NCBI RefSeq assembly: GCF_044704955.1
Contig: NC_091984.1
Span: 144,274,001 to 144,338,000 of the forward strand
From: Pristiophorus japonicus
Taxonomy: Eukaryota
Direction of reading: 5' to 3'
DNA length: 64,000 bases
In this document: positions 1-64,000 of the stretch, one piece after another
Numbering within the stretch: position 1 is the stretch's first letter
Layout: the number at the start of each line of letters is the position of its first letter
Notes under the pieces: model-generated
Database searches by the model: none
Told to the model about the DNA's origin: nothing
What the model saw: only the letters and a program-made list of their open reading frames with translations
Position numbers and translations under genes: made by a program

Positions 1-3000
1 ACTGCATCTAAGTCCTTTTTGAATATATTTAGTGAATTGGCCTCAACAACTTTCTGTGGTAGAGAATTCCACAGGTTCACCATTCTCTGGGTGAAGAAGT
101 TTTTCCTCATCTCGGTCCTAAATGGCTTACCCCTTATCCTTAGACTGTGACCCCTGGTTCTGGACTTCCCCAACATTGGGAACATTCTTCCTGCATTTAA
201 CCTGTCTCAACCCGTCAGAATTTTAAACATTTCTATGAGGTCCCCTCTCATTCTTCTGAAGTCCAGTGAATATAAGCCCAGTTGGTCCAGTCTTTCTTGA
301 CAGGTCAGTCCCACCATCCCGGGAATCAGTCTGGTGAACCTTCGCTGCACTCCCTCAATTGCAAGAATGTCCTTCCTCAAGTTAGGAGACCAAAACTGTA
401 CACAATACTCCAGGTGTGGCCTCACCAAGGCCCTGTACAACTGTAGCAACACTTTCCTGCCCCTGTCCTCAAATCACCTCGCTATGAAGGCCAACATGCC
501 ATTTGCTTTCTTAACCGCCTGCTGTACCTGCATGCCAACCTTCAATGACTGATGTACCATGACACCCAGGTCTCGTTGCACCTCCCCTTTTCTTAATCTG
601 TCACCATACAGATAATAGTCTGTCTCTCTGTTTTTACCACCAAAGTGGATAACCTCACATTTATCCTCATTATACTTCATCTGCCATGCATTTGCCCACT
701 CACCTAACCTATCCAAGTCACTCTGCAGCCTCATAGCATCCTACTCGCAGCTCACACTGCCACCCAACTTAGTGAAATCCGCAAATTTGGAGATACTACA
801 TTTAATCCCCTTGTCTAATCATTAATGTACAGTGTAAACAGCTGGGGCCCCAGCACAGAACCTTGCAGTTCACTGCCTGCCATTCTGAAAAGTACCCATT
901 TACTCCTACTCTTTGCTTCCTGTCTGACAACCAGTTCTCAATCCACGTCAGCACACTACCCCCAATCCCATGTGCTTTAACTTTGCACATTAATCTCTTG
1001 TGTGGGACCTTGTCGAAAGCCTTCTGAAAGTCCAAATATACCACATCAACTGGTTCTCCCTTGTCCACTCTACTGGAAACATCCTCAAAAAATTGCAGAA
1101 GATTTGTCAAGCATGATTTCCCTTTCACAAATCCATGCTGACTTGGACCTATCATGTCACCTCTTTCCAAATGCGCTGCTGTGACATCCTTAATTAATGA
1201 TTCCATCATTTTACCCACTACTGAGGTCAGGCTGACTGGACTATAATTCCCTGTTTTCTCTCTCCCTCCTTTTTTAAAAAGTGGGGTTACATTGGCTACC
1301 CTCCACTCGATAGGAACTGATCCAGAGTCAATGGAATGTTAAAAAATGACTGTCAGTGCATCCGCTATTTCCAAGGCCACCTCCTTAAGTACTCTGGGAT
1401 GCAGTCCATCAGGCCCTGGGGATTTATCGACCTTCAATCCCATCAATTTCCCCAACACAATTTCCCGACTAATAAGGATTTCCCTTAGTTCCTCCTCCTT
1501 ACTAGACCCTCTGACCCCTTTTATATCCGGAAGATTGTTTGTGTCCTCCTTAGTGAATACCGAACCAAAGTACTTGTTCAATTGGTCTGACATTTCTTTG
1601 TCCCCCGTTATGACTTCCCCTGATTCTGACTGCTGGGGACCTACGTTTGTCTTTCCTAGCCTTTTTCTCTTTACATATCTATAGAAACTTTTGCAATCCA
1701 TCTTAATGTTTCCTGCAAGCTTCTTCTCATACTTCATTTTCCCTGCCCTAATCAAACCCTTTGTCCTCCTCTGCTGAGTTCTAAATTTCTCCCAGTCCCC
1801 GGGTTCGCTGCTATTTCTGGCCAATTTGTATGCCACTTCCTTGGCTTTAATACTATCCCTGATTTCCCTTGATAGCCACGGTTGAGCCACCTTCCCTTTT
1901 TTATTTTTACGCCAGACAGGGATGTACAATTGTTGTAGTTCATCCATGCGGTCTCTAAATGTCTGCCATTGCCCATCCACAGTCAACCCCTTAAGTATCA
2001 TTCACCAATCTGAGCCAATTCACGCCTCATACCTTCAAAGTTCCCCTTCTTTAAGTTCTGGACCATGGTCTCTGAATTAACTGTTTCATTCTGCATCCTA
2101 ATGCAGAATTCCATCATATTATGGTCACTCTTCCCCAAGGGGCCTCGCACAATGAGATTGCTAATTAATCCTCTCTCATTACACAACACCCAGTCTAAGA
2201 TGGCCTCCCCCCTAGTTGGTTCCTCGACATATTGGTCCAGAAAACCATCCAGGAAATCCTCCTCCACTGTATTGCTACCAGTTTGGCTAGCCCAATCTAT
2301 GTGCATATTAAAGTCACCCATTATAACTGCTGCACCTTTATTGCATGCACCCCTAATTTCCTGTTTGATGCCCTCCCCAACATCACTACTACTGTTTGGA
2401 GGTCTGTACACAACTCCCACTAACGTTTTTTGCCCTTTGGTGTTCTGCAGCTCTACCCATATAGATTCCACATCATCAAAGCTAATGTCGTTCCTAACTA
2501 TTGCATTAATCTCCTCTTTAACCAGCAATGCTACCCCACCTCCTTTTCCTTTTATGCTATCCTTCCTGAATGTTGAATACCCCTGGATGTTGAGTTCCCT
2601 GCCCTGATCATCCTGGAGCCACGTCTACGTAATCCCAATCACATCATATTTGTTAACATCTATTTGCACAGTTAATTCATCCACCTTATTACGGATACTA
2701 CTTGCATTAAGACACAAAGCCTTCAGGCTTGTTTTTTTAACACCCTTTGTCCTTTTAGAATTTTGCTGTACAGTGGCCCTTTTTGTTCATTTTCTTGGGT
2801 TTCTCTGCCCTCCACTTTTCCTCATCTCATTTCTGTCTTTTGCTTTTGCCTCCTTTTTGTTTCCCTCTGTCTCCCTGCATTGGTTCCCATCCCCCTGCCA
2901 TATTAGTTTAACTCCTCCCCAACAGCACGAGCAAACACTCCCCCTAGGACATTGGTTCCGCTCCTGCCCAGGTGCAGACCGTCCGGTTTGTACTGGTCCC

Positions 3001-4080
3001 ACCTCCCCCAGAACCGGTTCCAATGCCCCAGGAATTTGAATCCCTCCCTGCTGCACCACTGCTCAAGCCACGTATTCATCTGCGCTATCCTGCGATTCCT
3101 ACTCTGACTAGCACATGGCACTGGTAGCAATCCCGAGATTACTAATTTTGAGGTCCTAGTTTTAAATTTAGCTCCTAGCTCCTTAAATTCGTTTCGAAGG
3201 ACCTCATCCCTTTTTTTACCTATGTCGTTGGTACCAATGTGCACCACGACAACTGGCTGTTCTCCTTCCCTTTTTAGAATGTCCTGCACCCGCTCCGAGA
3301 CATCCTTGATCCTTGCACCAGGGAGGCAACATACCATCCTGGAGTCTCGGTTGCGGCCGCAGAAACGCCTATCTATTCCCCTCACAATTGAATCCCCTAT
3401 CACTATCGCTCTCCCATTCTTTTTCCTGCCCCCCTGTGCAACAGAGCCAGCCATGGTGCCATCATCTTAGCTGCTGCTGCCCTCCCCTGAGGAGTCATTC
3501 CCCTCAACAGCACTCAAACAGTGTATCTGTTTTGCAGGGGGATGACCACAGGGGACCCCTGCACTACCTTCCTTGCACTACTCTTCCTGCTGGTCTTCGA
3601 TTCCCTAGTTGGCTGTGGACCCATCTCCTGCAGTAAGAGCAACTCGCTACACATGCTACTCACGTCGTTCTCAGCATCGTGGATGCTCCAGAGTGAATCC
3701 ACCCTCAGCTCCAATTCCGCAACGCAGTCCGTCAGGAGCTGGAGGCGGTACACTTCCCGCAGATGTAGTCGTCAGGGACACCGGAAGCGTCCCTGAGTTC
3801 CCACATGGTACAGGAGGAGCATATCACGTGACCGAGCTCCACTGCCATGACTTAACCCTTAGATACACTTAAATTGGCAACAACAATGTTAAAAGTTACT
3901 GACTGTTATAGAAGAGAAAAAAGAAAAACTACTCACCAATCCAGCCAATCACTTATCCGCCTTGGCTGTGACGTCACCTTTCTGTTTCTTTCTACTTCTT
4001 TTTTGCCTTCTCCCTGTAGCTGCACCGGCTAGCCTCTCGCTGACCCTGAACTCACGCTGCTCAGAGCTCCCGCCTCCTCG
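1..4080 (-). mobile_element. CR1-clade LINE, near full length, degenerate; 3' end runs off the window start
   Basis: Minus-strand ORF fragments in CR1 order: ORF1 N-terminus near 3849 (CSSCxMW), SGNH/GDSL esterase (2903-3454: VIGDSIVRG, VHIGTND), APE endonuclease (1998-2528: GDFN, SDH), RT (802-2001: KSPGPDG, SQHGF, YLDFQKAFDKV), C-terminus (207-734: LYRALVRPHLEYC). Many stops and frameshifts. Confidence 0.95.
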
Positions 4081-4082
4081 AC

Positions 4083-5950
4083 TGGATTATACTCCACCTG
4101 CCAAATCTTTGCCCATTCACTTAGCTGGTCTATATCCCTTTACAGACTATTTGTGTCCTCCTCACAATTTGCTTTCCCACCCATCTTTGTATTATAGGGT
4201 GATTGTTATTCAATCGACTCTGATTCTTAGAAATCGACTGAAGACATACAATCACCCTTCCTGGCTGTATCTATTGTAGGTTCGTGGTCGTTGGTTCTGT
4301 GCCCTGTTGGTTCTTCTTCTGGCCATTCTCTGCATTGCTGTTCCCTCCGTTTACACCATGTCCTTCCGTCCATTCATCTGTTTGTTCTTTCGACCTGTGT
4401 GCATCTGTACACGTATCCTTCTACTTCTTCTGTGTGCTTCTTCTTCCGTCTGTTCCTGTCCTTCATCCATCTTCTGCAGAGCTGCTTCTAGCTCACATAT
4501 TTATATCCAGACTATGATTGATCTCCCGCCACTGCGGTTTCTGATAAAGTGTTTACATAGATATATTTTATTGTGGTCCCCTTGGTTGATTGACTGCAAT
4601 AATGGACTCATCTGTTTTCCCATTTGCACACTGAGTCTGCAAGGCTCAAGTTGATTTCTCATCTTAACACCTCGTCCCAAAAAATGTGCACCTAGTGTGG
4701 TTCCTTTGTTGTCCAGTATTTTTACAGACTTGCTGTCTCCAGTGAGCTTGTTTTTCCCACCCTGGTCAATCAAGTTCAGGGCCTCACGTAACAACTCCAT
4801 TCTTGTTATGCATGAAGTCAGTTTTGGTCCCTGACCAAGAATGCCCTTAATTGTCCAGCTTCATTCCAAAAGCTTGTATTAATCTTTAGCTCATGGTCTC
4901 CTTCTGTGCTTTTCTGAAGATTAGTAACCTTACACTCCCTCCTTTAATGTTTCGTAAATATAAAACTAGAGACATTACTTGTGGAGTTCTTCTTTTTTCA
5001 TGAGCTCTTTTTGGGTGTATTGCAGTCTCAGTCAAAAACTCCAGATTACTTTCTTTTCTTACATCAAAAAACAGTACTTTTTCCTGACAAACCAACACTT
5101 TTACAACAAAAATATTCGGCCTTGATCTGACTTCAGTTTTATATACAAACACTTTGGCTTTGGTTCATCTTAACAACCCTTCAAGATTCCCTTCCTTTGT
5201 ATTCTTTTTCAACTTACAGGATAAGATAAATAGTTACACCACTATAACCAACTGTACAATGGCTAGTGCATGAGACATGATTCAAACCCAGAGGAGAATC
5301 TGAATGTTGAATACCAAATCCCATTTTGGAGGGGCCATCACTTCCTCAATTTCCTCCCTTACTTTTTAATTTGTTTGGTGTAATGTGTAATCGTGATTGT
5401 TGGATATTACAATGTCCTTCCTTGTACCATCAGCAAACTTAGCTACATTAAACTCGGTCCCTTCATCTAAGTCATTAATGTAGATAGTAAATAGATGAGG
5501 CCCAGCACTGATCCATGCGGCACTCCACTAGTTACCGTTTCCAATGGGAAAATGACCCATTTATGCCAACTCCCTGTTTTCTGTGAGTTAGCCAATTCTC
5601 TATCCATGCTAAGATATTACCCCCAACCCCATGAACTTTTATCTTGTGCCTTTTATGTGGTACCTCATCGAATGCCTTCTGGAAATCCAAATACACCACA
5701 TCCACTGGTTCCCCTTTATCACCCTGCTCGGTACATCCTCAAAGAATTCCAGAAAATTTGTCAAACATGATTTCCCTTTCATAAAACCATGCTGACTCTG
5801 CTTGATTGAACTACGCTTTTCCAAATGTCCTGCTACTGCATCCTTAATAATGGACTCCAGCATTTTCCTAACCACAGATGTATAACTGGTCTATAGTTTC
5901 CTGCTTTCTGTCTGCCTCCTTTTTGAAATAGAGGCGTTACATTTGCTGTG
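4083..5950 (-). mobile_element. Older CR1 RT fragment (4083-4196 and ~5423-5950) interrupted by an unclassified ~1.2-kb insert (4197-5422)
   Basis: QSQHGFMKGKSCLTN at 5639-5875; the RT sequence after FADD resumes at ~4196 on the other side of the insert. Confidence 0.75.
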
Positions 5951-6012
5951 CGTACTTTGGAGAGAGCGTTAAAAGGAGCAGCGACATCCAGAATACCAGA
6001 TTTTGCCTCAAT

Positions 6013-6445
6013 TCAACAACAAAAACCTGTATTTATATAGCGACTTTAACGTAGTGAAACGTCCCAAGGCACTTCCCAGGAGTATTATGAGATACAAAAT
6101 TTGACACCGAGTCACATAAGAAGAAATTAGTGTCGGTGACCAAAGAGGTATATTTTAAGGATCGTCTTGAAGGTGGAAAGAGAGTTAGAGAGGCGGAGAG
6201 GTTTAGGGAGAGAGTTCCAGAGCTTGGGGTCTCGGTAACAGAAGGCACGGCCACCAATGGTTGAGCGATTATAATCAGGGATGCTCAGGAGGGCAGAATT
6301 AGAGGAGCATAGACATCTCGGGGGGTTGTGGGGCTGGAGGAGATTACAGTGATAGGGAGGGGCGAGATCATGGAGGGATTTGAAAACAAAGATGAGAATT
6401 TTAAAAATTGAGGCATTGCTGAACTGGAAGCTGATGTCAGTCTCT
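6013..6445 (-). mobile_element. L2-clade LINE 3' fragment (mirrored at ~59815-60240)
   Basis: FKILIFVFKSLHDLAPPY...GGRAF...LWNSLP in ORF 6127-6534 (element reads opposite to the degenerate tail) and a tail of the aaggcgctatataaat...(ttg)n type. Confidence 0.8.
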
Positions 6446-7574
6446 ACCTTCCCCCCTCTGAGCCATTCTCCCCACCCCCACCTCGAGCCGCTCCCCCGCC
6501 TCCCTCCCTCACTCCCGCCCTCCTCACACCACATCCCTCAGCCTCCCTCCCCCTGATCCCAACTCAGTCCCCACTCCCTCCCCACCTCCCTGCCCCCCTA
6601 CCTCACACGCCCCTCCTCTCCTCTCCCAACCTCTCTGCCCCTCCCGAGCCGGAGTAGGCCATTCTTCCCCTCGAGCCTGCTCCGCCATTCAATGAGATCA
6701 TGGCTGATCTTCTACCTCAACTCCACTTTCCTGCACTGTCCCCATATCCTTCAATTCCCTTAATATCCAAAAATCTATCGATCTCCGTCTTGAATATACT
6801 CAAAGACTAAGGGGTCAACTTTCCGCTTGAGTTGCTCCTTTTTTTTGGAGCAATTGGTTTGGAATGAAGTATCTGAGAAATTGCAATTCTCGGCATTTAA
6901 TTTGCTCCAGTTCCAGTGAGTTAGAACAGTTTCATTTTGGAACAGCTTTCTTTTTTCAAAAGGGGGCATGTGCGGCCACTTACGCCTGTTTTGAAAGTTT
7001 AGGCAGCGAAAACTTACTCCAAACTAACTTAGAATGGAGCAAGTGTAGATTTTTGTACACTCAGAAAAACCTTGTCTACACTTTAGAAATCAGGCGTAGG
7101 TTACAAATCAGGCTTAGAGAATGAGGGGGGGAGGGGAGGGTGGGAGGGGGGAAGTAATTCAATTCTACAAGCATTCAACAGTCTTACTGAGACAAATAAA
7201 TAGCCAGCCTGAATAAAAAATTATAAACAAAGCAAATACAAAATATTGAATATTCCTACCTGTGTGAAGTGGAGCAGCCTTCGAGTTGCTTCAGGCAGGC
7301 CTTCCTTCCATGTTGGAAACAGGGGCGGCCTCAGTGACTCAATGGCAGCCGAAGACACAGCAAGCAGCCTTCGAGTTGTGAGGGTAACTGAGGCTATTCG
7401 GCCACAGGATAGGGGAGGCAGCAGTGGCTGACGGCGGCCGAAGACACAGCAAGCAGCCTTCGAGCTGTGAGGGTAACTGAGGCTATTCGGCCAGGGGACA
7501 GGGTAGTCGTGCAAAGCACCGGGAGGGAGAGGCAGCCAGCTAGCCAGTTTGAAACTTAAATTTGTAATTGCAGA

Positions 7575-8770
7575 ATGGGTGCTGCATTGTCAACACCACG
7601 GATTATGAAATGGTTCGCCAGCAATTCACAGCATAGGAGAGAATTGTTTAGAGCTCACCGCACCAGGAACTTCATAGCCCGTAGGCTGATGGGCAGGAGA
7701 CCGTACCCACATCGGCAATATCGAGCCAGGCACTCGTACCTGGACATGAGCGAGGCTGATTGTGTTAAAAGGCTGCGTTTCCACAGAGAAGTTGTTGTTG
7801 AGATCTGTGATATACTGAGAGCAGATTTGCAGCCCAGAAGCAGAACACCAACTGCCTTGTCAGTTGAAGTGAAGAGAGCAGCTGCACTTGCCTTCTATGC
7901 CTCGGGATCATTTCAGGCTACAACTGGAGATGTGTGCACCATCTCTCAACGTGCAATACATGCCAGCGTTTAGCAGGTCACGGCTGCACTGTAAGCACAG
8001 AGGAATGACTTCATGAATTTCCTAATGACCACATGAGAGCTGTGAGGCTTCTTCAGGATTGCTGGCTTCCCAAAGTTACAGGGCTGCATTGATTGTACCC
8101 ACATCGCCTTGTGAGAACCTGTGGAGGATTCTGAGCAGTACAGGAATAGAAAAGGTTTCCATTCCATCAATGTACCGCTCGTGTGTGACGACAAGCAGCG
8201 CATCATGTCAGTCGATGCGAGATAACCTGACAGCACAGATGATGCCTTCATCCTACGCGACAGCATTATATCTGACATGTTTGGGCAGCAGCCAGAAGGG
8301 CAGAGCTGGCTACTGGGAGACAAAGTGTACGGCCTGGCCACCTGGCTCATGACGCCCCTACATGTGACAAGGACGGAAGCTGACCATCAATACAACATGG
8401 TGCACATTGCGACGTGCAGCATCATTGAGAGGACCATTGGCATATTGAAACAGCATTTCCGATGCCTGGACCATTCCGGAGACCACTTGCAATACTCTCC
8501 TCAGATTGTCAGTCACTTCACTGTTGTGTGCTGCATGCTCCATAACTGAGGCAGCAGGAGCTGGTAGTGGAACCAGAAGATCCACATGAGGGGCCAGTGC
8601 CTGATGATAGTAATTTGGAAGAGCAGGATGAGGATGATGACGATGATCAGGAAAGCATGCAAGTGCCTGATGCCGGAGCACGAGGTCGGAGGAGGGCCGT
8701 CCATCGTGCTCCTTTAACAATTGCTCGAGCCCTGACCCACCAGCTCATCCATGAACGCTTCAATTACTGA
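7575..8770 (+). pseudogene. Harbinger DDE transposase (HARBI1-like), disrupted
   Basis: Motifs ALAFYASGSFQ, GCIDCTHI, NRKGFHSIN, WLLGDKVY, IERTIGILK, CCMLHN and an acidic tail, spread over frames with stops. Confidence 0.93.
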
Positions 8771-9276
8771 TGCCTGAGGGCTCTGCGACAACTGTTGCCC
8801 ATGGACATGTTTATTCTTTGGAGTTGTTCCTATGTCGTGTTGTGTTAATGGAACATGATTCAGTTTTAATTAAAACATATTTTATTGAAAAGTTAACGTC
8901 ACTGTAATAAAATATCTGTTGTATCAAACTTTACTTTTTAATATTACTCTTAAGATCACTGAAAAACTTTAAGATCACTTATAAACTTGTAAAGTTACAA
9001 AACAATTTCAACGTAAAAAATCTTACATTCTTAAGATCACTTTAACATCAAGATCACTTTTTACGGGCAAAATTAAATAAGTTACAAAAAGTGCGAGCAT
9101 TTACACTATAAGATCACTTAAAAACCCGATGATCACTTATAAGTTGTAAAGTTACAAAAGTTACAAAACAATTTCAAGTGAAAAACACTGCTACAGCTAC
9201 ATCAAGAACAAGAACAAAAGCAGCAAAGAAAGGCTGTAACCATCTCTCATCCACATCTCAGTGAATGTTCACTTCT

Positions 9277-11784
9277 TCATGGGGGTGTCATTTGATTGGC
9301 GGGGCTGTGTGCCCTTATTGCAGCAGCTACCTCCATGAGAGCCTGTGCCGTCACTTGCATGCCCTCCCTGACGGCCTGTGCCATCGATTGCACTCCCTCG
9401 GACATTCCCTCCCAAAGTTCCCGTGTCATTACTGCTATTTCTCCCGTCAGGACCGTCACCTCTTCACCCACTGCACTGACGCTACCGATGAGTGATCGGG
9501 TAAGCTCATTGGTCTTCATACCCAATGCCACAACCTGAGCCGCATCTGTTGCACGCTGCATCTCAGGAGAGTGTGTCTCCAATCTCCTTCTCCTCTGCCT
9601 GGGCCTGCCTCGCGGCACCACTACACAGGAAGGCGTGGGCTGGGACGGTGGGACACTCTGTGTTCCACACGGCAGTACTAGAGAGAGAGGCGTGGGCTGG
9701 GACAGTGGGGCGCTCTGTGTTCCAGACGGCACCACTACACAGGGAGGCGAGGGCTGGGATGGTGGGACACTCTGTGTTCCAGACGGCAGTACTGGAGAGA
9801 GAGGCATGGGCTGGGATGGTGGGACGCTCTGTGTTCCAGACGGCAGTACTAGAGAGAGAGGCGTGGACTGGGACGGTGGGACGCTCTGTGTTCCAGACGG
9901 CAGTACTAGAGAGAGAGGTGCGGGCTGGGACGGTGAGGCACTCTGTGATCCAGACGGCAGTACTCGAGAGAGAGGCGTGGACTGGGACGGTGAGGCACTC
10001 TGTGATCCAGACATTAGTACTAGAGAAAGAGGCGTGGACTGGGATGGTGGGACACTCTGTGTTCCAGACGGCAGTACTAGAGAGAGGCGTGGACTGGGAC
10101 GGTGGGACACTCTGTGTTCCAGACATCAGTACTAGAGAAAGAGGCGCGGGCTGGGACAGTGGGACACTCTGTGTTCCAGACGGCAGTACTAGAGAGAGAG
10201 GCGTGGACTGGGACGGTGGGGCGCTCTGTGTTCCAGACGGCACCACTACACAGGGAGGCGCGGGCTTGGATGGTGGGACACTCTGTGTTCCAGACGGCAG
10301 TACTAGAGAGAGAGGCATGGGCTGGGACGGTGGGACGCTCTGTGTTCCAGACGGCAGTACTAGAGAGAGAGGCGTGGGTTGGGACGGTGGGACGCTCTGT
10401 GTTCCAGACGGCAGTACTAGAGAGAGAGGCGTGGATTGGGACGGTGGGACGCTCTGTGTTCCAGACGGCAGTACGAGAGAGAGAGGTGCGGGCTGGGACG
10501 GTGAGGCACTCTGTGATCCAGACGGCAGTACTAGAGAGAGAGGCACATGTTGGGACGGTGGGACACTCTGTGTTCCAGACGGCAGTACTAGAGAGAGAGG
10601 CGTGGACTGGGACTGTGGGACACTCTGTGATCCAGGCGGCAGTACTAGAGAGAGAGGCGCAGGCTGGGACGGTGAGGCGCTCAGTGTTACAGACAGCAGC
10701 ACTCGAGTGCGAGCCGTGGGCTGGGATGGTAGGTGAATGGGTGTAAACTGCTCCATGATATCACCAGCACCACTGGGACCCACAACGTCGGAATCAAAAC
10801 CATGGAAGTTGGAACCAGAACCTATGCGAGTGGGAGGCGCAGGCTCGGACTCTGGTGCACTGGCTGTAAACTGCTACATTACACCAGCAGCACCACTGGG
10901 ACCCGCAACATCGGAATCAAAACCATGGAAGGTGGAACCAGATCCTATGCAAGGGGTTGAAACTCAGATGCCCCTTAATGGGGGCTCATAGACATTCATT
11001 TGGAAGTTCTCCCCTGTAGACATTTCAGTCATCGCCGCCAGCATCCAGTCTGGATCGTCTGCATCTGGTTGTACTGGTTCTTGTTCTGTATCTTCAGGAT
11101 CCTCAGGGTTGGCATCATCATCATCATCATGTTCTGCAAAATATATCAGAACAGTCAAATGTCTAACAGCAATAGAGGGGGCAGCATGGGTGGCACGAGT
11201 ACTCTCACACATAGCAGGCCAGGCAGCAGGTTGATTTGAAGGGCCACGATGCATTTTCAGGACTTACCCTCTTCCTCGCGTGTGGGCCCAGCTTGTGCTG
11301 TACTGAATGCTTTTCTCCATGTACGACTCATCATGGCAGCTCCCCTCTGTTCCAAGGGTGTCAGTTGCTGCAGATTGAGCGTGCCTCCTCCTGTTCGAGT
11401 TGCTTCTCTTTTGTTGTGGGCCACTTTCTTCTGCAAAGAGTAAAATATAACTTATTACAGAGTGTGTCTTTCTACAGGGCGGGACATACAGATAGTCACA
11501 TTACAATTACGATTACATTAAAAAATGAAAATATTACTTACACTAACTACTTGACCAAGATCGTGCCATTTCTATTTACACTGGCTTCCAGATCTCATGG
11601 TATGCACCACTGCGCAGTAATCTTCTGCAACTTGGTTCCAGCGTTTCTTCATTTCTTTCGGTGGCACTTTTATGTGACCTCTGTTGCTGGTATCGAGCTC
11701 CTGCCATCTCTGCTCAATGACGTTAACTAATATCTCCACTTCCTCATGCAAGAAATTCTTTGTTCTTGGTGGATGTTGTTCCAT
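9277..11784 (-). pseudogene. Harbinger Myb/SANT-like (NAIF1/MSANTD-like) accessory gene, 3 exons: 11784-11542, 11430-11268, 11133-9277
   Basis: Exon 1 RTKNFLHEEVEILV...W.QVA...QCK*KWHDL; GTAAGT donors and ttgcag acceptors with consistent phases 0 and 1; exon 2 KKVAHNKREATRTGGG; exon 3 acidic + P/S-rich repeat + coiled C-terminus. In-frame stops present. Confidence 0.85.
9630..10730. repeat. 60-bp coding minisatellite (~18 units; [19 protein letters not shown]-like)
   Basis: Unit like ggctgggacggtgggacactctgtgttccagacggcagtactagagagagaggcgtg, repeated inside exon 3. Confidence 0.95.
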
Positions 11785-13094
11785 TGCTGTATTGAATTGA
11801 AACTCTTACTTTTCAAAACACAGTCCTTATTTTGCATGCACCTATGTCGCACCTGTTCTGGAAGTTTAGCGGTGAAAAGCAGCACTCACTGATTTCAGGA
11901 GGTGGTTTCTTCAACAGTGCTGCTAAAAACACTCTTTCAGACAGCAAAATTCAATCCCAAGCCTTTCCAGAGGTCCACGAGACAAATCAGCACATTTCTT
12001 CAAGTTCCTTTAAAATGGCTCCAACACGCACGCGCAGGGCTGTCGGCAGGACGTTCTCTCATTTGACTTAGCCCCGCCCCCCTGCACTTGCAGAATTGGC
12101 GCGACTCTGTGGCTCCGCCCCCTGCTGATGTCTGCGCGCCGCGCCGAGCTGCGAGGGACCTGCAGGGAGCCCGAGAATTGCAAGGTACATTTTTGTCGCA
12201 CTTTTAGGCACGAAAAACAGGCGTCCATGTCAGGGCTGCGCTGTTCGAGGCACGGCCTGAAACTTGACCCCTGAGACTCCACAGCCCTCTGGGGTAGAGA
12301 ATTACAGAGATTCACCACCCTCTGAGTGAAGAGGTTTCTCCTCATCTCAGTCCGAAATGGCCGACCTCTTATTCTGAGACTGTGACCCCTGGTTCTAGAC
12401 TCCCCAGCCAGAGGAAACATCCTCCCTGCATTTACCCTGCCAAGCCCTGTCAGAATTGTGTATGTTTCAATGGGATGCCCTCTCATTCTTCTAAACTCTC
12501 AAGAGTATCGGCCTTGGAACTTGTGGAACCAAGGCGGGTAGATGGAATTCAGATACAGATGAGCCGTGATCTGATTGAATGGGGGAACAGGCTCGAGGGG
12601 CTGAATGGCCTCCTCCTGTTCATTATGTCCAGCAGCAGCTGTGAACCTCCCCGCAACCTCATCTTGACTTTTATCAGTCGCATCAGAGCCTTGATTCCCT
12701 CACCAGGAGGCTGGTGTTTCCAGATCAATGTCCAGCTGATCGATGTCATGAGTCAGACTCAGTGAGTGCTGTCAGTGGATGGAAAGGCTGCTCTAACTGC
12801 AGCCTTGTTCTAATGCATTTGGGGAGGGGCAACAAGGCAAGGGAATACACAATAAATGGGAGGGTACTGAGAGGGGTGGAGGAACGGAGGGACCTTTGAG
12901 TGCATGTCCACAGATCCCTGAAGGTAGCAGGCCAGGTCGATAAGGTGGTTAAAAAGGCATACGGAATACTTGCCTTTATTAGCCGAGGCATAGAATACAA
13001 GAGCAGGGAGGTTATGCTTGAACTGTATAAATCACTATTTAGGCTACAGCGAGAGGACTGCGTGCAGTTCTGGTCATCACAGGGCTATGGACCC

Positions 13095-16000
13095 ATAGAA
13101 ACATAGAAACATAGAAAATAGGTGCAGAAGTAAGCCATTCGGCTCTTCGAGCCTGCACCATCATTCAATAAGATCATGGCTGATCATTCCCTCAGTACAC
13201 CTTTCCTGCTTTCTCTCCATACCCCTTGATCCCTTTAGCCGAAAGGGCCATATCTAACTCCTTCTTGAATATATCCAATGAACTGGCATCAACAACTCTC
13301 TGCGGGAGGGAATTCCACAGGTTAACAACTCTCTGAGTGAAGAAGTTTCTCCTCATCTCAGTCCTAAATGGCCTACCCCTTATCCTCAGACTGTGTCCCC
13401 TGGTTCTGGACTTCCCCATCATCGGGTTCATTCTTTCCGCATCTAACCTGTCCAGTCCCATCAGAATCTTATAGGTTTCTATGAGATACCCTCTCATCCT
13501 TCTAAACTCCAGTTTATAAATGCCCAGTTGATCCAGTCTCTCCCCATAAGTCAGTCTTGCCACCCCGTGAATCAGCCTGGTGAACCTTCGCTGCACTCCC
13601 TCAATAGCAAGAACTGCCTTCCTCAGATTAGGAGACCCAAACAGAACACAATGTTCCAGGTGAGGCGTCACATAGGCCCTGTATAACTGCAGTAAGACCT
13701 CCCTGCTCCTATACACAAATCCCCAACATACCATTTGCCTTCTTCACCGACTGCTGAACCTGCATGCCAACTTTCAATGACTGATGAAGCATGACACCCA
13801 GGTCTCGCTGCACCTCGCCCTTTCCTAATCTGCCGCCATTCAGATAATATTCTGCCTTCGTGTTTTTGCCCCCGAAGTGGATAACCTCACATTTATCCAC
13901 ATTATACTGCATCTGCCATGCATTTGCCCACTCACCTACCTGTCCAAATCACCCTGCAGCCTCTTAGCATCGTCCTCACAGCCCACACCACCACCCAGTT
14001 TAGTTTCATCTGCAAACTTGGAGATATTACACTCAATTCCTTCATCTAAATCATTGATGTATATTGTAAAGAGCTGGGGTCCCAGCACTGAGCCCTGCGG
14101 CACCCCACTAGTCACTGCCTGCCATTTTGAAAAGGACGCGTATATCCCGACTCTCTGCTTCCTGTCTGCCAACCAGTTCTCTCTCCACGTCAGTATATTA
14201 TCCCAATACCATGTGCTTTGCTATTGCACACCAATCTCTTGTGTGGGACCTTGGCAAAAGCCTTTTGAAAGTCCAAATACACCATATCCACTGGTTCTCC
14301 CTTGTCCACTCTACTAGTTACATCCTCAAAAAATTCCAGAAGATTTGTCAAGCATGATTTCCCTTTCATAAATCCATGCTGACTTGGACCGATCCTGTCA
14401 CTGCTTTCCAAATGCGCTGCTATTTCATCTTTAATAATTGATTCCAACATTTTCCCCACTACTGATGTCAGGCTAACCGGTCTATAATTACCCATTTTCT
14501 CTCTCCCTGCATTTTTAAACAGTGGTGTTACATTAGCTACCCTCCAGTCCATAGGAACTGATCCAGAGTCAATAGACTGTTGGAAAATGATCATCAATGC
14601 ATCCACTATTTCTAGGGCCACATCTTTAATACTCTGAGATGCAGACTATCAGGCCCCGGGGATTTATCGGCCTTCAATCCTATCAATTTCCCTAACACAA
14701 TTTCCCACTTTATAAGGATATCCTTCAGTTCCTCCTTCTCACTAGATCGTCGGTTCCCTAGTATTTCCGGAAGGTTATTTGTGTCTTCCTTCGTGAAAAC
14801 AGAACCAAAGTATTTGTTTAACTGGTCCGCCATTTCTTTGTTCCCCATTATAAATTCACCTGAATCTGACCGCAAGGGACTTACGTTTGTTTTCACTAAT
14901 CTTTTTCTCTTCACATATCTATAGAAGCTTTTCCAGTCAGTTTTTATTTTCCCAGCAAGCTTCCTCTCATATTCTATTTTCCCCCTCCTAATTAAACCCT
15001 TTGTCCTCCTCTGCCGTATTGCAGAATTCTCCCAGCCCTCAGGTTTGCTGTCTTTTCTGGCCTATTTATATGCCTCTTCCTTGCATTTAACACTATCCTT
15101 AATTTCCCTTGTTCGCCACGGTTGAGCCGCCTTCCCCGTTTTATTTTTACTCCAGACAGGGATGTACAATTGTTGAAGTTCACCCCTGTGATCTTTAAAT
15201 GTTTCCCATTGCCTATCCACCGTCCACCCTTTAAGTATCATTTGCCAGTCTTTTCTAGCCAATTCACATCTCATACCATTGAAGTTACCTTTCCCCAAGT
15301 TCACGAACCTAGTCTCTGAATTAACTGTGTCACTCTCCATCTTAATAAAGAATTCTACCATATTATGGTCACTCTTCCCCAGGGGCCTCGCACAACAAGA
15401 TTGTTAATTCGCCCTTTCTCATTACACATCACCCAGCCTAGGATGGCCAGCACTCTAGTTGGTTCTCGATATATTGGTCTAGAAAACCATCCCTAATACA
15501 TTCCAGGACATCCTCCTCCACCGCATTGCTACCAGTTTGGTGAGCCCAGTCAATATGTAGATTGAAGTTGTCCATGATAACTGCTGTACCTTTATTGCAC
15601 GCATCCCTAATTTCTTGTTTGATGCTGTCCCCATCCTCATTAGTACTGTTTGGTGGTCTGTGCACAACTCCCACTAACGTTTTCTGCCCTTTGGTATTCC
15701 GTATCTCCACCCATACAAATTCCACATCATCCAAGCTAATGTCCTTCCTTAATATTGTATTAATTTCCTCTTTAACCAGCAACACCACCCACCTCCTTTT
15801 CCTTTCTGTCTATCCTTCCTAAATGTTGAATATCCCTGGATGTTGAGTTTCCAGCCTTGGTCACCCTGGAGTCATGTCTCCGTGATGCCAGTTACATCAT
15901 ATCCGTTAACTGCTATCTGCGCAATTAATTCTTCCACCTTATTCCGAATACTCCTCGCATTGAGGCACAGAGTCTTCAGGCTTCTCTTTTTAACGCCCTT

Positions 16001-17306
16001 TGTCCCTTTAGGATTTTGCTGCAATGTGGCTCTTTTTGCTTTTTGCCTTGCTTTTCTCGGCCCTCCACTTTTACTTTTCTTCTTTCTATCTTTTGCTTCT
16101 GCAAACACTCCCCTTAGGACATTGGTTCCAGTCCTGCCCAGGTGCAGACCGTCCGGTTTGTACTGGTCCCACCTCCCCCAGAACCAGTTCCAGTGCCCCA
16201 GGAATTTGAATCCCTCCCTTCTGCACCACTCCTCAAGCCACGTATTCATCTGAGCTATCCTGCGATTCCTATTCTGACTAGCACGTGGCACTGGTAGAAA
16301 TCCTGAGATTACTACTTTTTAATTTAGCTCCTAGCTCCCTAAATTCGTCTTGTCGGACCTCATCCTGTTTTTTACCTATATCGTTGGTACCTATATGCAT
16401 CACGACAACTGGCTGTTTACACACACCCTTAAAAATGTCCTGCACCCGCTCCGAGACATCCTTGACCCTTGCACCAGGGAGGCAACATACCATCCTAGGG
16501 TCTCGGTTGCGGCCGCAGAAATGTCTGTCTATTCCCCTTACAATAGAATCCCCTATCACTATAGCTCTCCCACTCTTTTTCCTGCCCTCCTATGCAGCAG
16601 AGCCACCCACGGTCCCAAAGCGGTGTATCTGTTTTGCAGGGGGATGACCGCAGGGGATTCCTTCCACTGCTCTTCCTGTTGGCCACCCATCCCCTATCTG
16701 GCTGTGTAACCTTTACCTGCGGTAAGACCAACTCACGAAATGTGCTATGTATGACATCCTCAGCATTGCGCATGCTCCAGAGTGAATCCACCCGCAGCTC
16801 CCGTGCTGCAATTCGGTCTGTCAGGAGCTGCAGCCGGATACACTTCCTGCATATGTAGTCATCAGGGACACTGGAAGTGTTCCTGACTTCCCACATAGTA
16901 CAGGAGGAGCATAACACGTGTCCGAGCTCTCCTGCCATGACTTAAACTCTAGATTAACTTAATTTGGCAACAATAATGCTAAAGATTATTTTCTGATAAA
17001 GAAAAGAAAAAGAAAAAATGATTGACCAATCACTTACCCCCTTGGCTGTGACGTCACCTTCGATTTCTTTCTACTTCTTTTTTGCTTTCTCTCCCTGCTG
17101 CAGCTGCACCAGCTGGGCCTTTATAGGCCGCTCCGACGTCCCCGAACCTCTTGCTGTCATGTCTCACTTCGTTTTCTTTTTCTCCCAGGTCGGGGAGTCA
17201 GCACTGGTGGGGGAAACAAGACAAAGCGACGCTTCCCGCTCCCACTTGCCCGAACTCACCCACTTACCAAACTCTTACCTTTGCACTCTGACCTGCCGCA
17301 GCACCC
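13095..17306 (-). mobile_element. CR1 LINE, near full length, degenerate, inserted in an older plus-strand CR1 3' fragment
   Basis: ORF1 (16938 MAGELGHVLCSSC; esterase 16278-16559), EN (15438-15788), RT (13936-14914), (TTTCTATG)n tail at ~13095-13120; accca-like flanks rejoin agggctatggaccc|agagctggaaagtgg. Confidence 0.9.
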
Positions 17307-17694
17307 CAACCCAGAGCTGGAAAGTGGAATAAGGCTGAGTAGATCTTTGTTGGCCGGCGTGGACACAATGGGCCGAAATGGTCTCCTTCAGTGCTGTAAA
17401 TTTCTGTGATTCTATGATCGTGCTGGTGGTGTTGACCACTTCAAAAGTCGCAGCATACATTTTATTGAAGCTATTTCCATCCCCGGTTTCCCCATTGCCA
17501 ATAATTGGATCAATCGATGCTGTAGCGCCCCCTTGTGGTATATCTATATGGGCTCCACCCAAATCCCTGTTTTCAACCCTTGAACCCACATTGCCTACGC
17601 TAGCTGGAGCCCCGCTCCTTAATCACAGCATCTCACAGCACAGAGAGAGGCCATTCAGCCCATCAAACCTGTGCTGGCTCTTTGAAAGAGCTGT

Positions 17695-17848
17695 GGACTA
17701 CTATGTCCAGGACTAAAGATCCAGAGACACGAGTTCAAATTCCACCACGGCAGCTGGGGAATTTAAATTCATTTAATTAAATAAATCTGGAATAAAAAGC
17801 TAGTGTCAGTGATGGTGACCATGAAAATGCCGGATTGTCGCAAAAAAC
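17695..17848 (+). mobile_element. tRNA-derived SINE fragment
   Basis: B-box-like gagttcaaattcc followed by an AT-rich body typical of shark SINEs; family not assigned. Confidence 0.55.
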
Positions 17849-17849
17849 G

Positions 17850-20800
17850 ATCTACCTGGCCTGCTACCTTCAGGGATCTGTTGACATGCATACCAAGGTC
17901 CCGTTGTTCCACAAAACTCCTCAGTGTCCCACAATTTAATATGTATTCCCTTGTCTTGTTATCATTCCCCAAAAGCATTAACTCACACTTCTCTGGATTA
18001 AATTCCATTTGTAAATGTTCTGCCCACCTGACCATTTCATTGATATCTTCCTGCAGTCTACAGCTTTCTTCTAAATTATAAACAACACAGCCGATTTTAG
18101 AATCGTCTGCAAACTTCTTAATCATACCCCCTGCATTCAAGTCTAAATCATTGATATATACCACAAAAAGCAAGGGACCTAGTACTGAGCCCTGCGGAAC
18201 CCCACTGGAAACAGTTTCTCGTCACAAAAACACCCATCGACCATTACCCTTTGTTTATTGCCTCTGAGCCAATTTTGGATCCAACTTTCCACTTTGCCCT
18301 GGATCCCATGGGCTTTTACTTTCGTGACCAGTCTGCACTGTGGGACCTTATCAAAAGTCTTGCTAAAATCCATATACACGACATCATACTCACTGCCCTC
18401 ATCGATCCTCCTTATTACTTCCTCGATTAATTCAATTCACAAATCCATGCTGATGGTCCTTGATTAATCCGTCTATCGAAATGAAGATTATCCTGTCTCT
18501 CAGGATTTTTTCCAATAATTTTCCCACCATGAGGTTAGGCTGACTGGCCTGTAATTACTCGGTCTATCCCTTTCTCACTTTTAAACAAAGGTACAACATT
18601 AGTAGCCCTCCATTCATCTGGCACCAGACCTGTAGCCAGAGTGGATTGGAAAATGTTGGTCAGAGCCTCTGTTATTTCCTCTTTTGATTCTCTTAACAGC
18701 CTGGAATACATTTTATCCGGGCCTGGGGATTTATCCACATTCAAAGCTGCTAAGCCCCTTAATACTTCCTCTCTCACTATGTTTATTTCATCTAATATTT
18801 CACACTCCTCCTCCCTGATTGCAATGTCTGCATCGCCCCTCTCTTTTGTGAAAAGAGACGCAAATGTATTCATTAAGAACCATTTCCACATCTTATGCCG
18901 CATCACACAGATTACCTTTATGGTCTCTAATAGGCCCGACACGATCTTTAATTATCCTCTTGCTCTTAATGTATTTATAAAACAGCTTTGTGTTTTCCTT
19001 GATTTTACTTGCCAAAATGTTTTCATGCTCTCTCTTTGCTTTCCTAATTTCCTTTTTAATTGCACCCCTGCACTTTCTATACTCCTCTAAAGTTCCTGCA
19101 GTATTGAACCCTCGGTATCTGTCATAAGCCTCCCTTTTTTACTTTATCCTACACTGTATTTCCCTTGGCATCCAGGGCCTCTAAATTTGTTAGTCCCACC
19201 CTTTTTCTTTAAGGGAACAGACTTACTCTGAAACCACAGGATTTCCTCCTTGAATGCCTCCCACTGCTCTGACACTAATTTACCTTCAAGTAGCCATTTC
19301 CAGCCCACTTTGGCTAAATCACATCTCAGCTCAGCAAAATTGGCTTTTCCCCAATTGAGAACTTTTATTCCGGTCTATCTTTGTCCTTTTCCATAACTAT
19401 CCTAAATCGATCTGAATTCTGATCACTGGCACCAAAATGCTCTCCCACTGAAGCCCCTTCCACCTACCCCTCTTCATTCCCCAAAACCAAGTCCAGAACC
19501 GTCCCCTCCCTTGTTGGGCTTGTTACACACTGGCTAAAAATGTTCTCCTGAATGCATTTTAGAAATTCCGCACCCTCTATACCTTTCACACTAATTTTAT
19601 CCCAGTTAATATTCGGTTATTTGAAATCCTCTACTATTGCTGCCCTACAGTTTTTGCACTTGTCAGAAATGTGCCTTCATATTTGCTCTTCTATCTCCCT
19701 CTGATGGGATGAGGTCCTACAGGCAGAGTTTAGGGAGCTAGGTGAGAGATTAAAAAGCAAGACCTCAAAGGTAGTAATCTCCGGATTACTCCCGGTGCCA
19801 CGTGCTAGTGAGTACAGAAATAGGAGGATAGAGCAGATGAATGCGTGGCTGGAGAGATGGCGCAGGAGGGAGGGCTTTAGTGTCCTGAGGCATTGGGATT
19901 GTTTCTGTGGGAGGTGGGACCTGTACAAGCCGGACAGGTTGCACCTCAACAGAGCCGGGACCAATATCCTCGCGGCGGGGTTTGCTAGTGCTGTTGGGGA
20001 GGGTTTAAGCTAGCTTTGTAGGGGGATGGGAACTGGAGAATAGATTCAGTGGGGAGAGAAGCAAAGCTGGAATTGGAAAGCAGAAAAGTAGAAAGTGAAT
20101 CTGGAAGACAAAGGAAACAAAGTCGAGAAAATAGATAGCAAGGCAGTTTGGCAGAGCTAAATGGTATATACTTCAATGCAAGGAGTATAGGTAAATGGGC
20201 TTGTTACATACTGGCTAAAAAAAGTTCTCCTGAATGCATCTTAGGAATTCCACACCCTCGATACCTTTCACACTAATTTTATCCCAGTTAATATCAGGGT
20301 AGTTGAAATCCCCTACTATTACTGCCCTATAGATTTTGCACTTGTCAGAAATGTGCCTGCATATTTGCTCTTCTCTCTCCCTCTGACTGTTTCGGGGTCT
20401 ATAGTACACTCCCAGCAGTGTGATTACCCTTTTTTCATTCTTCAATTCGATCCATATGGCCTCATTTGATGATCTTTCCGACATATCATCCCTCCTCACA
20501 GCTGTAATTGTTTCTTTCAATTGTTTCAGAAATGTTTCAGAGATTACTACCTTTGAGCTCTTGCTTTTTAATCTCTCTCCCAACCCCCTAAACTCTGCCT
20601 GTAGGACCTCATCCCTCCTTCTACCTATGTCATTGGTATTGATATGGACCACAACCTCTGGTTGTTCACCCTCCCCCCTCAGAATGTATTGCAGCCACTC
20701 AGTGACATCCGTGACCCTGGCACCAGGCAGGCAACATACCATCCTGGAGTCACGTCTGTGGCCGCAGAAATGCCTGTCTGTTCCTCTAACTATTGAATCC

Positions 20801-21300
20801 CCTACCACTATTGCTCTTCCACTCTTCTTCCTCCCCCCTGTGCAGCTGAGCCACCCGTGGTGCCGTGGACTTGGCTCTGGCTGCACTTCCTAGAGGCACC
20901 ATCGCCCCCACCAGTACTCAGAACAGAATATTGGTTGGAGAGCAAGCTGGAATCAGGGAACTCCTGCACTACCTACCTGGACCTCCTCTTCTGTCTGGTG
21001 GTCACCCATTCCCTCTCTGCCTGCACACTCTTAAGCTGCGAGGTGGCCACCTCTAGAAACGTGCTATCCACGAAGTTCTCAGCCTCGCGGATGCACCGCA
21101 GTGACTCCAGCCACCGCTCAATCTCTGAAACGCGGAGCTCGAGTTGCTGTAGCTGGTGACACTTCCTGCACATGTGGTCGTCCAGGCCACGAGAAGTGTC
21201 CAGGACTTTCCACGTGGCACAGGATGTGCTCTCCACGGGACAGAACTGCCCTGCCATGCCTCTATTTAATAAACTGAGAACTAACTTCGTAGAAATAAAT
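17850..21300 (-). mobile_element. CR1 LINE, degenerate and internally rearranged (19703-20195 inverted)
   Basis: ORF1 start 21257, esterase/EN fusion ORF 20215-20886, plus-strand ORF1 piece 19795-20013, RT fragments 17769-18942. Confidence 0.85.
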
Positions 21301-21419
21301 TAAAAATAAAATAAAGCAAATAACTGCCTGGCCGACATCATTCAGGCCATAATTTCTGGATTTATTCACCCGACTGAGGGCGAACACTCTTGATGGGCCA
21401 TTAATGGGCCTTAAGTTTT

Positions 21420-22313
21420 CAGCTCAGTCAGCTGTGGCTCAATGGGCAGCACACTCACTTCTGAGTCTGAAGGTTGTGGGTTCAAGTCCCACTCTAGAGA
21501 CTAAGCTCAAATATCTTGACTGATTGTCCCAGTGCAGAGCTGAGGGAGTGCTGCACTGTTGGAGGGGCCATCTTTCAGACGAGACATTAAACTGAGCCCA
21601 GGTGGGTGTGAATGATCCCGTGCCACTATTTTGAAGAAGAGCAGGGGAGTTCTCCCCGGTGTCCTGGCCAATATTTATCCCTCAATCAACATCACAGAAA
21701 CAGATTGGGGACAAAATTCCCCCGCCGGGGGCGCTAACGGGGTGTGACAGTGTTTTCCCCCAGGGGTGGGGGGTATACCGGCTCCCGCGGGATTTAGCAG
21801 AGACGCAAAATGGAAAGTGTCCCGTGAGCCGTGTCCGTGCCAGGTCTGAGGGTCACGAACCGGGCGGCACTTCGCTCGCGGGGTGAAGCTTACCGCGAGG
21901 TGCGTGCCGCCGCGCCCCGCCATTTGTTTTTGCCGACTTACCGGTCGGGCCTTTCTGTGCCGATGTGGCGGGGTCGGTGCCGCGATGGTGCAGCCCGACA
22001 CTCGCCCCCGAGCCCACCCCCAGGGGAAGTGCAGTGCACCACATTGCGCTGCACTTCCTGTCAGGGGCCGTGACCCCAATTTCGCTACCAGGCGGGAATT
22101 GGGCGTGGGAAAAGTTACCGCCCCAACCGGGGCGATACGCAATTTGGGCCCATTTTCTGGTCATAGTCACATGTGGGAGCTTGCTGTGCACAAACTGTCT
22201 GTCATGTCTCCTCCATTACCGCAGTGACTACACTTCAAAAGTACTTCGTTGGCTGTAAAGCGCTTTCGGACATTCTGAGGTGGTGAAAGGCGCTATATAA
22301 ATGCAATTCTTTC
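21420..22313 (+). mobile_element. tRNA-derived Deu-domain SINE (SacSINE1-like), split by a MITE
   Basis: A/B-box head (tggctcaatggg...gggttcaagtccc), body gagttctccccggtgtcctggccaatattt, L2-like tail aaaggcgctatataaatgcaa. Family name from recall, not from a search. Confidence 0.75.
21707..22151. mobile_element. GC/CpG-rich MITE, probably PIF/Harbinger (Tourist-like)
   Basis: ATT duplicated at 21704-21706 and 22152-22154; imperfect ends GGGGACAAAATT / AATTTGGGCCC; removal restores the SINE (cagatt-atctggtc). Partial mirror at ~44972-45180. Confidence 0.7.
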
Positions 22314-22334
22314 ATTCGAATTCAGCTCTACATC

Positions 22335-22650
22335 TTTGAATCCCAAACCCGCGGACAGTGACGGACAGGTAAAGACCCTGTGGTCCATTCAGCCCGTCCC
22401 ATACAATTGTGATACCTTGTGTATCACAGTATCGACTCTCCACCCCACCCAAAACTACCTGATCTCCTGGGAGAGGCGAAAAACCAGGTAAAAAACCCAT
22501 TGGGGGAAATAAATCTGGGAAACTCCTCTCCGACCCCCACCCCGCCCCCGCTCCCCAGGCGATGGAAACTAGTCCAGGAGGTCACTGTGGCCCTGAATTC
22601 CCTGCAGTAACTACCTTCTGTAAGTGGTGATCTCCGCACCGGCCACAAAC
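22335..22650 (-). mobile_element. LF-SINE-like / CR1-tail-related repeat (mirror ~44470-44770)
   Basis: ctcctggactagtttccatcgcc...ggggtcggagaggagtttccc...ggtttttcgcctctcccaggagatc resembles the LF-SINE body from recall. Confidence 0.5.
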
Positions 22651-23689
22651 AGGTCCTGCTCTCGCTTATGTACAGCTCATGGATTTAAAATTACAAGCTT
22701 TCCCCACAGTGTCAAGTGCTGCAAATACTGTGTTACATTATCAGGGTTATATTCTCGCTGTCTGTCATTGTCACAACACTCGCTATATAAATGCAAGTTG
22801 TTGTTGTGTTCAGGGAAAGCTGTATCTGGCTCAGGCTTCTTATCCATCTCCCCTTCCCTTCCCCCTCCATTGGGGGCCGTGCCTTCATCTGCCTGGGCCC
22901 TAACTCCCTGCTCCCTGAACCTCTCTGCCACTCCACCCCTCTCCTCTTTTAAGACCTCCCTTCAAACCCAATCTGTGACTGAAGGTTTTGATCACCCTCC
23001 CAGCTCCTCCTCCTTTGGCTCAGCACCACTTTGACCAGATTACGCCTCTGTCAGCTGCCTCGGGATGTTGTTCTAATGTTCCAGTTGCTGTAGCAATGCA
23101 GGTTGTTGCTGCTGCACCTGGTGGCAGAGCGTCTCTGTGTGGATATACCCCGTGCACCGAGCTCCATGGTGAGGCCTCCCACAGTGGAATGGCCTGCCGA
23201 TGCTTGCTGCAGTGCGGAGTGGCTGCTGACCCGCCAATCGGTCTGAGACACCGCCTCACGAGCGGACGAGGAGATACACGCTGAGATCCACCATCAAATG
23301 ACACGTGGGGAACTGGAAATGATTCTGCAAACCTGACTGGAGGTTTGGTACAAACGGGTTTTACAAACTAATCAATTGAGTGACACAGAAATTGTCCAAA
23401 AATTTGGACTTTTCAGAACCAACATCGCCCCCTTTTGGTATGAAGACAGCACTGCCAATTTCTCTCACAATTTGACTGAGCTGCAATTTTCAATGTCTCC
23501 TTACGTGGCTCGCTGTCAATCTTTATTCTATAACGCTCCTGTGAAGTGCTCGGGGAGTTTTACTGTGTTAAAGGTGCTGTATAAAAGTTGCTGTTGTTGT
23601 TTGTTCTGAGTTCGCTGTTCGAACGGAGGTCGGGATATGACTCACAGCTCAGACTGTGCGGCATCCAGTGATGCAATGTTGTATCGTGG

Positions 23690-23985
23690 GTTCAAGCCCC
23701 ACTCCAGGGACCTGAGTGTAAAATAAAGACATACACTACTGTGCAGTCCTGAGGGAGTGCTGCACTGTCAGTGGGGCAGTACGGAGGGAGTGCTGCACTG
23801 TCGGAGGGGCAGTACTGAGGGAGTGTTGCACTGTCGGAGGGGCAGGACTGAGGGAGTGCTGCACTGTCAGAGAGGCAGTACTGAGGGAGTGCTGCACTTT
23901 CAGAGGGGCAGTACTGAGGGAGTGCTGCACTTTCGGAGGGGCAGGACTGATGGAGTGCTACACTGTCAGAGGGGCAGTATTGAGG
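23690..23985 (+). repeat. SINE head followed by a SINE-derived 33-bp minisatellite (~7 units; mirror 43236-43432 with ~4 units)
   Basis: gggttcaagcccc B box, then tandem cagtactgagggagtgctgcactgtcggagggg, which also occurs once inside the SINE at ~21535-21568. Confidence 0.85.
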
Positions 23986-23992
23986 GGATACC

Positions 23993-25100
23993 TGTAGATG
24001 TTTTTCTCGGGCGTACCTAATATGCACCTCCTACTGCTAGTTCTGGACGATACGGGTAATATGGACAGATCCAACTCGGACACATGTTTTTCAGGCTCAA
24101 CTGTATTGTGTTTAATAAGATTAACATAAACAGTGCAAAACAACCCTGGCCTGTCCAATAAGCCCTGCCGTGAGAAGTTACCACGGCTTAATAAAAGAAC
24201 CCTCCCGTGAAATAAACTAACACAGGACCCCTCCAGCACTAAAGCCCTTGGGTTTGGTTGGGACTTACAATCACCCCCTCACACAGCTAAGTGGTCTTGT
24301 GGATGTGTAGGCGCAGGCAATATGCTCACCCTGATTGCCCGTTGTCTTGCTTGTAGCTTCTTCCTGAACGTCTCGCTCCTGGGCTTTTTCCTGGGCTTTT
24401 TCCTGGGCTTTTTCCTGAGCTTTTTTCCTGAGCTTTTTCCTGGGATTTTTCCTGAGCTTTTTTCCTGAGCTTTTTCCTGGGATTTTTCCTGGGCTTTTTC
24501 CGGAGCTTTCTTCCTCCTGAGCTGGAGCTTGTTGCAAACCGGCTCCTTATATCCCCAAAACCCATCTCCTTTCCTCCCACCAATACTGACCAATGGATTG
24601 ACTCCGGTGATCTGTCTGGGCCCCCTCCGCCCGTAGCCTTTGAAATCTTTGTGAAAAATGATATTTTGTTTTCCCGCTCCCAGGCCTTGCATCTGGAGAG
24701 ACAATGAGTGCTGATTACTGGATGTCTGCCGTTTCCTGAGTTGATGGCCCCCATTAGCAGGTAATGGGTTTCGATCACAAACCGATCTTGCTTAACCGGC
24801 TTATCTCCTGGAAGACAATGGGCCGGCCATTTCCTGCCTTGCACCAGTTTGGGTTGGGACTGAGTCGTGACTGTGCTTTAATAATGCGAAGGCACAGTGT
24901 CTCTGAGTTACCTCTCGGGGTATTGTTCCCAGTAATCACTTTAGATGGTGATGACATCAATGGGCCTGGGTTCCCTGCCACCCAGCCTGTCAGTGTGAAA
25001 TGTCCGGTTGTATATGAATGCACCTCAGTTCTTTCTTGGGGATTTGGATTTAAGGATTTAAAGTATTGTTGATAGAAATGGCCAGAAAGCTGGTGCTACA
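23993..25100 (-). mobile_element. Solo LTR (~1.1 kb)
   Basis: TGTAG...CTACA inverted ends; flanks ATACC / ATTCC (5-bp TSD with one mismatch); minus-strand TATAAG near 24550 and ATTAAA near 24115; internal 12-bp tandem (cctgggcttttt) at ~24378-24510. Confidence 0.75.
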
Positions 25101-25104
25101 ATTC

Positions 25105-27050
25105 CTCACCTCTCTACTCCTCCCGCCGAGGACAATAATGGTATGTTCTGCACCTCTCCCTCCCTCCCCCCCCACCCGGGCACAAAAATGGTATGTTTCT
25201 CTCCTCTCCTCGTCCCCCCGGGGACAATAATGGTAGGTTGCTCACTTCACCCTCTCCCGCCCCCGGGAAAATAATTGTATATTCCTCACCGCTCCCTCTC
25301 CTCTCCCCGCTGGGGGATAATAGAGAACATAAGAAATAGGAGCAGGAGTAGGCCATACGGCCCCTTGTGCCTGCTCCGCCATTTAATACGATCATGGCTG
25401 ATCCGATCATGGACTCAGGTCCACTTCCCTGCCCGCCCTCCATAAACCCTTATCAGTTACGAAACTGTCTATTTCTGTCTAAAATTTATTCAATGTCCCA
25501 GCTTCCACAGCTCTCTGAGGCAGTGAATTCCACAGATTTACAACCCTCTGAGAGAAGAAATTTCTCCTCATCTCAGTTTTAAATGGGCGGCCCCTAATTG
25601 TAAGATCATGCCCTCTGGTTCCAGTCTCCACTATCAGTGGAAACATCCTCTCTGCATCCACCTTGTCAAGCCCCCTCATAATCTTATACGTTTCGATAAG
25701 ATCACCTCTCATTCTTCTGAATTCCAATGAGTAGAGGCCCAACCTCCTCAACCTTTCCTCATAAGTCAACCCCCGCTCCCTCTCCCCACACCACCCGGGG
25801 ACAATAATGGTATGTTCCTCACCACTCCGCACCCCCGCCGCCCCAGGACAATAATAGTATGTTTCTCTCCTCTCACTCCCTGGGGACAATTATGGTATGT
25901 TCCTCACTTCTCCCTCTCCTCTCCCCCCGCCCCCCCGCTTACTCGGGGACAATAATGGTATGTTCCTCAACTCAACTCTCCCCTACTGGGTCAATTATGG
26001 TATGTTCCTCACCTCTCCCTCTCTTCTCACCCTCCTCCCCCTGCCCCGGGGACAATAATAGTGTATTCTTCACCTCAACTCTCCCCTACTGGTTCAATAA
26101 TGGTATGATCCTCTCCTCTCCGCTCGCTCGGTCCACCCTTTGGACAATAATGGTATATTCCTCAGCTCGCCCTCCTCTCCCCCACTGGGGATAATAATGG
26201 TATATTCTTCACCTCGCCTCCCCACTGTGGACAATAATGGTATGTTCCTCACTTCATCCTCTCCACCTCCCCCCCCCCCCCACACCCGGGAAAATAATTG
26301 TATATTCCTCCTCGGTCCCTCTCCTCTCCCCGCCAAGGAATAATAGAGAACATAAGAAATAGGAGCAGGAGTAGGCCATACGACCCCTCAAGCCTGCTCC
26401 ACCATTTAATACAATCATGGCTGATCCGATCATGGACTCAGGTCCACTTCCCTGCCCGCTCCCCATAACCCTTATTGGTTAAGAAACTGTCTATTTCTGT
26501 CTAAAATTTATTCAATGTCCCAGCTTCCACAGCTCTCTGAGGCAGTGAATTCCACAGATTTACAACCCTCTGAGAGAAGAAATTCCTCCTCATCTCAGTT
26601 TTAAATGGGCGGCCCCTAATTCTAAGATCATGCCCTCTGGTTCCAGTCTCCCCCATCAGAGGAAACATCCTCTTTGCATCCACCTTGTTAAGCCCCCTCA
26701 TAATCTTATACATTTCTATAAGATCACCTCTCATTCTTCTGAATTTCAATGAGCAGTGGACCAACCTCCTCAACCTTTCCTCATAAGTCAAGCCCCTGTC
26801 CCTCTCCCCCCACCACCCGGGACAATAGTGGTATGTTCGTCACCTCTCCGCACCCCACCCATCTCCCCCACCCCCGGGACAATAATAGTATGTTTCTAAC
26901 CTCTCTCTCTCCCCAACCCCAGGGACGATAATGGTAAGTTCCTCACTGCAACTTCTCCTCTCCCCCCCCCGGGGGACAATAATGGTATTTTCCTCACCAC
27001 TCCCACTCCTTCCCCCCGCTCCCCGGGGACAATGATGGTATGTTCTTGTT
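25105..27050. repeat. Degenerate tandem repeat (core ggggacaataatggtatgttcctcacc plus C-rich linker) with a ~1-kb duplication containing CR1 3' ends at ~25325-25770 and ~26348-26790
   Basis: About 20 copies of the core; the two CR1 tails sit at the same repeat position (...ataatagagaacataagaaataggagcagg). Confidence 0.85.
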
Positions 27051-27379
27051 GGGTTCCCCTGGATCATTCCCAGTTACTGAGGAAGCCTTTGCAGATCCAA
27101 TACGTGGGAATACCGAGTGCAGTGTTGAACGACAGCACCTGGTGACCTGCTCACTGTTTCCATCCATGTACAGCAAAACCTGGACCTTCCGATTCCCCCC
27201 ATGGCCAAGTTCCCCAGCACACTGAGCTCTTCAGCCCGCACTTTATCACATGGCATCGCAGAGCCGTTAATTTCTTGCGTGGGTTTTGTCGACAAACAGT
27301 TGGATAGTGTCTGCTCTCAAATGGATTATGTTCTTGGAGAGGCTCAACAGCACCTCCTTCTGGTTCTCCTTGTTTCCCC

Positions 27380-28085
27380 ACAACAACAACAACTTGTATT
27401 TATATAGCGCCTTTAACGTAGTGAAACATCTCAAGGCGCTTCACAGGAGTATTATGGGATACAAATGTTACACCGAGCTGCATGTGTAGAAATTAGCGCA
27501 GGTGACCAAAAGCTTGGTCAAAGAGGTAGGTTTTAAGGAGTGTCTTGAAGGAGGAAAGAGAGGTGGCGAGGTGGGAGAGGTTTAGAGAGGGAGTTCCAGA
27601 GCTTGGGGCCCAGGCAACGGAAGGCATGGCCACCAATGGTTGAGCGATTATAATCAGGGATGCTCAGGAGGGCGAATTAGAGGAGCGCAGATATCTCGAG
27701 GGTTTGTGGGGCTGGAGGAGATTATAGAGATAAGGAGGGGTGAGGCCATGGAGGAGTGTGAAAATCAGGGTGAGAATTTTGAAATCGAGGCGTTGCTTTA
27801 CCAGCAGCCAATGAAGGTCAGCGAGCACAGGGGTGATGGGTGAGCGGGACATGGTGCGAGTTAGGACTCAGGCAGCCGAGTTTTGGATCACCTCTAGATT
27901 ACATAGGATAGAATGTGGGAGACCAGCCAGGAGTGCGTGGGAATAATTGAGTCTAGAGGTAACAAAGGCATGGATGAGGGTTTCAGCAGCAGATGAGCTG
28001 AGGCAAATGCGGAGACGGGCGATGTTATGGAGATGGAAATAGACGGTCTTAGTTATGCTGCGGATGTGTGGTCGAAAGCTCAGAC
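27380..28085 (-). mobile_element. L2-clade LINE 3' fragment
   Basis: AAETLIHAFVTSRLNYSHALLAGLP, ITPVLADLHWL, (ttg)n tail. Confidence 0.88.
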
Positions 28086-29159
28086 TAATCAACGTGCCCG
28101 TCACTTTATGAGACCAGTAATGGGCTCCAATTGTAATGTTGCCCAGGCCCGTGACACACAGAAACTGGACAAGTGTAGAGCAAGCACCCCAACAATCTGC
28201 TCACCAGCGTGTCTGTGAGCTGCAGCTGTGAAACCCGTGGAGATTTGAACAGCTCTCCGAAGGAGGAAGCCACGGTGATTGGCTGACAGTCTGGGACGGT
28301 AAGGATCGGAGCTGCCTGCCCTTCCACAATGCCCGGCAGGCTGAGGCCAGTGTATTTCACCATTGCTCTGGCCGGCAGGACAGCCTCCTTGTCGGACTTG
28401 CCCAGGTCCATCATCTGGTCCCATCCCTCACTTTTCACCGTGTCCTTACCGACTGTTTTATTATTGGTCGGAGCCAGTGGGTCCTTTAGTGCCCCACACA
28501 GTCCATGCCCATCTCTGCTTCTCCATGTTTCACACCCAGCTGAGAAATCTCTCTGGTTGGATTTGCCGTGGGGAGCAGTAACATTGAGCAGAGAAACATT
28601 AACACAGGGGTTGAGATGAATGAGCAGAGCGCAGAATAACAGCGGGAATAATGTAGTCACCGCCTCTGCCAACTCGGGCTTAGTTTTCAGATGGCAGCCA
28701 AGGATCGAAGGGTTAAATAGATTGAAGCTCTCTCCTCGTTGCTCTCTCAGGCACAAATACACAGTCTGTAGCACTTTGCTGTGATTGGTCCACCCCTGCG
28801 GTTTCTGTGTTGCCATGGTTTCCATTGTGAGGCCAGGGGACATGTGCCCTCAGTGGTGATGTGTCCCGCGGGGGTCATGTGCCCATATAAGTCCTGCCCG
28901 CTGTGTGTGTCAGTTTAAGGTGGGTGTTAGGGGTGAAGGCCCAGACCTGAGATACAGACCATATGGACAAGGCAACGTTCACAACCCTGGGCAGCCATGT
29001 TGGATTGAGCAGCTGGTTGTTCCTAATAGACAACCCTCCGCACCACAGACTCTCAAAGTCCTTGTGGCAAAAGGTGTAGAAATGGGAATGTCCCACAGAC
29101 ATTTCCAGCAGCATTGCCCCAATTTGGGATTTTCATGAGTCGCGGATTGAAACTGTTTA

Positions 29160-32100
29160 ATGATGTCATGAGGAAGTGGTTGTGACATCAGGAGATGGGG
29201 CTGTGTGTCCATTATTATATATTATATATAACTGTGGGGTGAGTCAGTATAGGAGGTGGCACTTGTGTCCATTATTATATATTATTGTAATATTGTGTAA
29301 TATATAGAGTAATATATCAGTATAATATATCATGGTCTACAGGGTTGTAATAATACCCGCCCTCCCGTATGGCTCAGAGGCATGGACCATGTACTCGTCC
29401 AGGCTAACATACCTAGTATTGAAGCACTGACCTCACTCGATCAGCTCTGCTGGGCAGGCCACATAGCTCGCATGCTCGCCACGAGACTCCTAAAGGATGT
29501 GCTCTACTCGTTGCTTCTCCACGGCAAACGAGCCAAAGGTGGGCAATGGAAACGTTACAAGGACACGCTCAAAGCCTCCCTGATAAAGTGCAACATCCCC
29601 ACTGACACCTGGCAGTCCCTGGCCAAAGTCCACCCTAAGTGGAGGAAGTGCATCTGGGAGAGCACTGAGCACCTCGAGTCTCAACGCCGAGAGCATGCAG
29701 AAACCGAGCACAGGCAATGGAAATAGCGTGTGGCAAACCAACCCCACCCACCCCTTCCCTCAACGACTATCTGTTCCACCTGTGACAGGGAATGTGGCTC
29801 TCGTATTGGACTGTTTAGCCACCTAATGACTCATTTTAAGAGTTGAAGCAAGTCTTCCGCGATTCCGAGGGACTGTCTATGAGGAATATATATAGCTCCA
29901 TCCGGTGGTCTCCTGTGGCACTGCAGCCAGTGCTGTGTAAAAATAAAGAGGGAACTGGTCACCTAACTAGAATTCCAGAGTGTTTGCCATTTTAAGGTTG
30001 TGTGTGTGTTTGAGTTGTACTGGAGATATAATAATGGTGATGAGAATGGCATAATCAGAAAAAAAGCTGCAATTTTTGTTGATGGATGATTCAGCCAACC
30101 GACAGAGATACTTTGAGAGCTTCTCTGTTTTGATTAACAGCTGCAAATCTGAGGTATATTACAAGCACACTTGTTTGAACTGCCAGAGTCCAGATGGCCA
30201 CGCCTATGGGAATAATAGGGTATTTGGGGGAGTTTCAATGTGACCGTGAAAGTTTCGGAGCATATGTGGAGCGGCTAGAAATGTTTTTCACTGCAAATAA
30301 TTTCATCGATGTCCCCAATGATGAAAACCATAACCGGATGGTGTTGGAAAAATAACGGGCGATTGTCTCAACTAAAGCAGGGCCCAAGGTGTACGAAACC
30401 TTAAAAAAATGTCCAGTGACTGTCAAGCCAAAGAACACAACTCGTAAGCAGATTCAGCACTACAGTCTGCTTAAGGAAATTGCTGAAAGTTATGGTTTCG
30501 GATTACGGGATCAGTTAACCGAAGAAAATATCAGTGAGTACAATGTAGCATTAAAAGGGCTATCTATTCACTGTAATGTTGGAAACTTTCAGGACCAAGC
30601 ATTGCATGACCGCTTTGTTTGTGAGATGAACAATGATGTGTTCAGAAGAAAGTTATTGACAACGCCTAACTTGACTTTTGATTTAGCTTGTCAGACAGCT
30701 ACGTCAATGAATATGGCTGACCAATATTCCCGAGAATTTCATATTATTTCCAGTTGTCGGATAACCGAGGTGAATCGCCTGCAGGTTAAAAGTAAAAGGC
30801 AGTTGGGCCCCAAGGTCTCAGAAACTGCCAATGGTAACAGAGCATTGAAGTCATGCGATCGGTGCCTGGGACAACACATTGCTCAAAGTTGTCCATATGT
30901 GAAGGCAGAGTGTTTCATCTGCAGGAAAACTGGGCATCTTGCGAAGGCATGCCGACTGAAGGGTAAACTAGCTTTCAAAGCTAAAAGTAGAAATCCCCAA
31001 AGACTACATAGGATGCAAGATAAACAACAGGATGAGGAGGATTTAGAGCTACACGTTATCAGGAGCACGAGGTTAACTAACAGCAATTCGAAAAGTATCA
31101 TAATCCACATAGATGTTGCAGGAACCAAGATACCCATGGAAATCGATACTGGTGCATCCGTGAGTGTAGTACCGGAGTCGCTATACCTCGACAAATTGAG
31201 TGATTTCCCATTGGAGAAATCCAAGATAGAGCTGCGAGGCTATTTGGGAGAGAACATTCCTGTGGTAGGTCTTATCACTGTCCCGATGACATACAAGGAT
31301 CAATTCAGAGCTTGCAACTATTAGTAGTGGCAGGAGACAAGCCTGCCTTACTAGGAAGAAATTGGTTGGGGTCACTGACGCTGGATTGAAGAGAGATTTG
31401 TCGTGTTGAAATGAGATTTTCATCAAAGGATGATGTTATCAAGAATTATCCGAAGGTGTTCTGTGAAACAGGCAATCCGATCCAAGGCTTCAAGGCGAGT
31501 GTCAGGGTACAGACGGACGCTAGATCGGTTTACTGCAAGCCATGTCCCGTACCATATGCACTCAAGGAGAATGTTGAGCAAGAACTCAAAAGACTAGAGT
31601 CTGAGAACATTATTTGTAAGATTGATCGATGTAATTGGTCTACACCATTGTTGTTGTACCTAAGTCCGATGGCAAGGTAAGATTGTGTGGTGATTATAAA
31701 GTAACCGTACACTAGGTTCTATAGGTTCTAGAGGGTAATATCCCCAATAGTTTGCCAAATGTAGAAGATTTGTTCACAACACTGCAGGTGGTCAGATCTT
31801 CTCAAAGTTGGATCTTACAAATGCCTACTTACAACTTGAACTAGGTGAGGAGTCCAAGTCATGCTTGACAATAAACACTAGGCCTATATCAATTTAATAG
31901 GCTACCATTTTGAGTGTCATATTCCAAGGGGTGATGAACCAGATTTTGCAAAGTATTGAAGGGGTAGCATGTTATTTAGATGACTTACTAATTTTAGGAT
32001 CTAATAGGAACATTCATAATAACATATTGAATGAAGTCATCAAACGGATTTCAAAACTCCGTGGAGTACTTAGGGTACAGAGTAGACCAAGATGGTTTAC

Positions 32101-32828
32101 ATCCAATTAAAGGAAAGCTGGATGCAATCAAGAATGCACCCACTCCCAAGAATGTCACTGAACTTCGATCATTTTTGGGTCTTTTGAACTATCATGGGAA
32201 GTTCCTACCAAATTTGGCTACAGTGTTACATCCACTGAATGAACTATTGAAAAACCAGGTTATTGGAAGTGGTCAGAATAATGCGATACAGCATTCAAGG
32301 AGTGTAAAAGCAACTTGGTAGAGAGCATCATGTTAGTTCATTATAACGTATCTAAGAAGATCAAGCTAGCATGTGATGCTTCTCTGTATGAAGTTGGGGC
32401 AGTGATCGCTCATGTACTACATAGTGGGGAGGAGAGACCAATTGCTTTTGCTTCATGCACTCTCAATGCCAGTGAGTGTAATTATGCGCAAATTGAAAGG
32501 GAAGTTTTGGCATTAATGTTTGGGGTCAAGAAGTTCCACAAATACTTGTATGGTCGTAAGTTGACCATCATTATGGACCATAAACCCCTGACAGCAATCC
32601 TCCATCCAAAGTCCCCAGTTCCAACATTAGCTGCATCCTGAATGCAGAGATGGGCTTTGATTTTGTCAGCATATACATATGATACTGAATTCTGATGATC
32701 AGCTGATCACAGTAACGCTGATGCTATGTCTAGATTGCCTTCCCCATCACAAGTTACACCCGATAGGGAAGAAGTGTTCTATTTTTCATACATTGATGAA
32801 CTGCCAGTCACAGCTGAAGAGATTGGTC
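29160..32828 (+). mobile_element. Ty3/Gypsy LTR retrotransposon: 5' LTR, PBS and gag-pro-RT-RNaseH remnant, truncated before integrase
   Basis: AATAAA ~29942; decayed PBS TGGTGATGAGAATGGCAT (30035-30052, ~tRNA-Ser GCT); gag from ~30194 (MATPMGIIG...YVERLEMFF), CCHC knuckle CFICRKTGHLAKAC, protease DTGA, RT YLDD, RNaseH LACDAS...NYAQIERE. LTR 5' edge approximate. Confidence 0.88.
29331..29885 (+). mobile_element. RTE-clade LINE 3' fragment inserted in the Gypsy LTR
   Basis: LCWAGHIARM...GKRAKGGQWKRYKDTLKASL (29382-29726); aatatat on both flanks. Confidence 0.85.
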
Positions 32829-35800
32829 TAGACTTTCCACTTTGTTCACTCGGGCCTTAGTGGTGTTTCAGCCTTAGTGGTGTTTCAGCCTTTGTGATCG
32901 CTGGACCATCGGCCATTTTTCGGCTCGGTGATAGCCCAGTGATGTGAAATGGGCGAAGCGAGAGCCCAGGGATGTGACATCACCCAGCGATGGTGAAGGC
33001 AAAAGCTTCCCTAGCAACGGGCTTCTGCGCATGCGTGCTTTTTTTTTGGTGGACATGTTTTCCCGCTTCTCGAGAGGTCGGGGGTCATCCACACATACGC
33101 AGAAGGGGAAGAGATATTGAGAGAGGATAGAGAGAGTGAGATAGAGAGAGGAGAAAGCCAGAGACAGAGAGAAGAGAGAAAAGAGAGAGAGAGATAGAGA
33201 GAGAAGTAATGAATATGTCTGACAGTGATGAAAGTGTTAGAGATGTGGAGAGGGGGAGGAAGAGGTCCGAACCCTTTTCGGATGAGGCCAACGAGGTGCT
33301 CGTCGCAGAGGTCCAGTCCCGGTGGACCCAAGTGACCAGGGGAGGGGGAGGGGGGTGCAGAGCGTGGTGGGAAACCAACACCACGGGCGTACCATCAGAT
33401 ATGGAGTGAGACCGCCACTGTCATCCCGTCTGCATCCCACGAAGCCAGGGGATCTGATCAGTGCCGCAAGTGCTGGAACAGCCTTGTGCTTCAGCAAGTG
33501 TAATTATGAGTTTATATTGCAATGATGCAAATTCTAAGTATAATTATAATTATAATTTTCAATCTCCTGGATTGAATGTAAGCTTGTTATTCTAACATAT
33601 ATAAGATATATCATGCCCGCTAAAAACTGGACGTGGCTATGAAGCTGTGCCCATTTTAAGTCTCTCTGGCTACTGTCACTTACACAGGGACCTAGCATGG
33701 ACTGGGGGAGAGCTGCCTTTGCTAACTGTCTGGCCTCGGACAATTTTGGAGATTAGCTACTGTCATTGTCGAGTTGAATGTAGATTGTATTCGAGAGTGA
33801 TGTCGGCCTCAAGCATTCGCTCCTAAACACACCGATCTTTGTTATAACCGTGCATCAATTGTGGACACACACCCTATTAGCATATAACGTTGGGAACTGT
33901 TGTCTATAAATGATATAACCTAGTCAAGTAACTTATGCCATGCTCTTTTCACATTTGACAAGGAAGATATCTCATAATCGGGTGCTGCAGAGGTGCACCG
34001 GACGAGGTCCTGCTGTAATACAGACACTGACCGGCCTTGAGGAACGTACTGCAGCACTAGTGGGGGCCCACAGTCACACAGTCACCACCCGTAATGTTGC
34101 CGGACCCTCCCATGTGTCATGTGAGCAATGTTTCAAGCAGTGCTTTAGTAATGTTACATCATCTCATTATAATAGAATAGACAAATGATGTCATGTTATG
34201 CATGCGGCCTCTGTGCTACTCTGAGGTCAAGAACATAAGAACATAAGAGCAGGCCATCTGGCCATCGGTCTCCTTCTCTGTCCACACCCCATAAACCCTC
34301 ACTCCCTTGTCATTCTGTCTATCTGTGACTGATCCAACCTCCACAGCTCTCTGGCGCAGTGAGTTCCACATAGATGTACCACCATATGTACTACCATATG
34401 ATGCATTAATATGTAACGTCTCTCGCTCACATTTATTGCAGTAGTGCTGTTCCTCCAATGTATGCCAGCGCGGTGCAGCAATCCCTTCTGTTCCAATAAA
34501 CTCAATTATGTGTTGCAGGTCTCCCAGCTCCAGAGGGCCAGTGGAGGACACATCCTCACATGCACCTACCCCACTGCATGTGTCACTCACCTTCCCCACA
34601 GCACGTCACTCACCTATCCCACAGCACATCACTCACCTACCCCACAGCACGTCACTCACCTACCCCACTGCATGTGTCACTCACCTACCCCACTGCATGT
34701 GTCACTCACCTGCCCCACTGCATGTGTCACTCACCTACCCCACTGCATGTGTCACTCACCTACCCCACTCCATGTGTCACTCACCTACCCCACTGCATGT
34801 GTCACTCACCTACCCCACTGCATGTGTCACTCACCTACCCCACTGCATGTGTCACTCACCTGCCCCACAGCATGTGTCACTCACCTACACCACAGCATGT
34901 GTCACTCACCTACCCCACTGCATGTGTCACTCACCTACCCCACTGCATGTGTCACTCACCTACCCCACTGCATGTGTCACTCACCTACCCCACAGCACGT
35001 CACTCACCTGCCCCACTGCATGTGTCACTCACCTACCCCACTGCATGTGTCACTCACCTGCCCCACTGCATGTGTCACTCACCTGCCCCACAGCACGTCA
35101 CTCACCTACCCCACTGCATGTGTCACTCACCTGCCCCACAGCACGTCACTCACCTACCCCACAGCATGTCACTCACCTACCCCACTGCATGTGTCACTCA
35201 CCTTACCCACTGCATGTGTCACTCACCTATGCCACTGTACATCACTCACCTATCCCACTGCCCATTACTCACCTATCCCACTGCACATTACTCACCTACC
35301 CCTCTGTACATCATTCACCTACCCCACTGCACATCACTCACCTACCCCACTGCCTATGTCACTCACCACGGGTGGTGAAGAGGAGGAGACCACCAAGCCC
35401 AAGGAGGAGGAATACTTGGAGGATGCCCCTTGCATCCCTCTGTCTGGTGAACCTGCGGCCATGACGATGATTCCCACCGAAGAGGTAGCAGCAACAAGCG
35501 GCAACGAGTTGGCGACACCAAGCCGCACATTGGTGCTGTCAGGGGCTTAAGCAAAGGCTTACCCTGGACGATTGCATCGACAGCCTGGCAACGAATGTGT
35601 GAGGAGTCTGTCATGATCCAGCGTGAGCAGTTCCAGGTGTTTGTGGGGTTCACGGATGAATTCTCCCGGGTGTCTGCTCACCAAGCGGAAGCGATGCAGC
35701 AGCTGATCCACGAGATGCATGAAATCTCCGCCTCCTCCCATGCATTGCGGCATGCGTTCTTGGCGGCACACGGCACTGCACCCCGAGCTCCCGTGACCAC

Positions 35801-36741
35801 AAGCACCGGCACACAGGCGGGTCCGGAGGATGCACCTCCTCCTGACTCGGAAGTCCATCCCCCTGTTTTGTCCTCCCCTCCAACAGCCCCCCTACAGGTG
35901 ATCGTGACACCACATCCCTCACCGTGGCAAGAAGTCTTGCCGTAGCCCACTGCACACTGGCTTCATAGCAATATCCGGGGACCAAAACATGTGGGTGAGG
36001 TAAGGAGACGCTTGGTGCAGGATCTGGAGGGAAACGTGGCCACAGGTAGAGAGGGGGTGCAATGTGTTTTATATTGTACATATTGTTCACATTGTTCATT
36101 GTTGGTGTTTTCATTGTTGTTTCACTGTTGGGGTGTGGGTGGGAGAGGGGGGTGCTTTTGTGTTTGTAATTTAAAAATAACGTTCAAGAGTTATTATTTT
36201 ATTAAAACAATTTTATTTCACTTTACAATTGTTGTGCATTGTCTTCTAATAACGTAAATTTTTGTAAAACATGAATGCAACTGTTGTGAAACAATGGCCA
36301 GGCCGGACCCAGTAAGGATGAAATGTCACTTTGAATATAAATACAATAACATGTCTAATTGTGAGTGGATCTATCTTTAAAAGGCCCTTAAATAATTCAC
36401 AAACTATCTAAGCCCCTGTTTAAACAGCCTCCTCGCTTCCTGCAACGTTCAAAATGGTGTCTGTTGTGCCAAGCTCTGTGAGGAAGGCCAGGCAATAACA
36501 ACTATTCTCCTGCAATGTTCTCGGTGAGCGATCAGCCCGGCGATGTGCCGACGATGTGCTGGAAGTTGGGCTGGGCGATGTGCGGGCGATCACCTCGGTG
36601 ATGTGAGCCAAAAGTTGGGGGGATAATTCTCCGGGATGTGACAGCCCAACTTTCCACTTTTGAGTCAAAATGGGCAATAGCAGGCCTTTTTGGGCAATAT
36701 ATGGGCACTAGCCCAGCAATGTAAAGTGGAAAGTCTAGCCC
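32825..36741 (+). mobile_element. Second PIF/Harbinger-like element, non-autonomous (Myb/SANT gene only)
   Basis: 19-bp TIR GGTCTAGACTTTCCACTTT / AAAGTGGAAAGTCTAGCCC; Myb remnants RKRSEPFSDEANEVLVAEV...QIWSETA...DQCRKCWNSL (33209-33500) and RKISHNRVLQRCTGRG...LTGLEERTAALVG (~33960-34120). No DDE motifs seen; flanks ATT/TAT do not form a clean TSD. Confidence 0.8.
34563..35367. repeat. 25-bp minisatellite (gtcactcacctaccccactgcatgt, with a 23-bp variant), ~32 units
   Basis: Directly visible tandem array. Confidence 0.95.
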
Positions 36742-36857
36742 TATGTTTCTATGTTTCTAACCATGATCTTATTGAATGGCAGAGCAGGCTCGAGGGGACA
36801 AATAGCTTTCTCAACCTAGTAATTCAACCTAGTAATTCTTATGTACTTATGTTCTCG

Positions 36858-37003
36858 TGCCGCCCACAGTGTGTGTGATGTCAGAGCCCCGCCCACAGTG
36901 CGTGTGATTTGAGAGCCCCACCCACCGTGCGTGTGATTTGAGAGTCCCGCCCACTACTCATGTAATGTCAGAGCCCCGCCCACTGCACGTGTGATGTCAG
37001 AGC
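36858..37003. repeat. ~30-bp tandem repeat, 5 units (gccccgcccacagtgcgtgtgatgtcaga)
   Basis: Directly visible. Confidence 0.85.
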
Positions 37004-37009
37004 AAACAC

Positions 37010-37705
37010 ATCATCTTGAAGGAACAGACAGGTAGATTGGTGGAGAGGTTTTGGCAGGTTGTTCCAGAGCTTGGGGCCCAGGCAACAGGAGACAGGGCCA
37101 GCAATGTTTGAGTGATTTTAATCAGGGATGCTCAAGAGGGCAGAATTAGAGGAGCGCAGCATCTTCGGGGGTTGTGGGGCTGGAGGAGATACAGAGATAG
37201 GGAGGGGTGAGACCATGGAGGGATTTGAAAACAAGGAAGAGAATTTTGAAATCGCTTAACCGGGAGCCAATGTCGGTCAGCGAGCACAAGAGGTGATGGG
37301 TGAGTGGGCTCGGTGCAAGTTAGGACACGGGTTGCCTAGTTTTGGATCACCTCTAGTTTACGCTGGGTAGAATGTGGGAGGCCAGCCAGGAGTGCGTTGG
37401 AATAGTCGAGTCTAGAGGTAACAAAGGCATGGATGAGGGTTTCAGCAGAGGATGAGCTGAGGCAGGGGTGGAGACGGACGATGTTACGGAGGTGGAAATA
37501 GACGGTTTTAGTTATGTTGCGGATGTGTGGCCGGAAGCTGATTTCAGGGACAAATATGACACCAAGCTTGTGAATAGTGTGGTTCAACCTCAGACAGAAG
37601 TTGGGGAGAGGGATGGACTCATGGCTAGGGAACGGAGTTTGTGGCTGGACTGAAAACAATGGCTTCAGTATTCCCAATATTGAATTGGAGAAAATTTCTG
37701 CTCAT
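37010..37705 (-). mobile_element. L2-clade LINE fragment
   Basis: SSAETLIHAFVTSRLDYSNALLAGLP in ORF 37336-37677. Confidence 0.88.
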
Positions 37706-38607
37706 CCGGAACAACACGGTGAAGGTGCAGCTGGGAGGAGGCTAAAGTCAACAATTTTTTGGGCTGAAGTGAATTTTTGTTCTAATTCGGAGAATTATTT
37801 AAAGCCAAAAAAATACGGGGAAGTGATTTTGGATGTGGCCGGTTCATTTAAAGTTAAATTTTGTAAGGTATTGTCCCCTGTTTGAAAGCGTTACTCAGGG
37901 TTTTTTAAATCATGTTACAACAGACGAGAAAAGAGTTGTGGTCACATTTGTATCTCAGAGTTTGTGAGAGACGAAGGGAACGGCAGCAGAAAAAGAGGAA
38001 AAAACATCTCCAAAACTGATCCCAACTCATCGCCGAGGCTGGGGGTAGATAAGCTCACTGCCTTCCGAGCAAGTTTCACCACTTTATTCACTTTCTTATT
38101 TGAGCTCTGATTGGATCCGTTTACTTGATTATTTTTTGGTGCATGTGTAACGACAGTATTGAGGCAGCGCAGATAAACATGGAGCATTTTCTTCTCCCAA
38201 AGCGACATGGGGACTGGAAAACAATGTAAGATTTTTCATGAACGTTTCACAAAAAGTGAGTGTTGGAAACACTTTTCCACCTAAGTTTCGAAGATAATTT
38301 CGGAAGAAACAAACAAAAATCAATTATCCCCTCATCAAAACAATTCTCAACCTGATCTTAAAATCCAAACGCTTTTAAAGTGTCTCCGAATTGCTTAAAC
38401 CATGTAAAATTGAAGTTTCTCAGTATTAGATTTGGAACGTGCAGGTTTATACAAACATGCATCCCGTACTGTTAAGGAGGGGAGGGCAGTGAAGGATTTG
38501 TAGGAGTTACACCTCACTTTTTATTGACTGATTATAAATTATCAAGAAGCCATTTAGGAAGAGAACCAAAAAAAGGTCAACACACAAACCATTTAAATTT
38601 ATATAAT

Positions 38608-39000
38608 ATAAAAACAGAAAATGCTGACAATACTCAGCAGGTCAGGCAGTAACTGTGCAGAAAGAAACATAGTTCACGTTTCAGGTCTGTCACCTTTCAA
38701 CAGAACTGGGAAATGTTTGAGATGGAACAGATTTAAAACCGGTGCAGAGGCAGAGAAAGTTGGGAGGGGAGGAAGGAAAGGGAAGGTCTGTGTTATGGTG
38801 CAAGGCATGAGTGGTTAAATCCTGCCTCTGCACCAGGTTAAAATCTGTCACATCTCTAACTTCTTCCAGTTCTGACGAAAGGTCACAGACCTAAAACGTT
38901 AACTTTGTTCCTCTCTCCACAGATGCTGGCTGACCTGCTGAGCAGTTCCAGCATTTTCTATTTTAGTTTCAGATTCCAGCATCCGCTGTATTTTGCTATT
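38608..39000. mobile_element. Penelope-like element ends in inverted arrangement (38608-38753 minus, 38820-39000 plus) with decayed minimal hammerhead cores
   Basis: The two segments are reverse complements; plus copy has agtt-CTGACGA-aaggtcacagacct-AAAA-cgtt-aact (38868-38904) and the tail tctccacagatgctggctgacctgctgag. Confidence 0.75.
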
Positions 39001-40199
39001 GTGAACCATTTTGTTCTAAAGTCCAAACAAGTCCCAGGAAAAATGTAAATATAGATTTACTCTTAAACGTTTAGTGGAATGTTAATAGAAACAATAATTG
39101 TGTAATGATGTGTATAAATTTCAGGAAGAAACTTTAGAAGAAACCAGTATTTGTTTATTGAGAAAGACACAGAAAATACTTTGATTAAACTGATCATGTA
39201 CAATTTCGATTTGATATATATCTTTAAAATAATAGATTAAACATTGGGAGTACAATGAAGTTTAATTGGGAAGTTTGCTGAATAATTTAACACGTCGTGG
39301 TAAAAGCACGGATGAATATTGTGCCGAATGTTTGAGAGAATAACATTAGAAGGAAAATTTATAAATAAACATCTTTACGTCACCATATTATAAACATTTC
39401 CAAGTCAGTCTGATTGGTTCTCCTGTCCAGGAAGAAAGATGCCTGTACATTTCTGTTCAATGATCGCTTTTCCTGCTTTTTGTTTTTAGTTTGGTGACAC
39501 ACTGTGTATGTGTTTTTCTGCACTGGTGAATAAGTGCTGCATTTCTGACATGTTACCTGGGGGGTGTGCTGGTTCAAGAAGACCACGTTTAATAATGGAA
39601 CTGATTGCAGTTGGAAATTCGCGTCCCGTTTTGATTCAATTATTTTTAATATCATGAACTAAAGAACTATGGCTTTATATTTGTTGGTTGTCTGTTTGCA
39701 TTGTGATGAATATTCTAATTACTTATGTGGACGTACAGCACGTCAGCACCATAGGAAAGGCCCTGCTCCGTATGTATGTGCAGCCGTTGCTATAGTGACA
39801 TCACGGAGGGGGCTCATACTTTGACCACTTTATAATTAATACAAATTGCTCGAATAGATATGCCTCTTTCAGTTCATCTTGTGCATTTCCATTGTTTGTC
39901 GATGCACAACCATGTAACTCAGTGACGTTTCTAAAGAGCTAGTGTATTATTATATCCCACTCATTTCTGACATGGTTTGACACAGGTTGAACATAACTTC
40001 TCTGCTTTTGAATTCTAATCCGCTAGAAATGAACTCCATTGTTTTATTTGCACTGTTATGGCCTTATTATCCTCCGTTGCTACTTTTAGTGATTTGTGTA
40101 TCTGTACTCATAGATCCCTTTGCACCTCGACACCATTTAGACTTATTTTCCAAGGGTCGGTAGGGTCCTTATCCCTCCTACCATTTTGCACCACCTCTC

Positions 40200-41130
40200 A
40201 GTAATTCGCTAAGCCTGTGTCAGCTCCGTCTAGTTTCTGAAGCCTACCCTGTCCCAGTGGATTGCGGGCGTTCCAATCACACTATCATGGGAATAGTAGT
40301 GAGGATGCCGGTCATGGATGGGACAGCCCGACCCTCACCGGTATACAGGGTGGAGAACACTGGGGTCATTCAAGGAGGTGCACATGTTCATTTCACAGCG
40401 TTCCCACCTATGACATAAAGTGGGTGCAAGCTAAGACAGATACTGACCTCTCTAGGTGCCGGAGCCGGGGTGCACACATAATACTGTGCCCCCAGCACTT
40501 GAACGCCTATTCCAAACCACAGTGCGGGTTTAAAGCTGCTGGCACACAACCTATCAACTGTACCATGGAGGTGATGGCACAAGTCCATGTTCCTCCACAG
40601 GTAGCATATATAGGGGGTGGGACATACTGTGTCACCACGAGTGCGCCCCACTACCAGCATGGATAGCACATTTGGTGTCCGGTGAGTGAAAGCATTTTCT
40701 GTTTTAAACCCGAGGCAGAAGTTCAAGTGGCTCAGGAACGGATTGTCCCCATTCCTGAACCCTCCTCTGTTCACCTCACTGTAAGTGACAACATAACAAA
40801 CCTGCAAGACTGTCGCATACTTTGGTTACGAGATTCCCCCCTCTACCCGAACATCTTACCGCCCTACTGAAAGCTGTAGAAGTATCACAGAAACATTTCT
40901 ATACTCTAGAACAAAAAACAGTTGAGATAGGGGGCGAGATTTCGGAAATCACAGTTCCACCTTGGTGGAATATTTTCAGAAATATAGAGGTCTCAGCCGG
41001 GATCAGAATAGCTTCCCACGTTTTAGTTGTCTGCCAGCTCGCGATTATTCTTTATCTATGGTGTACTACGTGCAGGGTGAGAGGCAGAGGTCATTGGTCC
41101 TGGCACCAGAGGGTGCTGGACGAGCCCTAG
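40200..41130 (+). pseudogene. Retroviral env C-terminal remnant (Cys-rich ectodomain, heptad, WW, TM)
   Basis: ORFs 40262-40666, 40682-40870, 40822-41130 ending PPWWNIF...HVLVVCQLAIILYLWC; lies upstream of a PPT and LTR. Confidence 0.65.
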
Positions 41131-41506
41131 CTGAACTTAAGGATTGTATCAGGGAGGGAAACACAAAATATGATAGAACACTGCAAAAGAATCGCAGTCG
41201 CCCGGTGAGGTCCGGTTTAGATTCCACCTGCTGTAAAAAAACGCAGAGGACAAGTGTTAAAAAGTTTGTCCTATGTGTGTTTTACTGTGTACTTTTTGTG
41301 AAACTGGAGTAATGGAGGGGCATTGGACCCTTCAATGCTGTAATGTGACTTATGACGGAATTTACCTGTAAACAGTAATACATCTCAAAGGAGAATGTAC
41401 GTTTGGGTTTAGCTAGGTAAATTACAGGGGCAGGTGGGCTCTCGGGAATCAGGAATTTTGTTCATTTAGGATGACACTCTGGGGCGAAGAGTGGTAAATG
41501 GGGGAT

Positions 41507-43235
41507 TGTAAGATTCCAAAATTCGTGGAAAGCCCGCCAGTGTTTGGACTCACTGAAAAGGAAATTAAGCAGGAAGTTTGGGATCCTGAAATGCCCATGG
41601 AAGAAATCTACGAATTTTAACCAAGTTTGGGATTTTAAAAAGGTGCATGTTGGGTCTGTGAGAAAAGGGCTGCAAGACCAGGGGTGGGTTCAACCTCTGA
41701 AAAACCCATTTGGATATTGGAGCTAATCAAGCTAATCAAGCTGTCTGGGGATATTGGAGCTAATCAAGCTGTCTGGGGATATTGGAGCTAATCAAGCTGT
41801 CTGGGGATATTGGAGCTAATCAAGCTGTCTGGGGATATTGGAGCTAATCAAGCTGTCTGGGGATATTGGAGCTAATCAAGCTGTCTGGGGATATTGGAGC
41901 TAATCAAGCTGTCTGGGGATATTGGAGCTAATCAAGCTGTCTGGGGATATTGGAGCTAATCAAATTGTCTGGGGATATTGGAGCTAATCAAATTGTCTGG
42001 GGATATTGGAGCTAATCAAATTGTCTGGGGAACTGTTTACTCTCAAACCTTCCCCCAGAAGACATTTACATTTCAACAATCGACCCAAGAAAGTACAGTT
42101 TCAATCCAAGCACAGGACCCATTCGACACATGCATAATGCCAATCACCTTTCCGGCCTGCATAGAAAGCTGGGTCACAGGCAGACAACTCAACATCAGAA
42201 ACTAGCTTTAACAATTGCGACTCGAAACCCACAGATAATTTTAACAATTGATGCATTTTCAATCCAGATACCGGTAACGAGCCCACCAAAACTTAAACAA
42301 AGAACCAAGGTTGATTTGGCGAGCAGATTAGGGATCTCACACAGTATAACTGGGGGCCAGTTTTTATAGTCAGGACTGCACTTTGCTTCTACAGCAGCCT
42401 CGTATGCTTCAGAGCTGGCAGACAACAAGATCAGCACACCAGCTTCGTTAACCTGGTTCTTCAGAACATCAACCAAGACAGGATCGCAAGTGACCAGGAC
42501 ATCAAGTACACCGTGGCAGCGAGAGGCTCATGAAACAACCACCAAGTTATTACCAGCAACCAAATTGGTAATATTGAGCCACCACGACCAACGATTTCAA
42601 AACCGAAGTCACCTCGACGAAAACCCGAAGATTTGAAAGCTGTTTCCACTCTACCAGCTATCCCTGAGCTACCAACGGGTACAACATTACCTAAAAGAAC
42701 TTTAAAAACTACTGCTGAAGGAAGAAAGTGGGTACTTAGCCCATAGATCCAATACGCACCCTACCGCATCAGCGGACACCACCCAACTGTGGAACACGCA
42801 GCAAGAAGTCCTCTCCTACGTTCTGGGTAGGGCTAGCAGAATCAACAACGCACCCCGAAACATGACCCATTACTGACTGTCAAGGAAGGGTTGGTGAGCA
42901 TTGTCCCTGAAGCCCCAGAGCCTAACTTAGTTAGAAAAGGGAATTGGGAGGTGGGCGGTATTGTACTGCTGTGTATACTCTTGTGTTTTAGTAAAGGATT
43001 CCCCATTAGAGTGATAAGTTTTCTCTCATTTAAAATGATAATTTTTCTCAGTTTTTAATAAAAGATGTATTCATTCTTCTTGAATAAAATCCATAACTTC
43101 TTTGGACAAGACGGTTGTCTGCTGCACTTTATCACACCCTGATTAATAAATCCAGGTTCGAGAACCAGGGAGTGGGAGCAACTCACAACCGCTCTGGGTC
43201 AGGAAGGCAAACTGACAGACACACCACCCTCAACA
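41507..43235 (+). mobile_element. Long 3' LTR (~1.73 kb)
   Basis: PPT AAATGGGGGA at 41496-41505, then TGTAAG; ends CAACA at 43235; several AATAAA at ~43057-43150. Confidence 0.7.
41712..42031. repeat. 28-bp tandem array, 11 units (ggggatattggagctaatcaagctgtct)
   Basis: Units 2-8 are identical; the last three carry caaattgtct. Confidence 0.97.
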
Positions 43236-45179
43236 CTCAGTAATGCCCCTCTGATAGTGCAGCACTCCCTCAGTACTGCCCCTCTGACAGTGCAGCACTC
43301 CCTCAGTACTGCCCCTCTGACAGTGCAGCACTCCCTCAGTACTGCCCCTCTGACAGTGCAGCACTCCCTCAGGACTGCACAGTGGTGTATGTCTTTATTT
43401 TACACTCAGGTCCCTGGAGTGGGGCTTGAACCCAAAATACAACATTGCATCATTGGATGCTGCACAGTCTGAGCTGTGAGTCATATCACGACCTCAGTTG
43501 GAACAGCTAACTCAGAACAAACAACAAATGCAACTTTTATACAGCACCTTTAACACAGTAAAACTCCCCGAGCGCTTCACAGAAGCATTATAGAATAAAG
43601 ATTGACAGCGAGCCACGTAAGGAGACATTGAAAATTGCAGCTCAGTCAAATTGTGAGGGAAATTGGCAGTGCTGTCTTCATATCAAAAGGGGGCGATGTT
43701 GGTTCTGAAAAGACCAAATTTTTGGACAATTTCTGTGTCACACAATTGATTGGTTTGTAAAACCCGTTTGTATCAAACCTCCAGTCAGGTTTGCAGAATC
43801 ATTTCCAGATCCCCACGTGTCATTTGATGGTGGATCTCAGCATGTATCTCCTCGTCCGCTCGTGAGGCGGTGTCTCAGACCGATTGGCAGGTCAGCAGCC
43901 ACTCCGCACTGCAGCGAGCATCGGCTGGCCATTCCACTGTGGGAGGCCTCACCGCGGAGCTCGGTGCACGGGGTATATCCACACAGAGACACTCTGCCGC
44001 CAGGTACAGCAGCAACAACCTGCATTGCTACAGCAACTGGAACATTAGAACAACATCCCGAGGCAGCTGACAGAGGCGTAATCTGGTCAAAGTGGTGCTG
44101 AGCCAAAAGGGGAGGGGCTGGGAGGATGATCAAAACCCTCAGTCACAGATTGGGTTTGAAGGGAGGTCTTAAAAGAGGAGAGGGGTGGAGTGGCAGAGAG
44201 GTTTAGGGAGCAGGGAGTTAGGGCCCAGGCAGCTGAAGGCACGGCCCCCAATGGAGAGGGAAGGGAAGGAGGGGATGGATAAGAAGCCTGAGCCAGATAC
44301 AGCGGCCCCTGAACACAACAACAACTTGCATTTATATAGCGAGTGTTGTGACAATGACAGACAGTGAGAATATAACCCTGATAATGTAACACAGTATTTG
44401 CAGCACTTGACACTGTGGGGAAAGCTTGTAATTTTAAATCCATGAGCTGTACATAAGCGAGAGCAGGACCTGTTTGTGGCTGGTGCGGAGATCACCACTT
44501 ACAGAAGGTAGTTACTGCAGGGAATTCAGGGCCACAGTGACCTCCTGGACTAGTTTCCATCGCCTGCTGGGGAGGGGCAGGGGGTGGGGTCAGAGAGGAG
44601 TTTCCCAGATTTATTTCCCCCAATGGGTTTTTTCCCTGGTTTTTCGCCTCTCCCAGGAGATCAGGTAGTTTTGGGTGGGGTGGAGAGTCTATACTGTGAT
44701 ACACAAGGTATCACAATTGTGTGGGACGGGCTGGATGGACCACAGGGTCTTTACCTGTCCGTCACTGTCCGTGGGTTTGGGTTTCAAAGATGTGGAGCTG
44801 AATTGGAAAGAAAGACTTGCATTTATATAGCGCCTTTCACCACCTCAGGACGTCCCAAAGCGCTTTACAGCCAATGAAGTACTTTTGAAGTGTAGTCACA
44901 GCGGTAATGGAGGAGACACAACAGACAGTTTGTGCACAGCAAGCTCCCACATGTAACTATGACCAAATAATGGGCCCAAATTGCGTATCGACCCGGTTGG
45001 GGCCGTAACTTTCCCTACGTTCAGGTCCCACCCCGGAAGCGAAATTGGGGTCACGGCCCCTGACAGGAAGTGGAGCGCAATGTGGTGTGCTGCACCTCCC
45101 CTGGGGGTGGGCTCGGGGGCCAGTGCCGGGCTGCACCATCGCGGCACCGACCCCGCCACATCAGCACAGAAAGGCCGAC

Positions 45180-48100
45180 CGGAGAACTTTTTTAGCCAGT
45201 ATGTAACACGCCCAACAAGGGAGGGGACGGTTCTTGACTTGGTTTTCGGGAATGAAGAGGGGCAGGTGGAAGGGGTATCAGTGGGAGAGCATTTTTGGTG
45301 CTAGTGATCATAATTCAGTTAGATTTAGGGTAGTTATGGAAAAGGACAAAGATAGACCAGGAATAAAAGTTCTCAGTTGGGGAAAAGCCAATTTTGCTGA
45401 GCTGAGATGAGATTTGGCCAAAGTAGACTGGAAACAGCTATTGAAGGTAAATCAGTGTCAGAGCAGTGGGAGGCATTCAAGGTGGAAATCCTGTGGTTTC
45501 AGAGAAAGTATGTTCCCTTAAAGCAAAAGGGTGGGACTAACAAATCTAGAGGCCCCTGGATGTCAAGGGAAATACAGTGTAAGATAAAGTAAAAAAGGGA
45601 GGCTTATGACAGATACCGAGGGCTCAATACTGCAGGAACTTTAGAGGAGTATAGAAAGTGCAGGAGTGCAATTAAAAAGGAAATTAAGAAAGCAAAGAGA
45701 GAGCATGAAAACATTTTAGCAAGTAAAATCAAGGAAAATCCAAAGATGTTTTATAAATACATTAAGAGCAAGTGGATTACTAAAGAAAGAGTAGGGCCTA
45801 TTAGAAATGTTGTGTCTCTGCACCTTGTTAAAAACTCACACGAGGCATGGGTATATCAGACACGGTCACTCTGTGACCTTCACTTTATTCCCATGACGAA
45901 AGAGTGCTGATCCTGGGTGGGACCTACCCTTTTAAACCTGGAAGCCCAGGTGAGGAGCTCACTCCCTGTGGTCAGGATGTGAATTACAAGGGTACAGGTA
46001 CAGTATGCATGAGTTACAGTTACATTCTTCTCGTCATTGCAAGATGGTGAAATACATGACAAAGGTAATCTGTGGTGTGGAGGCGTAAGACGTGGGTATG
46101 GATCTTAATGATTACTTTGCATCTGTTTTCACAAAAGAGAGGGGCGATGCAGACATTGTAATCAGGGAGGAGGAGTGTGAAATATTAGATGAAATAAACA
46201 TAGTGAGAGCGGAAGTATTAAGCGACTTAGTAGCTATGAACGTGGATAAATCCCCTGGCCCGGATGAAATGTATCCCAGGTTGCTAATAGAAGCAAAAGA
46301 GGAAATAGCAGAGGCTTAGACCGTCATTTTCCAATCCTCTCTGGCTACAGGTGTGGTATGAGAGGACGAGAGGTCTGCTAATATTGCACATTTGTTTAAA
46401 AAGGGGAAAGGGATAGAACAAATAATTACAGGCTAGTCAGCCTAACCTCGGTGGTGGGAAAATTATTCGAAAAAATTCTGACAGACAGCATAAATCTTCA
46501 TTCAGAAAGACACACCTTAATCAAGGACAGTCAGCATGGACTTGTTAAGGGAAGATTGTGTCTGATTAACTTAATTGAATTCATCGAGGAAGTAATCAGG
46601 AGGATCTCTGACGTCAGCACGTTTGATGTAGTGTATATGGATTTTAGCAAGACATTTGATAAGGTCTCACATGGCAGACTGGTCACGAAAGTAAAAGCCC
46701 ATGGGACCCAGGGCAAAGTGGCAAGTTGGATCCAAAATTGGCTCAGAGGCAGGAAGCAAAGGGTAATGGTTGATGGGTGTTTTTGTGACTGAAAGGCTGT
46801 TTCCAATGAGGTTCCGCAGGGCTCAGTACTAGGTCCCTTACTTTTTGTGGTATATATCAATGATTTAGACTTGAATGTAGGGGAATGATAAAGAAGTTTG
46901 CAGATGATGTGTAATGAGAATGGACTAATTAATAATCTTATTGTGCGAGGCCCCTTGGGGAAGAGTGACCATAATATGATAGAATTCTTTATTAAGATGG
47001 AGAGTGACACAGTTAGTTCAGAGCCTAGGGTCCAGAAATTAAGGAAAGGTAACTTCGATGGTATGAGACGTGAATTGGCTAGAATAGACTGGCGAGTGAT
47101 ACTTAAAGGGGTGACGGTGGATAGGCAATGGCAAACATTTAAATATCACATGGATGAAATTCAACAATTATACATCCCTGTCTGGACTAAAAATATAACG
47201 GGAAAGGTGGCTCAAACGTGGTTAACAAGGGAAATCCAAGGAAGAGGCATATTAATTGGCCAGATAAAACAGCAAACCTGAGGACTGGGAGAATTTTGTA
47301 ATACAGCAGAGGAGGACTAAGGGTTTAATTAGGCGGGGGAAAATAAGGTATGAAAAGAAGCTTTCTGGGAATATAAAAATTGACTGCAAAAGCTTCTATC
47401 GATAAGTGAAGAGAAAAAGATTAGTGAAAACAAATGTAGGTCCCTTGCAGTTAGATTCAGGTGAATTTATAATTTGGAACAAAGAAATGGCAGACCAGTA
47501 AAACAAATACTTTGGTTCTGTCTTCACGAAGGAAGACACAAATAACCTTCCGGAAATTCTAGCGGACTGAGGATTTAGTGAAAAGGAGGAACTGAAGGAA
47601 ATCCTTATTAGGCAGGAAATTGTGTTCGGGAAATTGATGAGATTGAAGGCCGATAAATCCCCAGGGCCTGATAGTCTGCATCCCAGAGTACATAAGGAAG
47701 TAGCCCTAGAAATAGTGGATGCATTGGTGATCATTTTCCAACAGTCTATCGAATCTGGATCAGTTCCTATGGAGTGGAGGGTAGCTAATGTAACACCACT
47801 GTGTAAAAAAGGAGAGAGAGAGAAAATGGGTAATTATAGACCGGTTAGCCTGACAGTAGTGGGGAAAATGTTGGAATCAATTATTAAAGATGAAATAGCA
47901 GCACATTTGGAAAGCAGTGACAGGATCAGTCTAAGTCAGCATGGATTATGAAAGGGAAATCATGCTTAACAAATCTTCTGGAATTTTTTGAGGACTAGTA
48001 GAATGGACAAGGGAGAACCAGTGGATGTGGTGTATTTGGACTTTCAAAAGGCTTTTGGCAAGGTCCCACACAAGAGATTGGTGTGCAATATCAAATCACA

Positions 48101-49090
48101 TGGTATTGGGGATAATGTACTGATGTGGATAGAGAACTGGTTGGCAGACAGGAAGCAGAGAGTTGGGATATACGGGTCCTTTTCAGAATGGCAGGCAGTG
48201 AATAGTGGGTTGTCGCAGGGCTCGGTGCTGGGACCCCAGCTCTTTACAATATACATTAATGATTTAGATGAAGGAATTGAGTCTAATATCTCCAAGTTTG
48301 CAGATGACACTAAACTGGGTGGCGGTGTGAGCTGTGAGGAGGATGCTAAAAGGCTGCAGAGTGACTTGGAAAGGTGACTTGATGAGTGGGCAAATGCATG
48401 GCAGATGCAGTATAATGTGGATAATTGGGAGGTTGTCCACATTGGGGGCAAAAACACGAAGGCAGAATATTATCTGAATGGCGGCAGATTAGGAAAAGGG
48501 GAGGTGCAACGAGACCTGGGTGTCCTGGTTCATCAGTCATTGAAAGTTGGCATGCAGGTACAGCAGGTGGTGAAGAAGGCAAATGGTATGTTGGCCTTCA
48601 TAGCTCGTGGATTTGAGTATAGGAGCAGGGAGGTCTTATTGCAGTTGTACAGGGCCTTAGTACACTGGAGTTTAGAAGGATGAGAGGGTGTCTCATAGAA
48701 ACTTATAAGATTCTGACAGGACTGGACAGGTTAGATGCGGGAAGAATGTTCCCGATAATGGGGAAGTTCAGATTCAGGGACACAGACTTCGGATAAAGGG
48801 TAGGCCATTGAGGACTGAGATGAGGAGAAACTTCTTCACTCAGAGCGTTGTTAACCTGTGGAATTCCCTCCCGCAGAGAGTTGTTGATGCCAGTTCATTG
48901 GATATATTAAAGAAGGAGTTAGATATGGCCCTTACGGCTAAAGGGATCAAGGGATATGGAGAGAAAGCAGGAAAGGGGTACTGAGGGAATGATCAGCCAT
49001 GATCTTATTGAATGATGGTGCAGGCTCGAAGGGCCGAATGACCTACTCCTGCACCTATTTTTTATGTTTCGATGTTTCTATGTTTCTATG
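45180..49090 (+). mobile_element. Fused CR1 remnants (mirrors of ~18103-19550 and ~13095-15430)
   Basis: Two RT stretches (46092-46900 and 47622-48683) joined at ~46907; (TTTCTATG)n tail at ~49065-49090. Confidence 0.88.
45808..46061 (-). mobile_element. Small solo LTR (254 bp), present only in the right arm
   Basis: TGTTGTG...CATGACA ends, minus-strand AATAAA at ~45884-45889; absent at the mirrored position (~18920). No clean TSD. Confidence 0.6.
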
Positions 49091-50428
49091 GGTCCAGAGC
49101 TGCATGCAGTACTCTAGCTGTGACCTAACTAGTGTTTTATACAGTTCAAGCATAACCTCCCTGCTCTTGTATTCTGTGCCTCGGCTAATAAAGGCAAGTA
49201 TTCCGTCTGCCTTTTTAACCATCTTATCGACCTGGCCTGCTACCTTCAGGGATATGTGGCCATGCACTCCAAGGTCCCTCCGTTCCTCCACCCCTCTCAG
49301 TACCCTCCCATTTATTGTGTATTCCCTTGCCTTGTTGCCCTTCCCCAAATGCATTAGAACAAGGCTGCAGCTAGAGCAGCCTTTCCACCCGCTGACAGTG
49401 CTCACTGAGTCTGACTCATGGAATCGATCAGCTGGACATTGATCTGGAAACACCAGCCCCCTGGTGAGGGAATCAAGGCTCTGATGCGACTGATAAAAGT
49501 CAAGATGAAATTGCGGAGAGGTACACAGCTACTGCTGGACACAATGAACAGGAGGAGGCCATTCAGTCCCTCGAGCCTGCTCCCCCATTCAATCAGATCA
49601 TGGCTCATCTGTATCTGAACTCTATCTACCCATCTTGGTTCCACAAGTTCCAAGGCCTATACTCTCTAGAGTTTAGAAGAATGAGAGGGGATCCCATTGA
49701 AACATACAGAATTCTGACAGGGTAGATGCAGGGCGGATGTTTCCTCTGGCTGGGGAATCTAGAACCAGGGGTCAAAGTCTCAGAATAAGAGGTCGGCCAT
49801 TTAGGACTGAGGTGAGGAGAAACTTCTTCACTCAGAGGGTGGTGAATCTCTGGAATTCTCTCCCCCAGAGGGCTGTGGAGTCTCAGGGGTCAAGTTTCAG
49901 GCCGCGCCTAGAACGGCGCAGCCCCGACATGGACGCCCGTTTTTCGTGCCTAAAAGTGCGACAAAAATGTACCTTGCAATTCTCGGGCTCCCTGCAGGTC
50001 CCTCGCAGCTCGGCGCGGCGCGCAGACATCAGCAGGGGGCGGAGCCACAGAGTCGCGCCAATTCTGCAAGTGCAGGGGGGCGGGGCTAAGTCAAATGAGA
50101 GAACGTCCTGCCGACAGCCCTGCGCCGTGCGTGTTGGAGCACGCACGCCCGCGCAGTAGCCCATAAACATTGGCACTCGGCCATTTTTAAAGGAACTTGA
50201 AGAAATGTGCTGGTTTGTCTCGTGGACCTCTGGAAAGGCTTAGGATTGAATTTTGGTGATTTTTTGGTGTCTGAAAGAGTACTCTTAGCAGCACTGTTGA
50301 AGAAATCACCTGCTGATATTAGTGAGTGCTGCTTTTCGCTGCTAAACTTCCAGAACAGGTGCTGCATAGGTGCATGCAAAATAAGGACTGTGTGTTTTGA
50401 AAAATAAGAGTTTCAATTCAATACAGCA

Positions 50429-52229
50429 ATGGAAAAACGTCCACCAAGAACAAAGACTTTCTTGCATGAGGAAGTGGAGATGTTCATAAATGTCATTGAG
50501 CAGAGATGGCAGGAGCTAGATACCAGCAACAGAGGTCGCATAAAAGTGCCACCGAAAGAAATGAAGAAACGTTGGAACCAAGTTGCAAAATAGATCTGGA
50601 AGCCAATGTAAAAAGAAATGGCACGACCTTGGTCAAGTAGTTAGTGGGAATAATTTTTTCATTTTTTAATGGAATCGGAATTGTGATGTGACTATTTATA
50701 TGTCCCTCCCTGCAGAAAGACGCACTCTGTAATAAGTTATATTTTACTCTTTGCAGAAGAAAGTGGCCCACAACAAAAGGGAAGCAACTCGAACAGGAGG
50801 AGGCACGCTCAATCTGCAGCAACTGACACCCTTGGAACAGAGGGTAGCTGCCATGATGAGTCGTACATGGAGAACAACATTCAGTACAGCACAAGCTGGA
50901 CCCACACGTGAGGAAGAGGGTAAGTCCTGAAAATGCATCGTGGCCCTTGAAAATCAACCTGCTGCCTGGCCTGCTATGTGTGAGAGTACTCATGCCCCCC
51001 ATCCTGCCCCCTCCCTTGCTGTTAAACATTTGACTGTTCTGATATATTTTTCAGAACATGATGATGATGATGATGTCAACCCTGAGGATCCTGAAGATAC
51101 AGAACAAGAACCAGTACAACCAGATGCGGACGATCCAGACTGGACGCTGGCGGCGATGACTGAAATGTCTACAGTGGAGACCTTCCAAATTAATGTTTAT
51201 GAGCCCCTATTAAGGGGTATCTGAGTTTCAACCCCTTGCATCGGATCTGGTTCCACCTTCCGTGGTTTTGATTCCGACGTTGCGGGTCCCAGTGGTGCTG
51301 GTGATATCATGAAGCAGTTTACAGCCAGTGCACCAGAGTCCGAGCCTGCGCCTCTCACTCGCATAGGTTCTGGTTCCACCTTCCATGGTTTTGATTCCGA
51401 CGTTGTAGGTCCCAATGGTGCTCGTGATATCATGGAGCAGTTTACATTCATTCACCCACCATCCCAGCCCATGGCTCGCACTCAAGTGTTGCTGTCTGGA
51501 ACACCGAGCGCCTCACCATCCCAGCCCGCGCCTCTCTCTCTAATACTGCCGTCTGGAACACAGAGCGTCCCACCGGCCCAACCTGCAACTCTCTCTCTCG
51601 TACTGCCGTCTGGAACACAGAGCGTCCCACCATCCCAGCCCACGCCTCTCTCTCTAGTACTGCCGTCTGGAACACAGAGCGTCCCACCGTCCCAGCCCAC
51701 GCCTCTCTCTCTAGTACTGCCGTCTGGAACACAGAGTGTCCCACCGTCCCAGCCCGCGCCTCTTTCTCTAGTACTGCCGTCTGGAAAACCGCGCGTCTCA
51801 CCGTCCCAGCCTGCGCCTCCCTGTGTAGTGGTGGCGTTTGGAACACCGAGCATCCCACCGTCCCTGTCCGCGCCTCCCAGTGTAGTGGTGCTGCGAGGCA
51901 GGCCCAGGCAGAGGAGAAGGAGATTGGAGACACGCTCTCCTGAGATGCAGCGTGCAACAGATGCGGATCAGGTTGTGGCATTGGGTATGAAGACCAATGA
52001 GCTTACCCGATCACTCATCGGTAGCGTCAGTGCAGTGGGTGAAGAGGTGACGGTCCTGATGGGAGAAATAGCAGTAATGACACGGGAACTTAGGGAGGGA
52101 ATGTCCGAGGGAGTGCAATTGATGGCACAGGCCGTCAGGGAGGGCATGCAAGTTACGGCACAGGCCCTCATGGAGGTAGCTGCTGCAATAAGGGCACACA
52201 GCCCCGCCAATCAAATGACACCCCCATGA
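50429..52229 (+). pseudogene. Harbinger Myb/SANT-like gene, right copy (~6-7 repeat units)
   Basis: Mirror of 9277-11784; deletion in exon 1, damaged first donor, TGA after LRGI at 51222-51224. Confidence 0.85.
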
Positions 52230-52726
52230 AGAAGTGAACATTCACTGAGATGTGGATGAGAGATGGTTACAGCCGTTCTTTGCTGCTTTTGTTCTTGTTC
52301 TTGATGTAGCTGTAGCAGTGTTTTTCACTTGAAATTGTTTTGTAACTTTTGTATCTTTTCAACTTATAAGTGATCTTAGGGTTTTTAAGTGATCTTATAG
52401 TGTAAATGCTCGCACTTTTTGTAACTTATTTAAGTTTGCAACTAAAAAATGATTTTGAAGTTAAAGTGATCTTAAGATTATAAGATTTTTCACATTGAAA
52501 TTGTCTTGTAACTTTACAAGTTTATAAGTGATCTTAAAGATCTTCAAGAGTAATATTAAAAAGTAAAGTTTGATACAACAAATATTTTATTACAGTGACG
52601 TTAACTTTTCAATAAAATATGTTTTCATTAAAACTGAATCATGTTCCATTAACACAACACAACATAGGAACAACTCCAAAGAATAAACATGTCCATGTGC
52701 AACAGTTGTCGCAGAGCCCTCAGGCA

Positions 52727-53932
52727 TCAGTAATTGAAGCGTTCACGGATGAGCTGGTGGCGCAGGGCTCGAGCAATTGTTAAAGGAGCACGATGGACGG
52801 CCCTCCTCCGACCTCGTGCTCCGGCATCAGGCACTTGCATGCTTTCCTGATCGTCGTCATCATCCTCATCCTGCTCTTCCAAATTACTATCATCAGGCAC
52901 TGGCCCCTCATGTGCATCTTCTGGTTCCACTACCAGCTCCTGCTGCCTCATGATGGCTAAGTTATGGAGCATGCAGCACACAACAGTGAAGTGACCGACA
53001 ATCTGAGGAGAGTATTGCAAGTGGCCTCCGGAATGGTCCAGGCTGTTTCAATATGCCAATGGTCCTCTCAATGATGCTGCGCGTCGCAATGTGCACCATG
53101 TTGTATTGACGGTCAGCTTCCATCCGTGTCACGTGTAGGGGCGTCATGAGTCAAGTGGCCAGGCCGTACACTTTGTCTCCCAGTAGCCAGCTCTGCCCTT
53201 CTGGTTGCTGCTCAAACATGTCAGATATAATGCTGTCGCGTCGGATGAAGGCATCATCTGTGCTGTCAGGGTATCTCGCATCGACTGACATGATGCGCTG
53301 CTTGTCGTCACACATGAGCTGCACATTGATGGAATGGAAACCTTTTCTATTCCTGTACTGCTCAGAATCCTCCACAGGTTCTCGCAAGGCGATGTGGGTA
53401 CAATCAATGCAGCCCTGTACCTTTGGGAAGCCAGCAATCCTGAAGAAGCCTCACAGCCCTCATGGATCGCTTGTGCGGTCATTGGGAAATTGATGAAGTC
53501 ATTCTTCTGCACATACAGTGCAGCCGTGACCTGGTAAATGCTGGCATGAATTGCACATTGAGAGGTGGCGCACACATTTCCAGTTGTAGCCTGAAACGAT
53601 CCCGAGGCATAGAAGGCAAGTGCAGCTGCTCCCTTCACTTCAACAGACAAGGCAGTTGGTGTTCTGCTTCTCGGCTGCAAATCTGCTCTCAGAATATCAC
53701 AGATCTCAACAACAACTTCTCTGTGGAAACGTAGCCTTTTAACACAATCAGCCTCGCTCATGTCCAGGTACCAGCGCCTGGCTCGATATTGCCGATGTGG
53801 GTAAGATCTCCTGCCCATCAGCCTACGGGCTATGATGTTCCTGTTGCGGTGAGCTCTAATCAATTCTCTCCTATGCTGTGAATTGCTGGTGAACCATTGC
53901 ATAATCCGTGGTGTTGACAATGCAGCACCCAT
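52727..53932 (-). pseudogene. Harbinger DDE transposase, right copy, frameshifted
   Basis: Same motifs as the left copy (NRKGFHSIN, WLLGDKVY, IERTIGILK, CCMLHN). Confidence 0.93.
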
Positions 53933-54022
53933 TCTGCAATTACAAATTTAAGTTTCAAACTGGCTAGCTGGCTGCCTCTCCCTCCCGGTGCTTTGCACGC
54001 CTACCCTGTCCCCTGGCCGAAT

Positions 54023-57000
54023 CAACCTGCAGATACTGGAATGGTCCGACAGGGGCAGGAGCCTCAGTTGGGGCATTACCGTGATGGGTCCAGAATTATT
54101 TTTCTGGCACACCACACAGCAGCCTACTACCAGCTGGGCGTGTTTTTTAAATCTCCAACCCCACCAGCTTTTCTGGAACCATGCTGTCATCTGTTGTGAG
54201 GCCAAGTGTCCCCACGAGTGGATCTGTTGGGCTAAAAAAGGCATTAGCGCTTGTGGCGCGACTGGCTTGTCGGTAACTCTTTGCCTCCAGACACCATCTT
54301 CACATAGCTTAATTCATGCCTCAATCCATGTCCATTTTTCCTCTCGGGAGCGCTCGCCTTGCATTGTTTGAAGGTCTCGTGTCAGAGTCCTGAGTGCTTT
54401 CAATCTGCACATCTGTGTTGGTTCTTCTGGGGGAACGCCCTATGAGGCAGCATCTTTAGCTGCCTGGTCGGCTAGGGCATTTCCCTGTGCTTCCGTGGTA
54501 TTTTCCTTGGTATGGGCCTTACACTTCAGGATGGACACTTACTGAGGTAATTGTATGGCCTCTAGTAAGTCTCGGACTTCTTTTCCATTTCGAATAGGTG
54601 TACCAGCAGCAGTGAGGAATCCCCTTTTCCGCCATTATGGACCAAAGTTGTGAGCGATTCCAAAAGCATAACGTGAATCTGTGTAGACATTAGCTGTCTG
54701 TCCTTCTGCTAACTCGGCCTGTTGTGCTGACATTCCTGAGGATAAACGTCCTTTTGCCACTACCTCATGTAAGGTTGTAACTGCCCATCCTGCTTTTCCG
54801 GTACCATTGTCAACAAAGGAGGAACCATCTGTAAACAGGATGAGGTCTGGGTTGTGCAGAGGCTCCTCTGCTGCTAAGGCTGCTTCTTCTGTTTCTTTTA
54901 AAATCTCCACGCAGTCATGCTCGTCACATTCCCCCCCCTCTCTTGTTCCCTCGATTCTGACATCGGGAGCATAGTTGTGGGATTAACCGGGCTGGCCCGG
55001 ACGATATGGAGATTAGGAGCTTACAAAACTGCAGTCCAGCGGGTCCATCTAGCTGCTGTCACCTGAGACATTCTATTCATAGACAGCAAAGCATGTATGG
55101 TGTGGGGACACTTGACAATCAGGTTTTGGTCGAGGACTAGACCCGCAATGATCATTACCGCTCGATATGTAGCTTCCATGGCCCTTAGGCAACTTCCCCA
55201 TCCGAGGGCTACCGCATCCATTTTTGCCGAATAATAGCCAATAGGTCTTTGCCGATCCCCATGTGCTTGTTTCAGTATAGCTGTCATATATCCTTCTTTG
55301 TCATGGACAAACAGGGTAATTGGCTTATCACTGTCGGGGATTCCCAGAGCCGTTGCCGAACACAAAGCCTTTTTCAAACTCAGGAAGGCCTCTTGCTGTT
55401 CCCTAGTGAGGGTGATGGCTTCTTTAGAAACACGTTTCCCCCTTAAGATATCATTCAATGGCTGAGCAAGCTGTGTGAAGGAGTCAATGCAATTTCTGTT
55501 AAAGTTACACAATCCCAAAAAAGACCTTAGTTCCTGAATAGTGGTGTTTTTTTTAGCAGCCCGAATGGCTGCAGTTCTATCCTGGGTAAGTTCTCTCTTT
55601 CCTTGTGAAATCTTTTGTCCCAGGTATACAACCTCTTCTTGGGATATTTGTGCTTTGTCGATGCTGGCTTTATGTCCTTTCAGCCAAAGGTGGTCCAGCA
55701 AAGCTCGTAAATCTTGTTCATGCTGTTCTTCTGTGTTTTAAGCTAGCAGGATATCGTCTACATATTGGATGACTGTGGATAACAGGGGAGATAATTCTCG
55801 CAAATGGCTTTGTAAAGCCATGTGGAATACCGTAGGGCTGTTGTGGAAACCTTGCGATAACCGGGTCCAAGTATACTGTTGTCCTTGGACCGTGAAAGCA
55901 AACCACTGTCGAACCTCCGGTGCTAGAGGCACCGACCAAAATCCGTTGGCCATATCTATAACCGAGAAATATTTATGTTCCGGTTTGAGGGCATTAAAAA
56001 TGGTGGAGGGATTTGCGACCAAGGAGCTTTTTGATCAATGCACTGGTTAGCTTTCCTATAATCGACAGTCAAACGCCAAGTCTCATTAGATTTCCGTACC
56101 GGCCACACGGGGCTATTGGAGGAGCTATGCGTTTTAACAAGCACCCCTTGTTTCTCCAATTGCTGCATAACAGGTAAGATTCCCGTGATGGCAGTTGGAC
56201 TGATGGGATACTGTTTAGTGCATGGAGGCTTGGTCCCGGTAAATGACGCAGGCTCCGTCTGGAGTAGGCCACAATCGTTCTTATCTTTAGCTCATATCGG
56301 GTGTTCCTTGAATTCTTCTTTCTTCAAAGTTCTAATTGACCATGTAACCCGACCATCCTCGAAATGCAATGATGAATCTACTTGGATTAAAACGTCCATT
56401 CCCAAAAGGGGTTGATCTACTGGGCCTATCCAGACTGGCGTGGTTAGTTCATGTGGACACAGCCCGATATAAGTACTGGTGTTGTCCTTTTAATTTCCAT
56501 TTTATGGCCCCCAACTCCATAGGCTGTACATGCCCTACCATCCAACGGCAAAAAGTCTCCATATCGTAGGGGTAAGCATGTTAATTCCGCCCCTGTGTCT
56601 AAAAGACAGTCCACATCCTTATCGCCCACCCTCACAGTTATATATAGCCCATCTCCCCTTTGTTGTATTAGTGCAAGGAGGTGGACCAGGGTGGACTCTA
56701 ATCATTTTTTGCTATCCCAAGTAACTCCTTCTGTTGTTGTATTGTCAGTCGCTTAAATGCTTCTATGAGGTCGTTATCTTGTGACAAGCCTAGTTTGTTG
56801 GCTGAATGTATACCTGGCTGCGTCCTCTTCCCCGGCCGCGACCTTGCTGTTTTGCCCTGCACGTCTTGGCCCAATGACCTTCTTTCCCACAATAATGACA
56901 TTTTCCGGGTAATTTTCCTAATAACTGTTTATCGGAATCCTGGGATTTCCATCCCATAGTCTGTACAGCTCGGACTTTAGCTCCCATATCCCGATCGAAT

Positions 57001-58906
57001 TGGTTACATCGATCCACCAATGCTGCAAAGGTAGTTCCTCTACCTTCCCAGTCCGGTTACTCTACCTTAAGCATTTTGGACAGTTCTGGCTTTTGACCTG
57101 CCACGAAAGCTGCTTTCAGGGGTCCAAATACTTGTTCATCCATTTCCTCATCCATATTATTCATACCCGAATGTTCTAGCCACGTGCATCTAAACCGCTC
57201 ATCATACTCCAGGACCTCCTCTGTTCCTTTCTGTTGGCAGGCTGCAATTTTTCCCCAGTCTGTCTTAGCTGGACTGAAGGCTTGCAGCCAGTGTTTAATC
57301 GCCTCCCACCCTGTGTCTAATTCTTGCTCATCCTGCCCCAAAGCTTCTTCTATCTTGTGGTGCAATTTTCTTCCCTGTTTTTTTGGCACCATTCTGGTCA
57401 AAATTTGAACTCCGCCCCAGGGATGAAGTTGATATATATTTCTTAAGCGGTCCAATTGGTCCCACGTTTTTACTCCCTCTTTCTTTGGATTGGGCAATTC
57501 CTTGGACCATTTATCAATTTTCTCTGGGTCTGCCGGATCATGAACTAAATATTCTGCATACCCCCTTTTCCTCGTTTTTTTGGTTCCGCCCTCATCCGCA
57601 GTCTCTTCTGATTTGACTACAACTCATCTTTTTTTAAATGGGGCAAAGCGCACCCCTAATTCTTCATCCTCCGACACTGTATCGTCGGAGGATTCAGAAT
57701 CCGTATCAATTCCTCGGTCGTGTCTTCAGGTTTGCTCTTTTAATTTATCCAAACATGGGTACCCTGGGAATTGACCAATGCATTTTCCTTTTCCCATTAC
57801 TGTCTCTTGACCTAATGATTTTTTCCATTCTTTAATTTCACCTTTAAGATCTTTAACTTCCGCTTCCGATTTTTCAAGTTCATGTCTTGTCTGTCGCAGC
57901 TGTGCACAAACAGCTTGCAATTGGTCCTTTGTACTGGTCAGTTCTTGATCATGTTGGGAACGCATTATAATTTCATTCCGCTTTCGGATCTGTCCCATAA
58001 TGGCTAGGGACCATCTAGTTCACTCTTTATTTTTCATACGGGTCGTTATTCCCCAGACCCTTTTAATCTCGTCCAAGGACCATTGTCCTTTGGAGGTACC
58101 GTATTTTTCTTCGATCTTAAAACAGGTTTTAGATAAGTTGAATTGTTGCTCTATGTATTCTTTCAACTGTTGGAGGATTTCATCTATCGAAAACTCAGAT
58201 GGTGCCTGCCCGCCTTTAACAGTTGTAGGCAATTCTTCGCTCTTATCTCCTGCTGCCATAATACTGATTTCTTTACTGGGGTCTCGAGTCGTAGGCTTTC
58301 CAGCCGATCAGTGGGTCGGTGATTAATTAACTAACACAACGCCGAAGTTAGACGTCTATGGTACCTCGAGCCGACTACCAACTGGAGGGTTCGCAAACAG
58401 GAGGTTTTCGGAATCGCGTAGAAGGAGAGGCAAATTTAGACTTTTGACCGGGGACTTTTATAAAGTGGAGTCCTTACCTCAGTATGTAGGTCCGATGTCC
58501 AAATTCAGTTTCTTCCCTCAGCGATCTTGTTCGTGACGCCAAAATTGTTTGATTTCTTAATTCTCAATGAAATACGAACTCCGGTTCTGGTTTTAATGTA
58601 ACTTTATTCTGGCAGCAGCAACAAGCTTCTGGCTTTAAGCCAGGCCTTTGTCCTTCTGAGACCACATGGCCAAAATGGCTGTACTTATACCTGGTTCAAT
58701 TTACAGAAAAGAACTCACCTCCTTTGACCTTATTGGCTCAATTGATAGTCTTTTAACCTTTAATTGGCTTGCTACCCAAGGTGCTAAAATGTCAAGTTGA
58801 TTGATGACTTAATGCAACATGCTGAGTTGCACGTAACAGCTTTGACTTGGGGTCTGTGAATTTTCACAAAACTGCAGCCAGGCTGCAGAGCTTGAATTCT
58901 CTATGA
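54023..58906 (-). mobile_element. Endogenous retrovirus: 5' LTR (~58546-58906), PBS, gag-pro-pol, truncated at the start of the integrase core
   Basis: LTR with TATAAG and AATAAA ending ...AACA; PBS TGGCGTCACGAACAAGAT (58524-58541); gag from 58259 with CHYCGKEGHWAKTC; protease LLDTGA; RT ...ANGFW...QGFHNSP...YVDD; tether; RNaseH FTDGSS...TDSRYAF; IN HHCC then GPFQYLQVD. Confidence 0.93.
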
Positions 58907-60299
58907 GTTACCCTCGCAGCTCGAAGGCTGTTTGCTGTGTCTTCGGCTGTCATTAAGTCACTGAGGCCGCCCCTGTCTCCAACATGGAAGGCTGCTGCTG
59001 CTTCACACAGGTGGGAATATTCAATATTTTGTATTTGCTTTGTTTATAATTTTTTATTCGGGCTGGCTCTTTATTTGTATAAGTAATACTGTTGAATGCT
59101 TGTAGAATTGAATTACTTCCCCCCTCCCCGCCCTCATTCCCTATGCCTGATTTGTAACCTGCGCCTGATTTCTAAAGTGTAGACAAGGTTTTTCTGAGCG
59201 TATAAAAATCTACATTTGCTCCATTCTAAGTTAGTTTGGAGTAAGTTTTCGCTGCCTAAACTTTCAAAACAGGCGTAAGTGACCACAAATGCCCCCTTTT
59301 GGAAAAAAACATCTGTTCCAAAATGAAACTGTTCCAACTCACTGGAACTGGAGCAAATTAAATGCTGAGAATTGCAATTTCTAAGATACTCCATTCTAAA
59401 CCAGTTGCTCCAAAAAAAAGGAGCAACTCGAGCGGAAAGTTGACTCCTCAGTCTTTGAGTATATTCAAGACGGAGATCGATAGATTTTTGGATATTAAGG
59501 GAATCGAGGAATATGGGGATAGTGCAGGAAAGTGGAGTTGAGGTAGAAGATCAGCCATGATCTCACTGAATGGCGGAGCAGGCTCGAGGGACCAAATGGC
59601 CTACACCGGCTCGGGAGGGGCAGAGGGGATGGGAGGGGGAAGGAGGGGCATGTGAGATAGGGGGGCAGGGAGGTGGGGAGGAAGTGGGGGCTGAGTTGGG
59701 ATCGGGGGAGGGAGGCTGAGGGATATGGTGTGAGGAGGGCGGGAGTGATGTAGGGAGGCGGGGGAGTGGCTCGAGGTGGGGGTGAGGAGAATGGCTCGGT
59801 GGGGCGAGGGTAGAGACTGACATCGGCTTCCAGTTCAGCAACGCCTCAATTTTAAAAATTCTCATCCTTGTTTTCAAATCCCTCCATGACCTCGCCCCTC
59901 CCTATCTCTGTAATCTCCTCCAGCCCCACAATTCCCCGAGATGTCTATCCTCCTCCAATTCTGCCCTCCTGAGCATCCCTGATTATAATTGCTCAACCAT
60001 TGGTGGCCGTGCCTTCTGTTGCCGAGATCCCAAGCTTTGGAACTCTCTCCCTAAACCTCTCCGCCTCTCTAACTCTCTTTTCTCCTTCAAGACACTCCTT
60101 AAAACATACCTCTTTGGTCACCTACACTAATTTCTTCTTATGTGACTCGGTGTCAAATTTTGTATCTCATAATACTCCTGGGAAGTGCCTTGGGACGTTT
60201 CACTACGTTAAAGGCGCTATATAAATACACGTTGTTGTTGAATTAGGCAAAATCTGGTATTCTGGATGTCGCCGCTCCTTTTAACACCCTCTCCAAAGC

Positions 60300-60840
60300 A
60301 CGCACAGCAAATGTAACGCCCCTATTTACAAAAGGAGGCAGACAGAAAGCAGGAAACGATAGACCAGTTAGCCTAACATCTGTCGTTGGGAAAATGCTGG
60401 AGTCCATTATTAAGGAATCAGGAGCAGGACATTTGGAAAAGCATAATTCAATCAAGCAGAGTCAGCACGGTTTTATGAAAGGGAAATCATGTTTGACAAA
60501 TTTGCTGTAATTCTTTGAGGATGTAACGAGCAGGGTGGATAAAGGGGAACCATTGGATGTGGTGTATTTGGATTTCCAGAAGGCATTCGATATGGTGCCA
60601 TATAAAAGGCACAAGATAAAAGTTCATGGGGTTGGGGGTAATATATTAGCTAGAATAGAGAATTGTCTAACTAACAGAAAACAGGGAGTTGGAATAAATG
60701 GGACATTTTCCCGTTGGCAAACGTTAACTCGTGGAGTGCTGCATGGATCGGTGCTGGGGCCTCATCTATTTACAATCTACATTAATGACTTAGATGATGA
60801 TGCCGAGTGTAATGTAGCCAAGTTTGCTGATGATACAAAG
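60300..60840 (+). mobile_element. CR1 RT fragment (mirror of 5423-5950)
   Basis: YLDFQKAFD...GSVLGP...FADD in ORF 60535-60978. Confidence 0.88.
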
Positions 60841-62049
60841 AAGGACGTTGAGCTATCCAACAAACACTATCACACATTACACCAAACAAATGAAAAAGTA
60901 AGGGAGGAAATTAAGGAAGGGATGGCCCCTCCAAAATGTGATTTGGGATTCAATATTCAGATTCTCCCCTGGGTTTGAATTGTGTCTCACGCATTAGCCA
61001 TTGTATAGTTGGTGTAACTATTTATCTTATCCTGTAAGTTGAAAAAGAATACAAAGGAAGGGAATCTTTAAGGGTTGTTAAGATGAACCAAAGCCAAAGT
61101 GTTTGTATATAAAACTGAAGTCAGATCAAGGCCGCATATTTTTGTTATAAAAGTGTTGGTTTGTCGGGGAAAAGTACTGTTTTTTGATGTAAAAAATAAT
61201 ATTTGACTGAGACTGCAATACACCCAAAAAGAGCTCATGAAAAAAGAAGAATTCCACAAGTAATGTTTCTAGTTTTATATGTACGAAACATTAAAGGAGG
61301 GAGTGTAAGATTACGAATCTTCAGAAAGCACAGAAGGAGACGATGAACTAAAGATTAATACAAGCTTTTGGAATGAAGCTGGATAATTAAGGACATTCTT
61401 GGTCAGGAACCAAAACTGGCTTCATGCATAACAAGAATGGAGTTGTTACGTGAGGCCCTGAAATTGATTGACCAGGGTGGGGAAAACAAGCTCATTGGAG
61501 ACATCAAACCTGTAAAAAGACTGGACAACAAAGGAACCACACTAGGTGCACATTTTTTGAGACGAGGTGTTAAGATGAGAAATCAACTTAAGCCTTGCAG
61601 ACTCAGTGTGCAACTGGGAAAACAGATGTGTCCATTATTGCAGTCAATCACCCAAGGGGACCACAATCAAATGTATCTATGTAAACACTTTATCAGAAAC
61701 CGCAGTGGCAGGATTAAGAATTAGTGTTGCTAGCCTCGAATGGTTAATCGGCATCCAGGAGTTCATTAACCCAACTCTCCGTTATCAGATGTGAATTATC
61801 CCCACACTGAAACACCCACAGTGACACAGACCCACACAGAGACACCCATCTGCACCCACCCCATCCCCCAACACCCCAACCCACCTCCCCGACCCACACA
61901 CCCATACCCCTCCCCCACCCACACACACACACCCTCCCACACCCACTAACATGCACTCGCACACGCACTTAAGCGCACTCTCACGGAAACACCCACAGAG
62001 ACACACACACTAATATACACCTATTAAACATCCTTCTCCTCCCTTTCAG

Positions 62050-62378
62050 GCCGAGGGAAGACACCACCCATGCTGACCCTGCTGCCCCCCTCCCCGGAGG
62101 AGGTCACGACCAAGGGCACTGCCACCCTGGTGTGCCTCGCCGATCACTTCTACCCCGATGCGGTGGAGGTGGAGTGGAAGAAGGACGGGGCGACCATTTC
62201 GGCCGGGGTCCAGACCAGCGACTACCTGCGAGCTTCGGACAACACCTACAGTGTCAGCAGCCTGCTGACCCTCTCTGGCTCCGATTGGGAGTCCAACGCC
62301 AGCTTCTCCTGCAGCCTCACCCACGAGAGCCTCTCCTCTCCCCTCAGCAAGGGCGTCAGGAGAGCAGAATGTGCGTAG
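62050..62378 (+). CDS. IGKC: Immunoglobulin light-chain constant exon, kappa (chondrichthyan type III / NS4-like)
   Basis: Polypyrimidine tract + TTTCAG acceptor (AG 62048-62049), phase 1. RGKTPPMLTLLPPSPEEVTTKGTATLVCLADHFYPD...W...YSVSSLLTLSGSDWESNASFSCSLTHESLSSPLSKGVRRAECA*: both domain Cys, the core Trp and the penultimate inter-chain Cys are intact. Isotype from recalled similarity to shark kappa C regions. Confidence 0.93.
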
Positions 62379-62806
62379 CGTGTCAGGGACAGTCCGCGGG
62401 GGAGACGCAACTTTAAATAGAACGGGGTGAGCCGGGAGGGCAAAGGTCATTGTCAGCACTGCATTTCTACTCTCTTCCTTCTCGGGACTGGGTCAGGGAA
62501 AACATCTGAGGGTCAGGGGGTAAGGCACGTTATTGGAGCAGTGTCAGGGGAGCTTTACTCTGTATCTAACCCATGCTGTACCTGCCCTGGGAGGATTTGA
62601 TGGGACAGTGTTGACTCGTGCTGCCAAGTAAAACCTCTCGAAGATGCTGAAGACTGTCAGCAGAGTAAAACTAATGTTAAACTGCGAAATGCCGCTTCAG
62701 TAAGCAGACCCCCTCCCTGCTCACCCTGCTGTTACAATTCAAGGTTTAGTCCCCGTTTAAAGGGACAGGATTCTGACGGTGTGGAGAGAATCCCCACAAC
62801 TGTTTT

Positions 62807-62812
62807 AATAAA
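62807..62812 (+). promoter_or_regulatory. Polyadenylation signal of the C-kappa exon (second AATAAA at 62902-62907)
   Basis: AATAAA ~430 nt after the stop codon. Confidence 0.65.
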
Positions 62813-63191
62813 GCTGCATTCTCCCTGTGAATGTCTCCAGCTCGCTCTCGCTGGGCTGTTTATTCAAGTCTTGTTTCTGTAAATGTGAATCTGTAAAAGG
62901 CAATAAACGTGAAGAATATTCAGTCTGTGTCTGGTGAGTGCTTTGGAAATGTCCCACCTTCCCCACAGCTGGATTGGCTGCATTTCAGTAAGTGTCTGTC
63001 CTGATTGGCTGGGTGAGCTGTCTATTAATGACACGTAGCAGGAGATTCGCTTCAAAGACAATTATCAATCATTTTAAACGATCAATTTGACCTCGAGCCC
63101 CTGGAGTGCACAAGATTAAACACAGAGACTCTAAAAGCTGCTGGGATTAAACCCTCCCAGTCTGAGCATTGGCTCTCACTCTGCACACTGC

Positions 63192-63290
63192 GGGTGTTGG
63201 GGCAGCTCCCGATAGTGGGATCGCACTGTGCACTCTGTGCTGAGTGCTGGGGGCAATCTGGGGGCAGGAGACCACAGTCACAACGTTTCA
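63192..63290 (+). other. Cryptic 23-bp-spacer RSS followed by a J-like relic
   Basis: GGGTGTTGG (6/9 nonamer) - 23 nt - CACTGTG (63224-63230); TGG GGG CAG GAG ACC ACA GTC ACA = WGQETTVT from 63259; no splice donor. Confidence 0.35.
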
Positions 63291-63494
63291 TTCTCTCTCC
63301 TTAACGTGTGGCTCGTGGCAGCAGCACAAAACTGTACCGAGTGAGGCCCCAGCTTGGGGAGAGGAGCAGTCATACACGTGTATCACCGTGTACATGTCCC
63401 TGAGTGTTAGTGTGGCTTACCCACTGTAGGGGTGTATGTGTGTGTGTGTGTGTGTGACTATTACCCAGCACCGCCTGTAGATGTGTGTGTGTTG

Positions 63495-64000
63495 CTTTCC
63501 CACATTATACTCCATCTGACAACTTTTTGCCCACTCACTTAGCCTGTCTATATCCCTTTGCATATTTTTTGTGTCCTCCTCACAATTTGCTTTCCCACCC
63601 ATCTTTGTATCATCAGAAAACTTGGCTGCATTACACTCGATCCCTTCATCTATGTCATTAAGGTAGATTGTAAATAATAAGGACCCACCACCGATCCCTG
63701 CGGCACCCCACTAGTTACTGTTTGCCAACCGGAAAATGACCCATTTATGCTGACCCTCTGTTTTTTGTTAGTTAGCCAATCCTCTATCCATGCTAATATA
63801 TCACCCCCAACCCCGTGAATTTTTATCTTGTGCCTTTTATGTAGCACCTTATCGAATGCCTTCTGGAAATCCAAATACACCACATCCACTGGTTCCCCTT
63901 TATCCACTTTGCTCGTTACATCCTCAAAGAATTCCAGCAAATGTGTCAAACATGATTCCCCTTCATAAAACCGTGCTGACTCTGCTTGATTGAACTATGC
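63495..64000 (-). mobile_element. CR1 RT fragment
   Basis: LLEFFEDVT...YLDFQKAFDKV...SGVPQGSV in ORF 63650-63949. Confidence 0.9.

Follow-up and report, generated by a model that had tools for sequence, protein, structure and literature searches.

The 64,000-nt stretch of Pristiophorus japonicus DNA analysed here (the window; coordinates are its own unless given in Mb on the contig that carries it, C8) contains two long inverted arms. These are best explained, at a probability of about 0.8, as the shared 3' flanks of two tail-to-tail kappa clusters, followed by a later and likely deletion-type break that joined the right arm to the J-C intron of another unit and stranded that unit's C exon. 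We class the locus as birth-and-death segmental duplication within an Ig locus. The original prediction that the structure records the duplication and breakage of IgL clusters is borne out.

Structure of the inverted arms

Arm L (4524..23986, + strand) is the 3' flank of an upstream V-J-C(+) kappa-type cluster and holds old transposon pieces; arm R (43236..61713, - strand) is the corresponding flank of another cluster, which lies in the opposite orientation and has lost its C exon here. Self-BLAST of the window finds seven collinear inverted blocks between them, all at E = 0: 4524-7389 with 61713-58906 (91.1%), 7485-10051 with 54022-51455 (92.7%), 10312-13528 with 51876-48649 (89.7%), 13674-15431 with 48657-46905 (89.4%), 18102-18919 with 46908-46061 (84.7%), 18926-19548 with 45805-45181 (92.7%) and 21941-23885 with 45182-43236 (94.7%). 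Global alignment of the arms (19,463 bp of L and 18,478 bp of R) yielded 13,296 aligned columns at 93.2% identity, ranging from 87.8 to 96.5% per kb. Both methods confirm, at the limits first proposed, a diverged palindrome of about 57 kb, and the three differences counted by eye in the 60 positions at 23341-23400 are exact in the alignment. Its description as two arms of about 19 kb holds in that they are inverted copies, but only some 70% of each can be aligned. Two stretches of L, about 2.7 kb forming part of a LINE (15432..18105) and about 2.4 kb (19549..21943), are absent from R in the global alignment, and R carries a decayed LTR retroelement stretch of about 4.9 kb (54037..58905, - strand; RT_RNaseH and integrase zinc-finger matches) that appears as R-only gaps against L. 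A broken Harbinger-type transposase piece (8226..8546, + strand; DDE_Tnp_4, E 1.4e-18) belongs to an element present in both arms, and both terminate in a 33-bp minisatellite adjoining other repeat DNA. Their contents are transposon remains only; the arms are neutral, repeat-filled DNA.

The 19.2-kb spacer (23987..43235) is mostly continued flank of the L lineage together with repeats. Positions 27045-32827 match other array units, 38000-39400 recur eight times on C8 and contig C1231 at 95% or more, and 42100-43200 are a dispersed repeat with four array copies. On the left, a LINE which we take to be CR1-like (1..4085, - strand; RVT_1, endonuclease and GDSL-like ORF1 matches) interrupts the 3' flank of a V-J-C cluster just outside the window, whose V, J and C lie at -12431, -10528 and -2789. 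The LINE is absent from the copy at 145.11 Mb, and the flank pieces at -1134..-151 and from 4086 onward are contiguous in other copies. In the upstream unit, V is followed by a heptamer, 12 bp and a nonamer, and J is preceded by a nonamer (three mismatches to the consensus), 23 bp and a heptamer; a 12-bp spacer at V and a 23-bp spacer at J are the rule for split V and J segments of this kind.

The kappa-type array on C8

The window lies in a 5.3-Mb Ig kappa-type array with units in both orientations. Between 143.36 and 148.82 Mb we found 75 C, 53 V and 41 J matches, the C exons divided between the strands (39+/36-) at a median spacing of 67 kb. The clusters, which had been supposed possibly scattered, are instead packed in this one array. 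The palindrome itself is ordinary, being one of the 22 tail-to-tail pairs among 74 neighbouring pairs of C exons; a separate such pair lies at 143.84-143.89 Mb and another on C1231, a contig that repeats array content. When V and J were sought within 30 kb on a C exon's own strand, 40 of the 75 C exons had both, 5 had one and 30 had neither, and V and J of a unit were co-oriented wherever both were matched. Eleven units carry 3' flank DNA between V and C, and appear to use a downstream C.

Arm sequence is found after most C exons of the array. For 4524-5400, 26 of 40 scored matches fall in the array or on C1231, and for 21945-22800 all 40 fall on C8 at 143.5-148.9 Mb or on four small contigs. 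A third copy, in direct orientation, begins within the window at 63599 (88.6% to 5416-5816).

Recurrence of the block and the junction at 61712-61713

The genome search for further arm copies that the original prediction had proposed revealed three further blocks, amid IgL clusters, so that the arm-spacer-arm arrangement occurs four times on C8, the window's included; the three others are collinear to it at 99.4% and 92-97%. Segmental duplications are defined as exceeding 1 kb and 90% identity, and we found 13.3 kb of aligned arm at 93.2% and block copies at 92-99.5%. The earlier view of one old segmental inverted duplication, rather than independent insertions, was right as to segmental duplication, but a single event is contradicted by the four blocks and by the arm sequence that follows most C exons.

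Two copies, at 147.22-147.32 and 145.10-145.20 Mb, have an arm R that continues into a C(-) exon 3.2 kb on, and in them the self-inverted match runs through both C exons into the intron, a span of 74-80 kb; 4524 and 61713 had been taken for the outer ends of the duplication, and they are not. The copies of R found at 147.305 and 145.176 Mb correspond to the window from 7391 down to 4086, and thus include the flank leftward of arm L (4086..4523, + strand) that is missing from the window's R. Because the match in those unbroken copies passes both C exons, the break at 61713 must have come later. The predicted breakpoint in the J-C intron is real but secondary, and comparison with the unbroken copies removes it as the end of the duplication itself.

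This secondary junction (61712..61713, + strand) lies inside a dispersed repeat, where arm R and a kappa J-C intron meet with two overlapping bases, GA; its bases were resolved against both parent sequences. A 25-mer across it has exactly two copies in the genome at no more than one mismatch, at 144.336 and 146.714 Mb on C8, which differ by 0.5-1% around the junction; the broken arm R is accordingly present in the window and in one 99% twin block. Several other origins for the junction were considered and rejected or, in one case, disfavoured. It is not a transposon end: of six dispersed copies, four can be matched as far as about 4229 and the other two as far as 4473 and 4485, and because they match past 4524, that position lies inside the dispersed element. 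A small in-place inversion of the ancestral C(-) fails because the sequence beyond the 62050 exon departs from the continuation it predicts and because this exon does not group with the C(-) exons of the unbroken copies. No recombination signal lies at 61713 or 4524; a RAG-made junction would have its breakpoint at the border of a heptamer with a 12/23 partner. A search of C8 for the reciprocal junction gave five chance-level matches against two for the control, which disfavours a balanced inversion, with the qualification that a join bearing indels would be missed; the break was likely of deletion type.

Together these observations suggest the following course. Arm sequence already stood behind most array C exons when two flank lineages, some 5-8% apart, would have been brought tail to tail. 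The resulting pair is seen in the four C8 copies, two of which still end in the C(-) exon. In one lineage, R would then have been cut within the dispersed repeat and end-joined, at the 2-bp overlap seen at the junction, to an intron 337 bp before another C. The broken block now stands twice in the assembly, at 99%.

The orphan C exon

The remnant of the J-C intron (61714..62049, + strand), aligned with four other C-upstream regions, retains its AG acceptor intact and contains a CA-rich tract that is expanded. It leads into an intact orphan C exon (62050..62378, + strand; C1-set, E 1.4e-24), which begins 337 bp past 61713, in agreement with the distance of about 340 bp first estimated. An AATAAA lies at 62902-62907, and the 3' flank (62379..64000, + strand), with the third arm copy from 63599, is followed 13.9 kb on by another orphan C, this one frameshifted. 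No V or J was found on the orphan's strand within 30 kb, nor anywhere in the window. We assign the exon to the kappa type, as predicted, from its nearest named chains: it reaches 78% to a kappa secretory chain of horn shark and 77-78% to chains from horn and nurse shark, and 21 of 30 matches bear a kappa label. Three near-identical matches (97-99%) carry the automatic label 'lambda-1-like', and a search of solved structures was uninformative on isotype. The C-exon tree did not place the donor unit. In one run, a contig has letters of a J running directly into 62050, but the C contig of that run differs from the window's copy at 14 positions, so it speaks for the family and not for this exon.

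Broken exons number 10 of 30 among orphans versus 6 of 45 among V- or J-linked C exons (the copies not being independent; p 0.048 is reached only with three linked rows re-scored as intact, the second count having been 9 of 45 before). Pairwise pN/pS is equal in orphan (0.42) and linked (0.43) exons. Selection on orphan C exons was rejected as an explanation, the head-to-head orphan class having 10 synonymous and 19 non-synonymous changes (p 0.37 versus neutral); over all orphans the neutrality test gave p 0.059 and over all linked exons p 0.012, a weak contrast. The exon at 62050 is predicted to be a young pseudogene.

Evolution of the arms and alternative explanations

The arms evolve separately. 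Quartet sites grouping L with L and R with R number 299 and 313 (of 11,145 and 11,187 sites), as against 24 and 21 that group the arms within a block and 10 and 21 that are crossed, and trees recover, with full support, one clade of L copies and one of R copies from the different blocks. An arm is thus closer to its counterpart in another block than to the opposite arm of its own, which speaks against a palindrome maintained by conversion. Peaks of arm identity had been suggested as a sign of gene conversion; there is no arm-wide conversion, and one candidate tract of about 50 bp (9350..9399, + strand) where the two arms of one block have alleles in common, accounting for 6 of the 24 within-block sites. 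Over 7520-9600 the L/R quartet signal vanishes (8 vs 12 vs 6 sites). The 50-bp tract, a CACAGTG heptamer at 61817 in the intron, and the activity of RAG in shark germ cells (described in PMC2193156) are what could be urged for a functional palindrome, made or maintained by arm-to-arm conversion or by RAG cutting at cryptic signals. We find this scarcely credible: the quartet counts speak for separate evolution, the arms hold nothing beyond transposon remains, and the heptamer, the nearest to the junction, is 104 bp away with a nonamer of three mismatches, no signal lying at the junction itself.

That R was made from L by a single inverted duplication whose outer breakpoint fell in the J-C intron is favoured by the collinear arms with shared insertions and by the real intron junction, and in the tree of 4524-5410 L, R and the adjacent third copy do group together, with support, apart from the array's other copies. 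On this tree R may have arisen locally, its ancestor being L-like. Such a single duplication is nonetheless improbable: its breakpoint is contradicted by the unbroken copies that run through both C exons, arm sequence lies behind most C exons, and at 21985-23460 the trees disfavour an L+R clade (AU p 0.045, with 9 rows against 23). L and R are not clearly sisters or each other's closest copies. A weaker form, in which an early fold-back duplication took in C and part of the intron, may apply.

The junction, or the whole palindrome, could also be an artefact of mis-joined haplotypes or repeat collapse. Among the short-read contigs listed, none bridges 61713; for one sample, neither of the DNA runs covers positions 61720-61751 at 97%, although such holes prove nothing. 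Over most of 90 kb identity to the twin block is 99.7-100%, the two junction copies, 99% alike, could be two haplotypes on one contig, and C1231 duplicates array content. We consider an artefact very unlikely, since 264 kb contain no N, the arms stand 7% apart and recur as a pair in copies 3-5% diverged, far above haplotype level, and the two junction copies differ around the junction itself. Moreover, window-type contigs on either side of the junction are equal in depth (13.8 and 13.6; 25.1 and 25.6), the contig that runs on at 61713 carries non-R letters, and several motifs occur three times on C8.

Comparison with known antibody loci

The tail-to-tail pair and its break are of value because they document, base by base, how miniclusters of shark antibody genes are multiplied and lost. 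The array deviates from the textbook picture of V, J and C occurring singly in units lying far apart, and its copy-specific variants make the long-held rule of rearrangement only within a cluster directly testable. It is conceivable, though in our estimation unlikely, that shark kappa clusters are not closed: duplication would spawn spare C exons, deletions would re-couple V-J to the next spare C, as the 11 units are laid out, and neighbours would be near enough for inter-cluster V-J joining or J-C splicing. If this were so, sharks would gain a receptor-editing route thought to be absent.

Human IGK has a proximal and a distal, inverted copy, and primate Y palindromes have arms kept above 99.9% identical by conversion. 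The shark structure resembles the latter in its two long inverted arms around a spacer, but its arms are 93% identical and diverge independently. Among its closest counterparts are the elasmobranch Ig kappa (NS4, type III) miniclusters, which share the split V and J, one C per intact unit and tens of copies (PMC5192425, PMC2193156, PMC12227049), with nurse shark put at about 60 kappa genes by estimate (PMC5192425) and a genomic distribution called not well known in 2025 (PMC12227049). Unlike in those accounts, units here occur in both orientations at the 67-kb median, many C exons lack V and J, and flank intervenes between V and C. Zebrafish IgL genes likewise form closely linked clusters of mixed orientation on one chromosome, where inversional rearrangement between clusters is described and inter-cluster joining shown, but in zebrafish a V often has the opposite orientation to the J that belongs to it, whereas V and J are co-oriented in the shark array (PMC3014032). 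Mammalian IG loci, as portrayed in PMC12288031, show nested large duplications, inverted copies, stepwise identity and the birth and death of segments; their duplications copy V arrays, whereas the shark array copies whole V-J-C units together with orphan C exons.

Inverted arms and their content

The palindrome appears to be a real structure, most probably formed by the flanks of two kappa clusters lying tail to tail, to which an intron was joined secondarily. The original prediction saw the structure correctly: self-comparison of the window gave seven collinear inverted blocks (4524-23885 against 61713-43236) at 84.7-94.7% identity, and end-to-end alignment of arm L (4524-23986; 19,463 bp) with arm R (43236-61713; 18,478 bp) gave 93.2% identity over 13,296 common columns, ranging per kb from 87.8 to 96.5% and reproducing exactly the 3 differences in 60 positions claimed at 23341-23400. 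Its reading of one inverted duplication broken in a J-C intron stood only in part, the arms being more probably paired flanks and the intron join secondary. Some 30% of either arm has no counterpart in the other: a 4.9-kb LTR-retroelement stretch occurs only in arm R and stretches of 2.7 and 2.4 kb only in arm L. The arms contain transposon remains only (pieces of LINE reverse transcriptase and of endonuclease, with one DDE_Tnp_4 transposase piece). The R-only LTR element (54025-58852) has a second copy about 90 kb downstream (window-relative 143370-148210; 92% identity). Minisatellites with units of 57, 25 and 28 bp lie at 9631-10730, 34563-35367 and 41730-42031, respectively, the 57-bp repeat having 19 units in arm L vs 7 in arm R. 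A self-inverted element with arms of about 140 bp (38611-38964) sits inside a 1.4-kb repeat that has many dispersed copies at about 80%.

Array context and other copies of the block

The array census took matches on C8, the contig on which the window occupies 144,274,001-144,338,000, at 143.36-148.82 Mb among the 150 listed per protein search. Split hits were merged, and neither unplaced contigs nor an outlier at 159.5 Mb enter the counts. In this interval of the 5.9-Gb genome the listed matches comprise 75 C exons and 53 V segments, and 41 of 55 matches to a J pattern also fall there. The listed C exons (39 on the + strand, 36 on the -) have a median spacing of 67 kb, and their 74 neighbouring pairs are oriented tail to tail in 22 cases, head to head in 23 and in tandem in 29. 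Directly left of the window is a complete unit (V at -12431, J at -10528, C at -2789, window coordinates) with a 12-bp spacer at V and a 23-bp spacer at J, as is usual for kappa genes. Several further features were seen. V/C spacing is repeated two or three times on C8 in higher-order duplications of several hundred kb (143.5/145.3/147.45 Mb; 143.9-144.35/146.3-146.74 Mb), and part of the array recurs on contig C1231. Elsewhere on C8, an outlying V, J and C of kappa type lie at 159.5 Mb, with V on the strand opposite to J and C, and further V and C matches of light-chain-like sequence, at 43-53% identity, form a second group at 177.7-179.5 Mb.

Sequence comparison places the arms as the 3' flank of a V-J-C unit. 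The 40 scored matches to 21945-22800 all lie on C8 at 143.5-148.9 Mb or on four small contigs; for 4524-5400, 26 of the 40 scored are in the array or on C1231, the rest being dispersed repeat copies. The whole block of arm L, spacer and arm R recurs at 147.22-147.32 and 145.10-145.20 Mb (92-97% by block), where R passes the equivalent of 4524 and runs on through flank as far as a C(-) exon. In these two copies the inverted match, 80 and 74 kb across, includes the C exons of both sides together with some of the intron. No V or J lies within 30 kb of these C(-) exons among the matches listed. An unrelated tail-to-tail pair occurs at C8 143.84-143.89 Mb, and a related one with a shorter right arm on C1231. 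A twin block at 146.61-146.74 Mb carries the whole structure at 99.4-99.5% identity to window position 51,833 and 97.8% thereafter.

A haplotype artefact is very unlikely as an explanation of the palindrome, because no N bases occur in 264 kb and copies 3-5% diverged have the same pair. The twin block may be a false duplication; its 2-kb pieces are mostly 99.7-100% identical to 48 kb, then 98.9-99.5% at 52-68 kb, 97% at 68-74 kb and 94-96% beyond. Window-type short-read contigs of one sample flank the junction on both sides at matching depth; no listed contig of that sample bridges it, 61720-61751 being uncovered at 97%. In another run, one contig shows J spliced onto position 62050, but its sequence belongs to another copy of the family.

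Relationship of the two arms

Gene conversion between the arms, for which identity peaks had been proposed as a sign, is ruled out arm-wide, because quartet sites in eight blocks that group L with L and R with R (299 and 313) far outnumber those that group within a block (24 and 21); crossed sites number 10 and 21. Block 7520-9600 gave no L/R grouping signal in the quartets. Six of the within-block sites lie together at 9350-9399, a candidate for a short conversion tract, with alleles found also in neighbouring third copies. On the evidence of two trees (32 rows each), R may have come either from an L-like ancestor or from another paralogue. At 4524-5410, with six dispersed copies included, a supported clade unites five rows of L, four of R and two of the third copy, a direct copy of arm sequence from 63599; within it R and the third copy pair weakly. 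At 21985-23460, with 20 further copies drawn from the matches to 21945-22800, L and R form two distinct clades of a polytomy, and a topology that forces them into one is rejected by a narrow margin (AU p 0.045).

The junction and its stranded C exon

The C exon beside arm R (62050-62378) has its acceptor, frame and poly(A) signal intact and shares 78% identity with a kappa chain of horn shark; 21 of its 30 listed hits bear a kappa label, and the closest of these 30 (97-99%) carry sawshark labels and a lambda-like name assigned automatically. Comparison with both parents shows R cut after ...GGCAGGA and the intron side beginning GATTAAG, with a 2-bp GA overlap (61712-61713). The cut falls inside a dispersed repeat; of six copies fetched, four extend to about 4229. 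Genome-wide, the 25-mer across the junction has two occurrences, one in the window and one in the twin block. A deletion-type join is favoured, short of proof, because a search for the reciprocal join returned five two-mismatch matches, none on C8, and the control two. No recombination signal was found at the R cut, the nearest heptamer being 104 bp away. A CACAGTG heptamer in the J-C intron (61817-61823), found in most aligned copies and without a good nonamer, recalls the mammalian kappa intron signal. The donor of the stranded exon was likely a unit like that at 148.78 Mb, because the flank that follows the exon has a 3.9-kb stretch in common with that complete unit; the exon tree does not resolve the donor.

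Orphan C exons and apparently reassigned V-J segments

Each C exon was tested for V or J within 30 kb upstream on its own strand. By this test, and among the matches listed, 40 of the 75 array C exons have both, 4 have a V alone and 1 a J alone; the other 30 have neither, and 12 of these orphans stand head to head with a V 22-24 kb away. At C8 143.49-147.94 Mb an orphan C(-) is followed after 22-24 kb by V-J(+) and after another 13 kb by C(+), a motif repeated 12 times. Four V(+) without a matched J (144.18, 145.04, 146.56 and 147.16 Mb) are each followed by a C(-) after 16-17 kb, the first V being split by a LINE. Coding state, scored on all 75 exons as fetched, was broken in 10 of 30 orphans vs 9 of 45 linked exons by script; the linked figure becomes 6 of 45 if three rows whose first two bases were trimmed are scored as intact (Fisher p 0.048 for the latter, the copies not being independent). 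Pairwise pN/pS showed no difference between orphan and linked exons (0.42 vs 0.43), and distinct changes gave about 0.82 in the head-to-head orphan class vs 0.55 in linked exons. Decay of orphan exons is suggested, not proven, by their sequences.

In 11 units at C8 143.58-148.01 Mb, by coordinates and among the matches listed, 3' flank DNA separates V, and J where one was matched, from C. Three were mapped and read V, intron to -9350, LINE, 3' flank, truncated intron and then C, with J intact in two and unmatched in one; their flank-to-C part matches the DNA from the window's orphan C to the next C at 91%. The V-J of these 11 units appears to use a formerly downstream C, its own having been lost: a V-J-C-flank-C unit would have lost its first C, leaving V-J to face the once-spare one.

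Comparison with known loci

The 40% of C exons that are orphans among the matches listed, the V-J segments facing a downstream C and the dense two-way packing are worth following. Among the titles and starts of abstracts listed, none deals with how duplications are arranged inside a kappa array of sharks, a subject that subscription papers and supplements may cover. Nested large duplications and inverted copies are described for mammalian IG loci (PMC12288031). Papers on sharks and other fishes describe clusters with a single V, J and C each, some 60 kappa genes in nurse shark, joining within a cluster and distances of 120 to over 200 kb between IgM clusters (PMC5192425), a minicluster distribution that is not well known (PMC12227049), NS4 genes and germline joining (PMC2193156), and a V-gene census in which fish light-chain types are not separated (PMC13320880, section 24). 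Inter-cluster inversion is described in zebrafish and thought absent in sharks (PMC3014032). The palindrome exemplifies birth-and-death segmental duplication within an Ig locus.
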